IMG/VR virus record: IMGVR_UViG_3300032046_000013
Location: 1-64,000 of that record
Length of the DNA: 64,000 nucleotides
Strand: one strand, 5' to 3'
DNA from: a virus
Under the pieces are notes generated by a model, which was not told the DNA's origin, made no database searches, and worked only from the letters and a program-made list of their open reading frames with translations. How positions within the stretch are numbered: the stretch's first letter is position 1; each line of letters begins with the position of its first letter. Position numbers and translations under genes: made by a program. This document shows positions 1 through 64,000 of the stretch, piece by piece.

Positions 1-28
1 GAGCCGGGAAACATCTTGGCCCGCCCAG

Positions 29-229
29 TCAACCACGATCCGCCTCGGACTTTTGGGTTTCTTGGACTGCCCGAATCAGGGACTCGAACCGCCGAGCTTG
101 ATCTTCCATCCGCTTCCGCATCTCCTCTACCAACGAATTCCGCACCCGCGTCAACTCCCCTACGATGGTCGGACTGACCCCCACCGTCGACCATGTTGGT
201 CCAGTTTCATTATCGCCATTATTTTGCGG
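29..229 (-). CDS. Short coiled-coil hypothetical protein downstream of the tnpB element; true start unresolved
   Basis: The C-terminal part of ORF 29..409 (VGELTRVRNSLVEEMRKRMEDQARRFESLIRAVQE) looks helical. The upstream part of that ORF is IS right-end sequence read in another frame. Confidence 0.35.
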   Translation of the reverse strand, partial: PQNNGDNETGPTWSTVGVSPTIVGELTRVRNSLVEEMRKRMEDQARRFESLIRAVQETQKSEADRG

Positions 230-400
230 CTTTTGACACTCTCCCACGGCTGAAGCCGGGAGATTCTTCAGAGGCATGATGCCTCCAAACGGCTCTGCCC
301 GAGCCTCAAAATATTCAAACTTGCATTGAAGTCCCGATCCACCGTGAGTCCACAATTTGGACAGGAATGGACGCGATCCGCCAGCGTCTTGGGAACTCGC
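213..400 (-). ncRNA. TnpB omegaRNA/reRNA overlapping the tnpB 3' end; guide = flank AAGCCGCAAAATAATGGCGA (232-213)
   Basis: Established TnpB architecture; hairpins GGAGGCATCATGCCTCT and CCCGGCTTCAGCCGTGGG precede TCAA. The 5' end is approximate. Confidence 0.7.
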
Positions 401-1473
401 TCGCCGCATTGGGAGCAGATTTGCGAAGTTCCTCGGGGGTTGACTTTGATTACCTCATGCGCAGCTTCCTCCGCTTTCGCCTGAAGCATACCAAGGAACA
501 GACCCCATGACGCATCAGTGATGGACTTCGAGAGTTTCGTTTTGCCATTTTCGATCAGGTTGATGACTTCCAAATCTTCGATGAAAATGCGATTGTAGTT
601 TTGTATGTAATGGTTCGCGGTTTTGTGCAGAAAATCCTCGCGCTGATTATGGATGTGTTCGTGGGTCTTGGCTACGATCAGCTTGGACTTTTGGCGGTTG
701 TTCGAGCCACGCTGCTTGGTCTGGAGCCGCCGTTGACGGTCAGCCAGAAGTTTCTGCGACTTACGAAGAAACCTCGGATTTTCCGTGACCTTCCCGTCGC
801 TGTCCACGGCAAAGTTTTTCAGCCCCACGTCGATCCCGACCTCCCGATTCGTGGGTTTGAACTCGCGCTTCGGCACATCGTCGCACGAAAAATAAGCATA
901 CCATCGGCCAGTCGGCGACCGTTTGATCGTTACCGTTTTGATCTGACCCTGGATCGGACGCGAGAGGTGGAGTTTGAAAACGCCGACACCCCGGATGTTC
1001 AAATTCTTGCCATTGAGCTTCCAGCCCGCGATGTAATCCAGAGTGAATGAATCGTAGCGATCTGCACCTCGATAACGAGGAAATCCTGCCTTTTCCTTAT
1101 GGGCCTTGCATCTGGAAAAGAATAGATTGAACGCCCGATCCACCCGCTTAATCACATCTTGCAGGGTATGGGAATACACGACTTTGAATTCTGGATATTG
1201 GTCTTTCAGTTCCCGTAATTGCCGCATCTGTTCAAAAGCCGTGGTCGAATGCTGGAACTCGCGGTAGTTGATGATCCGCTGTTCCAGAGTCAGATTATAC
1301 AAAGTGCGGCACAACCCAAGCCAACACAGGGCGTTGACTTCGGTCTTCCGACTCAGCCGAGCACGATATTTGAAAGTGCGACGCATGATCTATTCTAATC
1401 CAATCTACCCCTCGGCTCAAGCCAAGGGCCTGGAATCTCTTCTGTTATAGTATAGACCTTCTGTCCATGCTTG
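233..1473 (-). mobile_element. IS200/IS605-family tnpB-only (IS1341-like) element
   Basis: tnpB ORF; right-end hairpin ending GGGAGAGTG-TCAA at 233; left-end hairpin CCCCTCGGCTCAAGCCAAGGG at 1408-1428; no tnpA in the window. The left boundary is inferred from GCTTGA|CAAG. Confidence 0.8.
268..1386 (-). CDS. tnpB: RNA-guided endonuclease TnpB (372 aa)
   Basis: N-terminal MRRTFKYR...CRTLYN; GFPRYR; RuvC-I GIDVGLK, RuvC-II IFIEDL, zinc ribbon CSQC/CPNC, RuvC-III DRDFNAS. All three catalytic acids are present. Confidence 0.96.
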   Translation of the reverse strand: MRRTFKYRARLSRKTEVNALCWLGLCRTLYNLTLEQRIINYREFQHSTTAFEQMRQLRELKDQYPEFKVVYSHTLQDVIKRVDRAFNLFFSRCKAHKEKAGFPRYRGADRYDSFTLDYIAGWKLNGKNLNIRGVGVFKLHLSRPIQGQIKTVTIKRSPTGRWYAYFSCDDVPKREFKPTNREVGIDVGLKNFAVDSDGKVTENPRFLRKSQKLLADRQRRLQTKQRGSNNRQKSKLIVAKTHEHIHNQREDFLHKTANHYIQNYNRIFIEDLEVINLIENGKTKLSKSITDASWGLFLGMLQAKAEEAAHEVIKVNPRGTSQICSQCGERVPKTLADRVHSCPNCGLTVDRDFNASLNILRLGQSRLEASCL

Positions 1474-1477
1474 TCAA
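1449..1477 (-). promoter_or_regulatory. Sigma70-type promoter for tnpB
   Basis: TTGACA (1477-1472), 17-nt spacer, TATACT (1454-1449), about 60 nt upstream of the tnpB ATG. Confidence 0.7.
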
Positions 1478-1484
1478 GCACTTT

Positions 1485-2813
1485 TTAACTCCCAAAAAAT
1501 TGAGTCGTCTGGTATAGGGGGTCTCCGGGAAGGATAAAACCCGGATCAGTTGGGCCAATCGGGGGAACCATTCCGTTGTGCGTGTGCGCCAAATACCGAG
1601 CCAAAAAACTGGCCTTTACCAATGGCACTCCGGCTCCGACCATCAGGGACGTGGTGATAATCACTGGACCAGTGATCGTCCACTGGCCCACCTGGGTCTG
1701 CCTAGCTCCGATAATCGTCTCGTTCTGATCGCCCATGAAAACGGCTTGGGATATGCCTCCAGCCAGACCGCCCGTCAAAGCAACTGTGGCTCCGCCAAGA
1801 AGCAATGCGCCTCCAGCTTGAATCTTGATGTTCCCACCCGCGACTTCCATGACATTTCCCGCGATGGTCACGTCCAGGCTTCCGCCCGCCGCCTGGATGA
1901 TGTCCCTGATCGCCAGTTGCTCGATATTCCCCTGGGATTCGATATGGATGGACCCGCCACTACGCACTGAGACATTGCCCTGGGCCGAGACCACATTCAC
2001 ATCTCCCTCGTCCGTGATCTCGATGAGATTCCCGTGCCGATCCTGAATCCGGCACGATTTTCTGACCGTCAAATTCCAGGTCAGAGCCTGGCAGTCGAAT
2101 ATCCCATCAATGATCTGGTGCAGATCTTTCGCATTATATCGAACCTCATTGCCCTGCTGATCCACTCGGCGTTCCACGGCTCCGCCGATCAGACGTTCCC
2201 GGAAAAACATGACCTGACCAGTTAGTGTATCTCGGACCATTTTCACATTCGGTGTGTATTCGTCGCTGAGTATCGGTCCGTAAATGCACTCGAACCCCCG
2301 AGCCTTAACAATCAACCGTCCATACTTATCCCACAACACCCGCGCTCCAGAATAGTATTGAGGAGCCGCTGAAGCCGAGGGACCCAGGATGTCGTTGTCC
2401 TCGATGCTCGTCTGATTGCACGTATCCGAACTCTGGATCAGGAACTCTCCAGGTTGGAGATTGGGAATTTCCTGGCGCGTGGTGAATAGCTGATCCAGGG
2501 AATGAGGCAAAAAGGAGACGATCACCGGCAGGTTGTTCTCGCGGAATCCCACGAGACAGATCGCGCCTTTTTCGGGCAGACCTCCGGCGAACATCGAATT
2601 CCCGACCGAAGCAAAGCAGATCGGAACCTCGATCTGCTGGCCGATCCGATCCCCGATGGTCACCATGACTTTCCCGGTGTAAATCCGGTTCCCTGCCTCG
2701 TCCAGGGTGTCCGTCCCGTCTTCGTTTTTTACGTAAGAATAGTCCTGGACTTTTCCCAGACAGAATCGGGAACCGAAACTTTTGAACCAGAAATCTGGCA
2801 TGAACGTGCTCAT
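1485..2813 (-). CDS. Baseplate central spike (gpV/gp5-like)
   Basis: N-terminal OB-fold-like segment (GGLPEKGAICLVGF), short beta-repeats, and C-terminal HTH metal-binding tip (LAHTHNG). Start moved to 2813 (ATGA overlap with the upstream stop). Confidence 0.7.
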   Translation of the reverse strand: MSTFMPDFWFKSFGSRFCLGKVQDYSYVKNEDGTDTLDEAGNRIYTGKVMVTIGDRIGQQIEVPICFASVGNSMFAGGLPEKGAICLVGFRENNLPVIVSFLPHSLDQLFTTRQEIPNLQPGEFLIQSSDTCNQTSIEDNDILGPSASAAPQYYSGARVLWDKYGRLIVKARGFECIYGPILSDEYTPNVKMVRDTLTGQVMFFRERLIGGAVERRVDQQGNEVRYNAKDLHQIIDGIFDCQALTWNLTVRKSCRIQDRHGNLIEITDEGDVNVVSAQGNVSVRSGGSIHIESQGNIEQLAIRDIIQAAGGSLDVTIAGNVMEVAGGNIKIQAGGALLLGGATVALTGGLAGGISQAVFMGDQNETIIGARQTQVGQWTITGPVIITTSLMVGAGVPLVKASFLARYLAHTHNGMVPPIGPTDPGFILPGDPLYQTTQFFGS

Positions 2814-4954
2814 TGACCAGCACCTCCCAGTATCGGCCCACCAGCAGACACCTGAGCAGAGGGTGGGGTGGATACAATATCTTCCGTCCGTGCTGGAAAC
2901 TGCTCTCTCACGATGACCCACGGATTCGGCACCGCATCGGACAGATCGTGAACATAGGTCAAACCAAGGGTCACGGAAATAGATTGACCCTTGGTCAGCG
3001 TCAGGCTCAGACTATCAATGTAACCGAGTTTCTGACGCTCAAACAGAAGCAGGGTCTTACCCAAATCCAGGTCCGGGCGATTCCGTAAGTGGACGGTTCC
3101 CGTGTCGGCTCGATATTGGAGTTTCACGAGTAATAGTTGGGCGATCAAGTCCAGCAAAGGTCTACCGATGGAAATTCCCTTCTGATCCTTTCCGCTCAGT
3201 AGGGTGTTGTTGTAAATTCTCGATGATTCGACGAGTCGGACTCCATATCGCCATTGGGATTCCGAATTCCCCGCTACGCCGGTCAGAACCGTGACATTCA
3301 GGATGGGTCCGCTCGGCACTTCCATTTCAAATCCCGCTGGAGCCTGGACGAAATTGAAAATCGTTTCTTCAGATTCCGAGAGTGTCCAACCCTTGAGTGT
3401 AAAATCGGTAATCACGTAATTCAGCCGATGGGCCTTGACTGGCATATATTCCGGGGCTGGAGAAAAGTCATAGCTGATTTCAGGACTGATAATCGGTCGG
3501 GCCAATGACATGGGTTTGCGTCCCAAGATTCTCTTTTTGGCTGACGGCTTAGTTCGGTCAACCGGAACTTCTCGCGTTACAGTTGCAATCGAACCTGGAA
3601 TGTTATTCAACTTCGTCGCTTGATACACGATGTCGCCATTGGTCGTGGCGAACCAGTCGGAATAGGTGAATTCGGCAACCCGGCGGCAGATCGCATCGGC
3701 CCGCGTTTTTTGAGGTTGGAACAGATCGAACACCGACTTGATTGCCTGTTGATAAATGTGAGTCTCTTGGGATTCCCTGGCATACGCATCGATCCAGATA
3801 TTGGCCCGCAACATATCCAGCGTCGTTTCCTCATCGATGCCCGCGCCTGGAGTTTTACCCCGGATACGCCGCAGGCAATCCGCGCCATCATACGGCACAC
3901 CATCGTATCGGCGGATCGTCTGCATCCCTCCAGTCGGTATCGGCACCGCAGGTTCCGCTCCGGGTAGATCGAATAGGGATGACGGCGGAGTTTCATACAG
4001 GGCAATCGATTCCGTTGATGCTTCTCCGAAATCCCAGAAGTTCTCTTTGAACCAGAAATGATCTTCACTGAAAGCCAACTCGACTGCCAAATCTTGGGCC
4101 GCAAGCAATGCCGCTGGATAACAATAGGTTTCCTGGACGATCTTACTGACCCGGACAATCAGATCGCTCGCCTTTTCCGTGGCCAGGATATTCGACCACG
4201 CAGGACTCGCATCCGCATTTTGTCTCTGCTGGATTTCCGGTATCAACAGAGTCCAGACCGCCGCCGTGGTCAGAATTTCGCTCATGGAAAATAATCTCAG
4301 CATATCCTTGCACGCGAGCACCAGTGTCGGTTCGCCTTCCACCTGATAACTATCGTCGATCTTGGAGATGATCCCACTGAAGCCCGCATACCACAGGCCG
4401 TCCTCTCCCTGGATGTCGAGAAATATCCGTTGCATCAGCCCCAATCCGGTGTTCCCCGCCTGATCTCGAAAAAAGGCCCGGCCTTCGACACCGGAATGAG
4501 GGCCGATACCAGGTCTCCATATCCAATTCAACCACCGCTGTTTGTATGCTTCAAACGAACTAGCGAGTTTCTCGGGGTTGCGGGGATTGATGTCCGGGAG
4601 ACATACTGATATCAGGTTATTCAAATGCGCTTGCAGAATTTCGCCCTTGCCTGTCTGGTCATTCGACCGGAATTCCGTGCGATTACCCCGTATCCGGTAA
4701 TACTTATCTCGGGGATTGGGCAGGGTCACGGTCATCGTCCCTTCACCATTGAGGGACCGCGATATGTTCCATGAAGACCAGTCCCGGATTTCCACCACCA
4801 AATCATTCGGCACGGTGATGAAATCCCGAGCCGCATCCGACCATCGAATACATTGCACCCATATCCGTGCCCGAGGTTGGTATCCCTCGGTCTGGGGAAT
4901 GATCCCCCAGCGATCTTGCTGGGGTCCACGAACTTTCGGAAACGGCGTGCTCAT
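2810..4954 (-). CDS. Baseplate hub/tail protein (714 aa)
   Basis: Lies between the tube-initiator-like genes and the spike; hub-like motifs GFSGIISKIDDSY, WFATTNGDIVYQ, and C-terminal RPDLDLG...YIDSLSLT. Confidence 0.6.
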   Translation of the reverse strand: MSTPFPKVRGPQQDRWGIIPQTEGYQPRARIWVQCIRWSDAARDFITVPNDLVVEIRDWSSWNISRSLNGEGTMTVTLPNPRDKYYRIRGNRTEFRSNDQTGKGEILQAHLNNLISVCLPDINPRNPEKLASSFEAYKQRWLNWIWRPGIGPHSGVEGRAFFRDQAGNTGLGLMQRIFLDIQGEDGLWYAGFSGIISKIDDSYQVEGEPTLVLACKDMLRLFSMSEILTTAAVWTLLIPEIQQRQNADASPAWSNILATEKASDLIVRVSKIVQETYCYPAALLAAQDLAVELAFSEDHFWFKENFWDFGEASTESIALYETPPSSLFDLPGAEPAVPIPTGGMQTIRRYDGVPYDGADCLRRIRGKTPGAGIDEETTLDMLRANIWIDAYARESQETHIYQQAIKSVFDLFQPQKTRADAICRRVAEFTYSDWFATTNGDIVYQATKLNNIPGSIATVTREVPVDRTKPSAKKRILGRKPMSLARPIISPEISYDFSPAPEYMPVKAHRLNYVITDFTLKGWTLSESEETIFNFVQAPAGFEMEVPSGPILNVTVLTGVAGNSESQWRYGVRLVESSRIYNNTLLSGKDQKGISIGRPLLDLIAQLLLVKLQYRADTGTVHLRNRPDLDLGKTLLLFERQKLGYIDSLSLTLTKGQSISVTLGLTYVHDLSDAVPNPWVIVREQFPARTEDIVSTPPSAQVSAGGPILGGAGQ

Positions 4955-5709
4955 GATGGTTGCCCACTCTCGTAATTTCGGTAATGGTAAAACAACGACC
5001 CAGGTGCGGTCTCTATCGGGATTGGCCTGAAATCCATCGAGAATCTGAGGCTGTCCTGACCTATCGAGGTCGAGACCATTTTCTGGTTAATCCGAGACCA
5101 AGCAAACGACTCCATCATAAATGAATATTTGATCTGGAACGGATCATTCGCATCCTGCCCAAATTGGAAGTCCTGGACGGACCCGAAGTAAGTATAGGAA
5201 TCATCGGTAAATAGCGCATACAGTTCCGAAGTCTGAGCCAGAAAAACCTGACGCAATTTCTGAAAACTGGCCCAGGCTTCGGATCGCGTGATGTCGAAAC
5301 TGCCTCCGCTCTTACGGAATCCCACTAGCGGATCACCGAATAGAGATAACTGATTTAATGCTTGGAGATCGAAGAAAATACCGCCTGCTGGTATCGGTCC
5401 GAATGCGCCAGTGGTGCCCGAGAGGTTGATCATCAGGGATTTGTTATACCAGTAAATGTTCTGATAACCGGACTTCACCAGTTCCAATGTCCGCATTTTC
5501 GACTGCGAGAATTCGGCTCGAACGGGATTGATTCGGAACAAAAAACCCGAGACTCTCGAAGATCGAATTCCACCCCAGTCCCCAAACGAGTTCATGTTCG
5601 CCTGGGTCACTATCGAGGTCTGGAATAACCACGAGGTCGGGGTCAGGACCCACGGATGCTTGCGCGTGGTCAGGTAAGCCAGTCCGCCAGGGATGCCGAA
5701 ATCAACCAC
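4951..5709 (-). CDS. Tube-fold baseplate/tube-initiator-like protein (paralog 1)
   Basis: FRINP...INLSGTTG...YFGSVQDFQFGQDANDPFQIKYSF; similar to the next ORF; synteny. Confidence 0.55.
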   Translation of the reverse strand: MVDFGIPGGLAYLTTRKHPWVLTPTSWLFQTSIVTQANMNSFGDWGGIRSSRVSGFLFRINPVRAEFSQSKMRTLELVKSGYQNIYWYNKSLMINLSGTTGAFGPIPAGGIFFDLQALNQLSLFGDPLVGFRKSGGSFDITRSEAWASFQKLRQVFLAQTSELYALFTDDSYTYFGSVQDFQFGQDANDPFQIKYSFMMESFAWSRINQKMVSTSIGQDSLRFSMDFRPIPIETAPGSLFYHYRNYESGQPS

Positions 5710-6580
5710 GGCGTCCTCCCTTATCCCGCTCGGTTATAGCCAGGTAATCCACGAAGGTAATTCGGCTTGTGGCCGGTATCTCATGCACCGGAGCCTGGGA
5801 AACGGGATTCAGTTCGGGATTCAGGGGTCGGACTATGAAACGCCGAATCAGTTCGCCCCGCGCCCGAGCTGTCGAAGGATTGATGCCCCCGGCATCGGGA
5901 TTGAACACCATGTCCAGGGGCGTGACCGAGATCAGAAGTTCATAATCGAAAAAAGATCGGAATGTGAATGAATAAGCGATATTGAACGGAGCTTGGGCAT
6001 CCCGGGTAAACCTCAGATCGTCCAGAACTCCGACATAAAACGCATTGAGATACTTCATCACGATCATTGTATCCGCGAACTCATCGAAGAAGTCCCGGAA
6101 TTGCAAAAACCATTGCCAGCCCGGGGATACAGTGTAGTCCTGCCACTGCTCTTCCGAGGTTCCGCCCATTGGAACATTCTGCGTGGCCATCGGAGAAAAA
6201 GCGGGAGTCACACCATCGTATTGGAAATTCTCGAATTGCAGATTCTGGTAGTGGTAATCATAGGAGGAGGCGAAAGGATTCGCCGCCTGCGCGGGTTCTT
6301 TGCCCAAGAAGATCGAGGACTGGATTTTTCTCCTGGATCGCCTTAACCTTTGGGGATTGATCTGAAAAGTGAACTGCTGAACTTGGGATTCCACGGGCTG
6401 ATTCGGATTGTTGGATATTCCGGCAAAGGTCATTAACCGCTCGACAAAGGGCAGGGATGTCGAAGTTCCGGCCAGACTGCTAATCACACTCAGCACGGAT
6501 TGAGCCTGACCCAAGGGACTCGTCGCTTCGCCCTGGGGGGTGCCCCGGCGGTTAGCCAAAGGTATGTCGAAATTTCCCAT
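5702..6580 (-). CDS. Tube-fold baseplate/tube-initiator-like protein (paralog 2)
   Basis: FQINP...FQYDGVT...YVGVLDDLRFTRDAQAPFNIAYSF; directly downstream of the tape-measure-like genes. Confidence 0.55.
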   Translation of the reverse strand: MGNFDIPLANRRGTPQGEATSPLGQAQSVLSVISSLAGTSTSLPFVERLMTFAGISNNPNQPVESQVQQFTFQINPQRLRRSRRKIQSSIFLGKEPAQAANPFASSYDYHYQNLQFENFQYDGVTPAFSPMATQNVPMGGTSEEQWQDYTVSPGWQWFLQFRDFFDEFADTMIVMKYLNAFYVGVLDDLRFTRDAQAPFNIAYSFTFRSFFDYELLISVTPLDMVFNPDAGGINPSTARARGELIRRFIVRPLNPELNPVSQAPVHEIPATSRITFVDYLAITERDKGGRRG

Positions 6581-8547
6581 TATTGAGTTCCCGTGATTCC
6601 CGAAGTATCATTTATGGGCAAGGGCGGATTGCCCTTGCGGATTATGAGTTTCCAAATCTGGATTATCGGAGCATTCGCCGGTAGCCATCCTGATTCTTCA
6701 TGTGCGGAGGATGCTGGTTCGTTGGCCAATCCCGGAAAGATATTTGGGGACGACAAGTATTGGGCGGATGCCGCTGGACGCGCCCTGTTCATTTTTTCTA
6801 TGGTTTGCCACGTCAGACCTTCCTTCTTGATTAAATTAACTATCTCAGTCGGGGAAATCCCCCGCCGCCAATCTACTTCTTCCTGAAATATGGCTTTAGT
6901 CGCCTGATTGATCTTCCCCGCCACGTCCTCCATCAGGCTCTGAATCTTGTCCGTTCGGGTGCGCCACGCAGGTAGGGTCTCCATATACTGGCGCATCCAC
7001 TCCGCCATGTCCAGATTCTGTAACTCTGGTGGTATGTCCGGTTCCCGACCTTCGATGATAGCCCGACGGACATAAATCTGTCGCTGGATGTTCAATGCCC
7101 CGGCCAAGGCCCATAACTGTTCTTCCCACATCCGCTGAGTATGGATATCCCCCCCCATCCTCGCGGATTCCTGGCGCATGACGAATCGGAATGCGTCGTG
7201 AAATAACTGACCTATCTGGTCAGCTTGGGCTTGGTCTATTTTTATCCCCAGTTCCTCATAGCCTCCTGTCCACCGCTGGACAATGCTTTGGAGCAGTCTT
7301 CCGCGCTCGGTCGGGGACTTCCCGGTTTTCAACAGTCGCAGAATTTCCTGGTATTCGCCCGTTCCTTCGAGATTTCGGATCATCAATTCCGCGAGTCCCG
7401 CCGAAGCTCCGAGATCGCCCTTGCCCATACCTGCGAGCATCATCTCCAAGTCCTGAAGGTTCATCACGGCTCGGTCAAGATATTTGGCAAAGTTCAACAC
7501 CGTCTGCGCGGACTCTCCTTGGGTCAGATGGAAGTATAGACCAATCTCCTGAAGTTTCAAGATGCGCTGGCGGAATTCCTCGATGTCGATCTGAACCCCG
7601 GAAATCCGAGAATAGAATAACCCGATATCCGTGAACATCCTGAGACTCGCCACCGTCTGTTCCGTCGTCTGGTCGAATAATCTACTGGATTGGCTAATCA
7701 GATTGGTCGAGTCCGAGAGAGATTTCCCGAGGAAAATCGCGGCTCGCCGGGTATCCGCCAAATCCCGGCCCAAGTCCTGCTGGTCCTGTTCTGAGATCGG
7801 CAGATTCTGTCTCAAGGTCATCATCGCTCCGCCGAATTCTTCGGCCATTGACGGATATTTGACCCGGAGTAACCGGACTTCATCCAGATAAGCATTGATC
7901 TGGCCCCGAGCATCGTAGTCCGGTCTTTCACTTTCCATGCCCTGAACCGGAAATCCCATGCCCGAGGCCATAGACTTGTAAGCGGCCCTCCGGTCTTTCA
8001 ATACCTGATCTCCGGCGGCATTCAGGGCCAGTAACATCCCGCTCATACTCATAAACTGGGTTTCGAGTCCCAGGGACGATGCGGCACGCTCAAAATCCTG
8101 ACCCGCGAGCATCAGTCCCCGAGGCCGAGTTAAGTCCTTCCGATCAAAAGCCTGATCTGGCCGCGACATATCGAACCGGATTTTTTCTATCAATTCCTGG
8201 TAATACCGTTTCGTCGCTTCCACGGCTTCGGAGAATGATCGCCTAACCGATTCTCCAAACGCGGCCCAGCCGTCGAGAGCCTGCCGTTCGGTTTTCAGGC
8301 CCATCTCTGCCAGATCAGACCGGAAGCCCTGATAGATTTCCGTCATCTGGCCCAACCACGATTGGCCTGCCTGGGCAATGTCTTCCACTACTCGATCAGC
8401 CTGGGTCGGAAACTCGATACTGGCAGTCAGGGCGTCTTGCTTGGCACTATCGGGGAATCTCCGCTTTAACTCGGACTCCGACATCTCCCGGGTCTCGACC
8501 GCCAGATCGAATACTTCTTGAAACGAGGAAGTGAGTCTGGTTTTCAT
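6580..8547 (-). CDS. Tape-measure-like helical protein, paralog C (655 aa)
   Basis: Helical A/Q/E/M-rich; shares FQEVFDLA, YPSMAEEFG and FAKYLDRAVMNLQDL-type motifs with its two neighbours. Confidence 0.6.
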   Translation of the reverse strand: MKTRLTSSFQEVFDLAVETREMSESELKRRFPDSAKQDALTASIEFPTQADRVVEDIAQAGQSWLGQMTEIYQGFRSDLAEMGLKTERQALDGWAAFGESVRRSFSEAVEATKRYYQELIEKIRFDMSRPDQAFDRKDLTRPRGLMLAGQDFERAASSLGLETQFMSMSGMLLALNAAGDQVLKDRRAAYKSMASGMGFPVQGMESERPDYDARGQINAYLDEVRLLRVKYPSMAEEFGGAMMTLRQNLPISEQDQQDLGRDLADTRRAAIFLGKSLSDSTNLISQSSRLFDQTTEQTVASLRMFTDIGLFYSRISGVQIDIEEFRQRILKLQEIGLYFHLTQGESAQTVLNFAKYLDRAVMNLQDLEMMLAGMGKGDLGASAGLAELMIRNLEGTGEYQEILRLLKTGKSPTERGRLLQSIVQRWTGGYEELGIKIDQAQADQIGQLFHDAFRFVMRQESARMGGDIHTQRMWEEQLWALAGALNIQRQIYVRRAIIEGREPDIPPELQNLDMAEWMRQYMETLPAWRTRTDKIQSLMEDVAGKINQATKAIFQEEVDWRRGISPTEIVNLIKKEGLTWQTIEKMNRARPAASAQYLSSPNIFPGLANEPASSAHEESGWLPANAPIIQIWKLIIRKGNPPLPINDTSGITGTQ

Positions 8548-10607
8548 TCTCTGATTCCCGATGTTCCGTTCAATGCCTGCCCCAGTTTATCCGGGAAGCT
8601 AATCAGGTCTCCCACGATGTCGATAAACATCTGGTCAGGATGCGTTCCCCGTGCAATATCCCGCGCCTCTATCGCTTCCTGCGCTCGTCTCTGTTGATCT
8701 AAAATATGTTCAGGACGAAACGGGTCAAAGGGACTCACGAAAGGAGAAAATCCAGCTTCTATCTGTTGTTGAACGGGCGTGGTAATCAGATGTTCAGCCC
8801 GAGCTATCTGTTCGGGTGTTCCCGCTCCACTTTCTATAGCTGTGATCGCCGCAATGTCCTTCCCGTGCTCTATCGTCCGTTGTTCAGCTTGCGCGTCGGT
8901 GCCAAATAACTTACCCCACCAACTCACCGCTGTATACACCATCACGGTAAATCCCTGATCCACGATGCTTTCCGTTATTTGCATGACACCCAGTGTACGT
9001 TTTTCAAATTCAATATGGTCATCCGTATAATTTTTTAACTTCGCTTTCATCTCTTCAGTAGTCGGCATCGCCCCGGCTCCGCGCTGGGCCGCCATCGCTT
9101 GGGCCGCGACTCCGATAGGCAACTTCGGAAGCCAATTCTGAGTCTCTTCCATTTCCTGTCTCAGGGCCATTTCCGTCGACGGGTCACCGTGGGGAATTAT
9201 CATGTCCAGCCCGGCCATCATCGCCAGTTGGAGTTGATGTTCCAGGACTTCCCTCTGGGCTGGATTCACCCGGATTCCCATTCTCTGTAGTTCCGCATAA
9301 CCCCCGGCACTTTTTTGACCTATGGTTCTGACCATCAAATCCATCGTGAACGCATCGCCATGAGCCTGGGATAACACGGATTGAAGTTCCGCAAATCCCG
9401 GTCTGTTCTGAATCGCCTGCAACGCTTGCTGGCCCCAGAAGGCCGTCTGGGTCGGCCCCTGTTTGGAATAGCCCAAGGCGATGGTCGCCACGTCCTGGAG
9501 AGAAACGATTCCCTTATCCAGTTCTTTGCCGAACCTGAATACCCAGGCTCCGGCATCGGTCATGCCCAGATTCCACAGCCGATTCTGATCCGCCAGCCCC
9601 GCGACGTTCTGCACGAATTTCGGGATGTCCAGGTTTAATTTATTCGTCTCCGCATAGAACCGCCCGAGACTCACTGCCTGGAGTAATTGGGCCGCCAGTT
9701 GATCAACCGAAACCCCGAGTCTCCGGTGCATCGATCCCATTTCCTGCGCCAGATTCGCCATCGATTCCCCGGTGAAAAAATGGAGTGCCAAGACGCCCCT
9801 CAGCACTCCTTCGAGTTCCCACGTTGTCATTCCGGGTATCGCCTGTTGGAGACTCACTGCGATCTGGTCTATCTCTTCTTTGATAGTGGGAAATCTCATC
9901 TTGGTCTGCCGGATGCTCTCCGTATAGGCCGTCATGTCATACGGAGTTCCCCTCAATAGTCTGCCACTGGCCGCCGCCAGTTGGAAATCCACCCTGGTCT
10001 CCTTCAGATGTTTGTCATAGACTGCGAGCGTGAACTTCGCCAGGTCCATGATGGTCATGGCTCCCAATGGAAATCCGATGCTGGATAAAAAAGCCCGGCC
10101 TTTATCCATCGAGGCCATCAGTTCGGACTTCTTGGTATCGCCCTCGTCCGGTTTGGCTTTCAGCGGGTCTTTCGCGTCCTCGATGATCTCCGCCACGCCT
10201 TCCTCACCTTTGGCCACCTGATCCACCGTTTTCTCCCGGTCCGCCACTTCCTGGTCGTGAAAAGCCTCGACATCCCGAAGCATCTGAGTATTGGAGTCTT
10301 CGACATCGGACAGGAGCTTGCCCAATTTCTGCCGTTCGATCTCGACCATGAGCATTACCTGTCGCTCATCCAGGTCCGTTTTTCCCTGGAGCATCTTTCC
10401 ATATTCTTCCAGATACCGGGCACTCAGGGCTTCCCGATTCCGCGAGAACTGTTCCCCATATTGGGCTATCGAGGCGTAATAATCTTCGGCGTTTTTCAAC
10501 ATGACCTTGCGCGTCCGCTCAAGTTCCTGCTCGGCCTCACTCATCGCCTGACCGTTGATGGCGAATGCGAGTTCTATCGCCTGCTCAAATGTATTAACAA
10601 CCGTCAT
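8544..10607 (-). CDS. Tape-measure-like helical protein, paralog B (687 aa)
   Basis: Motifs FEQAIELA, FPTIKEEID, FGKELDKGIVSLQDV. Confidence 0.6.
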   Translation of the reverse strand: MTVVNTFEQAIELAFAINGQAMSEAEQELERTRKVMLKNAEDYYASIAQYGEQFSRNREALSARYLEEYGKMLQGKTDLDERQVMLMVEIERQKLGKLLSDVEDSNTQMLRDVEAFHDQEVADREKTVDQVAKGEEGVAEIIEDAKDPLKAKPDEGDTKKSELMASMDKGRAFLSSIGFPLGAMTIMDLAKFTLAVYDKHLKETRVDFQLAAASGRLLRGTPYDMTAYTESIRQTKMRFPTIKEEIDQIAVSLQQAIPGMTTWELEGVLRGVLALHFFTGESMANLAQEMGSMHRRLGVSVDQLAAQLLQAVSLGRFYAETNKLNLDIPKFVQNVAGLADQNRLWNLGMTDAGAWVFRFGKELDKGIVSLQDVATIALGYSKQGPTQTAFWGQQALQAIQNRPGFAELQSVLSQAHGDAFTMDLMVRTIGQKSAGGYAELQRMGIRVNPAQREVLEHQLQLAMMAGLDMIIPHGDPSTEMALRQEMEETQNWLPKLPIGVAAQAMAAQRGAGAMPTTEEMKAKLKNYTDDHIEFEKRTLGVMQITESIVDQGFTVMVYTAVSWWGKLFGTDAQAEQRTIEHGKDIAAITAIESGAGTPEQIARAEHLITTPVQQQIEAGFSPFVSPFDPFRPEHILDQQRRAQEAIEARDIARGTHPDQMFIDIVGDLISFPDKLGQALNGTSGIRE

Positions 10608-12835
10608 TACTGCGCACTCGGATAAGCTGCCTTGATCGCGGCTTCGGCTCCCCTGGCGGCTATGGCCGGGATATCTCCATATATGGTTCCTGGCGGAACC
10701 GTGATCTGCACATTGATCGTGTTGCCCGCCGAAGTGGGCGGAGCGGATCGTAATGGTATATTACTCGGTTGAAAATGCCCAGGATCACCAAGTAAAGGAT
10801 TGATCAATCCAGCGGTTCTCAAAAAAGGTTGGGCTATCTTATATTGTCTGGGATCGATGTCCACCGCCAAGCCCCGAGGATGGAGAGATGTTTCCGGGCG
10901 GGCGGCTTGACCGATTTCGCCACGTTGGGATTTTCCCCATAATTCTTGCTGGCGTTCGGGCGTCCGATAGCCTTCGGTGATCCGCAAAGGCCCCAACCCA
11001 GCCGCGATCATCTGTTGATTCACCTTTTCGAGAGCTGGTGCAATCTGTTCACTAACTTCGACAGATCGTCCCCCGATATTAACCGTGGTCATTCCCGGAG
11101 TCGCGTAAGTTATATCCGTGCCCGAAACTTTTTGCGGTTGGATGCCCAAACGAGTGGCGATAAATACGTTGATTCTGGTCAGCAGGGCTTGTGCATGACC
11201 TGCTAATACTTTGATTTGATTTTCATTTTCATTCTGCAAAGCATCTAGGGCCGGGCTATAGATCCAGTCTGCGTATGCCAATCCTCCGGGTGTGGGTTTG
11301 GGTATCGGTTCGGCTCTGATGCCGAATCCCCTCGCCGCCTCTTGTTGCTCGACCGTGCCCCCGGTGTTGACGCCAAACATCTGATTCAATATCATCAGAA
11401 TATTATACCGTCTTTCAGCCGGAGACCCACCCAACTGTCCGCCTCTGATCTCCGCATATTGATTCCGCATCGCCAGAAGTTCCCGCTGAAGTTCCTGGAT
11501 GTTCTCCTGCGTCAATTGGGGAAATTCCTTCCGCGCTTCTTCGAGACCCATTGATCCGGTCGTGATATACTGCATCATCCGGTCCATACCCATGACACTT
11601 CCCATCTGGGTTTTTAATACGTCCACCAGAGTCCGATAATGCGGATCATCGCCCATCATTTTCACCATGTCCATGCCCACGGCCCCGGCCATGCCCAGTG
11701 GCACTCGGGATAGTGCACTGGCCAAATTTATCAAATCCTGCACGCTCAGCAATCCGTTGTTGATCTCCTGAGAGAAATGGGTGGTCAGGAACATCGATTC
11801 TTCAAGGCCGATTCCCCATTTCGCGCCTTCCTTAGTCAAGTCCACGAATGCTTGGTGGAGCACTGCCAGACTGGGAACCGTGTCCGTCGCGTTCTGGCCC
11901 GGAATCTCGTTTCTCTGCCGCGCCGCTTCATGGAGAGTCAGGAACGCCGCCAGCACATCTTCCGGGGTTTTATTAGTGATCCGCGCCAAGTCTGCCGTAT
12001 CCTGGCCCAACTTTCCCATCGTATCGGTGAGTAACAGGGAGGCCCGACGGATATGTTTATTCGCTTCCTGTAATTGAGGATTAGATATCAGGGGCAGACT
12101 TTGTTTCAGACTCAACATCACCTTGTCTATTTCCTGGGCCAGGGACGGGAAATCCGCCCTCTGATTCGCCAGTTCGATCATAAACTGGCCGACATCCTCC
12201 ATCTGAAAGCCTCCGGCTGCCGCGACCTGGAAGGCGTTCCGTAACTCCGATCTCCAAAAATCATACTGGTCTTTGATGAAACCCAGGGTGGACCAGATGT
12301 CGGTCGGAAGCACGGGCAATCCAGCCATACCAGCGATCCGATTGAACTCGCTCACGGACTGGTCGAATTCCGCTGATGCGCCTTCCTTTTTTTTGCCCTG
12401 GATCGCCCGGACTCGAAGGTCCCGCAGGTGATCCTGCGCCCGTTTGATCTGAGTCAGATACGTCGCTCCGAGTTTGGTCCAACCATCATTCAGTGCGGTC
12501 TCTTGACCCTGGCGACCAGAGAAATAGGTAGCGATTTCTGCTGTCGAAAATTTAAACCTCTGATGCTCAGCCTCGCTCATTTTCGTCAGTTCATCTTCCC
12601 GATATCCATATCGGGTTTTCAGGAATTTCCGAAACGCCTCAGCCGCCTGTTCCTCATTCCCCGCCGCGAGGCTCTCCTGGGCCTCGGTCAGCGCGGCCAC
12701 CGCTTCATCATTCTCTCGGAACTTCCCAAGCTGTGTCCCGGAGAATGATCGGAGAGCCTCCAGCGCGGCCTCCCGAGACCGTTGGTTCACCTCATGGGCG
12801 AACTCCAGAACCTGCTCTAATTTTTCGAGGGTCAC
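10607..12835 (-). CDS. Tape-measure-like protein, paralog A (742 aa), with C-terminal M15 (VanY-like) peptidoglycan peptidase
   Basis: Motifs LEQVLEFA, FPSLAQEID, FSQEINNGLLSVQDL; then ITEGYRT..RQ..L, SLHPRGLAVD (SxHxxGxAxD), DPGHFQ; ends NTINVQITV. Confidence 0.7.
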   Translation of the reverse strand: MTLEKLEQVLEFAHEVNQRSREAALEALRSFSGTQLGKFRENDEAVAALTEAQESLAAGNEEQAAEAFRKFLKTRYGYREDELTKMSEAEHQRFKFSTAEIATYFSGRQGQETALNDGWTKLGATYLTQIKRAQDHLRDLRVRAIQGKKKEGASAEFDQSVSEFNRIAGMAGLPVLPTDIWSTLGFIKDQYDFWRSELRNAFQVAAAGGFQMEDVGQFMIELANQRADFPSLAQEIDKVMLSLKQSLPLISNPQLQEANKHIRRASLLLTDTMGKLGQDTADLARITNKTPEDVLAAFLTLHEAARQRNEIPGQNATDTVPSLAVLHQAFVDLTKEGAKWGIGLEESMFLTTHFSQEINNGLLSVQDLINLASALSRVPLGMAGAVGMDMVKMMGDDPHYRTLVDVLKTQMGSVMGMDRMMQYITTGSMGLEEARKEFPQLTQENIQELQRELLAMRNQYAEIRGGQLGGSPAERRYNILMILNQMFGVNTGGTVEQQEAARGFGIRAEPIPKPTPGGLAYADWIYSPALDALQNENENQIKVLAGHAQALLTRINVFIATRLGIQPQKVSGTDITYATPGMTTVNIGGRSVEVSEQIAPALEKVNQQMIAAGLGPLRITEGYRTPERQQELWGKSQRGEIGQAARPETSLHPRGLAVDIDPRQYKIAQPFLRTAGLINPLLGDPGHFQPSNIPLRSAPPTSAGNTINVQITVPPGTIYGDIPAIAARGAEAAIKAAYPSAQ

Positions 12836-13233
12836 CGTGCCCTTTCCTGGAGTGCCGAGGCTGTCGGATCGGCCAAAAACTGTTCCGCGATGTTCCGAAC
12901 AATCTGCTGAATTCTGCTTTCCAGGCCCGGAATTGGCACGGACTTTGCTTGGGCGAATGGCACGATCCTGATCCCCGAGGTCGGAAGGCCCGGTGCCTGG
13001 GTGTTGTCCAGACTGACCACCAGCCGCACTCCAACCCGCGTAGGCTCGACTTTCGTGGTTATCCGGGCCTGGGGCAGACCCTCGGCCAGGACGCGGCTCA
13101 GAGGCTCCTGCAACCGCGAAGCCAAGACTTCCAGGAAGTAACCCCCGATGTCGGACACGGACTGGGGTAGGCCAGACCGGAGAGTCGTTTTAATTTTCAG
13201 CATTGAACGCATTCCAGCATCAGGGTTCTCCAA
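12832..13233 (-). CDS. Putative neck/tail-completion protein (133 aa)
   Basis: Overlaps both neighbours in the operon; assignment from synteny only. Confidence 0.4.
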   Translation of the reverse strand: MENPDAGMRSMLKIKTTLRSGLPQSVSDIGGYFLEVLASRLQEPLSRVLAEGLPQARITTKVEPTRVGVRLVVSLDNTQAPGLPTSGIRIVPFAQAKSVPIPGLESRIQQIVRNIAEQFLADPTASALQERAR

Positions 13234-14083
13234 ACGGCGGGGTCACGGCCTCGGGCAGGGCCTCGATTACCCCCTGGACAGGAACGGTATAGACTGGATG
13301 CGAGGGGTCCACCAAGTCCAGTTGCATCGTCTGCTCGGTCAGGATACCTTGGGTGATGATCAGGGCTAAATCCCGGATGGTCCATCTCAGACCGTCGGCC
13401 CGAATCACCACGTCGCCGTTCCTCAGCAGGGGCCAGTCCGCAAGCCACGCCGGAGGCGCAGATTGGACGGCCAGTCCCCAGGAACTGAGTTTCACGTTCT
13501 GGTTCAGGGGTAGAATACGCAACAGAATGTCCCGTAGAATCTCATACCCGCCTTCGTAGCCGATGCCAAAGCACCGGGGGCAAACCCTCCCCTGTTCATA
13601 GGTCTCGGAATAACATCCGCATTTGGGTCCGGCAGTTTTCCGAATCAGAATCATCACCCGTTCCGCATCGTTGTCCAGGATCAGGAGTTTCCGCCGCACA
13701 TACTCCTGAAGAATCCGGGGAATCGAGATAGTCTCATGCCGCCGTGCCGAATGGGTAAAAAATGACTGCATGGAAACCGGATCACCCAGTGAGTTCTCCG
13801 TCCCGTCACCCATCACCTCGGTCACCGCATACCAGTATTCGGTGAGATTCCGCATCTCAATAGTCTGATCTCGGTAGAACGGGATGGTCACGGGCACCGC
13901 ATTCAGAAGCGTCATCTCTGGGAGAGATCGGAAAACTAAGGAGCGGCGGATATTATAACCCAGGGCCATCCGATTCTGGGGTATCCAATGAACATCCACC
14001 TCGGTTAGCACCAACGGCTTTTGGAGCCAGATTCGAGTGTCCGATCCGACCCGCCCTTGCCATGTAGCGTTAGTCGCCATCAT
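13220..14083 (-). CDS. Head-closure/neck-like protein with FN3-like N-terminus and zinc finger
   Basis: GYNIRRS...YWYAVTEV...E (FN3-like); CGC...CPRCFGIGYEGGY; PLLRNGDVVIRADGLRWTI. Confidence 0.55.
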   Translation of the reverse strand: MMATNATWQGRVGSDTRIWLQKPLVLTEVDVHWIPQNRMALGYNIRRSLVFRSLPEMTLLNAVPVTIPFYRDQTIEMRNLTEYWYAVTEVMGDGTENSLGDPVSMQSFFTHSARRHETISIPRILQEYVRRKLLILDNDAERVMILIRKTAGPKCGCYSETYEQGRVCPRCFGIGYEGGYEILRDILLRILPLNQNVKLSSWGLAVQSAPPAWLADWPLLRNGDVVIRADGLRWTIRDLALIITQGILTEQTMQLDLVDPSHPVYTVPVQGVIEALPEAVTPPFGEP

Positions 14084-15974
14084 CTTTGCCTATATAATGC
14101 CAGCCCTTGGTTCGCGTGTCAAGGGTGGATAGATAGACTTGAAACAGATCATCGAACCACTGCTGAAATTCCCATTTCACTCGGTCCATCGAGAACCGCA
14201 GACCATGTTCGCGGATTCGCGCATGATCCACTTGGGGAGCACGGACGGCGGCGTGAATAAAATCTTGTAAGGTATTGCATCGGAAGCCGACTACGCCGTT
14301 CAACACATCCGGGATCGTCTCGGGGAAGACTCCGAAATTCGTGGTAATCGGCGGAGTGCCGCTGAGCATGGACTCCACGTGAGTCCCGGCAAACGGTTCC
14401 AGATATTCACTGGATACGAATGTTCCAACAGCCCGGGCCATCAGTTGTTTTCGTTTCTCTGGCTCGGCGAATCCCAAGTATTCCCAATTCCCCGGTGCCA
14501 GCACGAATTCCTCATCCATTCCCTGGAGGGAACCGTCTCGCAGAACTATCGCACCCTGACCGACGATCAGGAGTTTCTGACCCAGATGGTTGCAGACTTT
14601 GGCCGCCGTAAGCACGCCTTTACGCAAAATCATCCGGCCAATGAACAAATAATAATCGTCTTTCGTGGCCCGGAACTCAAAATCCCGAGGATCAAAATAG
14701 TTGGGAATCACTCGGTCATAATACCTGCCATTGATCGACTGATAAGGGAACTGAGACCCGTAAGTGAAGTTCTGAATATACGACGACTCAAAGGCCCGGA
14801 ACTGACAGTAGCTCCCTCGATACCCGACGCCCGGTTCGACTGTCAGATAAAGTGGCACGGCATCGGCCACAGGCTGGTGATACCGACCCTGGGTCACGAG
14901 CAGAAAATCCGATGGCTGTGCCTCGATTTTCAGACTCTCTATCGTCGCCTGATAAAACTTGCGCGTCACTTCCCGAGGTTCGAGATTAAAGTCATGCCGG
15001 AATTCGTGAGTCTTCCAATCGTAGCCAATGGCAAATCGATTGTCTCCATCCCCCCAGGCGCGACGAATATCCGATAATGTATGGGTCTGGATCATCTTCG
15101 TGCATGGCACATCCGATCCTTCAGCCCCATAATAAATGACTTCGTGGCCCAGGGACATCAGCATCTGCGCGAGTTTGTAATTCTTCTGAGTAAAAGCACA
15201 GGCCATATATTCTCGGGAACACGGCAGATGCACCAGACCCAGAAGATGGAAACGGTATCTCCTGTCAGGTAGCCCATTGAGTTTTCTCAGGTCACGCCGC
15301 ATCTTGCGGTATGCTTCATTGTTCCCATCATTCAACTGGGCAGATAGTTGCCGGGAATGGAATCGATATCCGTATAGTTCTTCCTTCACGATGGTTCCGC
15401 GTTTGCCTGCCTGGAAAAGCCTGATCCACAGGTCCCAATCTTCGGCATACAACAGTTCATCCCGATAGGAGATTTCCCTGAAAGTTTGGGCCGTGGCCAT
15501 CAACCACGAATGGAGAAGATTCCGATCCGCTTCCTCGGACAGGGTTCCGATCCGGCCCTGGACACTCCCCGTCCGATCTCCGATCAATCGGCCCCAGCAC
15601 AAAACCCAATCATGGCTCTGAATTTTGGCAAGATTTTTTTCCAGCATTTGCGGCAGGGGAATGTCATCGCTATCCACCATCTGGATGTATTCTGCGCCAC
15701 CGGCCAAAGCCGCTGACACTGCCCTGGCTTTATTGTGTCCGCTCCCGACCTGGGGCAGATATTCTATTCGAGTGATGATCGGCCTCAAAGTATGGGTGGC
15801 GATAATCTGATCAAGAATCGCCAGTTCCTCGGCTGATGATCCATCGGCACAGATGTAGACGTTGATATCTTTACACGTCTGATTTGCCAGTCCCGCCAGA
15901 GTCTCCCCGATGAAGTCCGAGGAATTGTAATAAGCGATACATATTGCGATTTTAGGCATTGAACCGTTCTCCAA
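14070..15974 (-). CDS. Bifunctional glycosyltransferase (GT2 GT-A domain fused to GT4 GT-B domain)
   Basis: IAICIAYYN, YIQMVDSDD, EDWDLWIRL (GT2); YLFIGRMILRKG, EPFAGTHVESMLSGTPPIT (GT4). Confidence 0.9.
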   Translation of the reverse strand: MENGSMPKIAICIAYYNSSDFIGETLAGLANQTCKDINVYICADGSSAEELAILDQIIATHTLRPIITRIEYLPQVGSGHNKARAVSAALAGGAEYIQMVDSDDIPLPQMLEKNLAKIQSHDWVLCWGRLIGDRTGSVQGRIGTLSEEADRNLLHSWLMATAQTFREISYRDELLYAEDWDLWIRLFQAGKRGTIVKEELYGYRFHSRQLSAQLNDGNNEAYRKMRRDLRKLNGLPDRRYRFHLLGLVHLPCSREYMACAFTQKNYKLAQMLMSLGHEVIYYGAEGSDVPCTKMIQTHTLSDIRRAWGDGDNRFAIGYDWKTHEFRHDFNLEPREVTRKFYQATIESLKIEAQPSDFLLVTQGRYHQPVADAVPLYLTVEPGVGYRGSYCQFRAFESSYIQNFTYGSQFPYQSINGRYYDRVIPNYFDPRDFEFRATKDDYYLFIGRMILRKGVLTAAKVCNHLGQKLLIVGQGAIVLRDGSLQGMDEEFVLAPGNWEYLGFAEPEKRKQLMARAVGTFVSSEYLEPFAGTHVESMLSGTPPITTNFGVFPETIPDVLNGVVGFRCNTLQDFIHAAVRAPQVDHARIREHGLRFSMDRVKWEFQQWFDDLFQVYLSTLDTRTKGWHYIGKDDGD

Positions 15975-16065
15975 AACTTACCCAAGTGTGGACAGGCCAC
16001 ACTGGGGTTTGGTTCCTGCTTCACCGAGAACCGCCCCCGTGGGTCTTACATCCTCTCCGCAGGCG

Positions 16066-16716
16066 TCACTTCCCGCCGACGAAAATTCCGTAGTAGGCTT
16101 TGCCCGCGCACAAACCGCTGAGCATCTCGACCTTGCCTTCGCCGCCATACAAGCGGTTTAACATCTCCTCTGTCAAATAATGCGGATGACCAGCCCCGAC
16201 GGGAACTTCCAACCAATCAAAGGCTCGGAGTATCCGCCCATGCTGTCGGGCTTGGGTCACTACTTGGGCGGGTTCCCGCACGTGCTGGAGCACATTGTAA
16301 ATCCAGACCTCATCGAATATCCCGATCTCGCCCAAGTTTTCGGCCATCACGGCCATCATCTCAATACCCACATGCTCATATTTGGACCTGACCCATGCGG
16401 GATATTCGCATGGATCGACCACGACGGCCCGGCCCCGGTTGTGGCATTTTAATAGAAGCGAGACCGGCCCGCCGCCGATGTCCAGCACGCTTCGACCTTG
16501 AAGATTGATCTGATACGGAGAAGTTCCGTCCAGATTTTCCCATTGGAGTCCCATCCGAGGAGCGTAGATTATTTGCTTCGCTTCTTCTGCATAGGTATTG
16601 ATGCACGCACCCCACCAGCGGGCTTCCCAAGCGGAATCCTGCTCCCAAGTCACGTTAAACTCCGAAAGTATTTGATCGTGCGCAATAATCCGACTTCCAG
16701 CGATGCGGGTTTCCAT
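16066..16716 (-). CDS. Class I SAM-dependent methyltransferase
   Basis: VLDIGGGP motif I; FDEVWIYNVLQHV. Confidence 0.85.
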   Translation of the reverse strand: METRIAGSRIIAHDQILSEFNVTWEQDSAWEARWWGACINTYAEEAKQIIYAPRMGLQWENLDGTSPYQINLQGRSVLDIGGGPVSLLLKCHNRGRAVVVDPCEYPAWVRSKYEHVGIEMMAVMAENLGEIGIFDEVWIYNVLQHVREPAQVVTQARQHGRILRAFDWLEVPVGAGHPHYLTEEMLNRLYGGEGKVEMLSGLCAGKAYYGIFVGGK

Positions 16717-17495
16717 CCTGGCAAATCATCCATCGGCCATAGAGCTTTATCCGCGTGTTTACGGTCTGATGCCATGTCGCAGATTTGGGACTGGGAATCG
16801 GTCAACCGGATAATCATTTCGGCCAAGTTTCGGATCGTGATTGTAGTTCCACCGACATTGATCGTCGGGTTGCCGGGCTTCACCTGGAGCAGGGCCACAA
16901 CCGCATCATCTACATGGAGCAACACCTCCCTCTGCATTCCGCCTTGGTAGATCATCAGCGGTTCGCCGCGTAGTGCCCTTTGGATAAACTGCGGCACGAC
17001 CCGAGAGTCGTCACGTCGCATCTGATCACCGAACACATTGAAGAACCGCACGATCTGAACTGACGATCCCCGTTTGGCGTATTCTTCACACAGAAGTTCG
17101 GCACCGCGCTTGGCCATCACATAAATTTCTTTCGATGCTTCGTCCAATACGCGGATGCTCGACACGAAGATCAGGGGCACTCCCAGTTCCAGCAGGTTCT
17201 GCGCTCCTACGATATTTGATGACATAGTTTCAATAGACAATCTTTCGCACTGCGCGGGGATCGCCGGGGAAGCCAGATGGAAGGCCAGATCGTAAGCATG
17301 GTCTCCAAGTGGGCGGCAAATATCATGTGCCAGAAACGTGATGTTCTGATTTGCCGGGATGTGGCTAAGGTTCTTCCGGTAACTCGTAAGATAATTATCC
17401 AAGCATGTCACTTGATGACCTTGGCTCACCAAGACCTTGCACAAGTGCAATCCGATGAATCCCGCTCCGCCCGCGACTAGAATTCTCACGCCCAA
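16650..17495 (-). CDS. NAD-dependent nucleotide-sugar epimerase/decarboxylase (UDP-glucuronate decarboxylase-like)
   Basis: GGAGFIG Rossmann motif, HLASPA, YVMAKR (YxxxK), RFFNVFG, DDSRVVPQFIQRALRGEPL. Confidence 0.9.
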   Translation of the reverse strand: MGVRILVAGGAGFIGLHLCKVLVSQGHQVTCLDNYLTSYRKNLSHIPANQNITFLAHDICRPLGDHAYDLAFHLASPAIPAQCERLSIETMSSNIVGAQNLLELGVPLIFVSSIRVLDEASKEIYVMAKRGAELLCEEYAKRGSSVQIVRFFNVFGDQMRRDDSRVVPQFIQRALRGEPLMIYQGGMQREVLLHVDDAVVALLQVKPGNPTINVGGTTITIRNLAEMIIRLTDSQSQICDMASDRKHADKALWPMDDLPGWKPASLEVGLLRTIKYFRSLT

Positions 17496-18433
17496 CGCTC
17501 CCGGAATTGTTCATAAATGGAATGTGGACGTATGTATGGAGTCGCTTTCAAGATCGGAGTCCAGAACTGTTGATCATTGATAATCAGAAACATCCCGTAA
17601 CGGGCGGCCACGCTATTTCTCCATTCAGTGTCTTTATATGCAGCCAATGGTTGTAACGCAGCCGGAGCCACTTCGGTCAATGGATGCACGACATATTGGC
17701 CTCTTCGTATCTTGGGAGACTTCTGCAATCGGGCCAAATGACGGGGGGAAATATCATCAGATGAATCCAAGCTACTTCGCCGGGATAGGTTACAGGCAAA
17801 ACCGCACTGGGGACACCACTGCTTGATCTGGGTCCCGAACTCCCAGGGCATTCTTGACCACCATCCGGGTGTAATCGACCATGCTTCATCCGGTTCTTCG
17901 GGATAGAGAATCGCCATAGCCGCCGCGATCTCGCAGAAGAACGCTCCTCGGGGATTGATCGAAGCGGACCATGATTCTTGCGCCCAACAGTGATTTATTT
18001 TATCCCACATCTTGGTCTGATCTTCGACCACTTCTTCGATCCCGACCAACACCGGACAATGGTAGATGTCTGACCTACTATGGTCATTGATGAAAATATG
18101 ACCGAAAGTCCGGCAGATGATCTCCCGATATTTTTCATACCCTTCGGGCAGGGTCGTCCACAGCCCGAGTTGGCGGGGTTCAAATCGGGATGCCGCGTAG
18201 TCACACATCCGCTCAAATTCAGGATGAAGTAACGGCTCACCGCCTTGGAAACCGATCATCCGAGGATACCCGATCATGCTGTCAATCGCGGAACAAAACA
18301 CTGCGAAGTCCATGAAATACGGTTCAACGTGTCCGACCATCCGCGAACAGTTGGCGCACGAATTCCGACAGACATTCGTGACCTCGATCTGGCACGTATC
18401 CATGTCCAGAATGGCTCTCACGCAAGTCTCCAT
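17486..18433 (-). CDS. Radical SAM enzyme
   Basis: CRNSCANC (CxxxCxxC), GGEPLLHP, and further cysteines (CW, FFCE, WCPQCG) suggesting an auxiliary cluster. Confidence 0.88.
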   Translation of the reverse strand: METCVRAILDMDTCQIEVTNVCRNSCANCSRMVGHVEPYFMDFAVFCSAIDSMIGYPRMIGFQGGEPLLHPEFERMCDYAASRFEPRQLGLWTTLPEGYEKYREIICRTFGHIFINDHSRSDIYHCPVLVGIEEVVEDQTKMWDKINHCWAQESWSASINPRGAFFCEIAAAMAILYPEEPDEAWSITPGWWSRMPWEFGTQIKQWCPQCGFACNLSRRSSLDSSDDISPRHLARLQKSPKIRRGQYVVHPLTEVAPAALQPLAAYKDTEWRNSVAARYGMFLIINDQQFWTPILKATPYIRPHSIYEQFRERWA

Positions 18434-19097
18434 TGTTTCATCACAGTCTTTAACTGCGCCACTTTTTCCTCCGGGGGTATCGCATACAGGTGAAACAAAA
18501 ACTCCGGTGGGTCAAAACCCCGACTTTTCAATATGTCCATGATGGTCTTGAATTTCAAACCGTAGCGGGCGATGTTCCGGGACAGCACATAATCATCGAC
18601 CAACCGGATAGGTGTGATTCCAGCTTGGAGTTCGGCCACGATTGGAAATATCGAGGCCGCAACCTGATCTGGCGTCATGTCTTCCAATGGATGCCATAGA
18701 TCGGTGCACCATGAACTGGCGAGGGTAAACCAATTGCATGATCCGATAAATCGCCCATCCCGCTGAAAATACCGATCCCATTTCCAGCGTAAGGTATTCA
18801 AGTCGGACCCATTGTGAGCCACGGTGTCCATTGGCAGATGACACGTGATGTCCGGCATATCGGGATGAACAAGCGCATCGCAGTCGATGTAGATATTCCA
18901 ATCATTGCGCATCTGCTCGGCCAGTTCATAGATTTGCATTTTCTCATAAACTTCGGGCCATTGAGGAAACTTCCGCTCGTGGATGACATAAAAGTCTGCC
19001 CCGATTTTATGCGCATAGGCTTTCAGAAATGGGTAGGTCAGATCAGTAACGGCCTGGGAATAAGCATGTGCGACATTCAGAGTAAAAATGATTTTGG

Positions 19098-19101
<4 letters not shown>
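18418..19101 (-). CDS. GT-A fold glycosyltransferase-like protein
   Basis: AYAHKIGADF, YEKMQIY, YIDCDALV (DxD); located within the sugar cluster. Confidence 0.7.
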
Positions 19102-21637
<2,536 letters not shown>

Positions 21638-21641
<4 letters not shown>

Positions 21642-22138
21642 GTGCCGTCCGGCAAAATCCGATCCGCCTCGCCCATCATCGCTCGGATCGAGGGCAGGGG
21701 TTTGCCCGTCCGCTGTTCCACGGCCTGTCTGATAGCCGGGATGTCCGGGTTGTCGGCCTTGGGTTCCAGTTGCCCGGTTTCCGTAACTTCGCGCATCCGC
21801 ACCTCGAATTCCGGGTTAGTCTGCGTAATCTGGATACCCCGGAGATTGATCGTCCGGGAAACTGGCTCACTCGGAGTCTGGACTTCACGATTCGCCAGGA
21901 TCGTCCTCATTGCTTCGGGGTTCACGTAGGCCGCGAGCAGTTCGATCTTAGCCACCGCCTTTTTCGTTTCGTCCTCCTCGTCGATCATCAGGTTCTCATA
22001 GACCCACCGACGGCGAAGTTGGCCGACCAAACTCTCGGGATAACTGAATAGGCCCCGCCAGTCGGGGGTCAGGAAGTCGGGGAAGCGTCGGAAAATTCGC
22101 CAGACGCCCCTGGAGACGGCGGAGCCGCAGATTTTTTT
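21638..22138 (-). CDS. Tail assembly chaperone -1 frameshift extension (GT)
   Basis: From A AAA AAA (22138-22132) the -1 frame reads ICGSAVSRGVWRIFRRFPDFLTPDWRGLFSYPESLVGQ without a stop, into ORF 21638..22030. Confidence 0.75.
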
Positions 22139-22497
22139 ATCTGCTCCTCCAGGTCTTTCACGGCCTCGGCCTCAGCCTGAAGCAGGGCCTGGTAATGGCC
22201 AACGAAAATGTCCAGCACTCGGTCTTTCAACTGGCCGACGAACTTCAGCTTCTCGTCCTGGGATTCAAAGGTATAATTCCCAACCCGCGTGAGCGAATGG
22301 GCGACGGTCAGAATCCGTAGCCGAGATTCCCGGGCCAGGAGGTCCAGACCTGAGCATCTGACTCGAATCTGAGCCTCGGTCTCCGCATCGAGCGTCCGCA
22401 TCTCCACGGGCTGACCCAGGACCTGAAATTCGCGGGCGATCTTACCCACGAAGATTAGTTCGGTCAGCACCGAGTTCCATGCTTGTTCTTCAGCCAA
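22069..22497 (-). CDS. Tail assembly chaperone (G)
   Basis: 142-aa acidic protein right after the tube gene; contains a slippery site near its 3' end. Confidence 0.75.
   Translation of the reverse strand: MAEEQAWNSVLTELIFVGKIAREFQVLGQPVEMRTLDAETEAQIRVRCSGLDLLARESRLRILTVAHSLTRVGNYTFESQDEKLKFVGQLKDRVLDIFVGHYQALLQAEAEAVKDLEEQIKKSAAPPSPGASGEFSDASPTS
22132..22138 (-). other. Programmed -1 ribosomal frameshift heptamer A_AAA_AAA
   Basis: CAG ATA AAA AAA TCT followed by GC-rich sequence; classic G/GT layout. Confidence 0.75.
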
Positions 22498-22525
22498 TCA
22501 CTCACCCCCTTCTGGCAAATAGTTG

Positions 22526-23017
22526 TCACTCCACCCAACAAGGTTGTGTAATTGCAGTCTCGGAGACAGTAATTGTTCCAATATTTATGGGGCGGGTCCA
22601 ATTCGTCAGCCAGTTCGCCAGATAGTAAACCATCTGGGCCGAGTTAGCGTCCGCTGGATGGACTGACCGTTCCGTGATGTCGAACGGAATGTGCTGGCCG
22701 TTCAGACTGCGGAAATTCACCCGACCGCCGGTGATCCGGTGCACCAGAGACTGCCGTCGACCGCCCTGGGAATACAGGGCGAAGCCCGTGATGTTTAGCG
22801 TCGGATCGTCCGGGGCCGGGGCCTGCTCGATGATCCGGCCCGCGTCTTCTTTGTCCAGATGCCGAATCCGATCCGCCCGGCGCGTGTCCGTGAGCTGCAG
22901 GGACTGGATGAATCCGATGTTCGCCCCCATTTCGTCCCAAACGTCAACGGTGGTGGAAATTAACGCCCTGTTCGTTTGAGGAATCGAAACTCCGTCACCG
23001 CGTGTTACCAATGGCAT
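22526..23017 (-). CDS. Tail tube protein (163 aa)
   Basis: Directly after the sheath; IGFIQSLQ, PFDITE, YLANWLTNWTRPIN...TVSETA beta pattern. Confidence 0.8.
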   Translation of the reverse strand: MPLVTRGDGVSIPQTNRALISTTVDVWDEMGANIGFIQSLQLTDTRRADRIRHLDKEDAGRIIEQAPAPDDPTLNITGFALYSQGGRRQSLVHRITGGRVNFRSLNGQHIPFDITERSVHPADANSAQMVYYLANWLTNWTRPINIGTITVSETAITQPCWVE

Positions 23018-23032
23018 GATCTTCTCCTTTCA

Positions 23033-24772
23033 TCAGGCCGCTGCCGCGAGCAAATCGAAGCTGTAGCGAAATTCGATCTCGCGGATGGTATAGACTGGTG
23101 TGTAAGCGAAATACACAATCACCTTATCCGGGAACAATGGATCAACTGTCGCACTCACGGTCTGGGGATTGTAATTGGTGATCAGTCCCAACTTCAGGAA
23201 CCGCGCCAGGATATTCAGAGTCAATCGTTCGATCTGGGCACGGATCGACTCGATATTCTTCTGGCCCAAGAACTGCTGGAATGATTGGCGCAGGGATTGT
23301 CTCAGGAAATCCTCGACGAGTCCGATAGTGATGTCCTGATCTTCAAGACTTGCGAGGCTCGTGGTCAGGGCGTCCCGGACGATAAACACATTGGTCGAAC
23401 CCTCCTGGGGACAGATCACACAGATGCCCGAGGCTCCCATGAAGTCCCGCTGAGCATTGTCGATTTCCCGACCTCCGGGATTGCCCAACTTGGAAATCCC
23501 CTGCACTCGTTTGCGGGTCACCGAAGTCGCCCGATCTGGCTGGGACGCGATCAGCCCAGCCACAGCGGCGGCTCCGAAACATCCATCCAGTTCTTCCTCG
23601 GCCACCACCCCGTCATCCCCCTGGGTGTAAGCATAGGGCCAAGGCGCAACATAAATCGCCCGGTTGTCATCCAGTTGCCGGGCCTCGTAGATCATCGTGC
23701 CCGAGGTGCTGGCATCTCCGATCATCGCACCCTTGGCTGGTCCGCCGACAACCCGCCGTTCCTTGTTATGGTTCGGGTCCGAGGCCAATCTACAATGCGC
23801 CAAGGCCGCAATCAGCACATCGAGATCATCAGTCAGGGGCACCAATAATTCCAGGTCTTTGTTCGCCAGTAGATCGAATGCGGTCTCGAACGTGCCCAAT
23901 GTCTCGTCCGGGATGGCCATGACCCAGCAATACTGGGCCTCGTTGCCCCGGCCCGAAGTCCCCATTGCGAGTGTCGCGGCCTTGGCGATCTTCGATCCCA
24001 AGCCGTAGTCGCTGATGATGTCGCTTATCCGAGTGTAAAGCACGGGCGTGAAATACGCATAGGCTTTGCGCACGTAGTCCACGTAATACGTGGCTTCGGT
24101 CGGAGGACGCTTATACGCGGTGTTCGCCACGGGGAAGGTTTCGGCACTCGGGGTATCTCCCTCATCCGTGTAGGTGTTGGTGAACTCCCCGACCACGGTG
24201 GCGATCAGGCAGTTATCGTAAGGTCCGCCAGCGGCCAGTGCTCGCCACACTCGGTAAGCGTAGGCCCCGGGCACCGGATTCCATACGAGCGTGACCTTCG
24301 AGGTCGAACCCGTGGTCAGCACATGCACTTCGTTGCTCTCCAGGGTCTCGCCCAATACCGGAGTCCCGCCGCCCAGATCGGTCACCCGTTGAGCCGTAAC
24401 CACGTAGTAGTAGTCGTCTTCCGCGAGAGTCCCGCCCGTGGCCACGGCAGTCCCGCTCATTATGTAGGGTGCGGGAATGACCGTGGCGTTCCAGACGATG
24501 CTCGTCGGGTCCTCAAAAGTGTAATCGATGTTTTGCAACCAGACCATGCCCCCGACTTCCTCGGATCGGATTTCGCTTATGCCCAGGATTTCCAGGGCTT
24601 CGGTCAGTGCATCGGGATACCCGGCTTCACCCCGGGTCACTTCCGAGGCCCGAACCGCTTCCTGACGGCCCAGGGACGTGCCGACAATAGCCAGACGGAC
24701 GGCCAGACCAGCGGAAACCGCCGTGATTTGTCCCTGCTGACGAATCGTTCTTACCTGCGGTGCACGATACAT
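23033..24772 (-). CDS. Contractile tail sheath protein (579 aa)
   Basis: MYRAPQVRT, AIVG, HC..AS....KER, AAAVAG, TRKRVQG, VRDALTT, YTPVYTIREI. Confidence 0.9.
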   Translation of the reverse strand: MYRAPQVRTIRQQGQITAVSAGLAVRLAIVGTSLGRQEAVRASEVTRGEAGYPDALTEALEILGISEIRSEEVGGMVWLQNIDYTFEDPTSIVWNATVIPAPYIMSGTAVATGGTLAEDDYYYVVTAQRVTDLGGGTPVLGETLESNEVHVLTTGSTSKVTLVWNPVPGAYAYRVWRALAAGGPYDNCLIATVVGEFTNTYTDEGDTPSAETFPVANTAYKRPPTEATYYVDYVRKAYAYFTPVLYTRISDIISDYGLGSKIAKAATLAMGTSGRGNEAQYCWVMAIPDETLGTFETAFDLLANKDLELLVPLTDDLDVLIAALAHCRLASDPNHNKERRVVGGPAKGAMIGDASTSGTMIYEARQLDDNRAIYVAPWPYAYTQGDDGVVAEEELDGCFGAAAVAGLIASQPDRATSVTRKRVQGISKLGNPGGREIDNAQRDFMGASGICVICPQEGSTNVFIVRDALTTSLASLEDQDITIGLVEDFLRQSLRQSFQQFLGQKNIESIRAQIERLTLNILARFLKLGLITNYNPQTVSATVDPLFPDKVIVYFAYTPVYTIREIEFRYSFDLLAAAA

Positions 24773-24790
24773 GTGATCCTCCTTCTCGAC

Positions 24791-25468
24791 TCACTGAATC
24801 GGTTCAATCCTGACTCTCGAAATGTCGGCGTTGATCTGAGAAATGTCCACGCCGTTAAAATAGAAATCATCGAACCATTCGCTCTCGACGGAAAAACCTA
24901 GTGTCCGCACATGCACGGCCTGGCCCAGTTTCTCCGGTTGTTCCACCGTCGGGGGTCCAGATTGACCAGAATTCGCTACCCACACGAATCCCTCTTTCAT
25001 CAAAGACCAGCCCAGAGGTCCGACCATCCCATACATCAGGAGATCATGCAGAATGTCCCGGTCGGGCGTGGTGAAGGCCCCGACTTTCAGGGTAGTCGAG
25101 AGCTTGAATCTCCCACCCAACCGCTCTCCGATCAGTCTTTCCGTCCCATCCTTCTGAAGGAAGCTCAGGGTTCCCATCTTCTTGGCCAGGAATAAATCCT
25201 GGAGATTCACCGTCGTGCCGGAGATTATGACCGCTGGATAGTATTGCCGTTCGGTTCCCCATTCTTCCGCGATGTGGACTTTGTTCCAGAAATTCGCAGT
25301 TCGGGGATTCGTGTCGAAAAAAGCTCGCAACTGCGCTTGTAAGGTTTTAGTCCAGGTCTCAATAAACCCCAGGTAGAATGACAATAGTTGCTGGGATTCC
25401 GCGCCTTCCGGGGACTGCACCGGATAGGCGTAAGTTCCTTTATCCACCGTGTCTTTAGGTGCAAACAT
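24791..25468 (-). CDS. Tail terminator/completion-like protein
   Basis: YYPAVIIS, TTPDRDILHDL; immediately upstream of the sheath. Confidence 0.55.
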   Translation of the reverse strand: MFAPKDTVDKGTYAYPVQSPEGAESQQLLSFYLGFIETWTKTLQAQLRAFFDTNPRTANFWNKVHIAEEWGTERQYYPAVIISGTTVNLQDLFLAKKMGTLSFLQKDGTERLIGERLGGRFKLSTTLKVGAFTTPDRDILHDLLMYGMVGPLGWSLMKEGFVWVANSGQSGPPTVEQPEKLGQAVHVRTLGFSVESEWFDDFYFNGVDISQINADISRVRIEPIQ

Positions 25469-25470
25469 AA

Positions 25471-26253
25471 TTACCCCATGAGCACCCGTTCGCGTTTCCA
25501 GGGCACGATCCGCGCTCCCGAAAAATAAATATCCACCAATGAATAGGGCGAGATTTCAGACCAAGGAATTGAATATGCGCCCGCCATGTCGGTTTCCGTC
25601 GAATACAGCAGACTCGAAGTTCCTGCCCGATAAACCTGAATCTGAACTCCGGGTATTGCGTTTCCCCGGTCATCCCGCACCACATCGTAGAAAACGAAAT
25701 CCGCCTTACTCAGAACTTCCGTGATCTGTTGGTAATCGAAAATCGTGTAGTTCGCGTCCAGGCCCGAGACCTTGAACGTGTATTGGCGATCCAGCGAGAC
25801 CCCGATACTGACCGTCCCATTGGAGTTCACGATTATCGTCTGAAACTCCTCATCGAAGTATTCGATCAGAGCCTGTCCGCCAGCAGGCAGACCCTGAATG
25901 TCAAACAACAGAGTCGTCCTGGACGCCGAACGGTGCAAATCCGTGAGTTCAAGTGATCCATCTGGGTCCGTGATGAGTCGGGGAATGATCGCCGAAGGCG
26001 CGGATGTCTCTCCTCCAAGTTCGGCCACGGCGAATATCAGAACTGGGCGGAGATCGAATTGACCTGCGGGAATTCCCGACAGATTGAGATTAACTACGCC
26101 TGGGCCGACGCAGCTCCCGACCTCAACCACGGAAATCGAACTGGCTAGGGGATTGAATCCGCGAACTCGCGCCGTCGCTGTCGGATCAACCGAGCCGACA
26201 GTGACTGTCGCGGCCAGACCGGAACGAATATAATTGGTCAGGGTTGGATTCAT
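25471..26253 (-). CDS. Virion protein with Ig-like/carboxypeptidase-regulatory-like domains
   Basis: Beta-rich; VRDDRGNAIPGVQIQVY...TETDMAGAYSI. Real start MNPTL at 26253; the track N-terminus is IS end sequence. Confidence 0.55.
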   Translation of the reverse strand: MNPTLTNYIRSGLAATVTVGSVDPTATARVRGFNPLASSISVVEVGSCVGPGVVNLNLSGIPAGQFDLRPVLIFAVAELGGETSAPSAIIPRLITDPDGSLELTDLHRSASRTTLLFDIQGLPAGGQALIEYFDEEFQTIIVNSNGTVSIGVSLDRQYTFKVSGLDANYTIFDYQQITEVLSKADFVFYDVVRDDRGNAIPGVQIQVYRAGTSSLLYSTETDMAGAYSIPWSEISPYSLVDIYFSGARIVPWKRERVLMG

Positions 26254-27538
26254 AAATAACTTGGCCCGGAAACCCGCTCCGTTTACGGGGCGGGAGGAAG
26301 GGCCACTCCTTTCCAGGTTCGCCAACTATTGTAAGTTCGGAACCTGCAATCAGTCGGTTTTGCACTTTGGGTTAATCTCTGACCATCCACAATCCGATGC
26401 AGACTGATGCGTTGGCCCATCGTCCCGCCTACATATACAGTTCCGTATCGAGGATGCTCGATCAGGGAGCCACGCTTGAATCCCAAACTCCGGGTTCCGC
26501 CGTAGAGTTTTCTAATCCCGCCCTGGGCTGGTTGGAGCACATGAAGTTGCCGCCGGTGGAATCTCAGCGGAGCCATGCACAGAAGTTCCGTGTTGTCCGG
26601 TTTTATATGTCCGCCTGTCCAAGAGTTGGCGAGCACCCAGGAGTCAACGCAGTGGGCGGAGAACACTTCATCCAACTTTCCACCCGTCTTTTTCAGCCCA
26701 GCTTCGTCTCGTAATTCTCTCGTGTCGTAGCCCTGTTTTTTGTCCACCGGAGCCAGCTTGCTCAGTTCGGTATAGAACCAGGCTTTGCCGACTTCCAACG
26801 GCGAAAATGAGACATCCCACTTCCGTTTGCCTTTCGTCCGGGCCTTAATGTCCTCGACTACGAAGTGAGAGACCGGGAACAATTTCGACAATCCCTGCGC
26901 GATGCGAAGTTTAGCCTGCCACCGAGCGCGAGTCGAAGGTGGTAATGATCCTTTCGTCCGGTTAAATCGCGGTTGACGACAAGGCGTGTTCCGATTCCGC
27001 CGTGTCCTTCGTATCTCCCGCCGAGTTCTTACCGCACCCTTCACCCAGTCGACGGCCTGGGTCTGGATATTCAGATATGTATGTGCTTCCGACTTCACCG
27101 TGAACCCCTCGCGCTTGCTCCCCGGATCAATCCCCACGGCAACTTCCTGGACTTCCCGGCCTGACGGCTCGACATTCAGCCGAACACAAAACACTCCTTT
27201 GCTGAAAAACGGTGTGGCTTTTCCGTCCTTGATCCACCGTCTAGCCCTTGACGGAGTGGTGGGCATCAAAGGCTTCTGCTGGCTATCCACTACTGGAACG
27301 AACATGATAAGTCTCCCTTCGGAGTTTCTACGGCCCTTCGCGGCTGACGGTCGAAGAGGTTGCAAACTAGGGCGGCATTCGCAACGTCCTGCGGGCTACC
27401 ACGCCCAAAACCGTTCAGTTGGCTTCAATCGACTGTTTCCAATCTTGCCCACGCTAGTCTCCCGTTTGCTCTTTTGGCTTTCAAGTTGGTAGCCCTACTC
27501 GCCAAAAGCCCCTTCCCTTTAGGGGAGGGGTGGTTTAC
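26254..27538 (-). mobile_element. IS200/IS605-family isrB element 1
   Basis: 5' end GTAAACCACCCCTCCCTAAAGGGAAGGGGC hairpin; 3' hairpin CCCGCCCCGTAAACGGAGCGGG; isrB ORF; no tnpA. Confidence 0.85.
26283..27305 (-). CDS. isrB: IsrB RNA-guided nickase (HNH-less IscB relative, 340 aa)
   Basis: PLMP motif, RuvC-I GIDPGSK, Arg-rich bridge helix RREIRRTRRNR, RuvC-II VVEDI, RuvC-III AHCVDS; no HNH. Confidence 0.88.
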   Translation of the reverse strand: MFVPVVDSQQKPLMPTTPSRARRWIKDGKATPFFSKGVFCVRLNVEPSGREVQEVAVGIDPGSKREGFTVKSEAHTYLNIQTQAVDWVKGAVRTRREIRRTRRNRNTPCRQPRFNRTKGSLPPSTRARWQAKLRIAQGLSKLFPVSHFVVEDIKARTKGKRKWDVSFSPLEVGKAWFYTELSKLAPVDKKQGYDTRELRDEAGLKKTGGKLDEVFSAHCVDSWVLANSWTGGHIKPDNTELLCMAPLRFHRRQLHVLQPAQGGIRKLYGGTRSLGFKRGSLIEHPRYGTVYVGGTMGQRISLHRIVDGQRLTQSAKPTDCRFRTYNSWRTWKGVALPPAP

Positions 27539-27558
27539 TTATAATGTCCCTCTATACC
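27306..27558 (-). ncRNA. omegaRNA of isrB element 1 (5' guide from flank ~27558-27539)
   Basis: About 230 nt non-coding region between the left end and the PLMP start; established IscB/IsrB layout. Confidence 0.75.
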
Positions 27559-27855
27559 CCAGACTACCAGACCACCGAGAAGTGTCGCTAGGGTCAATAG
27601 GATCGGCACCACAATCCATAAACTGCGTCGGGTTTCCCGGAAAGTCGGACACGGCGGATCGTGATGGATGTTTTCTTGCGCAATGTGCGCATGTAACCGC
27701 TCCTCGACCCGGATTACCGCATTATTGCTATCGATCATTGCCTGATGGGATGATTCCAATTTTGCATCAAACTGATCCATCCGATTGGATTGGCGTTGCT
27801 CCACCTGGTCGAGTTTGGCTTCCAACCGCGTAGCCAGTTCTTCGAGTTTGGTCAC
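27535..27855 (-). CDS. Coiled-coil protein with one C-terminal TM helix (holin/XhlA-like)
   Basis: Heptad N-terminus plus LWIVVPILLTLATLLGGLVVW; GTG start overlaps the upstream stop. Confidence 0.55.
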   Translation of the reverse strand: MTKLEELATRLEAKLDQVEQRQSNRMDQFDAKLESSHQAMIDSNNAVIRVEERLHAHIAQENIHHDPPCPTFRETRRSLWIVVPILLTLATLLGGLVVWGIEGHYK

Positions 27856-28277
27856 GGCCTTCCTTTCAAAACGGGCTTCTGTCGGGACCTCAACCAATCC
27901 AGGGTCTCCTGCAATTTCGGTCTGACGTTCTCCGGTTTCCAACTGAGAACCCGAATTTCAACTTTATCCTCGGCGTCACACAGATGATCCGCCACTACCT
28001 GATGTTCCATGATTACCGCACATGCGGGTCTCGTTAATCTTTCTCTGAGACTTTGGTATTTTCCCAGATTCTGAATCTTCTGCGTGATCGGACACCTGGG
28101 ACATTTTACACCCGCAATCCGGGTTTCCCGGTATTGGACACAAAGAGCACAACCATATCCATACCACGACTGGGCCAAACATTGCTCGGTAGCGCGAATC
28201 TGAACCAGCAGTTCCTCGTCTGGGGATAACTTGGGGGGGGTCTGCCGGGAATTTAGCAATGATAAATAATCTTCCAT
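27852..28277 (-). CDS. Cys-rich hypothetical protein (141 aa)
   Basis: CALC, CPRCP, HLC; real start MEDYL at 28277. Confidence 0.55.
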   Translation of the reverse strand: MEDYLSLLNSRQTPPKLSPDEELLVQIRATEQCLAQSWYGYGCALCVQYRETRIAGVKCPRCPITQKIQNLGKYQSLRERLTRPACAVIMEHQVVADHLCDAEDKVEIRVLSWKPENVRPKLQETLDWLRSRQKPVLKGRP

Positions 28278-29589
28278 AGAAAAATCGGCGAGGGAACCCG
28301 CTCCATTCACGGGGCGGGAGGAATCGCCGCCTCCTTTCCGAGTCTTGTGATCCAATGTCCGCAGGCCCAAGCCAACTTCCGGGTTGACTGCCTGCGGCCC
28401 CGTTGATCGTAGTAGCGGTAGCCACCGCGATATTCGCCGCACAACCGACCCTGATTCCCGTCCGGGCGGCCTACCAGCAGTCCTTTCCGCAGTCCGAACA
28501 CCGTGCCCTGGGAATATCGGGCGCGGATTCCCCCTGGGGCTGGCTGGGTATCATGCAACTGCCGCCGCACTGGACGATACGTGTCGTCCACCACGATCAT
28601 TCTTCCTGGCTCAATCCGCGAACCTTCGCCCGCTTCACAAGCTAAGGCCAGAGCATCCGAGCAATGAGCCTCGAACCGATCCGCATGTTTGTCCGCAATC
28701 TTCCGATAGCCGTATTGGAGCCGCAAGTCCTTCGTATCATAGCCCGCAAATTCATGCAGTTCAGCATGGGCCTCTATAAATTCCCGGATACGAGCCTTTC
28801 CGATCTCGACCGTGGAGAAGTTCGCACCCCACCGTTTATGCGCATGGTCAAACCGCACGTCCTCTAATCCCACGGACTGAATCGGATAGCAGGAAAAAAA
28901 CTTACGCAACATCTTCAACCGGGAGCCGACAATCATCGCCTGGGACGGGGCCAAAAATCCTGCGCGACTTCGGTTGTCGAACCGCTGGGGCCGTCTCCGA
29001 CAATTACGGAACCTCCGCGCTCTTCGCAAATGCCGCCGTGCTTCCAACTTCTTCACCAATAACTTCTTGCTCGGCAAGTCCAACTTCACGGCCAAGTTGT
29101 TTTCCGTCCCGCACACCACGGCATAGCCCTCGAACTTCGTTCCGTGGTCCACCCCCAGCGTTGTTACCAGAGTCTCGTGTCGCGTCTCGACCAACATCTG
29201 AATCCCCATCTCGTTGAACCTGCTCCACACGGGTTTCGCTACTCTGGCTCGCATCAGTTTCCTCGCCTTGGCAGGCGTCATGGGAGTCAATGGATGACCA
29301 CCCTTGCTCACAACCCACACCGAATGGTTGGCCAGTTTAACGCCGACATGCGGCCCGCGCTGGCCTCGCGGTAATCTCTCCTCGGGGTTGCGATCTGGGC
29401 TTAGCGAGCGATCTCGCATGGCATTCAGCGGTTCTGCCGAAGCGGGCACAACTGGAGAAGCATTGTGCCGTTCTTGAAGTAGTCCTGATCGCGTCTGCTG
29501 ACTCCTCATCGTTTTCTCAGCCCCCTAGTCAACCCTTGCGTTGCAACCGCCGTCACAAGCCCGCTCCCTTCAGGGGGCGGGTGGTTGAC
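28278..29589 (-). mobile_element. IS200/IS605-family isrB element 2
   Basis: 5' end GTCAACCACCCGCCCCCTGAAGGGAGCGGGC; 3' hairpin CCCGCCCCGTGAATGGAGCGGG nearly identical to element 1. Confidence 0.85.
28307..29320 (-). CDS. isrB: IsrB RNA-guided nickase, divergent clade (start uncertain, GTG ~29320)
   Basis: PLTP, GVDHGTK, RRHLRRARRFR, GLEDVRF, AHCSDAL, RRQLH; no HNH. The first ~60 aa of the track ORF lie in the omegaRNA region. Confidence 0.82.
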   Translation of the reverse strand: MWVVSKGGHPLTPMTPAKARKLMRARVAKPVWSRFNEMGIQMLVETRHETLVTTLGVDHGTKFEGYAVVCGTENNLAVKLDLPSKKLLVKKLEARRHLRRARRFRNCRRRPQRFDNRSRAGFLAPSQAMIVGSRLKMLRKFFSCYPIQSVGLEDVRFDHAHKRWGANFSTVEIGKARIREFIEAHAELHEFAGYDTKDLRLQYGYRKIADKHADRFEAHCSDALALACEAGEGSRIEPGRMIVVDDTYRPVRRQLHDTQPAPGGIRARYSQGTVFGLRKGLLVGRPDGNQGRLCGEYRGGYRYYDQRGRRQSTRKLAWACGHWITRLGKEAAIPPAP

Positions 29590-29609
29590 GTTGCTCCTAC
29601 GTAGTATCA
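29330..29609 (-). ncRNA. omegaRNA of isrB element 2 (guide from flank ~29609-29590)
   Basis: Region between the left end and the PLTP motif; GTTGACTAG complementary to the 5' GTCAAC. Confidence 0.7.
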
Positions 29610-31054
29610 GAATAACCCCAGCCGATAACATTGACCGTAATTCCCAATATGCCAGCAACGGTAGCCCACCATTCGATCCAATGATTATCCATCAACACGG
29701 GAATTATCATCGGGTTTTCGTTGTAGTATAGAACCGAACGAACGGTGGCACCTTTGGCGTCCCCGGGTTTGCGAAATTCCACATTGGAAGTTCCGTCATA
29801 AGGGTTCCCGCTGAGCATGACTTCCAGGAAAGCCACAGTCGTTCCCTGGGGCGCAACGGCGGATAAATCCAGGATTTGCCAACCTTCCGAAGATTCAGTT
29901 AAGGCCGCATCCAACACCGTGAGAGCAATCACGGACTCAGAGAAATCTGGCGGAGGCATTGGCAAGTCGCTTTGATTATGGACCAGATCGGAATACGATG
30001 GATAGCGAACATCAAAAGTATCGTCTGGCAGTAACCCATCTGCTTCAGGAGTGCCCATCACGGTAATTTCTTTGGTATCCTCATTATTGCCCGTGATAGT
30101 ATATTGATGACCACGAATGATACCGGAGGTGACAACTACTATCAGATTCTTTAACGAATCGTCTGGATAGCCAGTCACGCTGTAAATGTGGGTGCTTGAC
30201 ACATTAGTAACCGTGTCCTGCGCATAAACGCCTTCGTGCTGTAATACGAAACAATTCGGATTTACAGTGCCATGGTAAATCTCAACACAAGTTAATGTAT
30301 CGAGGCTAAGAATCGGAGTTGAGAAATCCATGTTGACCAATATCGGGTTTATCAGATTAAGAACCATGCCTGATTCGACCAGCAATCCATTGGTGCATTC
30401 GATTGCTCGATGGTTCGTGTCGACATTGAGAATCATGGGCAAAACCAGACTCAATATCGGTTTAATGTTCGCTTTTTTACTGATCGCCACCGCCGCGCCA
30501 GTATTACCCAAGCCGAATATGCTTTCGAGGGCATAGATAGTCCCTCCTGAACACAGAAGGGAATTAACGCAGGTGCCACTCATGATTCCCGAAGCCACCA
30601 CCCGATGAATCAGAATCTGTGCTCCAGACCGGACTTCGATCAGGGCTGGTTTATTAACCGTATTGCCGGTCACCATATTTAATAGCGTAAAATATTTGCC
30701 TGAACCTGGATCGATGGTAATAAGATTTACCCCGGTATTGGATGTGCCTACCAGATATGCACCATCTTCAAATTTGAGAATCGCATGATCGTGTGCGGCG
30801 GTGATCGATAGGTCCTCGGCGTATTTACCAGGACAGACCAGAACCTGGGGCCATTTACCCGAGGCTCGCAAAATGGCTGTGCGGGCCAGACCCTGGGTGA
30901 TCGTCGGATAATGGTTAAGTTCGTCATCGGCCTCGAATGTCGGAGAGACCTCGATGAACGCATCGGAAGGACAACCCCCTGGACCAGGAACTCCCCTGGG
31001 ACCCCGAGGCCCTTCGGGACCCGAAGTCAGTTCTGGAATGTTGATAACCGGCAT
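29597..31054 (-). CDS. Tail fibre/spike-like protein with short collagen segment and beta-helix-like region
   Basis: GPEGPRGPRGVPGPGG; YPTITQGL...VLVCPGKYAEDLSI; start at 31054 by TGATG overlap. Confidence 0.6.
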   Translation of the reverse strand: MPVINIPELTSGPEGPRGPRGVPGPGGCPSDAFIEVSPTFEADDELNHYPTITQGLARTAILRASGKWPQVLVCPGKYAEDLSITAAHDHAILKFEDGAYLVGTSNTGVNLITIDPGSGKYFTLLNMVTGNTVNKPALIEVRSGAQILIHRVVASGIMSGTCVNSLLCSGGTIYALESIFGLGNTGAAVAISKKANIKPILSLVLPMILNVDTNHRAIECTNGLLVESGMVLNLINPILVNMDFSTPILSLDTLTCVEIYHGTVNPNCFVLQHEGVYAQDTVTNVSSTHIYSVTGYPDDSLKNLIVVVTSGIIRGHQYTITGNNEDTKEITVMGTPEADGLLPDDTFDVRYPSYSDLVHNQSDLPMPPPDFSESVIALTVLDAALTESSEGWQILDLSAVAPQGTTVAFLEVMLSGNPYDGTSNVEFRKPGDAKGATVRSVLYYNENPMIIPVLMDNHWIEWWATVAGILGITVNVIGWGYSDTT

Positions 31055-31377
31055 CACATATTCCTGCCCATGACCTGAATCGAGAAATTGGATGGTGTAA
31101 CGGCCACGACCCGCATCCGCCATTTCTGAAGTGCGTAGGAAACGAAGAGGATCGTCGGTTCGGCCTGGCCCGTCACGGCCTGATTAAACGCATCCGTCCG
31201 CCATTGGTCATCCAGCCACAGATCGAAATAGATGTCGAGATCAACATCGGTCACGACGAATATCGAAAAGGGCAGAAGCACTCCCTCGGACATCAGGATC
31301 GGATTGGACGTATAGGTTCCAGCATCCCTCGCGGCCAAGGGAAAAATCGGTCCACCGTCCATAAAAATCTCAGGCAA
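31054..31377 (-). CDS. Small beta-rich virion protein
   Basis: Strong GGAGGAGG RBS before TTG 31377 (alternative ATG 31362); coupled to the next gene. Confidence 0.5.
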   Translation of the reverse strand: MPEIFMDGGPIFPLAARDAGTYTSNPILMSEGVLLPFSIFVVTDVDLDIYFDLWLDDQWRTDAFNQAVTGQAEPTILFVSYALQKWRMRVVAVTPSNFSIQVMGRNM

Positions 31378-31506
31378 GGTTTTATCCTCCTCCTCCACAA
31401 AGCGACTCAGGGACCTTAGACTCCTGAGAGTTTCCGAGAGTCCGAGCGAGCACATTCAATTTGCTTTCGGTAGCAAATTCTAGGGATATTTTTGCTGAAC
31501 GAATCA

Positions 31507-32358
31507 TTAAGACATGACTCCTTCAAAATACGATTGATATCCTGGAATTAAGCCGATCACCCTGAAAATCCTGAACGGCAATCTCTGGCTCTTGAGTCCG
31601 ATAGGCTGTGGCGGTGTCGCCTTTTTCCATCCTTCAATGGCCTGATCCCATGATTGTCGTAATTGGGAAGCCAAAGCCTGGTATCGGGGTCCCCGATCAA
31701 TGCTCAAGCTATGGCCGTCGGTGTAGCTCATGGCATTCGCTATTTCCATCCGAGCGCGGCTTTCCAGGGCATAGATCAGGCCCCCGGTCGTTATCAGGTC
31801 CTCCGGCACGGTATCAAAACTCAGGGGCCGGTATTGCGGACCGCGAATCACGATATGATCCAAGGCGTTGGCCAGACAGGTCATCAGGGTGTCGGTCGGC
31901 CATTGAAACACAGGCTCATCCAGCCGATACCAACTCACCAGATCGTCCATTAGTCGGATGCGCAACTGTGTGATGTAATACTGCAGCATCGTGATCTCGC
32001 CGATCTCGATCACGCCTCCGATCAGTATTTTCAGGTTCCGGCCCTGATAAGTCAGATCACCCGTGAATTCGATTCGATACAGGCCGAACTCCATGAAGGA
32101 CGGAAGAAAACTGATGCTGTAGCGACCAGTTCCCAGATGTTCAAGAATTACTGACCCGCCTTCGGCCAGGGTTCCGCTTACCAGTTGGAGATTCAGAACG
32201 ACTTCGCCCTCGCGGAGGACCCGGGCGCGAGGGTTATCCACGTCCGCGAGATTGGATTGCGGATCACGGAAGCTAACCCGGATTGAAATCAGGGCTTGCT
32301 TCTTCTGCTCCCGCACCTCATTGGGTAGGGTTGCCCCGAACTCGAAGACTCGGGCCAC
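31507..32358 (-). CDS. Head-tail adaptor-like protein with Ig-like N-terminal domain
   Basis: VSFRDPQSNLADVD...GTGRYSI (Ig-like); helical C-terminus LRIRLMD...YTDGHSLSIDR; downstream of the MCP. Confidence 0.55.
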   Translation of the reverse strand: MARVFEFGATLPNEVREQKKQALISIRVSFRDPQSNLADVDNPRARVLREGEVVLNLQLVSGTLAEGGSVILEHLGTGRYSISFLPSFMEFGLYRIEFTGDLTYQGRNLKILIGGVIEIGEITMLQYYITQLRIRLMDDLVSWYRLDEPVFQWPTDTLMTCLANALDHIVIRGPQYRPLSFDTVPEDLITTGGLIYALESRARMEIANAMSYTDGHSLSIDRGPRYQALASQLRQSWDQAIEGWKKATPPQPIGLKSQRLPFRIFRVIGLIPGYQSYFEGVMS

Positions 32359-32366
32359 AGCATCTC

Positions 32367-32849
32367 CTATCGAGCACCGGACCCGATCTGGGTAGCACGG
32401 TCTTCTTCCTCAGCTTGCCTCTTCACCTCTTCCAACCGAATGTCATATTCATTATCGACCGTCGGGTCTGCGAACTCGTTCATCTCTTTACCGCGTTGCC
32501 GTATCACCCCGGCTGGACTGGAAACCGGATTCCCGGGAACCGGCTCGCCCACTTCCAACTCGACCAAGAACTTGCGTTCGATGAAATCGCGGATCGCCCG
32601 GGACTTCAATAGTTGCTCATCCGTGTAGTAGGCCCCGAGGTCTTTGGTCTCGTGCGGTTCCAGTGTCTCGAAACTCACCATCTGGCCCAGGGCGTTCTGG
32701 GTGCCGAGGTCACCGAGGAACAACCGGGTGTCGGTCATGTTCTTGAACCGCCGCCGCCCCGTGGTGCTGGCCTTCTCGGGTTGAGTATCGAATAACTTTT
32801 TCGGTGTCCCGGTAATCCCCTCGTTTCGGTCGCCTGCTTGCTCGCTCAT
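32367..32849 (-). CDS. Hypothetical capsid-proximal protein (160 aa)
   Basis: Start MSEQAG with GGAGG RBS and ATGA overlap; FKNMT..L.L...L.P...DL pattern shared with the upstream gene. Confidence 0.6.
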   Translation of the reverse strand: MSEQAGDRNEGITGTPKKLFDTQPEKASTTGRRRFKNMTDTRLFLGDLGTQNALGQMVSFETLEPHETKDLGAYYTDEQLLKSRAIRDFIERKFLVELEVGEPVPGNPVSSPAGVIRQRGKEMNEFADPTVDNEYDIRLEEVKRQAEEEDRATQIGSGAR

Positions 32850-33397
32850 TTCATCCCTCCTGTTTTTCTGCGTCCCCTTCCGGGAACGGTTTCCGCATCG
32901 GTGCGGCTCACCCCGAATAGTGCCGTCGATGACGGCGGTTCGGGAATCTCTGGTTCTGGCAAAGGAACTGGTGGTTCTGCTGGATTTGATGTTGACACTC
33001 TCCCAAGAGGTATGGTGCCTCCTTGATTGCTTGGCCCATAACCATCGGTCGGCGGTCGATGTGGCGGAGACACTGACTGAGCGACCATACACAGAGCCAA
33101 TGCCTTGTCCAAATCGGTGAATCGCCGCAGTTCTGCCGGTGTCCAATTTTGGAGATCAATCCATCCGTTCGGACTGAGACTGATCTTTTCCCGAGACGGT
33201 TTGACACTCCCCACGGCTAAAGCCGGGAGATTCTTCAGAGGCATGATGCCTCCAAACGGCTCTGCCCGAGCCTCAAGGCGCAGGGCGTTGCCCTCGGTAT
33301 CTGAGCGGCGATTCCGGTCAAGCCCTGGTGGCGAGTTCAGAACCAACTTCGCCACCGTCACGTTGGTAAAAATTGTGCCTTTATCCAGATCAACCAT
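32846..33397 (-). CDS. Hypothetical capsid-proximal protein carrying an in-frame IS right-end insertion
   Basis: First gene after the MCP; EARAEPFGGIMPLKNLPALAVGSVK is encoded by tnpB-derived DNA. Confidence 0.6.
   Translation of the reverse strand: MVDLDKGTIFTNVTVAKLVLNSPPGLDRNRRSDTEGNALRLEARAEPFGGIMPLKNLPALAVGSVKPSREKISLSPNGWIDLQNWTPAELRRFTDLDKALALCMVAQSVSPPHRPPTDGYGPSNQGGTIPLGRVSTSNPAEPPVPLPEPEIPEPPSSTALFGVSRTDAETVPGRGRRKTGGMK
33201..33276 (-). ncRNA. Stand-alone copy of the TnpB omegaRNA 3' scaffold/right end (guide ACCGTCTCGGGAAAAGATCA, 33200-33181)
   Basis: Matches 233-309 at 75 of 77 positions (one substitution, one 1-nt deletion); ends in TCAA. Confidence 0.8.
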
Positions 33398-33462
33398 CGA
33401 AAGGGAGGGGCGGGGTCTCACACCGCCGCCCGCTCCCGTTCCTTTCGTGTCCTGATCACCGA

Positions 33463-34404
33463 TTAGGCGATGATGCTATGGGTCATCTTGGCCACGCCGT
33501 TGGCGCAGGTGATGGCCAAGCCGATCAGTTCGTAGCCCACGAGACCCAGGCGCAGATTCTTCGGATCATCCGCCGGGATCACGTCCACGTCTTTACGGAT
33601 CGGCATCCATCCGCAGAACTTCGGAGTCGCCAGGACAAAGACTCGGCCCGCAGTGATCTGGTCCGACACGTAGTAGTCGGCTCCCCAGTGGGAACCCAGG
33701 TAGCCAGATTCCCGGACTTCCTGCATTCCGACCTGGTCCAGGTCCTGGAAAGTCCAACGCCGGATGCCTTGGGTGCCGTAGGGACTCATCAGAACTGCCG
33801 CTGGCACGAGCCGGTGCCGTTCCACCTCGGTAAAGAGCCGAGCCAGATGGTCCCGGTCCATGTAGGTGCTACTGGTGATCGCCGTGTTGTTGATCGTCGA
33901 GGCGGTATTCAAGGCACCGAACCCGATGAGGTCCTCCCGGAGTTCCATCCCCTCGATCAGCCGGTCCTTGGCACGGTCCAAGGCCCGGAAACGCCGGGTG
34001 TAGAGTTCCCGGTAGGGAATCTGCGGAGTCGCCACGATCTCGAACGGTTCGACCTCTATGCGGGCACCCTTCATCTCGACCATCCGGTTGGTCCCGAATC
34101 GTCCGACCTTGACCGCCGGAACGTCCGGCAAGTCCTTGTCGTAGATCAGGGGCACGCCGTCCGGCATCTGCTCGATCACCACGAACTTCCGAAAGATGCC
34201 CTTGTAGTCGAGTTTGGTGCGAACCGGGTTGGCCATGTTCGCTGCGATCTTCCGCAGTCCCATCTCCGACTGCATGACCCGGGACAGCGCGGCCTCTTTC
34301 TGCATCAGCCGCTGGGCCTGTTGAACTCGGCCCTGGTGGGTCGAGTAATCGGGATGATACGACCGCCGATTCACGGTAGTTACGGGGGCACTTTGAGTTT
34401 TCAT
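33463..34404 (-). CDS. Major capsid protein (HK97/encapsulin-like fold, 313 aa)
   Basis: GLRKIAANMANPVRTKLDYKGIFRK, GVPLIYDKD, FEIVATPQI, G.HWGADYYVS, GLVGYELIGLAI; strongly biased codons; follows protease-scaffold-decoration. Confidence 0.88.
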   Translation of the reverse strand: MKTQSAPVTTVNRRSYHPDYSTHQGRVQQAQRLMQKEAALSRVMQSEMGLRKIAANMANPVRTKLDYKGIFRKFVVIEQMPDGVPLIYDKDLPDVPAVKVGRFGTNRMVEMKGARIEVEPFEIVATPQIPYRELYTRRFRALDRAKDRLIEGMELREDLIGFGALNTASTINNTAITSSTYMDRDHLARLFTEVERHRLVPAAVLMSPYGTQGIRRWTFQDLDQVGMQEVRESGYLGSHWGADYYVSDQITAGRVFVLATPKFCGWMPIRKDVDVIPADDPKNLRLGLVGYELIGLAITCANGVAKMTHSIIA

Positions 34405-34416
34405 CTGTTCACCTCC

Positions 34417-34896
34417 TTATATCAAGATCGGGGCCTGGTAAACGTCCAGGGCGGTCGGGGTTGAGGACGGCAGGCCGTCGCCACTGACGATCTTGAGATA
34501 TGCGGACTTGCCGGTGCCGTTGTCGTTGTCCCACAGACCATCGGCTCCGACATACAGCGGATCATTCAGGCTGTAAGTCCCGCCAGTCGGAGTCTCGGTC
34601 CACGGGGTCGTCCCGTCGGCCTCGGGGATCAATCGAAGTTTGTTGCAACCGAAGATCACGGTGCAGATCAGGCTATCCGTCTGCACTGTCTCCGCGATCT
34701 GGATGTCGCCCTTCAGATCATACACCGAGTTGTTTTGGAACACCCCGATGATGTCATCCGAAGTGGCGAGTTTGGCGCCGGAGGCTCCGAGTTTCGCCGG
34801 GGACCCGCCGTAATACGGGTTGGACGCCGCATCAGCGGCGTCCAGGGCGATTTCCCCGTCTTTGAAGCCACCCCACTGAAGGATGTCAACTGACAT
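34417..34896 (-). CDS. Capsid decoration/cement-like protein
   Basis: Between scaffold and MCP; YSLNDPLYVGADGLW beta motif; start MSVDIL. Confidence 0.65.
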   Translation of the reverse strand: MSVDILQWGGFKDGEIALDAADAASNPYYGGSPAKLGASGAKLATSDDIIGVFQNNSVYDLKGDIQIAETVQTDSLICTVIFGCNKLRLIPEADGTTPWTETPTGGTYSLNDPLYVGADGLWDNDNGTGKSAYLKIVSGDGLPSSTPTALDVYQAPILI

Positions 34897-34949
34897 GTTT
34901 TTCTGCTCTCTATTCTGTGCTCGTCGCTGAGCACGGTCTGGTTCCCATT

Positions 34950-37172
34950 TCAATCATCCCACATGCTTTCCAGCGAATCCGTGAGTTCATCGCCGCCTTG
35001 AACCAACGGCAGATGTTGCGCGGTCTTTTTCAACCCCTGGACCGGCACGGGCCGGATGTCCTTGGCCATTGCCGCCACGTGCTCGAACTCCCCGGAAGTC
35101 ATTTTCACGTAGTTTGCCACCTTTTCCGGTATCTCCATCTGGTCGATCTGCCCTTTTTCCAGAAGCAAGATAGCGACCTTCAGGGCCGGGCCTACCCGGG
35201 CTAACCGCTGATTTCTCGCCTCGATTTCGGCACTGAGCGCGGATGCGACTTTCAATACCGGAATCGCTTCGGCCAGACAACGATTAGCCAACTTCACGGC
35301 CTGTCCGATTTTCGCCCGATGCTCTTTAATCCCCGCCTTGTTTGGGCGGATTTTCATCAGGCTTTCGATCTGATCCCCCACTGTCTTCGTATTGACCATC
35401 AGGCCACTGATGGCCGAGGTCAAGTTCTTGGTGGTGGATTTCAGGGCCGCGTCTTTTTTCCACGAACTGGCCAATGCCCGTAGCTGATCATGCGTTCCGT
35501 CGAGGATTTTCAGCCGGGCCACGATTCCTTTTTTCTCCGCCGAGGTCATGGCCGTGGTGCCCGCCACATCCTCCCGATGTTCGGCATTCAGATAGGCATC
35601 GGCGGAGTTCGCCACTTGCTGGGTCTCGGGCGAGGTCAGGGAAGTATCCGAGCCTTGGGAAATTTCATCTGGTGTTCGGGTTCCCGCATCCGGGCCTGTG
35701 TATTCCGGGTGTTCGCCTGCGGGAACCGAAGCCGCGCCGGGATCGAGTTTCCGGTCCTCGGCCATCCGCAGATACCGCTGGAATTCCCGAACGGCTTTCC
35801 GATACTGGGCATTGGAAACCCGGATGGATCGCGCATGTTTGCGTCCGATCTCCTGAACCGCTTTTTCAAATGTCAAGCCCGAGGCTATGCGCTTTTTGAC
35901 CTCGGCCAAAGCCGAAGCCATGATTTTATGGACAAACACTTTGGTGGATTCCACTTGTTTCCACCGACGATGTATGACCGATGCCTCGATTTGGTGTCGG
36001 ACGTGCGCCTGATCCATCCCGGAGATCTGGAGTTTTTTCGCCTGTTTGATCATCGCCCTTCGATAGGCCCCCTTCATTTGCGCATAATCCGTATCCGAGG
36101 CCCCACCGAACTCCTGGGGCATTCGCGCTTTCGGCGTTGAAGGTGATCCAGTCCGAGCCTCCTGGGCCAGAGCCTGATCCGGGTCAGGACTTCGGGTCAT
36201 GTCCGGGATATCGACCGCCGCATGGGGCACCTTGGGATTTGGTTCATTCGAGGCCGGGGTTCCCACATCGGCCCCGGTCTTGTTAGTGCGACCCATCGTT
36301 CGGGTTCCGCTACCTGATCGTTTACCGCCCTGGGATTCCAACGCCTGGATCGCGGATTGGGGATCGCCAAAATCATCAGACGGGCCAACCCGACTCATGG
36401 TCTTGGTATCGTAATATCCGACCGAACCATCGCCTTGGACTATCGCTGTCAGGCCATCGGGCATCAGGTAACTTCCGTGAACTGTTGCTTGCTTGGCTCC
36501 GATGGTCGGAATCTCGGCCTTCTCTGCCACATCGGTCAAGGCTTTTAACACTTCCTGCTCGGTTTTCACCTGATCTGCCCGGGTTCTAATCTCCTCCTGG
36601 ATGATCGCATCGGTGCCACCGCTGGGTTTGCCCGGGGCCGCTACCGGGGTTTCTGCCGGTTCTTCAGCTTCTTCTTTCGGCGCGGGTTCGCCCCCCAGTT
36701 CCGGTCCCTCGGCTGGTCTCTGGCCTGGCCCAGTGGGTTCGCCCTGGGCTTCTTTGGCCATCAGGTGCAGGGCCTCGGCATTGGCCGTGGCCACGGCGGT
36801 GATCGCTTGCACTTGCCGCTTCTTCACGGCCAGAGTGTAATTGATGTCGGTTTCCTGCTTGGCCGTCTGCACCTGGGACCCGCCCATGCTGGCCACGGGC
36901 GGTGCTCCAGGTTCCCGAGTCTCCTGGGCCTGGGCCGCCACGGCCTGAGTCTGGGTTCCGTAATCCCCTGCGTCGTGCTGAGTCTGGATGTTCGACGCGG
37001 CCCGCACGTCCCCGCTTTCGGTTTGGGCCGTTTTTACTCCCGTTTTGATTCCCGCTTCCGCAGACTTCGCTTCCGCCGTCTTCATTTGTTCCTCCTGCAA
37101 GCCGAGTATTTTCCCAAGTTTCTTGAATGATCGGCCAAGTGCGGCCTGACTCCGATCAACATTCTCCGCCAT
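34950..37172 (-). CDS. Scaffolding/prohead core protein (740 aa)
   Basis: Between protease and MCP; low-complexity and helical; many K-x-A motifs; GGGGAGG RBS. Confidence 0.65.
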   Translation of the reverse strand: MAENVDRSQAALGRSFKKLGKILGLQEEQMKTAEAKSAEAGIKTGVKTAQTESGDVRAASNIQTQHDAGDYGTQTQAVAAQAQETREPGAPPVASMGGSQVQTAKQETDINYTLAVKKRQVQAITAVATANAEALHLMAKEAQGEPTGPGQRPAEGPELGGEPAPKEEAEEPAETPVAAPGKPSGGTDAIIQEEIRTRADQVKTEQEVLKALTDVAEKAEIPTIGAKQATVHGSYLMPDGLTAIVQGDGSVGYYDTKTMSRVGPSDDFGDPQSAIQALESQGGKRSGSGTRTMGRTNKTGADVGTPASNEPNPKVPHAAVDIPDMTRSPDPDQALAQEARTGSPSTPKARMPQEFGGASDTDYAQMKGAYRRAMIKQAKKLQISGMDQAHVRHQIEASVIHRRWKQVESTKVFVHKIMASALAEVKKRIASGLTFEKAVQEIGRKHARSIRVSNAQYRKAVREFQRYLRMAEDRKLDPGAASVPAGEHPEYTGPDAGTRTPDEISQGSDTSLTSPETQQVANSADAYLNAEHREDVAGTTAMTSAEKKGIVARLKILDGTHDQLRALASSWKKDAALKSTTKNLTSAISGLMVNTKTVGDQIESLMKIRPNKAGIKEHRAKIGQAVKLANRCLAEAIPVLKVASALSAEIEARNQRLARVGPALKVAILLLEKGQIDQMEIPEKVANYVKMTSGEFEHVAAMAKDIRPVPVQGLKKTAQHLPLVQGGDELTDSLESMWDD

Positions 37173-37980
37173 GCTCTGCCTCCCCATCGAGTTGCTGGCC
37201 CAGCCGCTCAATCAAATGCGCCCAAAACATTTTCCCATGTTCTGTCCGATCTTCAGCGGCGATCTTCCACAACGCACCATAGAGCCGATCCCCGGCGATC
37301 CAGAGTCCGACCGGGGTTTGCCTCAGACCGGATGACGCGAGTTTGGCCAAGATTTTGGCGTTCTGATCCGCTCCCTCCGAGGTGGTGATGATAGAATTTT
37401 CAAAGAACACTACGCCCCGGTTCAGTTCCACCGCTTTTTTTTGTTGGAAATTCGTCGACGCATCGCAGATCATGGTGCCGCGTTTCGGAGGTCTGATGTG
37501 ATCGCAGAAGTCCTGGGGCATGGCCGCGACGTTCCCACAGACGTTGCATACCGAGGTCGTGCACCAGGCTCCCATCGAAGTGTCGGTGATCCGCTGTTCC
37601 TGTATGGCCCGTTCGATCCCCGGTCGCCGGGACTCCGCGAGTTTCCGGTCCACGGCCATCAGGACCTTGACGTAATTCTGAGGCGTGTAAACCGCATCCG
37701 GGTTTGACCCGATCTTCAGGGATTCGTCCCAGTTCTCGTGATCCAGGCAGGCCCAGGAATCGACGAAAGTTCGGTAAGCAAGTTTCAGTTCTGCCCGCTC
37801 GAAGGCATCGTGATTTTCGTTCGAGCCGAAATCTTCCCAAGCTGACACTGCCCAGCTCTCAATATAGAAATTTTCTTCTGGATTCAGGGAAAAGCGAATA
37901 GCACTTTCTTTGAGTAGGCCCTGGACTTCGGCCTCGGGCCGGAGCCATAATTGATGGGATCGGGCAAATTTGAAAAACAT
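37156..37980 (-). CDS. Prohead maturation protease (assemblin-like, with zinc finger)
   Basis: NENHDAF...L..AYRTF...LDH, TSMG nucleophile-like motif, CNVC...CDH, FFENSII...GAD; synteny. Confidence 0.75.
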   Translation of the reverse strand: MFFKFARSHQLWLRPEAEVQGLLKESAIRFSLNPEENFYIESWAVSAWEDFGSNENHDAFERAELKLAYRTFVDSWACLDHENWDESLKIGSNPDAVYTPQNYVKVLMAVDRKLAESRRPGIERAIQEQRITDTSMGAWCTTSVCNVCGNVAAMPQDFCDHIRPPKRGTMICDASTNFQQKKAVELNRGVVFFENSIITTSEGADQNAKILAKLASSGLRQTPVGLWIAGDRLYGALWKIAAEDRTEHGKMFWAHLIERLGQQLDGEAEHGGEC

Positions 37981-38219
37981 CAGAATTCCCGCAGAGCTTC
38001 GGTCAACAAGTCATCTGCACGGTGCGTTCCCGCACTCCGAATTCGGTTCAGCACCGAGGCTAGAAGTTGAGCCAGTTCCTGGCGTTCATCCTGGGTCGGG
38101 GCCACGGCCAGCCGGTTGTAAATTTCGGTCTGGAGCGTGCGCAGGGCTTCGACTGATGGAGTTTCTTCCCCGCTAAGGTCTGTCCAGGTTCGCCAAAGAG
38201 TCGCAAAATCTTGAGCCAT
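37980..38219 (-). CDS. Small helical hypothetical protein
   Basis: Coupled to the protease by a TGATG overlap. Confidence 0.5.
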   Translation of the reverse strand: MAQDFATLWRTWTDLSGEETPSVEALRTLQTEIYNRLAVAPTQDERQELAQLLASVLNRIRSAGTHRADDLLTEALREF

Positions 38220-38249
38220 CACAAGAGATTCGTTTTGACGAATCAAATT

Positions 38250-38445
38250 TGTTTCATTGAGGTTAAAAATCGTATGAAAAAGTTTAAGGCCTTATGCCCG
38301 TTTTGGACACTTTTTGCGCATTTTAGTCCAGTTTGGGGAACTTTGGCAGATCGGACAAAAACTTTATTTGTTAGCTAGATGAAGCACTTACGACCAATTT
38401 GGGCTACTTTGGCCCACTTTGGCACAGAAAAAGCATAGTTTGGAG
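38250..38445. promoter_or_regulatory. AT-rich divergent control region; possible sigma54-like site TGGCAC-N7-GC at 38420-38435
   Basis: Lies at the strand switch; low GC; ACTTTGGC occurs three times; GG-N10-GC spacing with an imperfect -12. Confidence 0.35.
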
Positions 38446-38484
38446 GTATGAAACTCGATCACAATGGTCACTGGATGTGGCCCG

Positions 38485-38557
38485 ACCCCACGGCTCAAGC
38501 CAGGGGCTTTCTCGAAGGATTCTGTAAGGTTTCACGGGAAACATGTAAGCCAGATTA
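38485..38557 (-). mobile_element. Orphan IS605-type end (left-end-like hairpin)
   Basis: 38485-38507 matches the tnpB left-end hairpin 1407-1429 at 21 of 23 nt. Confidence 0.55.
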
Positions 38558-38756
38558 CGAAAGAAGCGTAATCGATGATGAAGCACGAAGATCAAACCTG
38601 TAGAGTCTGTGGCTGGACCTCCGGGGACTTCCGGCAGGCCGATCTGTGCCTGCCTTGTGCGGAGACCCAGAGACGGCCCCAGGCTATCCCAGAGCCACGA
38701 AAGCCCCGGCCCCAGGACATCCGGTTGAGGCTCCAAACCTCGTTGGTCGGTGCCCC

Positions 38757-39269
38757 ATGAAAATCTACAACCACACGCGAATCCCCACAGCCTTATTGGA
38801 GCCGTTGCTTAGCGAAGCAGCAAAGGCTATTGGAGCTAGATTTTCCAGAGTTCCGGTCCGGGTCACCTGGAGTTCTCGTGGTGCTTATGGAAGACAACTG
38901 GATGCCGATGCCATTCGATCCAATAGCTTAGCCCGAAAACCTCGGACTAAAGAAGGAATATATCGCAAGGTTTGGGTTAAGGTTGACGGCGGATATTTAT
39001 TTATCAGAATTGGCAAAAAAGGTGATCCGCTGGAAAGGGCGGAAAAGGCGTTCCAGATAGCCCTCCATGAATGGGCACATATCCGGGATCGCCAGCGCGG
39101 TGAGCGGTTTGGAAACTACAACCGCCGATGGGCCAACCGGCCTCACGAACGACGGGCCGAGTGCCAGATGCGAGAGACCCTGGAACGTGGATTATCCGCC
39201 GAAGCCCAAGAAGCGATCCTGAATCTCGCGGTCTGGATGGCAGACCAAACGAAAGGAGAAACGCGATGA
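38757..39269 (+). CDS. Zincin-like metallopeptidase
   Basis: ALHEWAHIRD (HExxH) plus downstream PHERRAE. Confidence 0.7.
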   Translation: MKIYNHTRIPTALLEPLLSEAAKAIGARFSRVPVRVTWSSRGAYGRQLDADAIRSNSLARKPRTKEGIYRKVWVKVDGGYLFIRIGKKGDPLERAEKAFQIALHEWAHIRDRQRGERFGNYNRRWANRPHERRAECQMRETLERGLSAEAQEAILNLAVWMADQTKGETR

Positions 39270-39344
39270 TCTTCACCCGTAGTTGGTTGACTTGGCTCGG
39301 TCTTTGCCAGATCGCCGTGGTTCGGTATCGGCGCAGGAAGTCCC

Positions 39345-39578
39345 ATGCAACTCGATAAGAACCATCTCAAGGAGATCGAACGACACCTGATGGTGCATCT
39401 CGATCTGGGAATCACGATTCCGGTGCTCGACGGCAAAGGCGAGGACACTGGCGTGGTGGTCTACGTCGGAACTCCAGTCTTGGGTTTGATCCGGGGCACT
39501 CGGGATATGATGACATTTGTGGCTCGGCACCTGACTCTGGACTTCCAAACCAATCCAAAAGGAGATACCCATGACTGA
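39345..39578 (+). CDS. Hypothetical protein (77 aa)
   Basis: AGGAAG RBS; overlaps the next start. Confidence 0.5.
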
Positions 39579-40485
39579 CGAAAAACCGATCATTCCCGTC
39601 CATCAATGGACTCACGACGGCGACAAAGTGCTCTTAATCAAGTGCATCAACGCTGACGGCACCAGTGGCCCAAAAAACGAATTCATCTGGCCTAAATCCG
39701 GTCCAGTTAAAAGTCCCCAGTGGGACGGGAAGCCGACCTGCGATGGTGGTGGTTTATTCGGTTGGCCGTGGGGAATCGGAATAGGCAGTGGAAAGGACCC
39801 AGATTATCAGGGAATCTGGATCGTGTGGGCAACTGACCCAAACAGGATTATCGTGGTTGATAATGAAAAGACGAAGGCCCCGGATGGAGAAGTGCTTTAC
39901 TATGGGGAATGGGTCGGAGCTTTTCGGATGGTGCTGCAAGGGCAGATTGCGTGGATTCAGCAATCATCAAGGGGGGCCGCAAGTGCCACGGGTGGGCAGG
40001 GGGCCGCAAGTGCCACGGGTTGGCGGGGGGCCGCAAGTGCCACGAGTTGGCAGGGGGCCGCAAGTGCCACGGGTTGGCAGGGGGCCGCAAGTGCCACGGG
40101 TTGGCAGGGGGCCGCAAGTGCCACGGGTAGGCAGGGGGCCGCAAGTGCCACGGGTTGGCAGGGGGCCGCAAGTGCCACGGGTAGGCAGGGGGCCGCAAGT
40201 GCCACGGGTTGGCAGGGGGCCGCAAGTGCCACGGGTGAGCAGGGAATCGCCACCATCACCGGAGACGAAGGCACAATCGAGGTTGGCTTTGGCGGTATTG
40301 CAGCGGTCTGTGCGAAAGTTGTAATCTGGAAAGTTCATAAAGATGCCGTGCTGATTCAACGATGGAAAGATTTCCGGAACCATTACCAAACGGCAGTGCT
40401 CTATCCCAAAAAACTTCGGCTAAAAACTGGACGGGTAGTCAAGGTAGTTAAGGGAAAAATCCAGAAGAAGAATTCTCATGGCTGA
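39571..40485 (+). CDS. Phage repeat protein with 10 x GAASATGxQ
   Basis: N-terminal F.WP.SG.V..P.W...CxGGLxGWPWG domain followed by 9-aa repeats; AGGAG RBS. Confidence 0.8.
39973..40242 (+). repeat. 27-bp coding tandem repeat, 10 copies
   Basis: Unit ggggccgcaagtgccacgggttggcag; variation is confined to the last three codons. Confidence 0.95.
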
Positions 40486-40684
40486 AAAACACCAGCCGAT
40501 CTATATGTCGCTGGCCGCGGCCGCGAGGATATTGGGTATCACACCCAAGTGGTTTCGTCACCGAGCTAATCGCGGCGATTTTAACCGCATGGAATTTCTC
40601 ATGGAATTCGGGGGCAAACTCTACGTGGATCAGCAGAAGTTCCTGGCTTATCTGGATGAACACCATATCAAAACCGAGGACTAA
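40478..40684 (+). CDS. Small HTH/excisionase-like DNA-binding protein
   Basis: [25 protein letters not shown]...GGKLYVD. Confidence 0.65.
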
Positions 40685-40856
40685 AGGGACTCATCGAAAT
40701 CTCCACGGGCCTAGCCCAACACGTGAGCATGACCGACGACGGCCTGGCCTTGGCCTCGCGGCTCCGCGCACACAAGGCTCGGGGTGGGAACTTCGCGGGC
40801 TTTGATCCGACATGGCCCGTGAATAGCGCAGAGGAACTTCCTGCATAGGGGAAAAC

Positions 40857-41120
40857 ATGGACTTGCGAGATTTCATATCAGAACTACGAGACATCGAGAC
40901 GATAAAGGTCAGGGTCTTTCGGGGTTTTGGCTATTATCATAATTCTGGAAGTTCCTGGACTTGGGATGCGGATTATACTTGGAACCGCCCGGATAATCTC
41001 CATGTTAGTCGCAAAGCCGCGATGCGCTCGGCTCGTCAGTGTTTAGCTCGGTGTTTGCCTGGAGTTCGCATTGAATGGATAGAGAATTCCGAATCTCAGA
41101 AAGGACAATCCGATGGCTGA
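40857..41120 (+). CDS. Hypothetical protein (87 aa)
   Basis: RBS and overlap with the next gene. Confidence 0.55.
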   Translation: MDLRDFISELRDIETIKVRVFRGFGYYHNSGSSWTWDADYTWNRPDNLHVSRKAAMRSARQCLARCLPGVRIEWIENSESQKGQSDG

Positions 41121-41454
41121 TCGGGAGATCATTCAGGGTTACGAGGAGCGGAATCGCACACGGAGAGCCACGCAGGAACTCCGCGCTCAGGCCCGGGCGG
41201 CGGAGAAAGAACGGAGAGAACGGACGGACCAGAAACTGGGCCTCCGGGAACTGGCGCGGAAGATCAATCCCGACATTTACATCCCCTATCGGAGAATCCT
41301 GGAACAGGACGGGTATCTGACGGAGGAAACCGTGCGGAAGGTCGTGGCCCGAAAGACCCAGATCGAGTCGCGGATGGCGACTCTCGCGGAGGAACTGATT
41401 CAGATTCAGCGGGTGCGGGTGAAGTTCCCGCAGAAATTTGAGGTCAAGCCATGA
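41113..41454 (+). CDS. Hypothetical coiled-coil protein (113 aa)
   Basis: AAGGA RBS; ATGA coupling to the next gene. Confidence 0.6.
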   Translation: MADREIIQGYEERNRTRRATQELRAQARAAEKERRERTDQKLGLRELARKINPDIYIPYRRILEQDGYLTEETVRKVVARKTQIESRMATLAEELIQIQRVRVKFPQKFEVKP

Positions 41455-41696
41455 AAATTTGCAGTGCGTATCTAGTTCACATCCACCGTTACGGATTCCG
41501 GGCTGGAACACCCGGAGAGATCGTCGGAGTCAAAATCGTGTCCCCAGATGTATGTAACCGCAATCCGCACCCGGCCTATGTCGTGCGGTTTCCCGATGGG
41601 ATCGAGGACTTCGTGGCCGTCGAGGACTCCGAGAACTTCCGTATCATATCTGGTGAGGACGTGGTGGCGGGTCGGATTCCCGAAGTGACGCGGTGA
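41451..41696 (+). CDS. Hypothetical SH3-like protein (81 aa)
   Basis: HRYGFRAGTPGEIVGV...AYVVRFPDG. Confidence 0.6.
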   Translation: MKICSAYLVHIHRYGFRAGTPGEIVGVKIVSPDVCNRNPHPAYVVRFPDGIEDFVAVEDSENFRIISGEDVVAGRIPEVTR

Positions 41697-41704
41697 GGTG
41701 TAAA

Positions 41705-41899
41705 ATGTCGAAACCCCTGATGGACCTGGACTTGATCGACACCGAAACCCAGCCATCGGCCCATCGCTATTACCGGGAAGACCGAACTTTTATCCAAATC
41801 CGCTTCGAGGACGGAAACGATGCGTGTGCAGTGGTGATCCGGCTCGAAAAAGAGCAAGCCATGGCACTTGCCAGGGAATTGAAAGAAGTTGTGGACTAA
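41705..41899 (+). CDS. Hypothetical protein
   Basis: GAGGT RBS before ATG 41705. Confidence 0.5.
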   Translation: MSKPLMDLDLIDTETQPSAHRYYREDRTFIQIRFEDGNDACAVVIRLEKEQAMALARELKEVVD

Positions 41900-41988
41900 G
41901 AGAGCGTAACCAGGGGACTTGAAAAGCTAGTCGCTATCCGCAGGTTGCAGGTTCGAGTCCTGATGGGCGCACATCAAGGAAGTTCCGA

Positions 41989-42192
41989 ATGAAGAAACTT
42001 TATGCAGTCAAACATTTCCGTTCCGCGACGCTGAAGATCATCGAGCAGGCAAATCAGATCATCGCCGAGTATCATGCGCAGGGATTTGAGTTGAAACTAC
42101 GGCAACTGTATTATCAACATGTGGCTAGGGGCTTCATCCCCAACACTGACGCGGAATACGGCAAGTTGGGATCGGTCATCAACGATGCGCGG
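41989..42192 (+). pseudogene. N-terminal fragment of a TopoVI-A/DUF2399-like wHTH-Toprim protein
   Basis: LKLRQLYYQHVARGFIPNT..EYGKLGSVINDAR, then an abrupt switch to unrelated sequence. Confidence 0.6.
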
Positions 42193-42247
42193 TGCTTTGC
42201 AGTGAGCTCCGCTCCCTTTCCACAAAGAACTGGAAGGAGATTCACGC

Positions 42248-42925
42248 ATGACTGCTGGCAGAACGGTTAATTCACTGAGTCAGGATTGGGGAACACCCAA
42301 GAAATATGTTGATGCGGTGCGTCGGGTTTTCGGAGGTGAAATTTATCTTGATCCATGCGCCAACCACTACGCCATCGTTAATGCCAAAAATGAATATCGT
42401 CTTCCGGAACACAATGGGCTAAGGGAGTCTTGGAAATTTCCAACGATTTATGTCAATCCTCCTTATGGAGCGGACCGGCAAAGAGGCACTACGATCAAGC
42501 ACTGGCTGCACAGATGCGCCGAGGCGCATAAAAAGTATGGATCAGAGGTTTTGGCACTGGTACCGGTTGCCACCAATACTGGTCATTGGAAAAATTACAT
42601 ATGGGGCAGAGCGACTGGCGTTTGTTTTTTGTATGACACGCGACTCCGATTTCTTGTGAATGGAAAAGACGAAGGAAAAGGCGCCCCAATGGCCTGTGCC
42701 ATGGTCTATTGGGGTAAGAATTATGAAAAATTCATGGAGGTTTTTCTGGAGTTTGGATCTGTGATTGATCTACGAACACTTCAAGGAAAGAAAATTGGAC
42801 AGAAGGATCGCTCTGCGGCTAGCCTTGAACATGGATCAGGTAAAAAAATTCAGCCCGCCACCGAACCCAGCGAAACTCACGGATTCCCGATACCAGGGTT
42901 ACATGGAAAAATATGGAGTAGATAG
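42248..42925 (+). CDS. Phage Dam-type DNA N6-adenine methyltransferase
   Basis: DWGTP, YLDPCA, VNPPYG (motif IV), LVPVATNTGHW, RLRF. Confidence 0.88.
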   Translation: MTAGRTVNSLSQDWGTPKKYVDAVRRVFGGEIYLDPCANHYAIVNAKNEYRLPEHNGLRESWKFPTIYVNPPYGADRQRGTTIKHWLHRCAEAHKKYGSEVLALVPVATNTGHWKNYIWGRATGVCFLYDTRLRFLVNGKDEGKGAPMACAMVYWGKNYEKFMEVFLEFGSVIDLRTLQGKKIGQKDRSAASLEHGSGKKIQPATEPSETHGFPIPGLHGKIWSR

Positions 42926-43091
42926 TTGGGAACTCGATGCGCTGGAACCCCGGATTTTGGCCGACTTGATAAATGACGAGATTGAAGACCTGCATAATGA
43001 GCAAGTGTGGGAGGCTGCGATCTCGAAAGAAACGGGCTATCGGAAGGAACTGCACAATGCGGCCCGGATACTGGCCAAGAGGAGTAAGTAA
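42816..43091 (+). pseudogene. C-terminal fragment of the same TopoVI-A/DUF2399-like protein
   Basis: RLALNMDQV...PPPNPAK.TDSRY..Y...YG..SWELDALEP. Confidence 0.6.
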
Positions 43092-43092
43092 T

Positions 43093-43983
43093 ATGTCCTC
43101 GGTGATCCAAAAGTTATGCGCTGACCAACTGGTGACTCCCCCGGCTTTCGTAGCGACCGCGACTCAGTATGAGGTCGTGACGGGTTCCGTCGCTTATGGT
43201 ATGGCGGACGAATCCTCGGATTGGGACATCTATGGATTTTGTATCCCATTCAAGGAAATGATCTTTCCCCACTTGCGGGGCGAAATACTGGGCTTCGGTC
43301 ATCAGATTCAGCGGTTCGAGCAATGGCAAAAGCATCGTGTGGAGACCCCGAAGCACCAGTATGATCTCCAAATCTATTCCATCATCAAATACTTCCAGTT
43401 GTGCATGGAGAACAATCCAAACATGATCGACACTCTGTTTGTGCCACAGCGGTGCATCCTCCACTCGACCAAGATCGGGAACATGGTGCGGGAGGCTCGG
43501 CGGTCATTCCTTCATCGCGGGTGCTGGCACAAATTCCGGGGCTACGCTTTTTCCCAGTTGCACAAGGCTCAGCAACAGGAGAGGGAAGGCAAGCGCAAGG
43601 ACGACATTGAGCAATTCGGGTGGGATCGGAAATTTCTAAGCCATGTAGTTCGACTAATCAATGAGGTTGAACAGATTCTGGCCGAGGGCGATCTGGACTT
43701 GGAGCGGAACCGCCAGATGGTTGCCGCCGTCCGATCCGGGGAATGGTCCCTGACCCAAGTTCAAGAATGGTTTAATGTTAAGGAAAAAACAACGGAAGAA
43801 CTATACGCTCAATCGAAGTTGCCCTGGGGACCGCCCGAAGATCAGATCAGGCAGTTATTGTTCGCCTGCCTAGAAGAACATTTCGGCTCCCTGGATCAGG
43901 TAATTGTCCAACAAGATCGAGCAATCTCGGCCTTGCGAAAAATCGAAAACATCGCGCAGGAAACCCTGAGAATCCGAGAATAG
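43093..43983 (+). CDS. Pol-beta-superfamily nucleotidyltransferase (YcgL/RlaP-like)
   Basis: GSVAYGMADESSDWDIYG (GS..DxD), NNPNMIDTLF, F.GYA.SQL, K.LSHVVRL. Confidence 0.88.
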   Translation: MSSVIQKLCADQLVTPPAFVATATQYEVVTGSVAYGMADESSDWDIYGFCIPFKEMIFPHLRGEILGFGHQIQRFEQWQKHRVETPKHQYDLQIYSIIKYFQLCMENNPNMIDTLFVPQRCILHSTKIGNMVREARRSFLHRGCWHKFRGYAFSQLHKAQQQEREGKRKDDIEQFGWDRKFLSHVVRLINEVEQILAEGDLDLERNRQMVAAVRSGEWSLTQVQEWFNVKEKTTEELYAQSKLPWGPPEDQIRQLLFACLEEHFGSLDQVIVQQDRAISALRKIENIAQETLRIRE

Positions 43984-43987
43984 AAAG

Positions 43988-44041
43988 CGGGGCCGGGATT
44001 TGGAGATTTGGATTTGGTAGGATTAAATGTTCCCGGCCCCG
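43988..44041. terminator. Inverted repeat between convergent genes (possible bidirectional terminator)
   Basis: CGGGGCCGGGA...TCCCGGCCCCG 11-bp stem with a ~30-nt loop. Confidence 0.5.
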
Positions 44042-44044
44042 AAA

Positions 44045-45112
44045 TCATTTCCACTCAGGCAGTGTGTAATCCCGAATCTGCGTTTCCTCCGCATGGCCCA
44101 TAAGTTTTTGAAGTTCTCGAATACACCCGCCGATGACTTCCCGAAGCACATCCGCATCTTCGCTTTGAGTTTGGGCGAACAACTCCCCTACCGCGTCTTC
44201 CAGTAAGTCCAGATACCCTTCTTCATCCATCTGGGAGATTTGCCTGATTTGCAGTATCTCAGCCCGGGCTTGGACATCGCCCTGGGGATCGATCTCGGGC
44301 AGAGGTTCGGCTGGAACTTCTTTGATCAGCGCGGCTTCCATATCCCGGACTCCCTGGCTCATCATTACAGCCTGGTCCGTTCCCAGGACCTCGAAGCCTG
44401 GACACCGTTCATCCTCAAATAGCAGGTCATTTTCCTGGAACCTGTTCAGGAAGTCCCTAACATCCGCATCATCAGCCGAGAGACATCCGATCTTGCCTGA
44501 TGGCGCATAATCCGCGTTCTTGCAATTTGAACAGTAGGAAGGCAGTTCAGACCCCGTATAATACTGATCCAATTCGTCCACGATAAGCATGGCTTGGAGA
44601 CGTCCGCCAAGACGCTGATACACGTCCAGGGCTGAGCCAGACCCCCGGAAGGCCACCCTACGGCAGGCTTCGACCCACAGAGGTAGATTCTGGACGACCT
44701 CGGGCAGGCCGTAGAGCACCAGACCAGCGGCCACGGACTTCACGTGGTCAGGATATGCCATCCCGGTTTTGAGCGTATCATTGCGGATCGCCTCCATCAC
44801 GGCCTCCCATCCAGGAAAAGGTGGAAAACTCCGGTCATCAAGATACAAATTAGCGAACAGCTTGGGATCACCGAAGTTGACTAGCGAATTCTCGTTGATC
44901 TCATCGTAGGCATACCCACCCTCGTCCAGGAACTTCCGTGCCTGCTCCAATCGTTCTCCGCTCCGGCACGTCCAGATGATGATGTGCCATCCCGCGTCTC
45001 TCAGGGCTTGCAGACCCTCCTGGGCCAGAGGCAGAGGTTCCCCGATCTGCGGATACCGTTGTTCGACTATCGTGTTGTCGAAATCAACCGCAATTATCTT
45101 TGGCGTCGGCAT
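44045..45112 (-). CDS. HAD-superfamily hydrolase fused to acidic C-terminal domains
   Basis: IIAVDFDNT (DxD), WTCR, K...YLDDR; followed by CSNC..C..C and acidic helices. Confidence 0.8.
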   Translation of the reverse strand: MPTPKIIAVDFDNTIVEQRYPQIGEPLPLAQEGLQALRDAGWHIIIWTCRSGERLEQARKFLDEGGYAYDEINENSLVNFGDPKLFANLYLDDRSFPPFPGWEAVMEAIRNDTLKTGMAYPDHVKSVAAGLVLYGLPEVVQNLPLWVEACRRVAFRGSGSALDVYQRLGGRLQAMLIVDELDQYYTGSELPSYCSNCKNADYAPSGKIGCLSADDADVRDFLNRFQENDLLFEDERCPGFEVLGTDQAVMMSQGVRDMEAALIKEVPAEPLPEIDPQGDVQARAEILQIRQISQMDEEGYLDLLEDAVGELFAQTQSEDADVLREVIGGCIRELQKLMGHAEETQIRDYTLPEWK

Positions 45113-45251
45113 CCTTCTCCACTTCCGGTTTCGGGGTCATCGTGGACCTCAACTTCGGTTGCCGACTCGCTTCTTTGGGCTGATTCGGCGTCGGAGGCAC
45201 CACTTCTTTCACATCCTCGATCTTGCCACGTCCGGTTTTGAACATCGCCAT
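45084..45251 (-). CDS. Small hypothetical protein (55 aa; not in the ORF track)
   Basis: MAMFKTGRGKIEDV...; AGGAG RBS; TGATG overlap. Confidence 0.45.
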   Translation of the reverse strand: MAMFKTGRGKIEDVKEVVPPTPNQPKEASRQPKLRSTMTPKPEVEKDADAKDNCG

Positions 45252-45550
45252 CACCCTACTCCTTTCTCCGCTGGCGGTTGCACAATGTGAACCGCCGTTC
45301 GCCTGATCTCGCCCTGGATTTCGACCGGAATCTTTACCAGCTTGACAAATACCGTGGCCACGGATTTATTCACATCGGCGATCCACACGATTTTCTGGAC
45401 ATACCCAAGGGGTTTTCCATCAACCTCAATTTTCGTTCCCCGAGCCGTCCCATCGCTAATGATCTTCGCATGGCAATATGTTTCTGGCTCCTCTTTCCGC
45501 CCCGGAAGCGAGGAACTCTCGGGCACTTTCTCGACTTGTATTCTCGGCAT
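45251..45550 (-). CDS. Small hypothetical protein (99 aa)
   Basis: KIISDGTARGTKIEVDGKPLGYVQKIVW; start right after the portal stop. Confidence 0.6.
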   Translation of the reverse strand: MPRIQVEKVPESSSLPGRKEEPETYCHAKIISDGTARGTKIEVDGKPLGYVQKIVWIADVNKSVATVFVKLVKIPVEIQGEIRRTAVHIVQPPAEKGVG

Positions 45551-45551
45551 C

Positions 45552-48287
45552 TCACCCCTCCTCAGTGGCCTCAGCCACACCTTCCTCGGGAGCCGGAGCG
45601 ATCTCCGTCCCGCCGCCCGGGGGAGCCACAGCCCCACTGGGAGTCGCACCCCCAGGCACTGTCCCTGTCTCCTCGGCCTTGGCCGTTCTCGCAGCTTTAT
45701 ACACTGGGTCAAACGGGGTGCCTTCCTCTTCCTTAAAATGCTTTTTCACCGTATTGTAATCCAAGTCCAGGATTTCACAGATAGTCCTCATCGGCAAATC
45801 CGGGCTGGTTCCCTGACGAAGCTGGACCAGAAACTGAATTCTCTGGCTTTCATTCGTCAGGTCTAGCTTGAAATTCCACTCGATGTCGGGAACAATGACT
45901 TTCCGATCCTTCTTGGGTCGACGAATCCGATGCGATAACTCGGCTGGCGTCGTTTCGTAAAAGCCATGATGCCGGGCCAGGGGTTCAAAAATCTTTTTGA
46001 CCATCAACCGTCGCAGGTTTTCCCGCTTGGTCTGATATCTTCCCTGAATCACTTTCATCGCCACCACGGCCCCGGCCTGAATCGCTGGACCTTCGCCCGA
46101 GGTCATGGCTTTGTTAGTATAGAGGCCAGTGAGTATCCTCGACTCCACCCATTCAAATTCGGGTATGACGGGCAATAGGTGGCCCGTATATCCGATGAGG
46201 TCCAAATTGACCGCCGCATGGGTCACGATCTGGAACAACGGATCGTGTGCTCCAGCTTCGAGCATAGCCCGGAAAGTCAGCAATTCCTGGGAGGTCGGCA
46301 TGTATCCGCTCGCCGCATCCCCGAGTTTCCATAGCTGGATGGGCGTGATATGGTGGTCAGCTATGGCGTATTGCACTTCCCGAAGTTTGTCCTCGTAAAG
46401 AAGGTCTTTCAAACAATTAGCTACTTTTTTTCCACCCGCCACAAATGTATGATTCGGAGCATCTACGGTAATGCAATGGGTTTCTCCATGATACTCCCTG
46501 GATTGAACTTTCTTGACTCTGGTAAATAAATATCCGTCCCGGACATAATTTTCAAAACTGAATCGCTTGGTAGGACTTCTCCTGAATCGCACCGAATAAA
46601 TAACCCTTCCTTTGTTATTTCTTGTAATGGTTTCGACTTTGCATGGATAGTCATTTCTGTGCTTTTGCAAGGATGACCAAATACCGAGCCTCAATAACAG
46701 AAACTGCAATTGGTGGGCTAGAGTCAGATTGGCAGTTGAAATGCGCTCTGTTCCCTCGGGAACCTGATGTCCGTCCGCATCAAACCATCCTTGGATAAAC
46801 TGCTCCAATTGGGCACGAGGAAGGTTTATGATTTCCTGACTCAGGCGTTTGGTTTTACAGGTTAATCCGCCCAATAGTTCTTCATATCTGATCCTTAACT
46901 TGTGATTACAAAAAGATACCCTCCAATAGTTCGGCTGTTGCAAAACCCGGTAATGCACTCCCTGGCTATCGAGATAACTCTTAATCCGGGATTGAACATT
47001 CATGCCTACCCCAGAAGTGCAACCACAGAAGTTCATTTCCCATCGACCCATTCGGGAACCATCACCAAGAAAATATCCCAATATCCAGGGATCGACTTCA
47101 ATCGGTTTTTCCTCTACGACTGGAAGGGGCGTAAGCATATAATCCCATTTTTGTAGATCACCAGCTGGAATTTCCTCTATCTTGCCACCGAATCTTTTGC
47201 ATGTCGGGGGATCGCAAGTATAATGTTCTGGGGTCCGGGACGCACCACAATGACTGCCATTGCTATACATGTGTGGACAAGTTTTCATCCGCCCCCGAGT
47301 TGGCCTCATGGCAAAAAACTTATGGTCATTCGTAGCCTCGATTTTGCTCCCCAGTGAATCTTCAATAGTGATGATCTTTTCTGGATTACTGTTCTTATGA
47401 ACTGCTACCACATTGGTCAGTTTTCCGTCTCCATCCAACACAACATCACCGATCATTATGTCTTTGATCGGCTTTCGTGCTCCATCGGCTAACCAAACCA
47501 TGGTATCGGGTGTAAAGCATCGAAGCAAGATAGAGGTTCCCCGGGTATCGTAGGGTGACCCCCTGCGGATCAGGCTCAGCACGTTGAACTCCGACAAGGG
47601 AATCCGATCATTGTTATAGATCGCGTCCAGAACCACGGGGTCCATGTTCTGTAGTGCTTCCTGAACCCGCTCGGATTGGCTATGAACCACTTTCTTTAAT
47701 TCCTGTTCCGGTTCATAGGAATAAATCATTTCCCGCTTGCCAGCCCAGTTGATCATCTGAATGTCCAGCAGGTCGGGATTCAACATCCGGCCCTCATCCC
47801 ACATTCCGTCATCTTCATCGAAGGGGAAGAACTCCGAAGCCTCGCCGATCAATTCATATTCTCTCGATGTTTCAAAGCAGTAACCTACGAGATTCGCCCG
47901 CTCCTTCTGCTGTTCGTAGAAATCCAGAATCTCGTCATCCTCAATCTCGGTCAGCCGGAAGTCCGAGATCGGGAACTCCCCGTGCATGTCAATCGCGTTT
48001 CCGATCATCGGCTGGAAGCGGTCATAATATCGAATCCACTGATTCAGGGTCCGCCGGTCATACGGGAGATAAAAGTTGACGAGATTGAGCAGGGGTGACC
48101 GAATTTCCGGGCTGGAATAAGTTACATTCGTCGATCCGCTTTTGCCTATTGTTCCACCCGCATGAACTATCAATGGTCCAGGTAATGGCTCTCTTTCAGC
48201 CCGAACAGAACCCACTGATCCCTGTTTTGCCATCCGAAATTCCCGATCCAGATTATCAGTGATGATTGCCATCTGATTTTTTCTCAC
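45552..48287 (-). CDS. Portal protein with intein (911 aa precursor, ~543 aa extein)
   Basis: WIRYYDRFQPMIGNAID, EYELIGE, RGTSILLR/CLKDLLYEDKLR...TPIQLWKLG; acidic low-complexity tail. Confidence 0.82.
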   Translation of the reverse strand: MRKNQMAIITDNLDREFRMAKQGSVGSVRAEREPLPGPLIVHAGGTIGKSGSTNVTYSSPEIRSPLLNLVNFYLPYDRRTLNQWIRYYDRFQPMIGNAIDMHGEFPISDFRLTEIEDDEILDFYEQQKERANLVGYCFETSREYELIGEASEFFPFDEDDGMWDEGRMLNPDLLDIQMINWAGKREMIYSYEPEQELKKVVHSQSERVQEALQNMDPVVLDAIYNNDRIPLSEFNVLSLIRRGSPYDTRGTSILLRCFTPDTMVWLADGARKPIKDIMIGDVVLDGDGKLTNVVAVHKNSNPEKIITIEDSLGSKIEATNDHKFFAMRPTRGRMKTCPHMYSNGSHCGASRTPEHYTCDPPTCKRFGGKIEEIPAGDLQKWDYMLTPLPVVEEKPIEVDPWILGYFLGDGSRMGRWEMNFCGCTSGVGMNVQSRIKSYLDSQGVHYRVLQQPNYWRVSFCNHKLRIRYEELLGGLTCKTKRLSQEIINLPRAQLEQFIQGWFDADGHQVPEGTERISTANLTLAHQLQFLLLRLGIWSSLQKHRNDYPCKVETITRNNKGRVIYSVRFRRSPTKRFSFENYVRDGYLFTRVKKVQSREYHGETHCITVDAPNHTFVAGGKKVANCLKDLLYEDKLREVQYAIADHHITPIQLWKLGDAASGYMPTSQELLTFRAMLEAGAHDPLFQIVTHAAVNLDLIGYTGHLLPVIPEFEWVESRILTGLYTNKAMTSGEGPAIQAGAVVAMKVIQGRYQTKRENLRRLMVKKIFEPLARHHGFYETTPAELSHRIRRPKKDRKVIVPDIEWNFKLDLTNESQRIQFLVQLRQGTSPDLPMRTICEILDLDYNTVKKHFKEEEGTPFDPVYKAARTAKAEETGTVPGGATPSGAVAPPGGGTEIAPAPEEGVAEATEEG
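46416..47519 (-). mobile_element. Intein with LAGLIDADG homing endonuclease (368 aa)
   Basis: Starts CFTPDT; block B ATNDHKF; LGYFLGDGS and FIQGWFDADG; ends KKVAN followed by +1 Cys; lower GC than the flanks. Confidence 0.92.
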
Positions 48288-48625
48288 CCACTAAAAGACA
48301 GTCTTGCTGGTGATCTGCGCCGACCTGGACTTAGTTTTTCCCGCACGTTCATGTAAGCATACAAGGCAGGCATTGTCAATTCCTCGGCCTCGCCATTGGC
48401 TTTCAAGAAGGTCTGAGGCGGATGCGGATTGCCAGCCACCACGGGAATCTCAAATTGGATCGTCCGTTCCCTCCGGTGCGCTGGAGCCACTACCCGGGTC
48501 GTCATCAGTATCTGGCCCTGAATCATCGTGCCCTCGGGTCCCACGATCTGGGGCACGATCCGAGAGCATCGCATGTGCCGGAACGCCAGACCACCGCCCA
48601 GTTGTTTCAGGCTCTGGCGAATCAC
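48284..48625 (-). CDS. Hypothetical protein; frame stays open upstream to 48757 (possible frameshifted C-terminus of the 1538-aa ORF)
   Basis: No stop in this frame between 48757 and the GTG; no clear RBS. Confidence 0.55.
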   Translation of the reverse strand: MIRQSLKQLGGGLAFRHMRCSRIVPQIVGPEGTMIQGQILMTTRVVAPAHRRERTIQFEIPVVAGNPHPPQTFLKANGEAEELTMPALYAYMNVREKLSPGRRRSPARLSFSG

Positions 48626-48726
48626 GTCCGCGACTCTGGACAGGAGTTCCGATTTCTTGGCCAGAAGCCGGGGCCGGGCCTCACGGAGTCTCTCAACAGA
48701 TTGCCAAGCTAGGGATTCTCGATCCT

Positions 48727-51700
48727 CTACTGGGTAAAACGCGCAGACTGTTTGACCTTACCTTTTGGAGTCTGGGGCTTGCCACTCTGCTCCCATACTT
48801 CTTTGGCGATCTGATAGACTTCGATGCCTTGCTTGGATAGACCCTGGAAAAGTCCTTCATGGAACTGCTCCATCAGATCGTAATACCGATCTAGCTGTTC
48901 CTCGAAGCCTTCCTCGCCCGCCACAAGGTCTCCAGCCAAGTCCATGACCTGCTGACTGTAAGTATCGAGATCGGCATTGCGGCCCAGATATTCCAGCCAC
49001 GCCTGCACGAGGTCTTCGGAATGGTTGGCATATCGCAGTTGGCCAGTCATTTCTTCCCGAACCTGATCGGCGGAAACGGCTATGCCAGCTTCGGCGGCTT
49101 GGACACCCACATCGTAGGCCCCGCCACCAGCCCCGATTTTCCGCCTTGATGTTTTCTCCGGGGCCTGGGGTTTCCTTGGAGTCTTTCCCTTTGGACGCTC
49201 GGGCACCAGTTGGCGAGCCAATTTCCAAACATTGATCCCGCGTTCGCCTAATCCCGCGTCCACGCCTTCCCAAAAACCTTCTGAGATTTCCAGGTGATCC
49301 TCCACCATATCTTCGCCTTCGCCTTCGGATTGCTCTACAACCTTCCGCAGATGCGACGCAAATTGGTCCGTGCTCTCCCATGATTGTTGCCAGTGTTGAA
49401 CCAAGCTCTCCGCGTCATCGCCCGGCCCCATCTTATCCAAGTCCTGCTCCATCTGCTTAAGGATGTCGTCGGCAGATTCAAACATCCAGGCATCTTGAGC
49501 CGCATGAAGACCGGCCTGATATGCGAGATTCCGAATATCCGGAGTGCCCCCGACTTTCCGCCTTGATGTTTTCTCCGGGGCCTGGGGTTCGCCTTCGGTG
49601 TCGGGTTCGACAGCGAAGAAATTGAGCGTGACATCAAGCAGTTGCTGGCCGATTCCCGAAACGCCTTCTTTTAATTTCCCCTCATCCGCATAGGCACCCA
49701 AGTCATACGGGGGCATCGCGCCGAATCTCAGTGGCTCACCGATACCTTCTTCGCTTGATTCGATTATGGCATTGTAAAGCGGGGACTCAGGCGTAGCATC
49801 GAAACTCCCGCTCAAGTCTCCATCATGATCATGACCTTCATTTTGCGCCCAGTTCACAACGGTTTTCAGCCATGCTTCGGTGTTTTCCTCCAATAGGGCG
49901 ACATCCTGATTCAATTGGTCCCAAGCCGCGTCGTCGAGAGTGATCCCCCGTTCCTCGGCGTTCTGCTCGATCTCAAATTGATCCGTGGTGCTGATCGAGA
50001 ATCCACCTTTGATCGGCCCCTGGTAGTCGTCTGGGAGAGTGGCGGTCTTGCGCTGGCCCATTTTTTCTAATTCATTCCAGTCGCTTTCGCTACTGAGATA
50101 TTCCTCTCGCTCTTGGTCTTCATCCCACTCGATTACCACGCCTTCGATGCCATTGTAGGGTGGGTTGACCTCGATAACTCTCCCGATTCGACCTGACTGA
50201 TCTTTCACTTCATCTCCAAGCCTGAATGGATTCACGGCAGTCTTGCGCTGGCCTTCCACTTCATTTCCGCCACCCGAGTAGGTATCAATGGAATCCCGGA
50301 CTTCCTGGATTTCCTGCGCGACTTCGCCCGTCGCTTCCGCCGCCACGGAGTTCACGAGGTTCTCCACCATTTCCAGTTCATCCGGTTCAAAGCCCCGCAA
50401 GTCCTCGCCATCGAGGATGCGCTGGATATTCTGGATCACATCGGTCTGGCCCCGGTCGGATTTTTGGGTCAACAGCGTCGCCAGTGGCCCGAACTTGGCC
50501 CCGACCTTGCGCCGACCTTCCTTGCGCGGCTTGACCTCGCCCCCGCCTTTCAGGTCTGGCGACTTCATCGTCCGGTCATCCACCAGATTCTTCTCCGGGT
50601 CCTGACCCCTCCGCTTGTATTCTTCTCTGAGCAGATTCAGTTCCCCCTGTTCGGTAATGGTCAGGGACTTCGCGGCTTCCCTCTGTTCGAGCCGTCCGAT
50701 TGACTGAGCCAAGACTTTCGAGGGAATGCTCTGGAAGTGCTTGGTGTAATGGTCGGCCTCCTTTTTCGTCGGTATGATCTCGGCCAGCACCTGATCCCGG
50801 AACAGGTCCTCCGCTGTGTCGCGCAGGGTAATGCCCGTGACGTGGGTTGAGGCGGCCCGGAACAGGCCCCCGATGCCCTGGGTGGCCATAATGCCTTCGG
50901 GCGTCTGGTCCCCGCGTTTGAGGGCTTCCCGAAGGTATTCCATGTCCCCCCGGCGTTCCCGTTCCAGGGCTTGCCAGACCTGATGGGCGTTTTTCTCGAA
51001 ATACCGATCAAAGACTTGGCGATCCGACTGCATGGCCTGGAGACGACGGCGCATCCCCTCGGCTTCGTGACCCGTGACTTCGGTGATGCGGATGGTAATA
51101 TGACTCAAGGTTCCACCTTCGCCAGAATTATCCGCCATACCCAAGGCTCCACCTTCGGCTATCGCAACCTGGTTTCCTGACTGATCTGAGATTCCGAAAT
51201 ACAGGGAACTCGTGAAATTCACCCAACCCTGATTCGGGTCCACTTCATCGACCTCGGTGTTGATTCCATCTGGGGCGAATTCCGCATGGTAAGTGCCTTG
51301 GCCGAACTCCCGATCCAGAATGAAGTTCACGTTCTCCTCGATCAGATCGTTACGACCCCGACTATCCTCAAACTCCGCATCGATGTCTTCCAGTTCAAAC
51401 TCCGCACCGAGTCCGAGCGAGAAGTCGAAGCCTTCCTCCAACTTGGCCCCGTGCTTGCGCATCCCCATTTTTCCGCCCTCGACTTTCTCCAGATTGCCAT
51501 CTCCGAGGTTAACCCCGATAGCCCCCAAGGCCCATGTTCCCTTCCGACCCGTTGGTTGCAGTTCCTCATCCAGATATTCAACCGTGGCCACGAAACTATC
51601 CCAGCGGGCTTCGGGAATATCAGCCCGACTGCCCGTGTCGGTGATATTGGTGATCCTGAATGACTTAAAGCCTGATCCTTGAAAAACATCACCGACCCGA

Positions 51701-53343
51701 ATCTGCTCGATCAACTGGTTATAATCTGGTTTCCTGGCCCCTTTCTTACCCCCAGGCTGACGGTCCGCCATCGGACGGCCCGAGCTGGAATTGGGCCGGC
51801 AGCCGAAAATATCGCCTCCGCCGGCGTCCATCCCCTCATCCTCTGCCGTGCTCGCGGTCTGGTCAGCCACTGCAACCGCATGTTTGCATTTCCGGCCATG
51901 CTCACCGGCGGGACAGGAACAGGCCCATCGCCGCAACTCGCCGTCCATTCCGAGAAACCGGACCTCATAGACGTTGCCGGAATCGCTGTGCACCGCCCAG
52001 GTTTCGTTTTCGCCGTTTTTTTCGATTTTCACCACGTGCTCGAAACCTGGGGGAGTAACCGAGAATTTGAGACTGGCCTGGAGTTTCTTTCCGCCCCGGG
52101 CCAGCAGTTGTTCAATCGCACTCTGGGGATCGTCGCCAAGTTTATCGGTCTTGGTGTCGCCGCCCCACCGATTGGGTTGGGAGATTTTCACCGGCCTCAG
52201 CACATGGGTCGGTCCATATTCGTAATATCCGACCGAACCATCGCCCTGGACTATCGCCACTTCTCCGTCAGGCATCTGGTAGGCTCCATGAACCGTAGCT
52301 TGTTTGCGTTGGCCCATGTTGATCGTGCCTGATCCGACTCGCTTGCCGCCCTGCCTCACCAATTCCTGTATGGCTTTGCGCGGACCACCGAAATCATCAA
52401 TCGGAGTATCGGTATGTTGCATCGTCTTGGCATCATAATATCCGACTGATCCGTCACCGCTTACTCTGGCGAGTTCCCCGTTGGGCATCAGATACATCCC
52501 GTAAGTCGAGCCTTGCTTGCTCCAGGCAGTCCGCAGAATGCGCGTGGCCTCTTTCGCTTCCTCGGCTTCCGGTTCGGGTTTCTTCGACTTCTCGCTCGGA
52601 CTCGGTTTGGAATCCGAATTCTCCCCAAACGCTTCCGCCGTGGCCTCATCGATCAGTTTCTGACCATCCAGACCCTGGGAATCTGCGACCTCCACCAGTT
52701 TCTCCTGATGACTCTGCTCATCCAGGATGATCTCGTCCACGAGGCCCTCGGCCTCCCCGTTTTCATCCGAGGTCAGGGACTCCGCGAGTTCCTGATATTC
52801 GCCTGGAGCCTTCACTTCATCGACCATCGCATCCTCAATCAGGTCTTTCAATTCGGACTCCCCGGGTTCCGTTTCCTCGGTTTCCGGTGTCCGTTCCTCT
52901 TCCGCATGTTTCCGCATTTTCTTCTCTCCTTGTTTCGTCCCATAACCCGCGCTTTCCAGGACATCCAGAGCCGCCCGTGAACCGATGCTCCGCAAGATCA
53001 GCGTATAAACTCCCGCATTCTCCGTATCGTAATTCAACTGGGCTTCCAGAATCGGCACGGCCCGATCTCCAAATTGCACGACAGTCCGATATGCGCCCGA
53101 TTTCAGGCTGGCATCCGGGCTTTCAATAACTTCACGCAATAAGTCGGTGATCGTTTCCTCAATATCGGGACGGCGAGATCGTTTGGGCACATCATATCCT
53201 TCACGTCGCGCCATGTCATAAGCAATAGCCGCCGCTTGTTCCTGGGATTTGCCTTCGCCAATCAATTTTTTGATCTTTTGGCTGATCCACGCTTGAGCCT
53301 CGTCCGTGAGTTTGGCCCCGATCTTACGCACTTCGTTTCTCAT
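48727..53343 (-). CDS. Giant acidic multi-module protein (1538 aa), putative internal head polyprotein
   Basis: QAAAIAY module, ferritin-like DE..H segment, two GDGSVGYY modules, SWIM finger CSCPAGEHGRKCKH, SH3-like module, and two paralogous C-terminal modules, separated by basic linkers. Confidence 0.75.
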   Translation of the reverse strand: MRNEVRKIGAKLTDEAQAWISQKIKKLIGEGKSQEQAAAIAYDMARREGYDVPKRSRRPDIEETITDLLREVIESPDASLKSGAYRTVVQFGDRAVPILEAQLNYDTENAGVYTLILRSIGSRAALDVLESAGYGTKQGEKKMRKHAEEERTPETEETEPGESELKDLIEDAMVDEVKAPGEYQELAESLTSDENGEAEGLVDEIILDEQSHQEKLVEVADSQGLDGQKLIDEATAEAFGENSDSKPSPSEKSKKPEPEAEEAKEATRILRTAWSKQGSTYGMYLMPNGELARVSGDGSVGYYDAKTMQHTDTPIDDFGGPRKAIQELVRQGGKRVGSGTINMGQRKQATVHGAYQMPDGEVAIVQGDGSVGYYEYGPTHVLRPVKISQPNRWGGDTKTDKLGDDPQSAIEQLLARGGKKLQASLKFSVTPPGFEHVVKIEKNGENETWAVHSDSGNVYEVRFLGMDGELRRWACSCPAGEHGRKCKHAVAVADQTASTAEDEGMDAGGGDIFGCRPNSSSGRPMADRQPGGKKGARKPDYNQLIEQIRVGDVFQGSGFKSFRITNITDTGSRADIPEARWDSFVATVEYLDEELQPTGRKGTWALGAIGVNLGDGNLEKVEGGKMGMRKHGAKLEEGFDFSLGLGAEFELEDIDAEFEDSRGRNDLIEENVNFILDREFGQGTYHAEFAPDGINTEVDEVDPNQGWVNFTSSLYFGISDQSGNQVAIAEGGALGMADNSGEGGTLSHITIRITEVTGHEAEGMRRRLQAMQSDRQVFDRYFEKNAHQVWQALERERRGDMEYLREALKRGDQTPEGIMATQGIGGLFRAASTHVTGITLRDTAEDLFRDQVLAEIIPTKKEADHYTKHFQSIPSKVLAQSIGRLEQREAAKSLTITEQGELNLLREEYKRRGQDPEKNLVDDRTMKSPDLKGGGEVKPRKEGRRKVGAKFGPLATLLTQKSDRGQTDVIQNIQRILDGEDLRGFEPDELEMVENLVNSVAAEATGEVAQEIQEVRDSIDTYSGGGNEVEGQRKTAVNPFRLGDEVKDQSGRIGRVIEVNPPYNGIEGVVIEWDEDQEREEYLSSESDWNELEKMGQRKTATLPDDYQGPIKGGFSISTTDQFEIEQNAEERGITLDDAAWDQLNQDVALLEENTEAWLKTVVNWAQNEGHDHDGDLSGSFDATPESPLYNAIIESSEEGIGEPLRFGAMPPYDLGAYADEGKLKEGVSGIGQQLLDVTLNFFAVEPDTEGEPQAPEKTSRRKVGGTPDIRNLAYQAGLHAAQDAWMFESADDILKQMEQDLDKMGPGDDAESLVQHWQQSWESTDQFASHLRKVVEQSEGEGEDMVEDHLEISEGFWEGVDAGLGERGINVWKLARQLVPERPKGKTPRKPQAPEKTSRRKIGAGGGAYDVGVQAAEAGIAVSADQVREEMTGQLRYANHSEDLVQAWLEYLGRNADLDTYSQQVMDLAGDLVAGEEGFEEQLDRYYDLMEQFHEGLFQGLSKQGIEVYQIAKEVWEQSGKPQTPKGKVKQSARFTQ

Positions 53344-54833
53344 TTTTTTCTCCCCGGATAGGGTTCTTTCGCATAGGTCGGATCGTCCTGAGCGTTTTCA
53401 TTTTCCCGCTCTTCCCATGCTTGCTGATCTTCGGCCTGCAGTTCGGCCACGGCTTGATCGAATTTCCGATTGAACTCTATGGGATTATTCTCCTGAAACA
53501 GGTAATGCAATTCTTTCTCCGCATTACCGAGTGGTTGCTTGTCGATTGTGATCTCACGGGCATTCACTGCGGATTCCAGCGCATCATAAATGGCTTGTCG
53601 CAACTGACCTTCGACATCGGAGATCGTTCTGAGTTCATCCCAGAGTGCGTCAGCAGGATTTACCTCAGTCCCGTGCTTGGCCAGCGTTCCGTATCCGCCT
53701 TGGCCCCGCTCTTCCACCGTTTCTTTGACCTGACCGGACTGGCCGACCTGGGATTCCGACTTCTCGTTATTTTCCAGTTCTTTTAACGAATTGAGAAATG
53801 CCTCGGTGCCCAAGGTCTGCACGTGCTCCATATAGGACTGGGCTAAATCAGGCGCGACCTCCGCCGCAATTTGGCTTACCAAATCCCAATCAATTTCTTG
53901 ACCTTTGGGAACTCCGTCCTCCACTTCCGACTGGCGTAGTTCCGGCAGATGCTCGGCCATCCGCTGATTGATCTCCCAGAAGTCCTGGTCCTCATCGGCT
54001 TGGTCAGTCTGTCCGATCTTCGATAACGATGGTAATTTCCGGGGGTCCAGTGCCCGGCGTCCTGCTGATTCAAACTGGACGATCAGCACGTTCTCCTCGG
54101 GATGAACTTGGAGAACCTGACCCCGACCATAGCGGCGATAGAATACTTCATCACCTGGGTGGAAGTCCGCGATCCGAACGGCGGTTTTCTCCATCCGTCC
54201 CACGGTCTCCTGACCTTGGCCGATGTCCAGGATATAGGCCCGAAGCCGATCCGTGTCCATTCGACGTGCGGATTCGACCTGAGAGTCCCCGATCCCCGCC
54301 ATTGCGCACTTCGATTTCAGATAATCCACTAGTTGCGAGTGCGAGGCTGATCCAAGTCTCGCATGATCGGCCTGGATCAATGCTGAAAGTTTTTTCATCT
54401 TCCGCTCCCTTATCCCATAATCCAACTTCGTCCGCATCGGATTTGGAAATTTACTCGCTGTCGGAATGAACGACGCGACTTCTGCTGGATCGCCCCGGAG
54501 TATCGACTGGCCATCCAGCACGACATCTAGCTGTGCAATCAGATTATCCCATTGGACATCGATCAATGCACCCTGGGGATGAACCTTCGGAGCCAGGGAG
54601 ATCACGGTTCCGCCCAGCCGATCATACGTCCTAGTCACTCGGTCGCCCCGGAACACATCGAACGGCCCGCCCCGGAGAATCGCTGGAACCATCACATCAT
54701 GGGCCTGCATATCCTCAGACCGGGGACCGAAACGGTTGATCGTGCTGTGTTTAATAGTCGCCACGTGCCATATCTTCCCGAGTCGGAGGATTCTCTTCAT
54801 GGTTTCTGATCTCGTCTTCGAGTTTCCGCTCAT
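53340..54833 (-). CDS. Acidic multi-module protein (up to 497 aa; start uncertain)
   Basis: Two SH3-like modules (FRGDRV, FHPGDEV..YGRGQV); linkers KKLS, EKTA, SKIG, AKHG. Confidence 0.7.
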   Translation of the reverse strand: MSGNSKTRSETMKRILRLGKIWHVATIKHSTINRFGPRSEDMQAHDVMVPAILRGGPFDVFRGDRVTRTYDRLGGTVISLAPKVHPQGALIDVQWDNLIAQLDVVLDGQSILRGDPAEVASFIPTASKFPNPMRTKLDYGIRERKMKKLSALIQADHARLGSASHSQLVDYLKSKCAMAGIGDSQVESARRMDTDRLRAYILDIGQGQETVGRMEKTAVRIADFHPGDEVFYRRYGRGQVLQVHPEENVLIVQFESAGRRALDPRKLPSLSKIGQTDQADEDQDFWEINQRMAEHLPELRQSEVEDGVPKGQEIDWDLVSQIAAEVAPDLAQSYMEHVQTLGTEAFLNSLKELENNEKSESQVGQSGQVKETVEERGQGGYGTLAKHGTEVNPADALWDELRTISDVEGQLRQAIYDALESAVNAREITIDKQPLGNAEKELHYLFQENNPIEFNRKFDQAVAELQAEDQQAWEERENENAQDDPTYAKEPYPGRKK

Positions 54834-57800
54834 CTTCCTCAGTCAAGGGAATTTCCTGTCCATCCTCATCGACCAACCGGATACTGTGAATCTCCGTCTC
54901 TGGATGTTCCTCTGGCGAAGTCTCTGTCCGTCTCAGACCCGGACTGAAACTTGTTTGGTAATAAATCGTGGCATCCCGTTCATCCGGTCCCCAGACGGTG
55001 GGTAACGTTTCTTCACCTCCACGTTTGGGTAGGACCTCATCTATCGATGCCCGGACATCCTTGCTCGCTACGGTAGTCAGAGTCATGCCCCCGTGGTCAT
55101 CCAGAATCCAGACATTGGGCCAGAACTGTTGCTGTTCCATGCAAGCCTTGATCGCATCGTCAATGTCCTCAAAGTGGTTTCCCTCCCCGAAAAGGAACTC
55201 ATCAGAGCCGACTTGGACTTCGTAATACCCATCTGGGGTTTGCTCGATGACTTTCTTACCTCCCTGTTCCCATACTTCAGTTTTTCCACCCAAATGTCCA
55301 GTTGATTGGATCACCAGATCGCCGTCCTCGGGTTCCTGCGGTTCGTCCATCGGCTCGGCTTCCAACTCTTCCAAGGTTCCTTGTTTGGGTAGGACCTCAT
55401 CTTCGGAAAAGTCAATGTGCTTGATCATGCCCGTGCCACCGCATTCGGGACATCCAGATTCCCTGCCCCCAGGAATTTGCCCTTCACCTTGGCAGGTGGG
55501 ACATAGTTCGATTGAGGAAAATTCAGAGCCTCTGCCCGGAGGAACAGCCACTACTTTTGCTTTTCTTTTTTTAAATTCAGCCCATTCCTGTTCCTGCCTC
55601 TGGCTCCAATCCTCGATTTGTTTTTTCTGATATGCCTTATCTATCTTTTTTCCCTTCCAGTTTCCCCGGGGTTTGCTCAGCTCCGATGGTGCGTCTTTGT
55701 CCTGGGCGACTTTCTGGCTACTCGTGGCCAGAGTTCCCAACTGGGCCATCTGATTCTGGAGGTCAGTTGGAGGCCCATAATCCCAATACTTGACCTCGAC
55801 TCCCGGAAACATGACCTTGAAATATTGCTTCGGTTGATTATGTTCCAACTGATAAGGTTCATTTCCATACATGGCCTTGGCCCAAGCGACCCATTGGTAA
55901 GCCGAGAGTTTGGCTTCCTGCTCGGAATCGCGGTGCAGATGGATGGCCCCACTCGGATCGGTCTCAGGAATCTCGAACATCGGATCAGCCCCCTGCTTGG
56001 GCACGGCCCATGGGTCAATCGAAGCGGGTTTCTGACTTGTGCCCTTCACTTCTGGCATGTTCGGTGCAGGAGTCAATGGATCATATTCTCCGCCCTTGAT
56101 CTGTTCTAAGTAATCATCCGCCAGTTCCTGGGCTACGGCTTGGCGCACGGCCTGGGGGAACATCTTGTGCCACGGCTGATCAGGACTTCCGAACTCCTTG
56201 GCGTATTTCTTGGCTCCATTCTCGACCAGATACATCCACAGTTTCGGGGCCAGTGCGTGGTTGTAAGTCTGGTTTTTGAGCCGCCGCTGGATGTTCCGAA
56301 TGATCGGCATGAACTGCTGGTGGTAAAGGTCAGCATCGTTCTCGATGAACAACCGGAGTTCTTGCGCCCCATATTCATCTTTGTCTGGATCGGGAGGCAG
56401 ATCACTCTGCCATTCATTGTAATCCATGCCGAGGACTGGCAATCCCAGTTCTTCGTCCCAGACGCTCAGCTTTTTCATCTTGCTCCCCTTATGAGATTGA
56501 ATAGCGCGTTCCTGTCGTTCGGCATCAGCCTTTGAATCATGGGTGCCCAGCCGTTTCTTTCCGTCATGGGAGTAGAGCACCCACGAGTCGCCTTCTTGGC
56601 GGATGACCGCAGTTTTGGCGGGGGCTATGCTTTCGATTGATTTTTCAATCTGCGTATCCACCTCGAATTCTGTCAACCCGTTTTCGCGGGCCAGTCTTCC
56701 AGCCCACACTTTCGCCACTTCAAACATATCAGTAGATTGTGTAGTGCCAGCTATATTGGTTCCGTGAAACTTTTTAGGATCATCAACCACCTTGACTTGT
56801 AGTTGCCCACGCCTCGGCTGGCATACTGCTACCCAATACATTTGTCGTGCAGTCTTTCTCATCGCTAGCACTGGGGCGAACATCGGGAGATATAACGTGT
56901 CCTCGATCTCCTGGGCCAACACGGTTTCGCCCATGACTTTCAGCCGTTCGAGCAGGGCCATGAACCAGGCTTTGCCCCGTTCCAGATATTTACGGACGAA
57001 CGCCTCGGCCCCAGTGTCGGTCGGCTGGGATTCGGTCTCAATCACCTGCTCGATCTGGGTGGGCAGGGGAAAGTCCGACATCGCCTCCTTGGCCTGGATC
57101 GGCGTAATATCGATCTCGTCCGCCTGGACATAGCACTCGGACTGGAGGAACTTCGCAGCCTCGCGCACGGACCTCAGAGTCGGAAAGTCCGCGATTATAA
57201 CTTTCTGGCCCTCGGTCACCAGCCGTCCACCGTGGGCGAGACAGAAAGACCGAGCGTCCCGGAAAGATGCCTGGACGAACCCGGGCATCTGAGACCACCC
57301 GGCCTTTACGAGGTTCGGGAACGTCATCCTGTAATGTTCAGTCTGCGCGAGCGTCGGCATGGTCGGCTCCTTCAGTTTTAGCGGCTTCCCGTCAAAGATC
57401 GGACTGGGTTCCAACGTCCCGTCCTCGCGGGTGTGAAATCCCGCAGGTGTGCGGGGTTTCAGGTATGAGGGCGAAGTGATGTCACGTTTCTTTCCACCCT
57501 GTTTGAGTATGGATAATACCTGTTCCAGCGAATCGGATTCCGGGGAATCCTTGACGATATTAAAATCCTTCGGCTCGTGCTCGTGCGATGTCCGGGCATG
57601 GTCGGAGATGCGGACATCCAGATATTTTTCTTCCTCATCCGTCCCGTCCTTGCGGAAAGTCAGATAGTCGGACTGGGATGACATGGCCCCATACTCATTG
57701 CTCAGTTCCCAGCCCCCGGCATCGGCGGCATCCTTGATCTGATCTTCTACCGAATCCTTCCATTCGTGCCATTCTTCGCGTTCCTGGCACTGTTCGCATA

Positions 57801-57951
57801 ACCGGGATTCGCCTTCCAAGGGCACGGCCTCAGTGTCTATCAGATCGCCGTCATCATCGTAAGTATCGGTGATCTCGGCCTTGACCTGCACCAGATGGTC
57901 ACACTGTTCGCACGGCCACCGGGCATAGTCGGTTCGCGTTTCAGTTCGCAC
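54751..57951 (-). CDS. Acidic multi-module protein (1066 aa)
   Basis: CxxC pair, VRISDH module, IRQEGDSWVLYS..KRLGT module, ELRLFIEND module, CPTCQGEG/CPECGGTG finger; linkers RKTA, AKTA, KKLS, QKVA, PKQG. Confidence 0.75.
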   Translation of the reverse strand: MRTETRTDYARWPCEQCDHLVQVKAEITDTYDDDGDLIDTEAVPLEGESRLCEQCQEREEWHEWKDSVEDQIKDAADAGGWELSNEYGAMSSQSDYLTFRKDGTDEEEKYLDVRISDHARTSHEHEPKDFNIVKDSPESDSLEQVLSILKQGGKKRDITSPSYLKPRTPAGFHTREDGTLEPSPIFDGKPLKLKEPTMPTLAQTEHYRMTFPNLVKAGWSQMPGFVQASFRDARSFCLAHGGRLVTEGQKVIIADFPTLRSVREAAKFLQSECYVQADEIDITPIQAKEAMSDFPLPTQIEQVIETESQPTDTGAEAFVRKYLERGKAWFMALLERLKVMGETVLAQEIEDTLYLPMFAPVLAMRKTARQMYWVAVCQPRRGQLQVKVVDDPKKFHGTNIAGTTQSTDMFEVAKVWAGRLARENGLTEFEVDTQIEKSIESIAPAKTAVIRQEGDSWVLYSHDGKKRLGTHDSKADAERQERAIQSHKGSKMKKLSVWDEELGLPVLGMDYNEWQSDLPPDPDKDEYGAQELRLFIENDADLYHQQFMPIIRNIQRRLKNQTYNHALAPKLWMYLVENGAKKYAKEFGSPDQPWHKMFPQAVRQAVAQELADDYLEQIKGGEYDPLTPAPNMPEVKGTSQKPASIDPWAVPKQGADPMFEIPETDPSGAIHLHRDSEQEAKLSAYQWVAWAKAMYGNEPYQLEHNQPKQYFKVMFPGVEVKYWDYGPPTDLQNQMAQLGTLATSSQKVAQDKDAPSELSKPRGNWKGKKIDKAYQKKQIEDWSQRQEQEWAEFKKRKAKVVAVPPGRGSEFSSIELCPTCQGEGQIPGGRESGCPECGGTGMIKHIDFSEDEVLPKQGTLEELEAEPMDEPQEPEDGDLVIQSTGHLGGKTEVWEQGGKKVIEQTPDGYYEVQVGSDEFLFGEGNHFEDIDDAIKACMEQQQFWPNVWILDDHGGMTLTTVASKDVRASIDEVLPKRGGEETLPTVWGPDERDATIYYQTSFSPGLRRTETSPEEHPETEIHSIRLVDEDGQEIPLTEEDERKLEDEIRNHEENPPTREDMARGDY

Positions 57952-59882
57952 TATTCCGTGTCCTCGTTCGGATAGGGGACTTGCGATTCGTCCATTGGCT
58001 TTTCAATTCCCATCAAATCATCAAATTCTGAGCGATCACCATGAAGAAAAGCATCTGCAATAAGTTCCAACATGGGTGGTTCCGGTGCGGGTTCATCGAG
58101 TTCCGCGAAGAATTTTTGCATGGTCATGGAGTTGATCTCGGCGTTGGGGTCTTCGGGAATTCTATTCATTGTTTTCTGAAGAAAATTCCAAAGGGCATTG
58201 GCGAGCGATGCAGTTTTCTTCCGTCCTTCCGTCGGCTCCTCGGCCCAGGGGTTGTTGTCAGGCGATTGCCCAGCCGAGGTCTTGCGCGAACCTACGGCTG
58301 AGGAAAACTTGGGCTTCCATCGGTTCTGTCTCTTGGCCGAATCCTTGAGCAGATCGCGGAGCCAACTCTCGAAATTCGATGTCCGCACCACGGCCCCATT
58401 GCGGGTCATCGCGTCCAGTTCGGACTTACCCACGGAGGTCGTGGCCCCGTCCTCCCAGGCGACGATCCACAGAGACTGACCCCGCTCGACCGCTGCATCC
58501 ACGATCTTACCAGTCCTGTAAGGTTCGACCTGCTGGAACTCATCTTCGACATTCCACCGGAACATCCGCGATCCCTGAACAGGCTGTTTCTTCGCGTCCG
58601 CGAGCAACCGCTCGAACACATCCACGGCCCGTTCCAGATTACCCGTGAGTTTCTCCCACAGGCCCTTGATCGAGTCCCAGATCCCGGCGGTCACGATCCG
58701 GCTTTGCTTGGCTGGTTTGACCTTCACCGTTTTGATGTCCGAGATCGAGGTCGTCTGTTTTGTCAGGTCAGCCAGCAGTTTCTCGACCGTCGCTTTTGCT
58801 TCGGCATCCACATGCTTCAGGGCCTCGGCAAGGGCTACGGGATATGTCCGGGCATACGACGGGTTCTCTTTGGTCGTCCATGCCAGTTCGTAAATGTCCT
58901 GGTCCAGCCGGATGCGGAGTTTGCCCACCGACTGCACGGCCTTGAAGATTGCCGGGTAGGCCATGAGTGCATCCCTATCTTTCTTCATCTGCTTGTCCAG
59001 CGTCTCGAACTGGTGCTTGGCCTCGTCGCACTTGGCCAAAGTTTCTTTAAGCGACCGCAGAGACTGCTCGATCTCCGGTGGCAGACCCGCCAGTTCGCCT
59101 TCGGGAACCCGGGCCGGAAGTCCGGGGTCCTCGCCCATAGGCATGTTCTTGTCGGCAGTCTTGCGCGAACCTTGTTTTTTCCATTGACCCGAAGCAATCA
59201 AATTTTCCAACTCAGTTTCTTTCAGCCAATGTTCGCCACCATGAGGGTCTCCCTCGATAGTAACCCAGTAACGCGGTTCCCCCCATTCTTCAGGGCCTTC
59301 GTTGGCCATTTCCTTAATCGTATATCGCTGGCCTTTCGAGTCTGTGAAACTTTCCCCTACTTGATGTAGCATTGTCTCGGATCGTAAGGCACGCTTGGTC
59401 AGTCCGAGTTCCCGGGCCAGCCGATCAGCCCGGCCCAGCTTGCGCGAGGCTTCTTTCCAGGCATGGTCAGGATAGAACAGGTCTTTGGCGTTCGGGTTGT
59501 CCATGGAGTCCCCACGCCAACCGCCGTCCACGCGCTGACCCCGGATTCGGTGAGTATTCCTCTGCTGCTCCGGGGGGTTCCGATAAGATTGGGCGGCATC
59601 GCTCGGAATTAGCGTGAACTCCCGGACTTCCGAATCATCGGCGGTCTTGTCCAGCCCGAGTTCCTGGGCCAGCCGGTCGGCCCGCGATTGTCCCTGCTTG
59701 GGCATCACTTCCTGCTTTTCCTGCCGGTGACCCACGAAGTCCAGTTCATCGGCCTTGAGGTCCCCATGAAAGAATCCCAAGTCCCCATACCGATCAATCT
59801 GCGCCCGCAGGTCATCCCGGGGTTCGCGTTTGGGACTTACCGCATTTTTCATCAACCTAGTCAGATGATCTGCTTCAGACAT
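57951..59882 (-). CDS. Multi-module protein (643 aa; start MSEAD)
   Basis: AAGGAG RBS at the true start; duplicated RADRLAxELGL; linkers PKQG, DKTA, RKLG, KKQG, RKTA, KKTA. Confidence 0.75.
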   Translation of the reverse strand: MSEADHLTRLMKNAVSPKREPRDDLRAQIDRYGDLGFFHGDLKADELDFVGHRQEKQEVMPKQGQSRADRLAQELGLDKTADDSEVREFTLIPSDAAQSYRNPPEQQRNTHRIRGQRVDGGWRGDSMDNPNAKDLFYPDHAWKEASRKLGRADRLARELGLTKRALRSETMLHQVGESFTDSKGQRYTIKEMANEGPEEWGEPRYWVTIEGDPHGGEHWLKETELENLIASGQWKKQGSRKTADKNMPMGEDPGLPARVPEGELAGLPPEIEQSLRSLKETLAKCDEAKHQFETLDKQMKKDRDALMAYPAIFKAVQSVGKLRIRLDQDIYELAWTTKENPSYARTYPVALAEALKHVDAEAKATVEKLLADLTKQTTSISDIKTVKVKPAKQSRIVTAGIWDSIKGLWEKLTGNLERAVDVFERLLADAKKQPVQGSRMFRWNVEDEFQQVEPYRTGKIVDAAVERGQSLWIVAWEDGATTSVGKSELDAMTRNGAVVRTSNFESWLRDLLKDSAKRQNRWKPKFSSAVGSRKTSAGQSPDNNPWAEEPTEGRKKTASLANALWNFLQKTMNRIPEDPNAEINSMTMQKFFAELDEPAPEPPMLELIADAFLHGDRSEFDDLMGIEKPMDESQVPYPNEDTE

Positions 59883-60534
59883 CGCTATCTCCTTCATCAT
59901 CAAAAATTTCGCGCAATCGCTCCAACCGCGCTTCGTGCGTTGATCCCTCGGCCAGCCCGAACTCATCCAGGTCGGGATGCACCCTGTCCGTGTAGCTGTT
60001 CCTGAACGTCTGTTCTTCCATGGTGATATCCGAGACGTTGCGTCGAAGTTCCGCATCTTCGCCTGCGGATTCCCGCACATCGGACTGTCCTCGATCATGG
60101 GACGAATCATACGGTGCTCGGGTAAAATCGATGCCGGGAATGGCACCGGAGAAATCGTCCAAGCCGAGGTCTATCTCGTTTTCGTTGAATTCCGGGACTT
60201 CCCCAAACTGCGGATTTTCCCCTCGGGGTATGGGTTGGCCCCGGAATTCCCGTTCTCGGGGTTCAGAATCACGGCGAGGATCAGGGGTTGGCGCGGCTTG
60301 GACGGGTATCCCTTGGCTCGCACCCCAAGTCACAAACCCCGATTGGGGTCCTGCGAGATCAGCCCGAGTAATGCCTTGAAGCAAATCATCCGCTGATATT
60401 CCTGGCTCCGCACCCCACCGTTGTTCGATGATCTGACTTCCGACCTTGATCGTCCGCCGAGGTCCCAAGAATCGGAAACCTTCTCGGGGGTCCTTGCCAC
60501 CGCTACCCTCGCCATCAAATAATTTCCTCATCAC
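59875..60534 (-). CDS. Acidic low-complexity protein (219 aa)
   Basis: AAGGAG RBS; overlaps the next start by 8 nt. Confidence 0.65.
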   Translation of the reverse strand: MMRKLFDGEGSGGKDPREGFRFLGPRRTIKVGSQIIEQRWGAEPGISADDLLQGITRADLAGPQSGFVTWGASQGIPVQAAPTPDPRRDSEPREREFRGQPIPRGENPQFGEVPEFNENEIDLGLDDFSGAIPGIDFTRAPYDSSHDRGQSDVRESAGEDAELRRNVSDITMEEQTFRNSYTDRVHPDLDEFGLAEGSTHEARLERLREIFDDEGDSDV

Positions 60535-60543
60535 CCGCTCCTT

Positions 60544-60915
60544 TTATATGCCGATCAGCCGTTCATGCTCCGGCTTTTCCAGATAATGCCGGATCGCCGA
60601 GATCGAGGTCCGAGCCAGTTCGATAGCTCCTTCGTAGGTGGCGTGATCTATCTGATCGCCACTCAGCAAGTGCGGCAACTTCATGTTGATCTGCCACTCC
60701 TGAGTTCGGATACACGCCTGAAGCCATTCCTCGAACTCGGATTTCAGGCCGACTCGATTCTGCTGAGCCGCTTGCAAAAACATTTCGTAGAGGTCCACGA
60801 TATGCTGTTCGTCGTCCCAGTCGTCTGGCCGCAGTTTGCCCGCGAATAGAGTTCGCTTCTCCGCAGGCAGGCCCATGAAGGCCCGGATTTCATCGGGCGA
60901 GACTAGACTGACCAT
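60544..60915 (-). CDS. Hypothetical protein (123 aa)
   Basis: GGAGG RBS before MVSLVS. Confidence 0.6.
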   Translation of the reverse strand: MVSLVSPDEIRAFMGLPAEKRTLFAGKLRPDDWDDEQHIVDLYEMFLQAAQQNRVGLKSEFEEWLQACIRTQEWQINMKLPHLLSGDQIDHATYEGAIELARTSISAIRHYLEKPEHERLIGI

Positions 60916-60934
60916 CGGCTTTTTACCTCCGAAC

Positions 60935-61120
60935 GAAGTGTCCCGACTCGATCTGTGATACGCTCCCCCGCATGAATGCGGGGGCATCTCGGATCAGACA
61001 TGGGCCTCACCCGATACGCTTGTCGGTTCTACGATCCGGCTTACTTTTCTGTAACGAAAAGCAGGGGCCGTGATCTCCCCGACCGTCACTTCGGGCGTAA
61101 CCCGCCCTAGTTCGAGAATG
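60935..61120 (-). ncRNA. Orphan TnpB-type omegaRNA/IS right end of a second family (guide AGATCGAGTCGGGACACTTC)
   Basis: Hairpin CCCCCGCATTCATGCGGGGG (60984-60965), then AGCGTA-TCAC ending at 60955; upstream GGGCGGGTTACGCCC hairpin; reads ILELGRVTPEVTVGE like a tnpB tail; no tnpB ORF attached. Confidence 0.6.
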
Positions 61121-61224
61121 ATTCATCGAGGTCTGCCTGGGCTTCCCTTGGATACACTGGGGCAAATTTCATTGCCTCATCGTAGTCATGGTCATTTATC
61201 AGCCGTTTTTCTGTCGTTTCCATC

Positions 61225-61797
61225 TCACCCTTCTCCTTTGATCGTCACATGCGTGATTCCCGGACTCGGCTTCGCTACTTCCGATTCCGGGGGCCTGAGC
61301 AATATCCGAAAAGCCGGGACCTGAATCAATGCGCTTTGAATGTCCGTAGGCAATTCATCCCATTGGTCTAGCAACAATTCACGGCTCGGAACTTCACCGA
61401 AAATCGATTGCAGAATCCCGACCCGTTTTTCGATAATCATCTGATCCCATTGCTCTTGCGCTCGGGTTTCTATCGAGGAAATGTGCGCGGTTTTACCGTA
61501 ACTCAACATCGTCGCCCTCTGGTCCCCCATGCCCGGAGACTTCTCTTTTCCAGGCACGGGAAATGACAGTAGGTAATCTATGCGTTTCAAATACTGATCA
61601 ACTGCGATGCAGGAGTTCACGATAGACACCACAGAGACTGCCATCGCCCGTTGGAGTTGGGATAACTGAATATCCTGCTCCCGGTCTGAGGGTAGCAGAT
61701 GTCGGTTCTCCACGGTCTGCCGCAGACGAATCGCCGCATTGCGGATGTCCGCCACGGCTTGGTCGATCTCACTGCGCTTATTTATCTGATCAGCCAT
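61225..61797 (-). CDS. Hypothetical helical protein (190 aa)
   Basis: TGATG coupling; GKTA linker; QWDELP..IQSAL. Confidence 0.65.
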   Translation of the reverse strand: MADQINKRSEIDQAVADIRNAAIRLRQTVENRHLLPSDREQDIQLSQLQRAMAVSVVSIVNSCIAVDQYLKRIDYLLSFPVPGKEKSPGMGDQRATMLSYGKTAHISSIETRAQEQWDQMIIEKRVGILQSIFGEVPSRELLLDQWDELPTDIQSALIQVPAFRILLRPPESEVAKPSPGITHVTIKGEG

Positions 61798-63824
61798 CAG
61801 AATCCATACTGGGACATCGAAGGCCCCTTGCTCACATTCTCATCCGACGGCTGGATGCCCCGCCGCACGGGTTCGCCCACTTCCAACCCCATCCCGAGTT
61901 CCTGCCGTAGGTCATCATCAGTCTGAACGGGCAATCCCTGGGATTCCGCCTGTTCGACTAACTGATCAACCTCGGACTTCAGTTGGGAAATCTCTTCGGT
62001 CAATGAATCCCTGTGCGTTCGCCATTCCATCACCCGCTCTTTTAATGTATCCATCCGATCCGGCGTCTGGATCACTTGGGGCGTGACCGGGGCCACCATC
62101 TGGGTCAATTGATCCAGAGGCACCAGATCGAAACTCAGGGGGCCTTCCACGACCTGAAATTCCATGCCGTCGCATCCGTCCAGACCGTAACCCTGCTTGG
62201 CGCGGAAGGCGAATATCCCGGGTTCCGTTTCCTCAAAATGTCCGTCTCGAATGCTTCCCATTTTGGACAGGGGGATGCGGTTGGGCAACCGAGCAATAGA
62301 GGCCCGGAATTGCTCGTCCGTAATTCGAGTATCCTCCAGGCCAGCGGTTTTCGCTGTGGCGGGTATTCGGCGCGAGAGCATTCCCTTGTAAAATTCCCGA
62401 TCTTCCGGGGATGAGTAATAGTAGTTCACCACCTCATCCGGGTCCAGGCCCTGATCTCGCGCCCAGTCCAGAATCTGATCTTCATCCCGCCCCTGGATAC
62501 TGAATTGATCGATCTGGTCTTTCACTTCTTCGCTCAGGCGTGAGGTCTTGGCCACGGGTGTCGCGGACTTCCACTCTCCGGTCTCCGGGGTGAACCGATA
62601 CCGCGAGATTTCCCGGTCTCCGTTCGGACCAGAGAACACGGCAATCAGATAGGTCTGCTGGGGCGCAAACTGTCCATGCTGACGAGCCGCGAGCCGAGCC
62701 TGGGCTACGGATGGGAACTGGCCTAGGTCTTCCCCCTCGGGGGTTCGCACGGACACGACTTGGCGGAGTCTCCGCGAGGTCTTGGGCTTCTCATCCAGCG
62801 GCTTATGGCACTTCGGACACTCCTGCTTATCCGGGTCCAAAATCTGGAAATGACAATGCGGACATTCCCGAGGGTCCGGTTCGTTCACCGTATCGGCGTC
62901 CGCCGATGCCTGCTTTTTCCACCTGGGTTCATCCTCGACGTTCGCCGCAAGGTAGCCCATAACATCTTCCTTGAATTCCGAGGCCAGTTCGTGCACCGCT
63001 TCCTGGAGGCTCAGCTTGTCCGCACTCACCTCGTTCACTTGCTCTCTGAGTGCTCGCACCCGATCCAGCATTTCCTGGTGCCCCGAACTCTTGGCCAGGG
63101 CCTCTTGCATGTCCAGCAGGTTCATGCCCAAGTCCCGGAGGTCCTGTTCGAGGCCCTGGCGTTCGGCCCCGACTTCCTCGATTTCCGAAGCAATGGTTCC
63201 GAATGGATCATCTTCACGAAAGGCCGCGAGAGTATCGCCTTCCTCAAGTCTCCACACTTCTCCGGCAGGATCGGGCCATTGATCGAATCGCTGGATTGCC
63301 CCGGACTTGGGTTTGATCTTCGCTTGTTTGTTCATCGCACCTTCATTCCGTTGGGCCTGTTTCATTACTGACCGGACATAGCCTAACTGGAATGGGGACA
63401 CTTCGCCAGTTCTTTCATCTTGCAGATCAATATCCGTCGCAAAAGGATTCCCAGAAGGCTGATATGGTTTCGATACCACCACATAAACATCTTCGCCATC
63501 GATCAATTTATCGCCGACACCAGGCGTTTCCATGAGTCCTTCCCAGTCGTCATCTTCATCTGGCTGTTCATTCACATTCGCACCTTCATTAGATTCATTT
63601 CTCATCGCAGTTTTCCTTCCCGTCGTAGCCGAATCATCGCGTTCCTGGACAATGGCCTGAGTGCCGATATTTGTCAAAAGGTTTTGCCTTGCCACCGCTT
63701 CTTCCTCAGTCTTGAACATCCCGTCCAACATCCAGGAGTTAGCCACAAATTTCATCACCCGGAAACGTAGCATCGGACGATAGTCGATATCTCTCAATAG
63801 CCGATCAGCCGTGCGTGGCCTCAC
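61797..63824 (-). CDS. Acidic multi-module protein (675 aa)
   Basis: Linkers RKTA, MKQA, NKQA, KKQA, AKTS, AKTA; coiled coils; CPHC/CPKC ribbon. Confidence 0.75.
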   Translation of the reverse strand: MRPRTADRLLRDIDYRPMLRFRVMKFVANSWMLDGMFKTEEEAVARQNLLTNIGTQAIVQERDDSATTGRKTAMRNESNEGANVNEQPDEDDDWEGLMETPGVGDKLIDGEDVYVVVSKPYQPSGNPFATDIDLQDERTGEVSPFQLGYVRSVMKQAQRNEGAMNKQAKIKPKSGAIQRFDQWPDPAGEVWRLEEGDTLAAFREDDPFGTIASEIEEVGAERQGLEQDLRDLGMNLLDMQEALAKSSGHQEMLDRVRALREQVNEVSADKLSLQEAVHELASEFKEDVMGYLAANVEDEPRWKKQASADADTVNEPDPRECPHCHFQILDPDKQECPKCHKPLDEKPKTSRRLRQVVSVRTPEGEDLGQFPSVAQARLAARQHGQFAPQQTYLIAVFSGPNGDREISRYRFTPETGEWKSATPVAKTSRLSEEVKDQIDQFSIQGRDEDQILDWARDQGLDPDEVVNYYYSSPEDREFYKGMLSRRIPATAKTAGLEDTRITDEQFRASIARLPNRIPLSKMGSIRDGHFEETEPGIFAFRAKQGYGLDGCDGMEFQVVEGPLSFDLVPLDQLTQMVAPVTPQVIQTPDRMDTLKERVMEWRTHRDSLTEEISQLKSEVDQLVEQAESQGLPVQTDDDLRQELGMGLEVGEPVRRGIQPSDENVSKGPSMSQYGF

Positions 63825-64000
63825 CTTCCGCTCCTTCGTGTAACCGCTGGCACGGGCATATTCCTATGGCTCCGAGGTCCCGAACTCGCCACAGGTTTGA
63901 CCGGGGGCTGGTATCCATACCTGGACCGGATGGTATCCAGGGGATTGGCCCCAGGGATGGCTCCCATTCCCGGAGTCGGCATCAGGCCCCGCATCCGCTG
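63821..64000 (-). CDS. 3' end of a gene running off the window
   Basis: Open frame QRMRGLMPTPG...RRSGR* with a GTGA overlap onto the next gene. Confidence 0.45.
   Translation of the reverse strand, partial: QRMRGLMPTPGMGAIPGANPLDTIRSRYGYQPPVKPVASSGPRSHRNMPVPAVTRRSGR

Follow-up and report, generated by a model that had tools for sequence, protein, structure and literature searches.

Probable repeated colonisation of a sediment phage genome by IS200/IS605-family (OMEGA) elements at differing stages of decay

Background

The ISDra2 TnpB nuclease needs a scaffold of 116 nt with a pseudoknot at positions -105 to -103, as given in PMC10097598. Two related phenomena are already in the literature. 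Altae-Tran et al. 2021, as recounted in PMC10691335, described standalone omegaRNAs, effector-less and evidently mobilised, with activity in trans, and a preprint that never uses the word "phage" reports gene drive by TnpB in multicopy plasmids (bioRxiv 10.1101/2025.02.20.638934). Homing and interference by phage endonucleases have been reviewed (PMC13565253).

Here we describe a window of 64,000 nt, positions 1-64,000 of the 86-kb record IMGVR_UViG_3300032046_000013, which is about 60% complete. The bearer of the elements is a sediment phage, and a 96.6-kb contig on record also encodes the same TnpB1 protein. A TnpB relative is encoded in at least 486 of the 548 pattern-matched viral-contig stretches listed. 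We consider it probable (roughly 70%) that the genome has undergone repeated, ordinary colonisation, in which IS200/IS605-family (OMEGA) elements from four or more lineages have left debris at differing stages of decay. Of the TnpB1 type there would be a complete copy, a right-end remnant of 78 nt and a left end standing alone; a TnpB2/TnpA type, lying outside the window, would be represented by one tnpB and one tnpA fused to a truncated tnpB; and a third TnpB type would survive solely as the 159-nt relic at 60955. The two IsrB elements, which are divergent, would complete the lineage count.

Results

An intact TnpB element

Right ends were scored with two models, whose E-values are rough because calibration was shortened: R1, a clade model of TnpB1 right ends (the TnpB1-clade model), and R2, for which 20 right ends from unrelated loci were used and which includes no sequence of this phage. 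The features discussed are collected in Table 1.

Table 1. Features of the elements and element-derived pieces in the phage record
Feature	Position	Strand	Remarks
TnpB1 flank, putative guide of TnpB1 omegaRNA	213-232	minus	identity with the protein-less copy ends at 233/33201
TnpB1 right end and omegaRNA scaffold	233-348	minus	terminal motif GTGTCAA at 233; overlaps tnpB1 3' end
tnpB1	268-1386	minus	372 aa, apparently intact
TnpB1 left end	1387-1477	minus	hairpin 1409-1428; consensus sigma-70-like promoter 1449-1477
IsrB2 right end	26254-26314	minus	ends immediately before next gene's ATG (26253-26251); 3' flank starts ATGA
isrB2	26283-27305	minus	340 aa, HNH domain absent; RRXRR 3.4e-38
IsrB2 omegaRNA	27307-27538	minus	first bases provide upstream gene's stop codon
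IsrB1 right end	28278-28339	minus	ends immediately before next gene's ATG (28277-28275); 3' flank starts ATGG
isrB1	28307-29320	minus	337 aa, GTG start, HNH domain absent; RRXRR 5.9e-32
IsrB1 omegaRNA (HEARO type)	29371-29589	minus	begins 7 nt past upstream gene's stop codon
Flank of 33201 copy, putative guide	33181-33200	minus	unlike TnpB1 flank; unique in record
TnpB1 right-end copy, protein-less	33201-33278	minus	last 72-78 nt: stems A-C and GTGTCAA end
Solitary left-end-like piece	38486-38523	minus	TTAC flank, 17 nt, then TnpB1-type hairpin
TnpB 3' end and right-end relic, different lineage	60955-61113	minus	159 nt, ends TCAC; between 38-aa ORF and next gene
TnpB2	78697-79827		same record, outside window
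Y1 TnpA	84559-85086		domain match 84574-84936; same record, outside window

A preliminary description of the window had proposed one intact TnpB, and the gene bears this out. TnpB1 matches Pfam OrfB_IS605 (7.6e-26) and the Cas12f1-like TNB zinc-ribbon domain (2.4e-22), and its RuvC residues D186, E270 and D352 occupy invariant columns of a 27-protein alignment. Like TnpB of ISDra2 and the IS200/IS605 family, it combines the RuvC triad and zinc ribbon with hairpins at both element ends and a putative guide in the flank past the right end. It differs from the ISDra2 reference in its phage host, in having no tnpA within the element and in sequence, its closest match among the other proteins found being 59% identical.

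The native right end scores 67.3 bits with R1 over 233-311. Three stems of the scaffold covary across 11 loci, with 92.9% of cells paired versus 34-49% when the partners are slid, and 10 of the 22 pairs are changed on both sides. A candidate long-range helix pairs 331-335 with the bases that immediately precede the guide, with both-side changes in 0 of its 4 pairs; scaffold positions -103 to -99 are the likely pseudoknot partner of these terminal bases, which would match the pseudoknot about 100 nt upstream of the guide described for ISDra2 (PMC10097598). The TnpB1 omegaRNA would take its guide from the adjoining flank. This flank has no second match at up to 2 mismatches in 16 nt in the 86 kb, and in a search of the 86-kb record every guide matches its own flank only. 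The related end hairpins, 243-260 and the one in the left end, lie on the same strand, the latter with a rough R2 E-value of 0.063, and the left boundary has two candidates, at about 1442 or about 1473. The promoter pattern there occurs three times in the 86 kb, twice next to tnpB genes.

Two IsrB elements in the structural operon

Two IsrB elements had also been proposed, and both stand: each gene lacks the HNH domain, matches RRXRR and has a predicted omegaRNA upstream. IsrB2 aligns over its full length with the IsrB of PDB 8DMB (9e-42). The two resemble DtIsrB (PDB 8DMB; PMC9581776) in their size of about 340 aa, their PLMP/RRXRR-RuvC layout without HNH and a predicted omegaRNA of about 220-230 nt directly upstream. 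Each element abuts an ATG whose next base is A or G, a sequence similar to NTGA, the motif reported for IsrB; IsrB2, with ATGA, conforms to it, and the 3' flank of IsrB1 reads ATGG. Further differences from DtIsrB and HEARO are the low identity between the two proteins, only 31%, and their location in a structural operon. Their right ends are 80% identical over 65 nt.

The omegaRNA of IsrB1 matches positions 1-211 of the Rfam RF02033 model with 81.6 bits (E 7e-15), short of the gathering score of 83 by 1.4. That of IsrB2 lies far under the Rfam threshold, reaching only 19.8 bits against HEARO (E 0.053 in a 451-nt search), but its structure is common to three viral relatives, and 18 of the 38 predicted pairs show compensatory changes.

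Both IsrB insertions occupy the gap that separates one gene's stop codon from the ATG of its neighbour within the phage structural operon; the preliminary description had placed most elements and pieces at gene junctions or in frame. A second-sample contig joins 28448 to 29205 with 0 mismatches, so that 756 nt of isrB1 (28449-29204) are gone, and 3 nt of letters are shared at the joint; this deletion comes from a single contig of depth 2.6, and an assembly error is possible.

TnpA and a second TnpB outside the window

The preliminary description saw no TnpA, which holds for the window and fails for the record, where the search it proposed of the remaining sequence returned a Y1 TnpA as well as a second TnpB. 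Behind the tnpA come 80 aa from the N-terminus of a TnpB (HTH_OrfB_IS605, 3e-10), which run straight into a right end that is 89% identical over 38 nt to the TnpB2 right end. The end hairpins of this TnpA belong with those of TnpB2 and not with those of TnpB1.

Protein-less pieces at 31382, 38486 and 60955

Of the protein-less pieces proposed earlier, at least three and possibly a fourth, those at 33201 and 60955 were upheld as right ends, the one placed at 38485 is just a left-end-like hairpin and not a guide cassette, and the possible one at 31382 found no support. At 31382-31507 (minus strand), neither R1 nor R2 gave a match at E<=10 and no Pfam family was found, and the matches of its peptide to TnpB C-termini were non-significant (E >= 0.3).

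The piece at 38486 matches R2 in its hairpin only (38486-38506, rough E 3.2e-3), and BLAST places it at the ends, left as well as right, of more than 15 TnpB loci. Its context resembles a left end, so this piece is only partly confirmed, as an IS end that carries no guide.

At 60955, R2 matches 60955-61011 (rough E 5.4e-4) with the whole model covered and the match ending exactly at 60955, whereas R1 gives just 11.5 bits (rough E 0.25), against the 67.3 bits of the native TnpB1 end. The first 48 nt of the relic are 79% identical to the 3' coding end of a tnpB in L129/L171. The relic folds with an MFE z-score of -4.55, and 0 of 200 shuffles fold equally well. Within the 86-kb record (about 60% complete) no partner nuclease of this scaffold was found, and R2 found no left-end hairpin nearby. 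The piece is full-size and strongly structured, and a partner nuclease might be encoded in genome sequence that the record lacks, which counts against decay.

Could the pieces at 38486 and 60955 be chance hairpins or terminators and not transposon ends? G+C-rich hairpins are common, the E-values are rough, and R1 is weak at 60955. Yet the seven best gene-strand matches of R2, a model free of this phage's sequence, are all ends placed by other means or named in the preliminary description; BLAST matches of the 60955 piece, as of the 38486 piece, lie at ends of many tnpB loci; and the 5' part of the 60955 piece resembles a tnpB coding end. We judge a chance origin very improbable.

A protein-less copy of the TnpB1 right end

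The copy at 33201 is 97.4% identical to the TnpB1 right end (about 232-309) over 78 nt, with 2 differences, and scores 63.6 bits with R1 (rough E 3.7e-17) and a rough E-value of 1.6e-4 with R2. The contigs of two other samples diverge exactly below 33201, and the flank beginning there would be the guide of this orphan copy. The copy preserves the terminal motif and each of the three covarying stems, but it lacks the likely pseudoknot partner (-103 to -99), ending about 25 nt short of it. A 5-nt stretch at -101 to -97 could pair with the terminal bases, as would be expected by chance in about 1 in 6 windows. R2 found no left-end hairpin within reach, and the preceding sequence is not like TTAC, the flank at related left ends, so the adjacent motif may be missing even from an empty allele. 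The copy lies in frame inside an ORF (32846-33421) on the late-gene strand, directly past the capsid gene. The first 40 codons of this ORF, upstream of the copy, appear coding; the public gene call of the post-capsid ORF starts within the copy, and the sole library protein corresponds to ORF residues 52-183.

These features bear on the suggestion, based on the preliminary description, that the protein-less pieces are kept as trans guides with which TnpB1, or a nuclease encoded elsewhere, cuts empty sites in co-infecting relatives, spreading the pieces or excluding rivals. The 33201 piece matches the right end of a resident TnpB and has a new flank, and its place on the late-gene strand past the capsid gene means that it should be transcribed; among the runs listed as carrying the sequence, none is of RNA. 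The piece resembles the published standalone omegaRNAs (PMC10691335), being a nuclease-less right end with a matching effector in the same genome and a different flank, and the preprint presents TnpB as both gene drive and defence against IS-free plasmid copies (bioRxiv 10.1101/2025.02.20.638934). However, the 33201 scaffold has been cut to less than the minimum expected and its upstream sequence is not TTAC-like, the 60955 scaffold is partnerless in the record, the 38486 piece is guideless and the 31382 piece unsupported; unlike the published standalone omegaRNAs, these right ends also have no left ends. We regard a role as trans guides as unlikely.

Relics might instead persist through use in phage gene expression, as ribosome-binding sites, stop codons or promoters. 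The 33201 copy contains a ribosome-binding-site-like GGAGG and an ATG, and the public gene call starts inside it; an upstream gene stops in the first bases of the IsrB2 element, the 60955-61113 relic overlaps the stop codon of the 38-aa ORF, and a consensus promoter adjoins tnpB1. Such features are, however, expected of any insertion that the phage survived, and the coding look of the sequence upstream of the 33201 copy speaks against an internal start, which makes this reading quite improbable.

Discussion

Ordinary colonisation followed by retention and decay, and no new weapon system, remains our preferred reading. As inferred from published work on these families, Y1 TnpA would move intact elements as single strands, and the nuclease, using a guide derived from the flank, would cut or nick element-free copies of the phage genome; the intact elements show the standard anatomy for guides of this origin, as the preliminary description had assumed. 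Repair from the filled copy would restore the element, giving retention or gene drive in a multicopy replicon, and the elements may in this way home, though no empty allele was seen. Insertion away from gene junctions would also kill the phage. The protein-less pieces would be remnants of internal or one-sided deletions, still lying where the parent element landed, and any guide activity left in them would be a by-product.

Right ends without left ends at 33201 and 60955 point to deletion remnants rather than mobilised mini-elements, and three kinds of deletion derivative argue for decay: the truncated TnpB beside TnpA, the 756-nt isrB1 deletion and the relics. The 33201 copy is very young, having changed at just 2 of 78 nt, and at such an age decay looks no different from selection.

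Like the plasmid gene drive and homing endonucleases, the elements of this phage would have as nuclease target the element-free copy of a multicopy replicon, with biased inheritance and possible exclusion of relatives. The plasmid drive and the protein-guided phage endonucleases are demonstrated systems. An improbable extension is that shortened guide cassettes are retained by the phage in its capsid and head-cargo regions because they add guides at little cost, with TnpB1 and a nuclease from the unsequenced part of the genome or from the host cutting sites in insert-free co-infecting relatives. Such cassettes would do by RNA guidance what phage homing endonucleases do in marker exclusion, with a scaffold shorter than any shown to be functional.

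Were the relics used, they would provide a natural case of one nuclease with several unlinked guides in virus-virus competition, and would be a hint that TnpB can work with a scaffold of much smaller size. On present evidence, the locus is a well-resolved example of IS200/IS605 settlement in the structural operon of a phage: the elements lie on the gene strand at stop/start junctions, and they decay by deletion. It serves as a catalogue entry and as test material, with TnpB1 and its native right end set against the 78-nt version.

Phage genome and its relatives

The source of the window is identified from its gene sequences as a tailed phage, and nearly all long ORFs of the window lie on the minus strand. 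The window makes up the first 64 kb of an 86,227-bp IMG/VR virus record, whose completeness CheckV puts at ~60%. We found no close relative of the phage in the collections searched (phage records, IMG/VR and JGI metagenomes). The capsid protein matched 229 of 50,697 phage records, all at less than 60% identity and with Bacillus phage G as the top match (38.7%), one viral locus in IMG/VR (38%), and two loci in JGI metagenomes, one at 61% whose contig is 1.8 kb long and one at 38%. No capsid relative in the phage collection, IMG/VR or the JGI metagenomes was near enough for insertion sites to be compared. Three sediment sequencing runs contain the window stretch or parts of it, and no RNA run is listed among them.

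Repeats of other kinds were also seen. A 272-nt repeat (98.9% identical; 51760-52031 in the window and 76534-76805 of the record, outside it) ties a 1538-aa ORF to a region 24.5 kb off and has no relation to the IS elements. Another repeat, of 69 nt (88% identical; window 38205-38271, record 68781-68848), contains a 7-bp inverted repeat and covers the starts of two minus-strand genes with the sequence upstream of them; its appearance suggests a common promoter or operator and not an IS end. Long collagen-like triplet repeats with 18- and 27-nt periods occupy 19098-21641 (847-aa ORF) and 39571-40485 (304-aa ORF, with a weak Collagen Pfam match).

Coordinates of genes and elements in the window and in the rest of the record
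Feature	Position	Strand	Evidence or remark
tnpB1	268-1386	-	Both TnpB Pfam domains present
Baseplate-like gene	1485-2921
IsrB2 element	27538 to 26254	-	First bases finish the upstream gene's last sense codon and stop
IsrB1 element	29589 to 28278	-	Begins 7 nt past a stop codon
Major head protein	33463-34404	-	phrog_2522, 3.5e-43
RlaP nucleotidyltransferase domain gene	42973-43983	+	PF10127, 3.1e-17; in a short plus-strand block between structural regions
TnpB2	record 78697-79827		TNB 2.4e-25
TnpB N-terminus, 80 codons	record 84318-84557		HTH_OrfB_IS605, 3e-10; right after tnpA
Y1 TnpA	record 84559-85086		2.9e-34

The TnpB1 element and its right end

The residues D186, E270 and D352 of TnpB1 did not vary when the protein was aligned with 26 relatives. 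Its nearest relative is 59% identical. With 4,546 matching proteins at E<=1e-30, TnpB1 belongs to a very large clade. We aligned its last 170 nt with the corresponding regions of ten related loci, drawn from genomes and viral contigs. Three stems precede a conserved GTGTCAA end, with 92.9% of the stem cells paired (n=241) vs 34-49% when the partners were slid, and 10 of the 22 stem pairs changed on both sides. RNAalifold additionally paired the bases just before the TnpB1 end with positions 99-103 nt upstream, which lie in the codons for the RuvC-III motif. This predicted long-range helix was 95.5% paired and, because it held no both-side change, is compatible with the data rather than proven. 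It mirrors the pseudoknot described for ISDra2, an element whose positions -5 to -3 pair with -105 to -103 and which requires a 116-nt scaffold for cutting (PMC10097598). Two candidate adjacent motifs emerged for TnpB1: TTAC-like flanks stand ahead of related left ends, and TTGA stands ahead of the orphan right end at 33201 and is also present in the TnpB1 5' region.

The pattern TTGACA, 17 nt, TAnnnT has only three sites in 86 kb (1449-1477, 79826-79854 and 78020-78048); two lie directly upstream of tnpB1 and tnpB2, and a near-consensus form is found at tnpA. Expression of the IS elements appears to rely on host-type promoters.

An orphan TnpB1-type right end

The protein-less piece at 33201-33278 is 97.4% identical to 232-309 at the TnpB1 right end and scored 63.6 bits with a model of TnpB1-type right ends, vs 67.3 for the native end. 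In two other sediment samples, every contig matching this right end departs from the record sequence below 33201, which fixes the element end there. These loose ends, three in one run and five in the other, have discordant flanks, showing that the TnpB1-type family is active in the sediment community.

The piece keeps stems A-C and the terminal motif and nothing upstream of -78, and is without a left end or the proposed pseudoknot partner. A 5-nt stretch able to pair with the terminal bases lies at -101 to -97, a kind of pentamer estimated to arise by chance in about 1/6 of windows of the same size. The piece is ~25 nt short of the probable minimal scaffold. It lies in frame within the post-capsid ORF 32846-33421, of which the 40 codons ahead of it are gene-like in codon usage (+0.24 per codon in frame; the two alternative frames give -0.14 and -0.26). 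No homologues of this ORF were found, its two matches being itself and a low-complexity sequence, so there is no empty form against which to compare the in-frame insertion. Among the run contigs, joints that skip a whole element or the 33201 piece were not listed, a result that gives no evidence of absence. The sequence ahead of the orphan is not TTAC-like. If the clade motif is TTAC-like, even an empty 33201 allele might therefore escape cutting; if it is TTGA, such an allele would be cut.

Other protein-less pieces

A second RNA model drew on 20 right ends taken from other tnpB loci, with no sequence of this phage included. Its seven top minus-strand matches were the two relics (33201 and 60955), the TnpB2 left end, the hairpin at 38486, both TnpB1 ends and the TnpA-side right end, all of them ends placed by other means or named in the preliminary description, which makes a good internal control. 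The match at 60955-61011 spans the full model length (23.1 bits, E 5.4e-4) and stops at the coordinate given in the preliminary description. The 60955-61113 piece opens with 48 nt that share 79% identity with the 3' coding end of a tnpB from a different viral contig, and 156 nt of the piece fold at z = -4.55. As its end (TCAC) and scaffold are unlike those of TnpB1 (11.5 bits) and of TnpB2, it has no partner nuclease in the record. An exact-pattern scan for relatives of its scaffold returned one other phage sequence only, filed twice.

At 38486-38506, the second model matched in its hairpin part only (E 3.2e-3). The hairpin follows a TTAC flank and 17 nt, an arrangement that resembles the left end of TnpB1 and those of related elements. 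We therefore class 38486 as a putative solitary left end, which as such is unable to supply a guide. On the plus strand, a small ORF that has a GGAGG site (38449-38600) runs antisense through this hairpin. Of the three protein-less IS-end/omegaRNA pieces described initially, 33201 and 60955 thus hold as right-end relics, and 38486 becomes a left end without a guide. The possible further piece at 31382, considered as a TnpB N-terminus and later as a C-terminus, was dropped, finding no support from Pfam, short-peptide tblastn (best E 0.31) or either RNA model.

IsrB elements at start codons

The two RRXRR proteins are assigned by sequence to IsrB, not IscB. IsrB2 aligned over its full length with the solved IsrB (8DMB, 9e-42), the HNH insert being absent, and IsrB1 and IsrB2 share 31% identity. 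Rfam at gathering thresholds returned nothing in the window; a permissive scan returned only the HEARO RNA of IsrB1 (29371-29589, 1.4 bits below threshold) in the window and nothing in 63.9-86.2 kb. The IsrB2 upstream region reached only 19.8 bits with HEARO; three viral relatives share its fold in their own upstream regions, and 18 of the 38 pairs carry compensatory changes. Between them, the IsrB1 and IsrB2 right ends show 80% identity in a 65-nt stretch.

Both elements directly abut the ATG of the next gene, with 3' flanks ATGA (IsrB2) and ATGG (IsrB1). DtIsrB is described as requiring NTGA beside its target (PMC9581776). A preference for ATG plus purine would steer retainable IsrB insertions to start codons. 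Between the two co-oriented elements lie two small genes (27535-28277), one cysteine-rich and one with a C-terminal hydrophobic stretch, which the outer IsrB ends could in principle mobilise as a composite unit.

A transposase outside the window

The reported absence of TnpA holds for the window and fails for the record, which carries a Y1 TnpA. The TnpB N-terminus beside tnpA joins a right end matching that of TnpB2 (89% over 38 nt), so the locus is an IS605 with a large internal tnpB deletion.

Probable decay by deletion and proposed guides in trans

In a second sediment sample, a 237-nt contig runs from 28448 straight into 29205, free of mismatches and with 3 nt shared at the joint. The joint drops 28449-29204 (756 nt, 252 codons) of isrB1 in frame and keeps the omegaRNA and right end; it calls for caution, as a single contig of depth 2.6 supports it. 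The locus would represent a natural IsrB element on its way to a protein-less form. Together with the truncated tnpB beside tnpA and the missing left end at both relics, the isrB1 deletion points to decay by deletion.

The preliminary description had instead proposed that the protein-less pieces serve a few nucleases as trans guides against co-infecting relatives. Standalone omegaRNAs without effector or transposase, functional in trans, have already been described (PMC10691335), and marker exclusion through phage homing endonucleases is classical (review PMC13565253); the open-access literature and bioRxiv yielded no paper in which phages turn orphan omegaRNAs against co-infecting phages. Every element or relic guide matches its own flank only, with no second match (<=2 mismatches in 16) in the 86 kb. 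The result agrees with the standard model's prediction and shows no hint of cross-targeting. Among the relics, 33201 alone matches a resident nuclease, and trans use, in a putative guide role, is possible for that one piece. The initial observation was thus largely right and carefully placed, and the interpretation put on it exceeds the evidence.

TnpB is established as a homing nuclease for vacant sites (PMC10690162, PMC10055086), and for plasmids a gene drive by TnpB that also protects against competitors free of the IS has been shown (bioRxiv 10.1101/2025.02.20.638934), in a study whose text uses the word 'phage' 0 times. The best reading of this phage is ordinary, repeated colonisation by IS200/IS605 elements followed by decay by deletion, with the intact nucleases probably serving for retention or drive, in line with published work.

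What the first reader, a model, noticed from the sequence alone, without database searches (positions are those of the whole stretch)
33181..33280. TnpB omegaRNA scaffold copied in-frame into the gene after the major capsid protein, with a new guide
Seen: 33201-33276 equals 233-309 except for one substitution and one 1-nt deletion. That deletion makes the insert after CTTGA exactly 72 nt, so the ORF stays open (ALRL-EARAEPFGGIMPLKNLPALAVGSVK-PSREK; empty form ALRLEPSREK). The insert lies in a segment that is shorter in the neighbouring paralog. Inference: dual-use DNA, both protein loop and guide RNA, directing the resident TnpB to CTTGA+ACCGTCTCGGGAAAAG in uninserted alleles as a minimal homing cassette in a highly expressed operon. 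Only the 3' ~75 nt of the scaffold is present, so function is not assured.
Basis: partly seen in the sequence, partly recalled or inferred. Interest (0 to 1): 0.8.

Follow-up and report, generated by a model that had tools for sequence, protein, structure and literature searches.

The report
Gene-less TnpB transposon end in phage
A 72-base leftover of the phage's own TnpB jumping gene (its right end and guide-RNA stem-loops, without the nuclease gene) sits in frame in an orphan reading frame behind the capsid gene; gene-less pieces of this kind are already known, and nothing yet shows that this one works.

Summary
The repeat is real. Window 33200-33276 matches 233-309, the 3' end of an intact tnpB (268-1386, minus strand), at 97% over 78 nt.

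It ends exactly where this IS608-like family ends, at TCAA. In 63 of 63 IMG/VR relatives the flank diverges after TCAA.

A covariance model built only from relatives matches the copy end to end (45.9 bits, E 2.5e-10). It aligns both terminal hairpins.

So this is a gene-less right-end / omegaRNA-core module with a new flank. No left end lies upstream.

The indel is mis-polarised. The 72-nt copy has the family-consensus spacer (59 of 63 loci). The tnpB-linked copy carries an extra A (0 of 63).

The "gene" is an ORFan with no homologue and no paralogue, and its codon usage is mixed.

The phage record is full of OMEGA parts: two TnpB genes, two IsrB-like ORFs, a TnpA, and at least two further gene-less cores.

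Most likely it is a truncated hitch-hiking remnant. A working trans-acting guide is not excluded. It is a new member of a known kind (PATE-like elements, stand-alone omegaRNAs).

The parts
33201..33272 (-). 72-nt gene-less right-end / omegaRNA-core copy: three stem-loops, the last being the TnpA-type subterminal hairpin, ending in TCAA
   Evidence: 97% identical to 233-309. The covariance model from 30 relatives matches 33201-33283 over model positions 1-124 at 45.9 bits. DNA fold shows three hairpins.
33273..33276 (-). TTGA shared by the donor (306-309) and the recipient; a 4-nt microhomology at the left junction
   Evidence: Read directly. No homology lies upstream of it.
33181..33200 (-). 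Flank directly 3' of the transposon end; the would-be guide if an omegaRNA is made here
   Evidence: Position relative to the TCAA end. No second site in the 86-kb record matches its first 16 nt with fewer than 3 mismatches.
233..309 (-). The same module at the 3' end of the resident tnpB (overlaps its last 13 codons and stop); carries one extra A and a C in the hairpin loop relative to the family consensus
   Evidence: (44.9 bits).
268..1386 (-). tnpB, 372 aa, apparently intact
   Evidence: Pfam OrfB_IS605 7.6e-26 and Cas12f1-like TNB 2.4e-22. ISDra2 TnpB structures E 1.2e-49.
1409..1477 (-). Left-end region of the resident element: LE hairpin 1409-1428 and a sigma-70-like promoter 1449-1477. 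The left boundary is undetermined (candidates after 1473 or 1446).
   Evidence: 11 of 12 promoter match; hairpin 10.4 bits.
32992..33022 (-). Older, decayed relic of the same right end: middle hairpin (15 of 17) joined to the terminal 14 nt (14 of 14), with the TnpA hairpin deleted
   Evidence: E 0.096 for the 14-mer alone; two adjacent collinear hits.
32846..33397 (-). ORF A (183 aa from ATG 33397; 191 aa from GTG 33421), the orphan frame that contains both relics; its stop overlaps the ATG of the next gene
   Evidence: No homologue. No Pfam or PHROG family. Codon score 0.2 at the N-terminal end falling to -0.36 at the C-terminal end.
33242..33253 (-). GGAGG, 4 nt, ATG inside the insert, in the ORF A frame; the public gene call (132 aa) starts here
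   Evidence: P0001 is 132 aa and 100% identical to residues 52-183. Sequence read.
33463..34404 (-). Major capsid protein gene upstream
   Evidence: phrog_2522, E 3.5e-43.
32367..32849 (-). Next gene (160 aa from ATG 32849, AGGAGG upstream); by position it corresponds to the small gene that follows the capsid gene in distant relatives
   Evidence: The gene after it (31507-32358) matches the L004 273-aa gene at E 9e-13.
60955..61119 (-). Another gene-less omegaRNA-core module of a related family (ends TCAC)
   Evidence: Model R1, 42.9 bits, E 1.5e-9, positions 1-124. Sequence read.
15989..16102 (-). Another gene-less core with a decayed terminal hairpin, in an intergenic gap
   Evidence: Model R1, 34.9 bits, E 1.8e-7..

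Best explanation
The stretch is a gene-less, 5'-truncated copy of the right end of the phage's resident IS200/IS605-family (IS608-like, TCAA-ended) TnpB element.

Shown: it consists of the element's last 72-76 nt. That is two small stem-loops, the subterminal TnpA-type hairpin and the terminal TCAA. It is joined on its left to unrelated phage DNA at a shared TTGA and on its right to a new flank. It has no left end.

Inferred origin: a longer or full copy once lay here, 3' of a TTGA(C) motif. Most of it was then lost, either by deletion across the TTGA microhomology or by incomplete copying during repair. Only the end module remained.

Inferred present state: it cannot transpose by itself because it has no left end. 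It is co-transcribed with the late genes because it has the same orientation and no promoter of its own. It is tolerated because 72 nt without a stop codon in that frame does not close the orphan frame it lies in.

It is most likely a passive hitch-hiking remnant, one of several in an OMEGA-rich phage genome. Whether TnpB still loads an RNA from it is open.
For: Identity and boundaries:
- Searches give 97% identity over 77-78 nt, and homology stops sharply on both sides.
- All 63 IMG/VR relatives end at TCAA. The next base is random (T 22, G 18, A 16, C 7).
- In two other sediment metagenomes many contigs match only about 33201-33235 and have unrelated flanks.

Family membership: covariance model R1 was built from 30 relatives, with 14 of 26 pairs covarying. 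It hits 33201-33283 at 45.9 bits, E 2.5e-10.

No left end: the best local alignment of the resident LE to the 186 nt upstream scores 15, and 211 of 500 shuffles reach that score. R1 finds no LE-type hairpin there, although it finds those at 1408-1428 and 38485-38509.

Remnants are common in this family and this genome:
- 7 of 33 unique IMG/VR loci with at least 1000 nt upstream lack tnpB. They keep 29, 30, 117, 175 or 201 nt of the end.
- A decayed second relic lies 180 nt away.
- Two more gene-less cores are in the window.
- A truncated tnpB lies next to tnpA at 84.2-85.1 kb of the record.

The host frame is weak as a gene:
- No homologue or paralogue.
- Relatives have only 105-124 nt between the capsid gene and the next gene.
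- Codon score falls to -0.36 in the C-terminal third, against 0.33 +/- 0.16 for this phage's genes.

Precedent: core deletions of IS605-type elements down to 52-bp terminal-only forms are described (passages of PMC3119063).
Against: - The copy is not decayed. Its two differences from copy 1 are both the family-consensus state.
- Its 5' edge falls exactly at the foot of the first stem-loop, which the model aligns to the first conserved hairpin of the relatives' core. It is therefore a whole structural unit rather than a random cut.
- Natural processed omegaRNA scaffolds as short as 79 nt are reported (passage of PMC10278001). At 72-76 nt it may be nearly complete.
- The frame it sits in is longer than expected by chance. 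72 of 2000 dinucleotide shuffles give 183 or more open codons. The frame ends in an ATGA overlap with the next gene.
- A nuclease gene together with gene-less modules in one phage genome recurs on at least two other IMG/VR contigs.
- No uninserted allele was found, so the deletion-versus-insertion history is inference only.
Confidence: 0.6

Rival explanations
1. It is a working stand-alone omegaRNA module. Late-operon transcripts carry the compact scaffold plus the adjoining 16-20 nt. The resident TnpB loads this RNA and cuts DNA that has the TAM next to that sequence, which means co-infecting relatives without the insert. The result would be copying-in of the module by recombination (homing) or exclusion of the rival.
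For: - An apparently intact TnpB is in the same genome.
- The module is a whole structural unit and keeps the consensus sequence.
- It has the same orientation as the late genes.
- Processed scaffolds range down to 79 nt, and the subterminal hairpin is the only consistently conserved feature (PMC10278001 passage).
- Stand-alone omegaRNAs are reported to work in trans (PMC10691335 passage; PMC10055086 passage).
- Other phage contigs combine one tnpB with gene-less modules.
- The left flank ends in TTGA. This resembles the TTGAT TAM of ISDra2 TnpB, which is among the closest solved relatives.
Against: - The 5' extent of this element's native omegaRNA is unknown and may reach further into tnpB.
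- The whole-region RNA fold is not better than shuffles (z -0.83).
- No promoter lies directly upstream.
- The TAM is undetermined. With TTGAC as TAM, the present left flank plus flank would be off by one base.
- Other relics of 29-30 nt, and the decayed relic 180 nt away, show that plain decay happens.
Confidence: 0.22
2. The insert was kept because it supplies a ribosome-binding site and ATG (GGGAGG-type box, 4 nt, ATG) that starts translation of the downstream frame. The expressed product would be the 132-aa protein that the public gene call predicts. The same internal ATG in copy 1 reads, thanks to the extra A, into the interrupted small gene beyond the element.
For: - The public gene call starts at 33244.
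- In copy 1 the frame from the same ATG runs into the flank ORF 232->29. That ORF has gene-like codon usage (0.30 against -0.71 and -0.51 in the other frames).
- A GGGAG box and GTG at 1479-1481 are in frame with that ORF if the element is removed at 1473 or 1446. This fits a gene split by the insertion.
- The extra A is unique to copy 1 (0 of 63 relatives).
Against: - There are only two cases.
- One boundary in three would give the same frame.
- The spacing of 4 nt is short.
- The ATG-bearing hairpin is not conserved in relatives.
- There is no expression data.
Confidence: 0.1
3. It is a complete miniature transposon (PATE) that TnpA moved as a unit into a TTGA site of an existing gene. This is the clean 72-nt insertion the first reader pictured.
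For: - A Y1 TnpA is encoded in the record at 84559-85086.
- The insert lies directly 3' of TTGA and ends in the family's TCAA.
- 52-bp terminal-only forms are suspected to move in Haloquadratum (PMC3119063 passage).
Against: - It has no left-end hairpin and no left-end guide/target pair.
- The whole 72 nt is collinear with the right end only.
- The resident TnpA belongs to an element with a different end type, shared with the second TnpB at 78.8 kb.
- Family left ends sit 17-18 nt from TTAC, TTAT or TGAC targets, not TTGA.
- Only one such copy is in the record.
Confidence: 0.05
4. It is an assembly artefact: the repeat was placed here by a mis-join of the de Bruijn graph.
For: Independent Logan contigs of the probable source run break inside the repeat. 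One contig ends at 33276 and the next starts at 33247. None spans the repeat.
Against: - Each junction is covered by a contig with 0 differences (32000-33276 and 33247-34600), at equal depth 12.3 and 12.9.
- Two different left contexts and two different right contexts exist. A tnpB-less right end must therefore exist however the 57-nt identical core is resolved.
- The alternative path would split tail genes and head genes onto two molecules.
Confidence: 0.03

Closest known systems
Stand-alone (effector-less) omegaRNAs of OMEGA systems
   Same: A guide-RNA module without a nuclease gene, in a genome that also holds a compatible nuclease locus. Such modules are reported to act in trans (passage of PMC10691335).
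   Different: This one is only 72-76 nt and has no promoter of its own. It lies inside an open reading frame, and its activity is untested.
PATEs (palindrome-associated transposable elements) of IS200/IS605, including omegaRNA-bearing PATE-like elements of Geobacillus stearothermophilus
   Same: A gene-less derivative of an IS605-type element that keeps a near-terminal palindrome and the terminal oligonucleotide (passages of PMC3119063 and PMC10055086).
   Different: PATEs have both ends. Here no left end was found. It is a single copy, not a dispersed family.
Terminal-only, core-deleted IS605-type elements of Haloquadratum walsbyi (for example the 52-bp form of ISHwa23)
   Same: A tnpB element reduced to a few dozen bases by deletion (PMC3119063 passage).
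   Different: Those deletions run between the two similar end palindromes and fuse left and right ends. Here the retained piece is collinear with the right end only, and the junction is a 4-nt TTGA.
IS608 / ISDra2 (IS200/IS605 family) and ISDra2 TnpB
   Same: - TnpB matches ISDra2 TnpB structures at E 1.2e-49.
- The subterminal hairpin lies about 10 nt from the end.
- Relatives show left-end target and guide tetranucleotides that covary: AAAG with TTAC, AAAA with TTAT, CAAG with TGAC.
- That IS608 uses TTAC and TCAA is my recollection; it comes from no call.
   Different: The resident element has a very short 3' untranslated part. Its stop codon lies 35 nt from the end, whereas in relatives the aligned TnpB similarity (to residue 359-370 of 372) ends 121-184 nt from the end. 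It also lacks the central two helices of the relatives' core.

Membership tests
IS200/IS605 right end (IS608-like) | Subterminal imperfect hairpin within about 10 nt of the element end | tested here: met
   The hairpin is aligned with posterior marks at maximum by model R1. The same hairpin is present in 63 IMG/VR loci.
IS200/IS605 right end (IS608-like) | Fixed terminal oligonucleotide, after which copies have unrelated flanks | tested here: met
   TCAA in 63 of 63 loci. The next base is T 22, G 18, A 16, C 7. Contigs of two other metagenomes start their match at 33200/33201.
IS200/IS605 right end (IS608-like) | Lies at the 3' end of tnpB (or tnpA-tnpB) | tested here: not met
   Met for 233-309. 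For 33201-33276, tblastn with TnpB finds only the 14 shared codons and nothing upstream.
PATE (gene-less IS200/IS605 mini-transposon) | A left end with its own hairpin and target motif, paired with the right end | tested here: not met
   Local alignment of the LE to 33277-33462 scores 15, reached by 211 of 500 shuffles. There is no R1 hairpin hit there.
PATE (gene-less IS200/IS605 mini-transposon) | Several mobilised copies, or filled and empty sites | tested here: not met
   There is one such copy in the 86-kb record. No joint skipping it appears in 3 runs, but these are contigs and depth is low, so absence is weak. There is no close relative to compare.
Stand-alone omegaRNA | Complete scaffold as used by the cognate nuclease | tested here: inconclusive
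   R1 aligns the copy globally (positions 1-124) with 37 central positions absent, exactly as in the tnpB-linked copy. The native 5' end of this omegaRNA is unknown. The shortest reported scaffolds are 79 nt.
Stand-alone omegaRNA | Compatible effector gene in the same genome | tested here: met
   tnpB 268-1386 carries the same end module.
Stand-alone omegaRNA | Expressed and active in trans | not testable with these tools
   No RNA run holds the stretch.
In-frame insertion in a protein-coding gene | The host frame is a real, conserved gene | tested here: inconclusive
   No homologue, no paralogue, no family. The frame is open beyond chance at about 3.6%. Codon score is gene-like only in parts.

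The most novel reading that the evidence does not exclude
The 72 nt are truly dual-use. They are translated as a 24-residue segment (or serve as the start) of a late phage protein. At the same time they are the complete, unusually short scaffold of a trans-acting omegaRNA, whose guide makes the phage's TnpB cut rival genomes lacking the insert. With the other gene-less cores at 16.0 and 61.0 kb, the phage would then carry a dispersed guide set served by one nuclease gene, used for homing or for excluding co-infecting relatives.
Probability: 0.07. Interest if true: 0.7.

Novelty: new member of a known kind. Interest (0 to 1): 0.3.

Why it matters
If the module were active, it would be among the shortest natural TnpB guide scaffolds. 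It would also be an example of a phage using a transposon nuclease with several dispersed guides against rival phages, and that could be tested with a plasmid-interference assay.

As the evidence stands, it mainly documents two things. IS200/IS605 elements decay in phage genomes into end-only modules at permissive spots of the late operon. And an apparent in-frame insertion into a gene can rest on an orphan frame.

It also gives a clean family-wide definition of this right end from 63 IMG/VR loci, and a covariance model that finds further gene-less modules.

Tried and rejected
- Rfam (E up to 1) on 1-1600 and 32300-33600: no family.
- blastn of 31000-36000 against phage records: no match.
- Closer relatives of the phage: the capsid protein found only 38% relatives in IMG/VR and metagenomes. 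One 61% relative sits on a 1.8-kb contig that ends 138 nt after the capsid gene, so no uninserted allele could be read.
- Close relatives of this TnpB: one 38% archaeal hit in genome contigs and none in IMG/VR.
- Exact 29-mer of the middle hairpin and a degenerate LE-hairpin pattern in IMG/VR: 0 loci each.
- No RNA holder listed for the stretch. No joint or empty form in the contigs of 3 runs.
- Extended homology to tnpB upstream of 33276 (a decayed full copy): none.
- A left end upstream: none.
- Paralogy of ORF A with its neighbours: none.
- Second targets for the three flank 'guides' in the 86-kb record: none with fewer than 3 mismatches in 16.
- The second hit of the all-protein search was a 1590-aa protein at E 1.1e-4, with 17 short stretches on the Pro-rich tail. 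I took it as low complexity and did not examine it.
- TAM: I could not fix the left boundary of the resident element. The 17-18 nt geometry of relatives points to about 1446. Target/guide covariation and similarity to ISDra2 point to TTGAC at 1473.
- Literature: searches found no paper on gene-less TnpB end modules inside phage structural operons. One search returned 0 papers. I read only passages (find mode) of PMC10055086, PMC3119063, PMC13565253, PMC10691335 and PMC10278001. Supplements were not opened and may hold element lists that bear on novelty.
- I did not fold ORF A or use the protein atlas. Without any homologue a model would not have been informative.
Full report
**What the window is.** The window is the first 64 kb of an 86-kb IMG/VR virus record from a sediment metagenome. 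Nearly all genes lie on the minus strand: 24 of 27 frames with at least 280 codons from their first ATG.

- The major capsid gene is 33463-34404 (phrog_2522, E 3.5e-43).
- An apparently intact tnpB is 268-1386. It has Pfam OrfB_IS605 at 7.6e-26 and the Cas12f1-like TNB domain at 2.4e-22. It matches ISDra2 TnpB structures at E 1.2e-49, with the GIDVG, IEDL and DRD motifs aligned.

**The observation.** The repeat is real.
- 243-309 and 33210-33276 are 99% identical over 67 nt.
- The whole match is 77-78 nt at 97%, with one substitution and one 1-nt indel.
- A 33-mer from it occurs exactly twice, and 0 of 100 shuffles give two matches.
- Homology stops sharply at both ends. Neither tblastn with TnpB nor sensitive blastn finds anything more upstream of 33276.
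- From the base after TTGA (33273-33276) to the terminal TCAA is 72 nt (33201-33272).

**What the sequence is.** A degenerate pattern for the hairpin and end found 63 loci in IMG/VR.
- In all 63 the conserved sequence ends at TCAA. The next base is T 22, G 18, A 16, C 7. The transposon end is therefore at 33201.
- In two other sediment metagenomes many contigs match only about 33201-33235 and have unrelated flanks on both sides.
- Most of these loci have tnpB upstream, and several have tnpA as well.
- Their left ends carry a similar hairpin placed 17-18 nt from a TTAC, TTAT or TGAC motif. That motif covaries with the four bases before the hairpin. This is the IS608 type of end architecture. 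The IS608 motifs themselves are my recollection.
- The last 124 nt of 30 relatives fold into a conserved structure with compensatory changes in 14 of 26 pairs.
- A covariance model of that structure was built without any sequence of this window. It hits 33201-33283 at 45.9 bits (E 2.5e-10) and 233-317 at 44.9 bits.
- Both hits run over model positions 1-124. The first hairpin and the terminal hairpin are aligned, and 37 (copy 2) or 48 (copy 1) central model positions are missing.
- The finding is therefore the right-end / omegaRNA-core module of the resident element, without the nuclease gene.

**Polarity of the indel.**
- The family says otherwise. 59 of 63 relatives have the spacer form of the 33.2-kb copy, 4 have another form and 0 have the form next to tnpB.
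- The loop base of the 33.2-kb copy is also the majority state (56 of 63).
- The inserted copy is therefore the consensus, and the tnpB-linked copy gained one A.
- The left edge is ambiguous by up to 4 nt because TTGA is shared.
- By my count the insert is stop-free in 2 of 3 frames, so about 2 in 9 such insertions would leave a frame open.

**Is it in a gene?** The evidence is mixed and mostly negative.
- The frame (ORF A, 183 aa from ATG 33397) has no Pfam or PHROG family.
- It has no homologue in the word-indexed search of 5.8 billion clusters. The only hit is the window's own 132-aa gene call, which starts at the ATG inside the insert.
- It has no real homologue in an all-against-all HMMER search of 1.84 billion representatives.
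- It has no paralogue in the record. The 'neighbouring paralog' is therefore not supported.
- Distant relatives of the phage have only 105-124 nt between the capsid gene and the next gene.
- The gene two places downstream is conserved (E 9e-13). The roughly 610-nt ORF A region is thus lineage-specific extra DNA.
- Codon usage is gene-like over the first 40 codons (about 0.2). It is mixed in the middle (0.0 to 0.3) and unlike genes in the last third (-0.36). This phage's genes score 0.33 +/- 0.16 and off-frames -0.53.
- In favour of a gene: an open run of 183 or more codons appears in only 72 of 2000 dinucleotide shuffles. The stop also overlaps the ATG of the next gene.

**No left end, and a second relic.**
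- The 186 nt upstream hold nothing like the resident left end (score 15, reached by 211 of 500 shuffles). They hold no hairpin that the model recognises.
- About 180 nt downstream, at 32992-33022, lies a decayed piece of the same end. The middle hairpin (15 of 17) is joined directly to the terminal 14 nt (14 of 14), and the TnpA hairpin is deleted.
- This spot has therefore received or retained such ends at least twice, and decay is visible here.

**Context: an OMEGA-rich phage.**
- Two RRXRR (IsrB-like) ORFs lie at about 26.8 and 28.8 kb.
- A second tnpB lies at 78.8 kb with a different end type.
- A Y1 tnpA lies at 84559-85086, followed by a tnpB cut after about 67 codons. Its end is of that second type.
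- Gene-less cores lie at 60955-61119 (42.9 bits) and 15989-16102 (34.9 bits). A left-end-type hairpin lies at 38485-38509.
- In IMG/VR, 7 of 33 unique loci with enough upstream DNA lack tnpB. They keep 29, 30, 117, 175 or 201 nt of the end.
- Two contigs carry both a tnpB copy and a gene-less copy.
- Earlier notes of this scan list many similar phage cases. I treat those as leads only.

**How it most likely arose and what it does.**
- The right boundary is a transposon end. The left boundary is a 4-nt microhomology inside the element. This fits loss of most of a longer copy, or incomplete copying during repair. It fits better than transposition of a 72-nt unit.
- If the original target was TTGAC followed by the present flank, a deletion between the flank's TTGA and the internal TTGA gives exactly what is seen. 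TTGAC is suggested by the target/guide covariation in relatives, by the TTGAT TAM of ISDra2 and by restoration of the flank ORF at copy 1. This step is inference.
- Core deletions of IS605-type elements to terminal-only forms are documented (PMC3119063).
- Today the module has no means to move. It is presumably co-transcribed with the late genes and is tolerated.

**What keeps the functional reading alive.**
- The copy is undecayed and consensus-like.
- It begins at the foot of the first conserved hairpin.
- Natural scaffolds go down to 79 nt, with the subterminal hairpin as the only constant feature.
- Stand-alone omegaRNAs are reported to work in trans.
- I put a working guide at about 0.2.

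**Assembly.**
- Logan contigs of the probable source run break inside the repeat, as expected for a 57-nt identical core with k = 31.
- Each junction is nevertheless covered without differences and at equal depth.
- Two left contexts and two right contexts exist, so a tnpB-less right end must exist whichever way the graph is resolved.

**Verdict.** The object is a gene-less right-end / omegaRNA-core remnant of the resident IS605-family element, lying in an orphan frame. It is a new member of a known kind. The frame-tuning deletion, the paralogue and the CTTGA TAM are not supported. Function as a guide is possible but unshown.

Noticed in passing
G000 record 84258-85086 (outside the window; locus L071 1185-2013): There is a Y1 transposase gene (PF01797, E 9e-36, 175 aa) followed by a tnpB cut after about 67 codons.
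   Followed up: partly
G000 record about 78.5-79.9 kb (locus L074): A second tnpB (380-codon frame) is present. Its right-end hairpin and terminal GGTTGAC match the end next to the tnpA remnant, not the TCAA-type end of the finding.
   Followed up: partly
window 26841-27299 and 28841-29320, minus strand: There are two RRXRR-family (IscB/IsrB-like) ORFs of 370 and 405 codons (E 3.3e-40 and 4.1e-34).
   Followed up: no
window 60955-61119 and 15989-16102, minus strand: There are two more gene-less omegaRNA-core modules at gene junctions (model R1, 42.9 and 34.9 bits). The first ends in TCAC. The second has a decayed terminal hairpin.
   Followed up: partly
window 38485-38526, minus strand: A lone left-end-type hairpin sits with TTAC exactly 17 nt upstream. 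That is the geometry of the family's left ends, and no tnpB follows.
   Followed up: no
window 29-309 and 1446-1493, minus strand: - The resident element seems to split a small gene. A GGGAG box plus GTG (1479-1481) comes into frame with the gene-like flank ORF 232->29 if the element is removed at 1473 or 1446.
- The ATG inside the right end reads into that ORF only because of the extra A that is unique to this copy.
   Followed up: partly
IMG/VR loci L006-L068: - An IS608-like family with a near-invariant right end occurs at 63 loci in viral contigs.
- 7 of 33 assessable unique loci are gene-less.
- In three related contigs (L024, L025, L027) a 201-nt gene-less end begins within the last codons of the same conserved upstream gene.
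   Followed up: partly
IMG/VR loci, left ends: The four bases before the left-end hairpin covary with the target motif: AAAG with TTAC, AAAA with TTAT, CAAG with TGAC.
   Followed up: no
window 19770-21290 and 39918-40295: There are long arrays of 9/18-nt periodic repeats (a collagen-like Gly-X-Y type coding repeat by its period) and ten 27-nt tandem units.
   Followed up: no

Follow-up and report, generated by a model that had tools for sequence, protein, structure and literature searches.

In an uncultured phage from sediment, related to phage G, dozens of small unrelated modules are strung into five long proteins, with one conserved short basic peptide between them. The same peptide marks the capsid, portal and scaffold proteins, and it is therefore probable that the phage's own head-maturation protease cuts the module strings apart. 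A sequence-only reading of the window, by which we mean the whole stretch of 64,000 nucleotides analysed here, had described acidic multi-module ORFs punctuated by a linker and interpreted them as processed, packaged anti-defence polyproteins. The core observation is confirmed, and the interpretation is partly supported by sequence comparison. Coordinates refer to the window, and all coding features located by them are on the minus strand.

Five long ORFs and their linker

The five ORFs are located upstream of the portal gene, as had been read from the sequence, and lie between it and the terminase gene. Polyprotein A (48727..53343, 1538 aa, about 13 modules) is followed directly by a 113-aa ORF and then by the portal gene. 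Polyprotein B (53340..54833) has 497 aa from its first ATG, and its true start may lie further inside the ORF, since the 5' end overlaps C by 83 nt. Polyprotein C (54751..57951) has 1066 aa. Polyprotein D (57951..60146) is an open frame of 731 aa from the first GTG; its likely start is the ATG at 59882, which sits just past the stop of the ORF upstream and gives 643 aa. Polyprotein E (61797..63824, 675 aa) is the first large ORF after the terminase gene. The description of the chains as mostly very acidic fits A, C and E only, with net charges of -108, -71 and -44, compared with -19 for B and -6 for D. Single-sequence fold prediction of A gave a pLDDT of 42.8, with 896 of 1200 residues below 50.

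Each chain appears to consist of small, independently folding modules, most of them unassigned in function and many acidic, joined by a short linker that reads as a basic pair, one free residue and Ala, Gly or Ser, often with a K-x-[AGS] half-site ahead. The linkers are the main basic elements within the otherwise acidic chains. A strict form of the motif, [RK]K[TQHIVL][AGS], chosen after viewing the sequence, and a looser form, K[TQHIVL][AG], were counted; expected counts are the sum of per-protein shuffle means, and 28 other ORFs (12,156 aa) served as control. The five ORFs hold 19 strict sites (A 9, B 1, C 2, D 5, E 2), compared with about 2.05 expected, and together with the scaffold 22, compared with 2.88 (0 of 300 shuffles as high). 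The control ORFs hold 6, compared with 3.64 expected (42 of 300 shuffles as high). The predicted enrichment of the linker is thus borne out and is confined to the five ORFs and the scaffold; A and D supply most of it, and B, C and E are each weakly enriched alone. The 'dozens' of linkers reported earlier hold for the looser form, with 36 sites in the five ORFs (about 12.6 expected), and not for the strict one. A Met, said often to precede the linker, is found among the four residues ahead of 7 strict sites out of 19; the rest are without it. The linker is often bipartite, K-x-[AGS] followed after 0–2 residues by [RK][RK]-x-[AGS]; this form occurs 8 times in A–E (0.57 expected; 0 of 500 shuffles as high) and once in the 28 other ORFs (0.7 expected). 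A pattern count that did not start from the motif of the earlier reading ranked KTA at the top (10, compared with 1.07), then EV.P and KQG (9, compared with 1.34 each), followed by G.RK, PM.E, G.KK and RK.G. Arg in the linkers is encoded by five of its six codons and Lys by both of its codons, and codons also vary in the linkers of a relative, L005; hence the constraint acts on the protein and not on the DNA.

In A, RKIG (residues 6-9, 53317..53328) follows a five-residue N-terminal leader, and the polyprotein N-termini in L005, L007 and L008 resemble that of A. RKHA (A 144-147, 52903..52914) is preceded by KQG-EKKM, RKQA (A 346-349, 52297..52308) separates two copies of a scaffold-like module, and RKTA (A 1033-1036, 50236..50247) is followed by an SH3-like module. 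The bipartite linkers of A are KMGMRKHG (625-632, 51448..51471), KEGRRKVG (941-948, 50500..50523), KMGQRKTA (1094-1101, 50041..50064), KTSRRKVG (1258-1265, 49549..49572) and KTSRRKIG (1397-1404, 49132..49155), the last two lying in the two copies of a 42-bp direct repeat (49131-49172 and 49548-49589, 97.6% identical). The single linker of B, KKLS (147-150, 54384..54395), is preceded by Met and a Shine-Dalgarno-like AGGGAG, and C has RKTA (365-368, 56848..56859) and the bipartite KGSKMKKLS (488-496, 56464..56490). In D, the bipartite KEASRKLG (231-238, 59433..59456) and KKQG-S-RKTA (323-331, 59154..59180) are followed by RKTS (621-624, 58275..58286) and KKTA (643-646, 58209..58220); KKQG-S-RKTA is matched in form by GKKGSVRKTA of L005 and EKVGSRRTA of L008. 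The sites in E are RKTA (70-73, 63606..63617) and KKQA (303-306, 62907..62918).

The motif in head proteins

In the major capsid protein (33463..34404, 313 aa), RKIA (residues 51-54, 34243..34254) stands immediately before the conserved N-arm ANMANPVR, and K-I-[AS] precedes ANMANP in the window and in all five closest relatives. The phage G capsid protein has RVA there, which lacks the Lys three positions ahead of the presumed cut. The portal (45552..48287, 911 aa), interrupted by an intein with a LAGLIDADG endonuclease, has K-Q-G at residues 21-23 (FRMAKQGS; 48219..48227), and 22 of 26 relatives have a K-x-[AGS] in the N-terminal region of their portal, compared with 9.2 expected. The scaffold-like protein (34950..37211; open frame of 753 aa, 740 aa as called in the protein collection) has 14 K[TQHIVL][AG] sites, compared with 4.1 expected, in agreement with the earlier statement that the scaffold shares the motif; between it and the scaffold of L028, modules have been gained and lost.

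The prohead protease (37156..37980, 274 aa) has, according to its structural model (pLDDT 77), the fold of herpesvirus assemblin and T4 gp21. The model matches T4 gp21 with Z 9.8 (3.1 A, 131 residues) and herpesvirus proteases with Z 6.9–9.7; the top 38 rows of the structure search are solely gp21 and herpesvirus proteases, and later rows have Z of at most 6.4. Sequence identity to the solved proteases is 8–14%, and His81 and Ser135 are invariant in 22 homologues. K-L-A-S (residues 213-216, 37333..37344) closes the last strand of the folded domain and is followed by a low-confidence stretch. In the window and relatives the domain ends in [LI]-A-S or LEK[ILV]A; L028 and L004 have EILAS and EVLAS, in which the third-position Lys is not kept. 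As this part of the protease forms a predicted strand, the motif at this place may be conserved for structure alone.

Modules and relatives

The SWIM zinc-finger module (51760..52031), for which the earlier call is upheld by a Pfam match above cut-off, is a recent in-frame copy of a free gene at contig positions 76534-76805. The two are 98.9% identical over 272 bp; identity begins at base 2 of the free gene's start codon (ATG there, GTG in A) and stops three codons ahead of its stop. A tandem module of about 75 aa (two copies, 52084..52536) has one further copy in the scaffold, with 58% and 50% identity. The zinc ribbon also called earlier corresponds to a stretch of C (residues 817-846) with a Pfam match that scores below cut-off. 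The SH3/KOW-like module is seen only through likeness to a repeat protein and through KOW matches in relatives, and the ferritin-like module was not reproduced. C residues 447-491 form a phrog_3684 module, and Kuttervirus phages carry this module as a free gene of 66 aa. Pfam and PHROGs identified the SWIM finger, a DUF6496-like module and, weakly, the zinc ribbon; all their other matches were to families without a known function. Neither collection linked any module to a known family of anti-defence proteins or DNA mimics, and the anti-defence part of the earlier interpretation found no match there.

Modules have free-standing homologues, and borders drawn from homology coincide with linkers at the cases compared. 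Homologues of A 1105-1195 start 3–8 residues past the RKTA of KMGQRKTA, those of the SWIM module start at A 438, and a phrog_6004 module directly follows the linker in both L005 and L008. The copy number of one module differs between two otherwise identical genomes.

Relatives with the conserved linker have capsid proteins that are 61–64% identical. The same linker punctuates acidic ORFs of equally large size that lie upstream of the portal gene in the uncultured phages L005 and L008/L010, and partly in L030 and L060; linkers of SKKTA type, similar to those of the window, are found in L030, L060 and L045. L005 has three such ORFs (1097, 1410 and 453 aa); their bipartite matches number 16 (14 distinct), compared with 0.44 expected, and those of L008 number 8, compared with 0.44. 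No module is common to the chains of the window and those of L005 or L008 at E<1e-3; L005 and L008 have modules in common, in differing order. The more distant L011 and L007 encode large acidic proteins at the same place from which the linker is absent; that of L011 is a 1460-aa protein with a ParB-like domain.

Proposed processing and comparison with known systems

We give about an even chance to the view that the five ORFs encode head-associated polyproteins cut at their linkers by the prohead protease; the most likely role of the linker is as the site that this assemblin-fold enzyme of the phage recognises and cleaves. Synthesised late, the chains would assemble together with the scaffold inside the procapsid, where the activated protease would trim the capsid protein, the portal and itself and cut the chains into single modules. 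The pieces may then remain in the head as cargo for injection, or may leave it as scaffold fragments do. By analogy, the motif stands where prohead proteases cut in studied phages; in SPN3US, gp245 is described as using a single motif for its cuts in the capsid protein, the portal, the ejection proteins and gp245 itself (PMC10052503). Cleavage would fall after the small residue, as with herpesvirus assemblin, for which the cut is reported after Ala and before Ser or Thr at two pseudorabies sites, R (YLQA-T) and M (VQA-S) (PMC4498786).

No sequence homology of the window chains to T4 or phiKZ internal proteins was found. T4 internal proteins carry a capsid-targeting sequence and are cut by gp21, the T4-type prohead protease rule being x-x-Glu, and the ejection and inner-body proteins of phiKZ are cut by gp175. 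As in T4, phiKZ and SPN3US, one short motif is found in the capsid protein, portal, protease and internal proteins, here as presumed sites, and N-terminal leaders end in the motif; the modelled protease fold is that of gp21. Several cuts within one protein, as proposed for the window chains, are described for SPN3US (PMC10052503). Unlike the x-x-Glu of these three phages, the window motif is basic-basic-x-Ala/Gly/Ser, and in contrast to their propeptide and mature part, the window chains are made of numerous unrelated modules, each separated from the next by a site.

Similar to the herpesvirus UL26 protease-scaffold precursor with its release and maturation sites, the protease has a predicted assemblin fold, and it continues into the scaffold as one ORF in L004, L005, L006 and L008, with x-[LIV]-A at the junction. 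In contrast to UL26, this is a bacteriophage system with a protease only distantly similar to the solved ones, Lys is preferred two residues ahead of the small residue, and there are many more putative substrates. Bacillus phage G (Donellivirus) is the nearest named phage (portal 32%, capsid protein 39% identical) and has a homologous protease; its portal N-terminus, FQMAKQAAS, resembles that of the window, and several of its small head-module genes start [ST]R[LI]KK. However, its terminase-portal region consists of separate genes, gp2–gp13, with no linker-punctuated chains, and the phage G literature searched yielded no cleavage rule.

The polyvalent proteins of phages and conjugative elements described by Iyer, Burroughs, Anand, de Souza and Aravind in 2017 likewise have many domains per polypeptide, genes beside those for portal and terminase, a proposed packaging and delivery with DNA, and mosaic, fast-changing architectures (PMC5512222). 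They centre on enzymatic domains (peptidase, ADP-ribosyltransferase, methylase-helicase, ParB, MuF), none of which was found in the window chains by Pfam or PHROGs. Any processing is ascribed there to the protein's own peptidase domain, and the word 'linker' occurs 0 times in the main text of that paper, whereas the window chains have a repeated inter-module linker.

Alternative explanations

The acidity of the chains and the module of about 75 aa common to A and the scaffold are equally compatible with a scaffold-like fate, in which the chains are cut at the linkers, the acidic fragments exit the head before or during DNA packaging and the host receives nothing. The scaffold is itself modular with the same motif, and SPN3US propeptide fragments are mostly no longer detected in heads (PMC10052503). 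Pure filler is nonetheless unlikely, because free-standing homologues outside head modules, such as the 66-aa gene among tRNA genes of phage PhaxI, would not be expected of it; moreover, the SWIM finger came from a free gene in a non-structural part of the genome, and module content turns over completely between relatives. It is distinctly improbable that the chains remain uncut and act whole as polyvalent-type proteins, in or outside the virion, with the linkers as flexible spacers or as DNA-binding or charge-balancing patches. The literature describes a class of large multidomain proteins from genes next to those for portal and terminase, of which some are packaged unprocessed, for instance the N4 virion RNA polymerase (PMC5512222); the basic character of the linkers within acidic chains and the linker-free L011 protein also point this way. 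However, a spacer role leaves unexplained why this type of tetrapeptide stands at the capsid N-arm, the portal N-terminus and the protease-scaffold junction, and why the small fourth-position residue is retained.

Cutting by another enzyme or in another place, such as by a host protease or in the cytoplasm, would give fixed-ratio expression of small proteins with no link to the capsid, and we assign it a slim chance. Trypsin-like and other host proteases commonly cut at basic pairs, and homology search identified no capsid-targeting element in the chains, but the genes lie within the head module, the motif is common to the capsid protein, portal, scaffold and protease, and A and the scaffold share a module. 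Slimmer still is the chance that the linkers are relics of gene fusion, old gene ends and starts left after stop loss that are now functionless or serve as internal translation starts. Several linkers do resemble fused gene starts, with Met, a Lys-rich N-terminus and, in 3–4 cases, a Shine-Dalgarno-like sequence upstream: AAGGAG, AGGGAG and GGGGAG stand 5–8 nt ahead of in-frame ATG codons at A 143, B 146 and C 492. The retained GTG of the captured SWIM gene and the Met near 7 of the strict sites agree with this, as do free paralogous genes starting MKKLS in the distant relatives L052 and L045. Given this resemblance to gene starts, the motif could in part be a matter of inheritance and not of selection. 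Decay would be expected of relics, but in three diverged genomes no pattern is more over-represented than the motif, which is also found inside the capsid protein and portal; free homologues of post-linker modules are without it. L008 linkers have Ser for Met with the remainder kept (SKRTA), and of the 14 Met linkers of L005 no more than 5 are preceded by anything that resembles a Shine-Dalgarno sequence, even loosely.

Judged from these genome comparisons, the linker is conserved across the related phages and the modules are not. The modules turn over at the linkers, and the set changes by capture and duplication, both of which were seen, in keeping with the earlier proposal that the set is expandable.

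Organization of the head module

The window corresponds to positions 1 to 64,000 of one 86,227-bp contig; the window's portal is also found on a 96,645-bp contig (protein P0156), which may be a more complete assembly. The phage is uncultured, and the one sequencing run listed as containing its DNA is a sediment metagenome, which may be the source; no RNA run was listed. Among named phages, Bacillus phage G is the nearest: its portal is 32% identical and its capsid protein 39%. On the minus strand, the head module runs from the terminase through ORF E (61797-63824), three small ORFs, D (57951-60146), C (54751-57951), B (53340-54833), A (48727-53343) and a 113-aa ORF to the portal (45552-48287). 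Past the portal lies a plus-strand gene block, followed by the prohead protease (37156-37980, minus strand), a scaffold-like protein of 753 aa (34950-37211, minus strand), a 178-aa ORF and the major capsid protein (33463-34404, minus strand). The five long ORFs A to E are present as the sequence-only reading had described them, with D spanning 731 aa from the first GTG or 643 aa from the ATG at 59882, and they carry net charges of -108, -19, -71, -6 and -44, respectively.

An intein that includes a LAGLIDADG homing endonuclease splits the portal gene (45552-48287, minus strand), as shown by matches to Hint, Intein_splicing and LAGLIDADG_3 at residues ~257-617. It is absent from most relatives, and about nine portal homologues of 906-1126 aa contain intein or endonuclease domains. 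A 400-aa ORF within the late region (28307-29509, minus strand) contains an RRXRR/HNH endonuclease domain (Pfam E 5.9e-32).

A shared basic linker in the five ORFs

The modules of A to E had been described as punctuated by short basic linkers, and this enrichment was borne out. Written as [RK]K[TQHIVL][AGS], with expected counts taken from shuffled sequences, the motif occurs 19 times in A to E against ~2 expected, and 22 times when the scaffold is included (2.88 expected; none of 300 shuffles as high), whereas the 28 other ORFs of the window (12,156 aa) contain six copies against 3.64 expected, a number reached in 42 of 300 shuffles. ORF A is the main source of the enrichment (RK.[AG], 10 versus 0.9 expected), and the signal is weak in B, C and E when each is taken singly. 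Since the motif had been picked after inspection of the sequence, all three-residue patterns, with or without one gap, were counted as well. Among ~24,000 patterns KTA ranked top (10 versus 1.07 expected, Poisson P ~2e-7), followed by EV.P, KQG, G.RK, PM.E, G.KK and RK.G, four of these six being pieces of the linker.

Many linkers are bipartite, for instance WKKQG-SRKTA-D, LEKMG-QRKTA-T and PEKTS-RRKVG-G, and the corresponding pattern K.[AGS].{0,2}[RK][RK].[AGS] is found eight times in A to E against 0.57 expected (0 of 500 shuffles as high), compared with a single occurrence in the 28 other ORFs (0.7 expected; 257 of 500 shuffles as high). Five Arg codons and both Lys codons are in use; the codons thus differ between linkers, placing the constraint on the peptide. 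A DNA-level recombination signal as the main reason for the motif was rejected on the same grounds, as linker codons vary both in the window and in the related contig L005. A 42-bp repeat does cover two linkers of A.

The linker motif in core head proteins and the predicted prohead protease

Parts of the linker recur in the capsid protein, the portal, the scaffold and the protease. In the capsid protein, G-L-x-K-I-[AS] directly precedes ANMANPVR in the window and in the related contigs L028, L004, L005, L006 and L008, so that K-x-[AGS] stands before the capsid N-arm in the window and in five of the five closest relatives; the 50-65 residues ahead of it are variable, and more distant relatives have RLA or RVA at this site. 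Residues 131-139 of B (~54419-54445, minus strand) read NPMRTKLDY and match the N-arm sequence NPVRTKLDY in eight of nine residues, either as a mimic of the N-arm or by chance (BLAST E 0.17); a copy of the N-arm outside its own capsid gene was not seen at any other locus. Within the 27 portal residues that end eight residues before the conserved PE[IV]R block, K-x-[AGS] occurs in 22 of 26 relatives (9.2 expected from shuffles) and R-x-A in the other four, and F[RQ]MAKQ[GA] is common to the portals of the window and phage G. The scaffold contains K-x-[AGS] as well. The protease domain ends in AKILAKLAS in the window, in ILEKVAS in phage G and in YLEK[IL]A in L005, L006 and L008, where the ORF continues into the scaffold. 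The Lys of the motif is not kept in every relative, the protease end in L028 and L004 being E[IV]LAS. In the structure model this stretch is the final strand of the fold, with a segment of low confidence after it, and the stretch may therefore be conserved for structure.

The protease and scaffold ORFs of the window and L028 overlap by 56 nt in different frames (37156-37211, minus strand, in the window), and in L004, L005, L006 and L008 the two proteins form one ORF of 878-941 aa. The overlapping ORFs could be a split gene or be joined by a frameshift, and the arrangement is reminiscent of herpesviruses, in which the protease and scaffold genes are nested.

The 274-aa protease resembles phrog_18299, annotated as 'head maturation protease' (E 5.6e-8). 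A structure model derived from 22 homologues (mean pLDDT 77) gave herpesvirus proteases and T4 gp21 as its best Foldseek rows, with weak E-values of 5e-3 and above. On re-alignment, T4 gp21 scored Z 9.8 (3.1 Å over 131 residues) and herpesvirus proteases Z 6.9-9.7; together they fill the top 38 rows, and the next entries are unrelated MCE proteins at Z 6.4 or less. As judged from this model, the phage encodes an assemblin-fold prohead protease in its head module, and we infer that His81 and Ser135, which are invariant among the homologues, are its catalytic residues.

In phage SPN3US, a protease of the assemblin fold cuts one motif, A-x-E with Ser preferred past the cut, in the capsid protein, the portal, internal proteins and itself (PMC10052503), and the release and maturation sites of pseudorabies virus are given as YLQA-T and VQA-S in PMC4498786. 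By analogy, these sites suggest that a cut would fall after the small residue of the linker.

Linker chains in related phages

A portal search returned 57 proteins, including the window's own, with relatives being 30-63% identical, and the loci of relatives were taken from IMG/VR and JGI contigs scanned with the portal alignment. Capsid protein identity to the window is 79% for L028, 61-64% for L004, L005, L006 and L008/L010, and 45-47% for L007, L009 and L011. The contig of L028, the closest relative, includes no upstream DNA. The region upstream of the portal contains three acidic ORFs in L005 (1097, 1410 and 453 aa) and three ORFs in L008 (1085, 1134 and 539 aa), with two-part linkers such as FEKTA-MKKKA-G, LEKVG-SRRTA-S and GKKGS-VRKTA-D. 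The bipartite pattern occurs 16 times in L005 (14 distinct linkers) and eight times in L008, in each case against 0.44 expected; with the three ORFs of each locus left unpooled, 0, 0 and 20 of 500 shuffles were as high in L005 and 0, 0 and 500 of 500 in L008. The top pattern of the motif-blind count is MK.K in L005 and KR.A in L008. No modules common to the chains of the window and those of L005, L008, L011 or L007 were found at E<1e-3, and L005 and L008 have some modules in common, in a different order. Linkers of the SKKTA type are also present in L030, L060 and L045; the linker was not found in L011 and L007. The N-termini of the chains read MRNEV-RKIG in A, MSN-RKQA in L005, MMRT-RKTA and MN-KTA in L008, and MGNKG-KTA in L007; the short leaders ahead of the motif may serve in capsid targeting, as in T4-type internal proteins.

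Other arrangements are seen upstream of the portal in more distant relatives. L011 encodes an acidic 1460-aa protein (4042-8424) without the linker motif, which combines an N-terminal HAD/polynucleotide-kinase-like domain with a ParB-like domain, and its HAD-like part corresponds to a separate 355-aa gene in the window (44045-45112). In L052 and L053 (1248-9779; portal ~30% identical), arrays of at least five free paralogous genes are found, all of which begin with MKKLSNFY and encode a leucine-rich-repeat-like family with repeats of ~22 residues (LTSLEGAPE[RK]V.G.F.C).

Module homologues and turnover at linkers

A search with residues 1-1200 of A in 1.84 billion representative proteins revealed four module families. 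Residues 2-60 are DUF6496-like, with homologues that are free proteins of 50-100 aa or parts of other phage proteins; residues 270-348 match solely the window's own scaffold; residues 435-528 form a SWIM module with free homologues of 70-120 aa; and residues 1105-1195 have free homologues of 107-190 aa, which lack the motif and align from their own residues 3-8, projecting the N-terminus of the module to 3-8 residues past the linker at A 1098-1101. Scaffold residues 234-308 are paralogous to A 270-345 (58% identity) and A 347-420 (50%), so that A alone contains at least five modules defined by homology. In C, residues 450-490 resemble a free 66-aa gene located among the tRNA genes of Kuttervirus phages.

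No full-length relative of A was found with the same query in the 1.84 billion representative proteins; in a word-indexed search of 5.8 billion proteins there was none at 845-2692 aa and, at 30-844 aa, only the window's own SWIM gene; IMG/VR searched with A gave no relative, and 50,697 phage records gave no tblastn match to A or E, blanks which mean that no close full-length relative was reachable and are not proof of absence. PDB sequence searches with A, C, the protease and a protease profile returned nothing meaningful, and an ESM Atlas search with the module at A 1102-1261 gave no usable match. Folded without an alignment, A 1-1200 reached a mean pLDDT of 42.8, with six of seven linker sites below 50, as were 75% of all residues.

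The sequence-only reading had called for stand-alone homologues of the modules and for matches to anti-defence proteins. Free homologues exist for several modules; neither the five ORFs nor the free homologues matched a known anti-defence family, in Pfam and PHROGs for the ORFs and in Pfam for the homologues. Pfam yielded only DUF6496-like and SWIM matches for the free homologues, and only SWIM plus zinc-ribbon matches below the cut-off for the five ORFs, for which the PHROGs matches were confined to families without an assigned function, apart from one weak SbcC-like coiled-coil match. Known DNA mimics (Ocr, ArdA) were likewise not matched in Pfam, PHROGs or PDB sequences, and acidity alone is non-diagnostic.

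Several observations point to the gain or duplication of individual modules at linkers. The SWIM module of A (51760-52031) is 98.9% identical over 272 bp to contig positions 76534-76805, with identity beginning at base 2 of the start codon of a free gene (ATG; GTG in A) and ending three codons before its stop. Because free homologues elsewhere share its ends, this free gene is the likely donor of the module. It is located outside the window (contig 76522-76932, minus strand) and encodes ~94 aa from an ATG preceded by a Shine-Dalgarno sequence. Directly upstream of it, in a non-structural part of the contig, lies a 372-aa ORF with a Walker A motif and, by eye, an SbcC/Rad50-like N-terminus. The last two modules of A appear by eye to be paralogues from a tandem duplication, and each is preceded by the same linker-encoding 42-bp stretch. 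Furthermore, L008 and L010, two IMG/VR contigs obtained from separate samples, show 99.99-100% identity across 21 kb and differ by a 249-bp tandem duplication (L008 7286-7534) that comprises one SH3-like module and has both ends within linkers.

The scaffold is also modular. The module it has in common with A in the window (scaffold at 34950-37211) is absent from L028 (4671-7460), where long insertions with repeated K-T-S-R-M-Y-R-R stretches are found in its place, and the ends of the protein are kept between the two, including K-T-A near the C-terminus.

Interpretation and significance

The weight of the finding lies in a single linker that joins unrelated modules in several genomes, and it is comparative in nature. 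The linkers may be relics of gene fusions, that is, former gene starts: some resemble starts with a ribosome-binding site, and free genes beginning with MKKLS are present in distant relatives. A functional peptide is nevertheless favoured by the sequence comparisons, because the linker is enriched, is conserved amid unrelated modules and is placed in four core head proteins, and a protease site would be the simplest such function. Internal translation starts were rejected as a general explanation, since only five of the 14 Met linkers of L005 have even a loosely Shine-Dalgarno-like sequence upstream and the linkers of L008 have Ser where others have Met. The proposal that the chains are loaded into the prohead and cut into small anti-defence effectors is upheld in part: the linker is kept in genomes whose modules are unrelated and recurs in the core proteins of the head, which would fit cutting at the linkers, and the anti-defence assignment found no family match.

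If the linkers are indeed protease sites, the released pieces may be either filler expelled from the head or cargo. The acidity of the chains and the module common to the scaffold and A point to filler; the capture of a SWIM gene from the non-structural region and the existence of free homologues beyond head modules point to cargo. We also raise, as a speculative and rather improbable extension of the protease-site reading, that the chains constitute a 'pre-loaded toolkit' that is heritable and can be expanded. In-frame capture between two protease sites would then be open to any small gene of the phage, and the product of that gene would be made late, packed into the head, cut free from the chain by the prohead protease and then injected along with the DNA, so that a function otherwise dependent on early transcription would already be present at entry. 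The copying of the free SWIM gene into A would represent a capture seen soon after the event, and the difference in module number between two otherwise identical genomes would reflect the same process at the population level. On this view, phage proteases of the assemblin fold would include a specificity class defined by the linker rule, basic-basic-x-Ala with a cut past the small residue. Such a rule would be closer to the Ala-Ser rule of herpesviruses than to the Glu rule of T4.

By analogy, the chains would function in the manner of the head proteins processed in T4, phiKZ and SPN3US and of the herpesvirus protease-scaffold precursor. No homology to the T4 internal proteins IPI, IPII, IPIII and Alt was detected in PHROGs and Pfam searches of the five ORFs or by tblastn of A and E against the 50,697 phage records. 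There is also conceptual overlap with polyvalent proteins, which, as described by Iyer et al. (PMC5512222), combine two to fifteen or more domains per polypeptide and are encoded near portal and terminase genes; the window chains match them in their multi-domain build and in their site between terminase and portal. None of the polyvalent hallmark domains (MPTase, ART, methylase-helicase, DdrB-like ParB, MuF) was found in the five ORFs with Pfam and PHROGs; the one ParB-like domain seen belongs to the distant relative L011, in a protein that lacks the linker. Three features set the window chains apart from all of these systems: their own linker rule, a site at each junction of two modules, and the absence of the domains typical of those systems. 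In the literature searched, neither a phage polyprotein cargo nor K-x-A as a cleavage rule for proheads was found described, and the searched passages of the phage G multi-omics and tail papers give no cleavage sites.

If the linkers are cut, a few genes would yield roughly two to three dozen small head proteins as separate products, and one in-frame insertion would suffice to add or drop such a protein. This would provide phages with a simple genetic route to alter what enters the cell, and account for part of the unexplained coding space beside the portal genes of big uncultured phages. It would also imply a portable rule by which foreign proteins could be loaded into capsids of the phage G type, in which a module is flanked by K-x-A/basic-basic-x-A, and a second specificity class among phage proteases of the assemblin fold.
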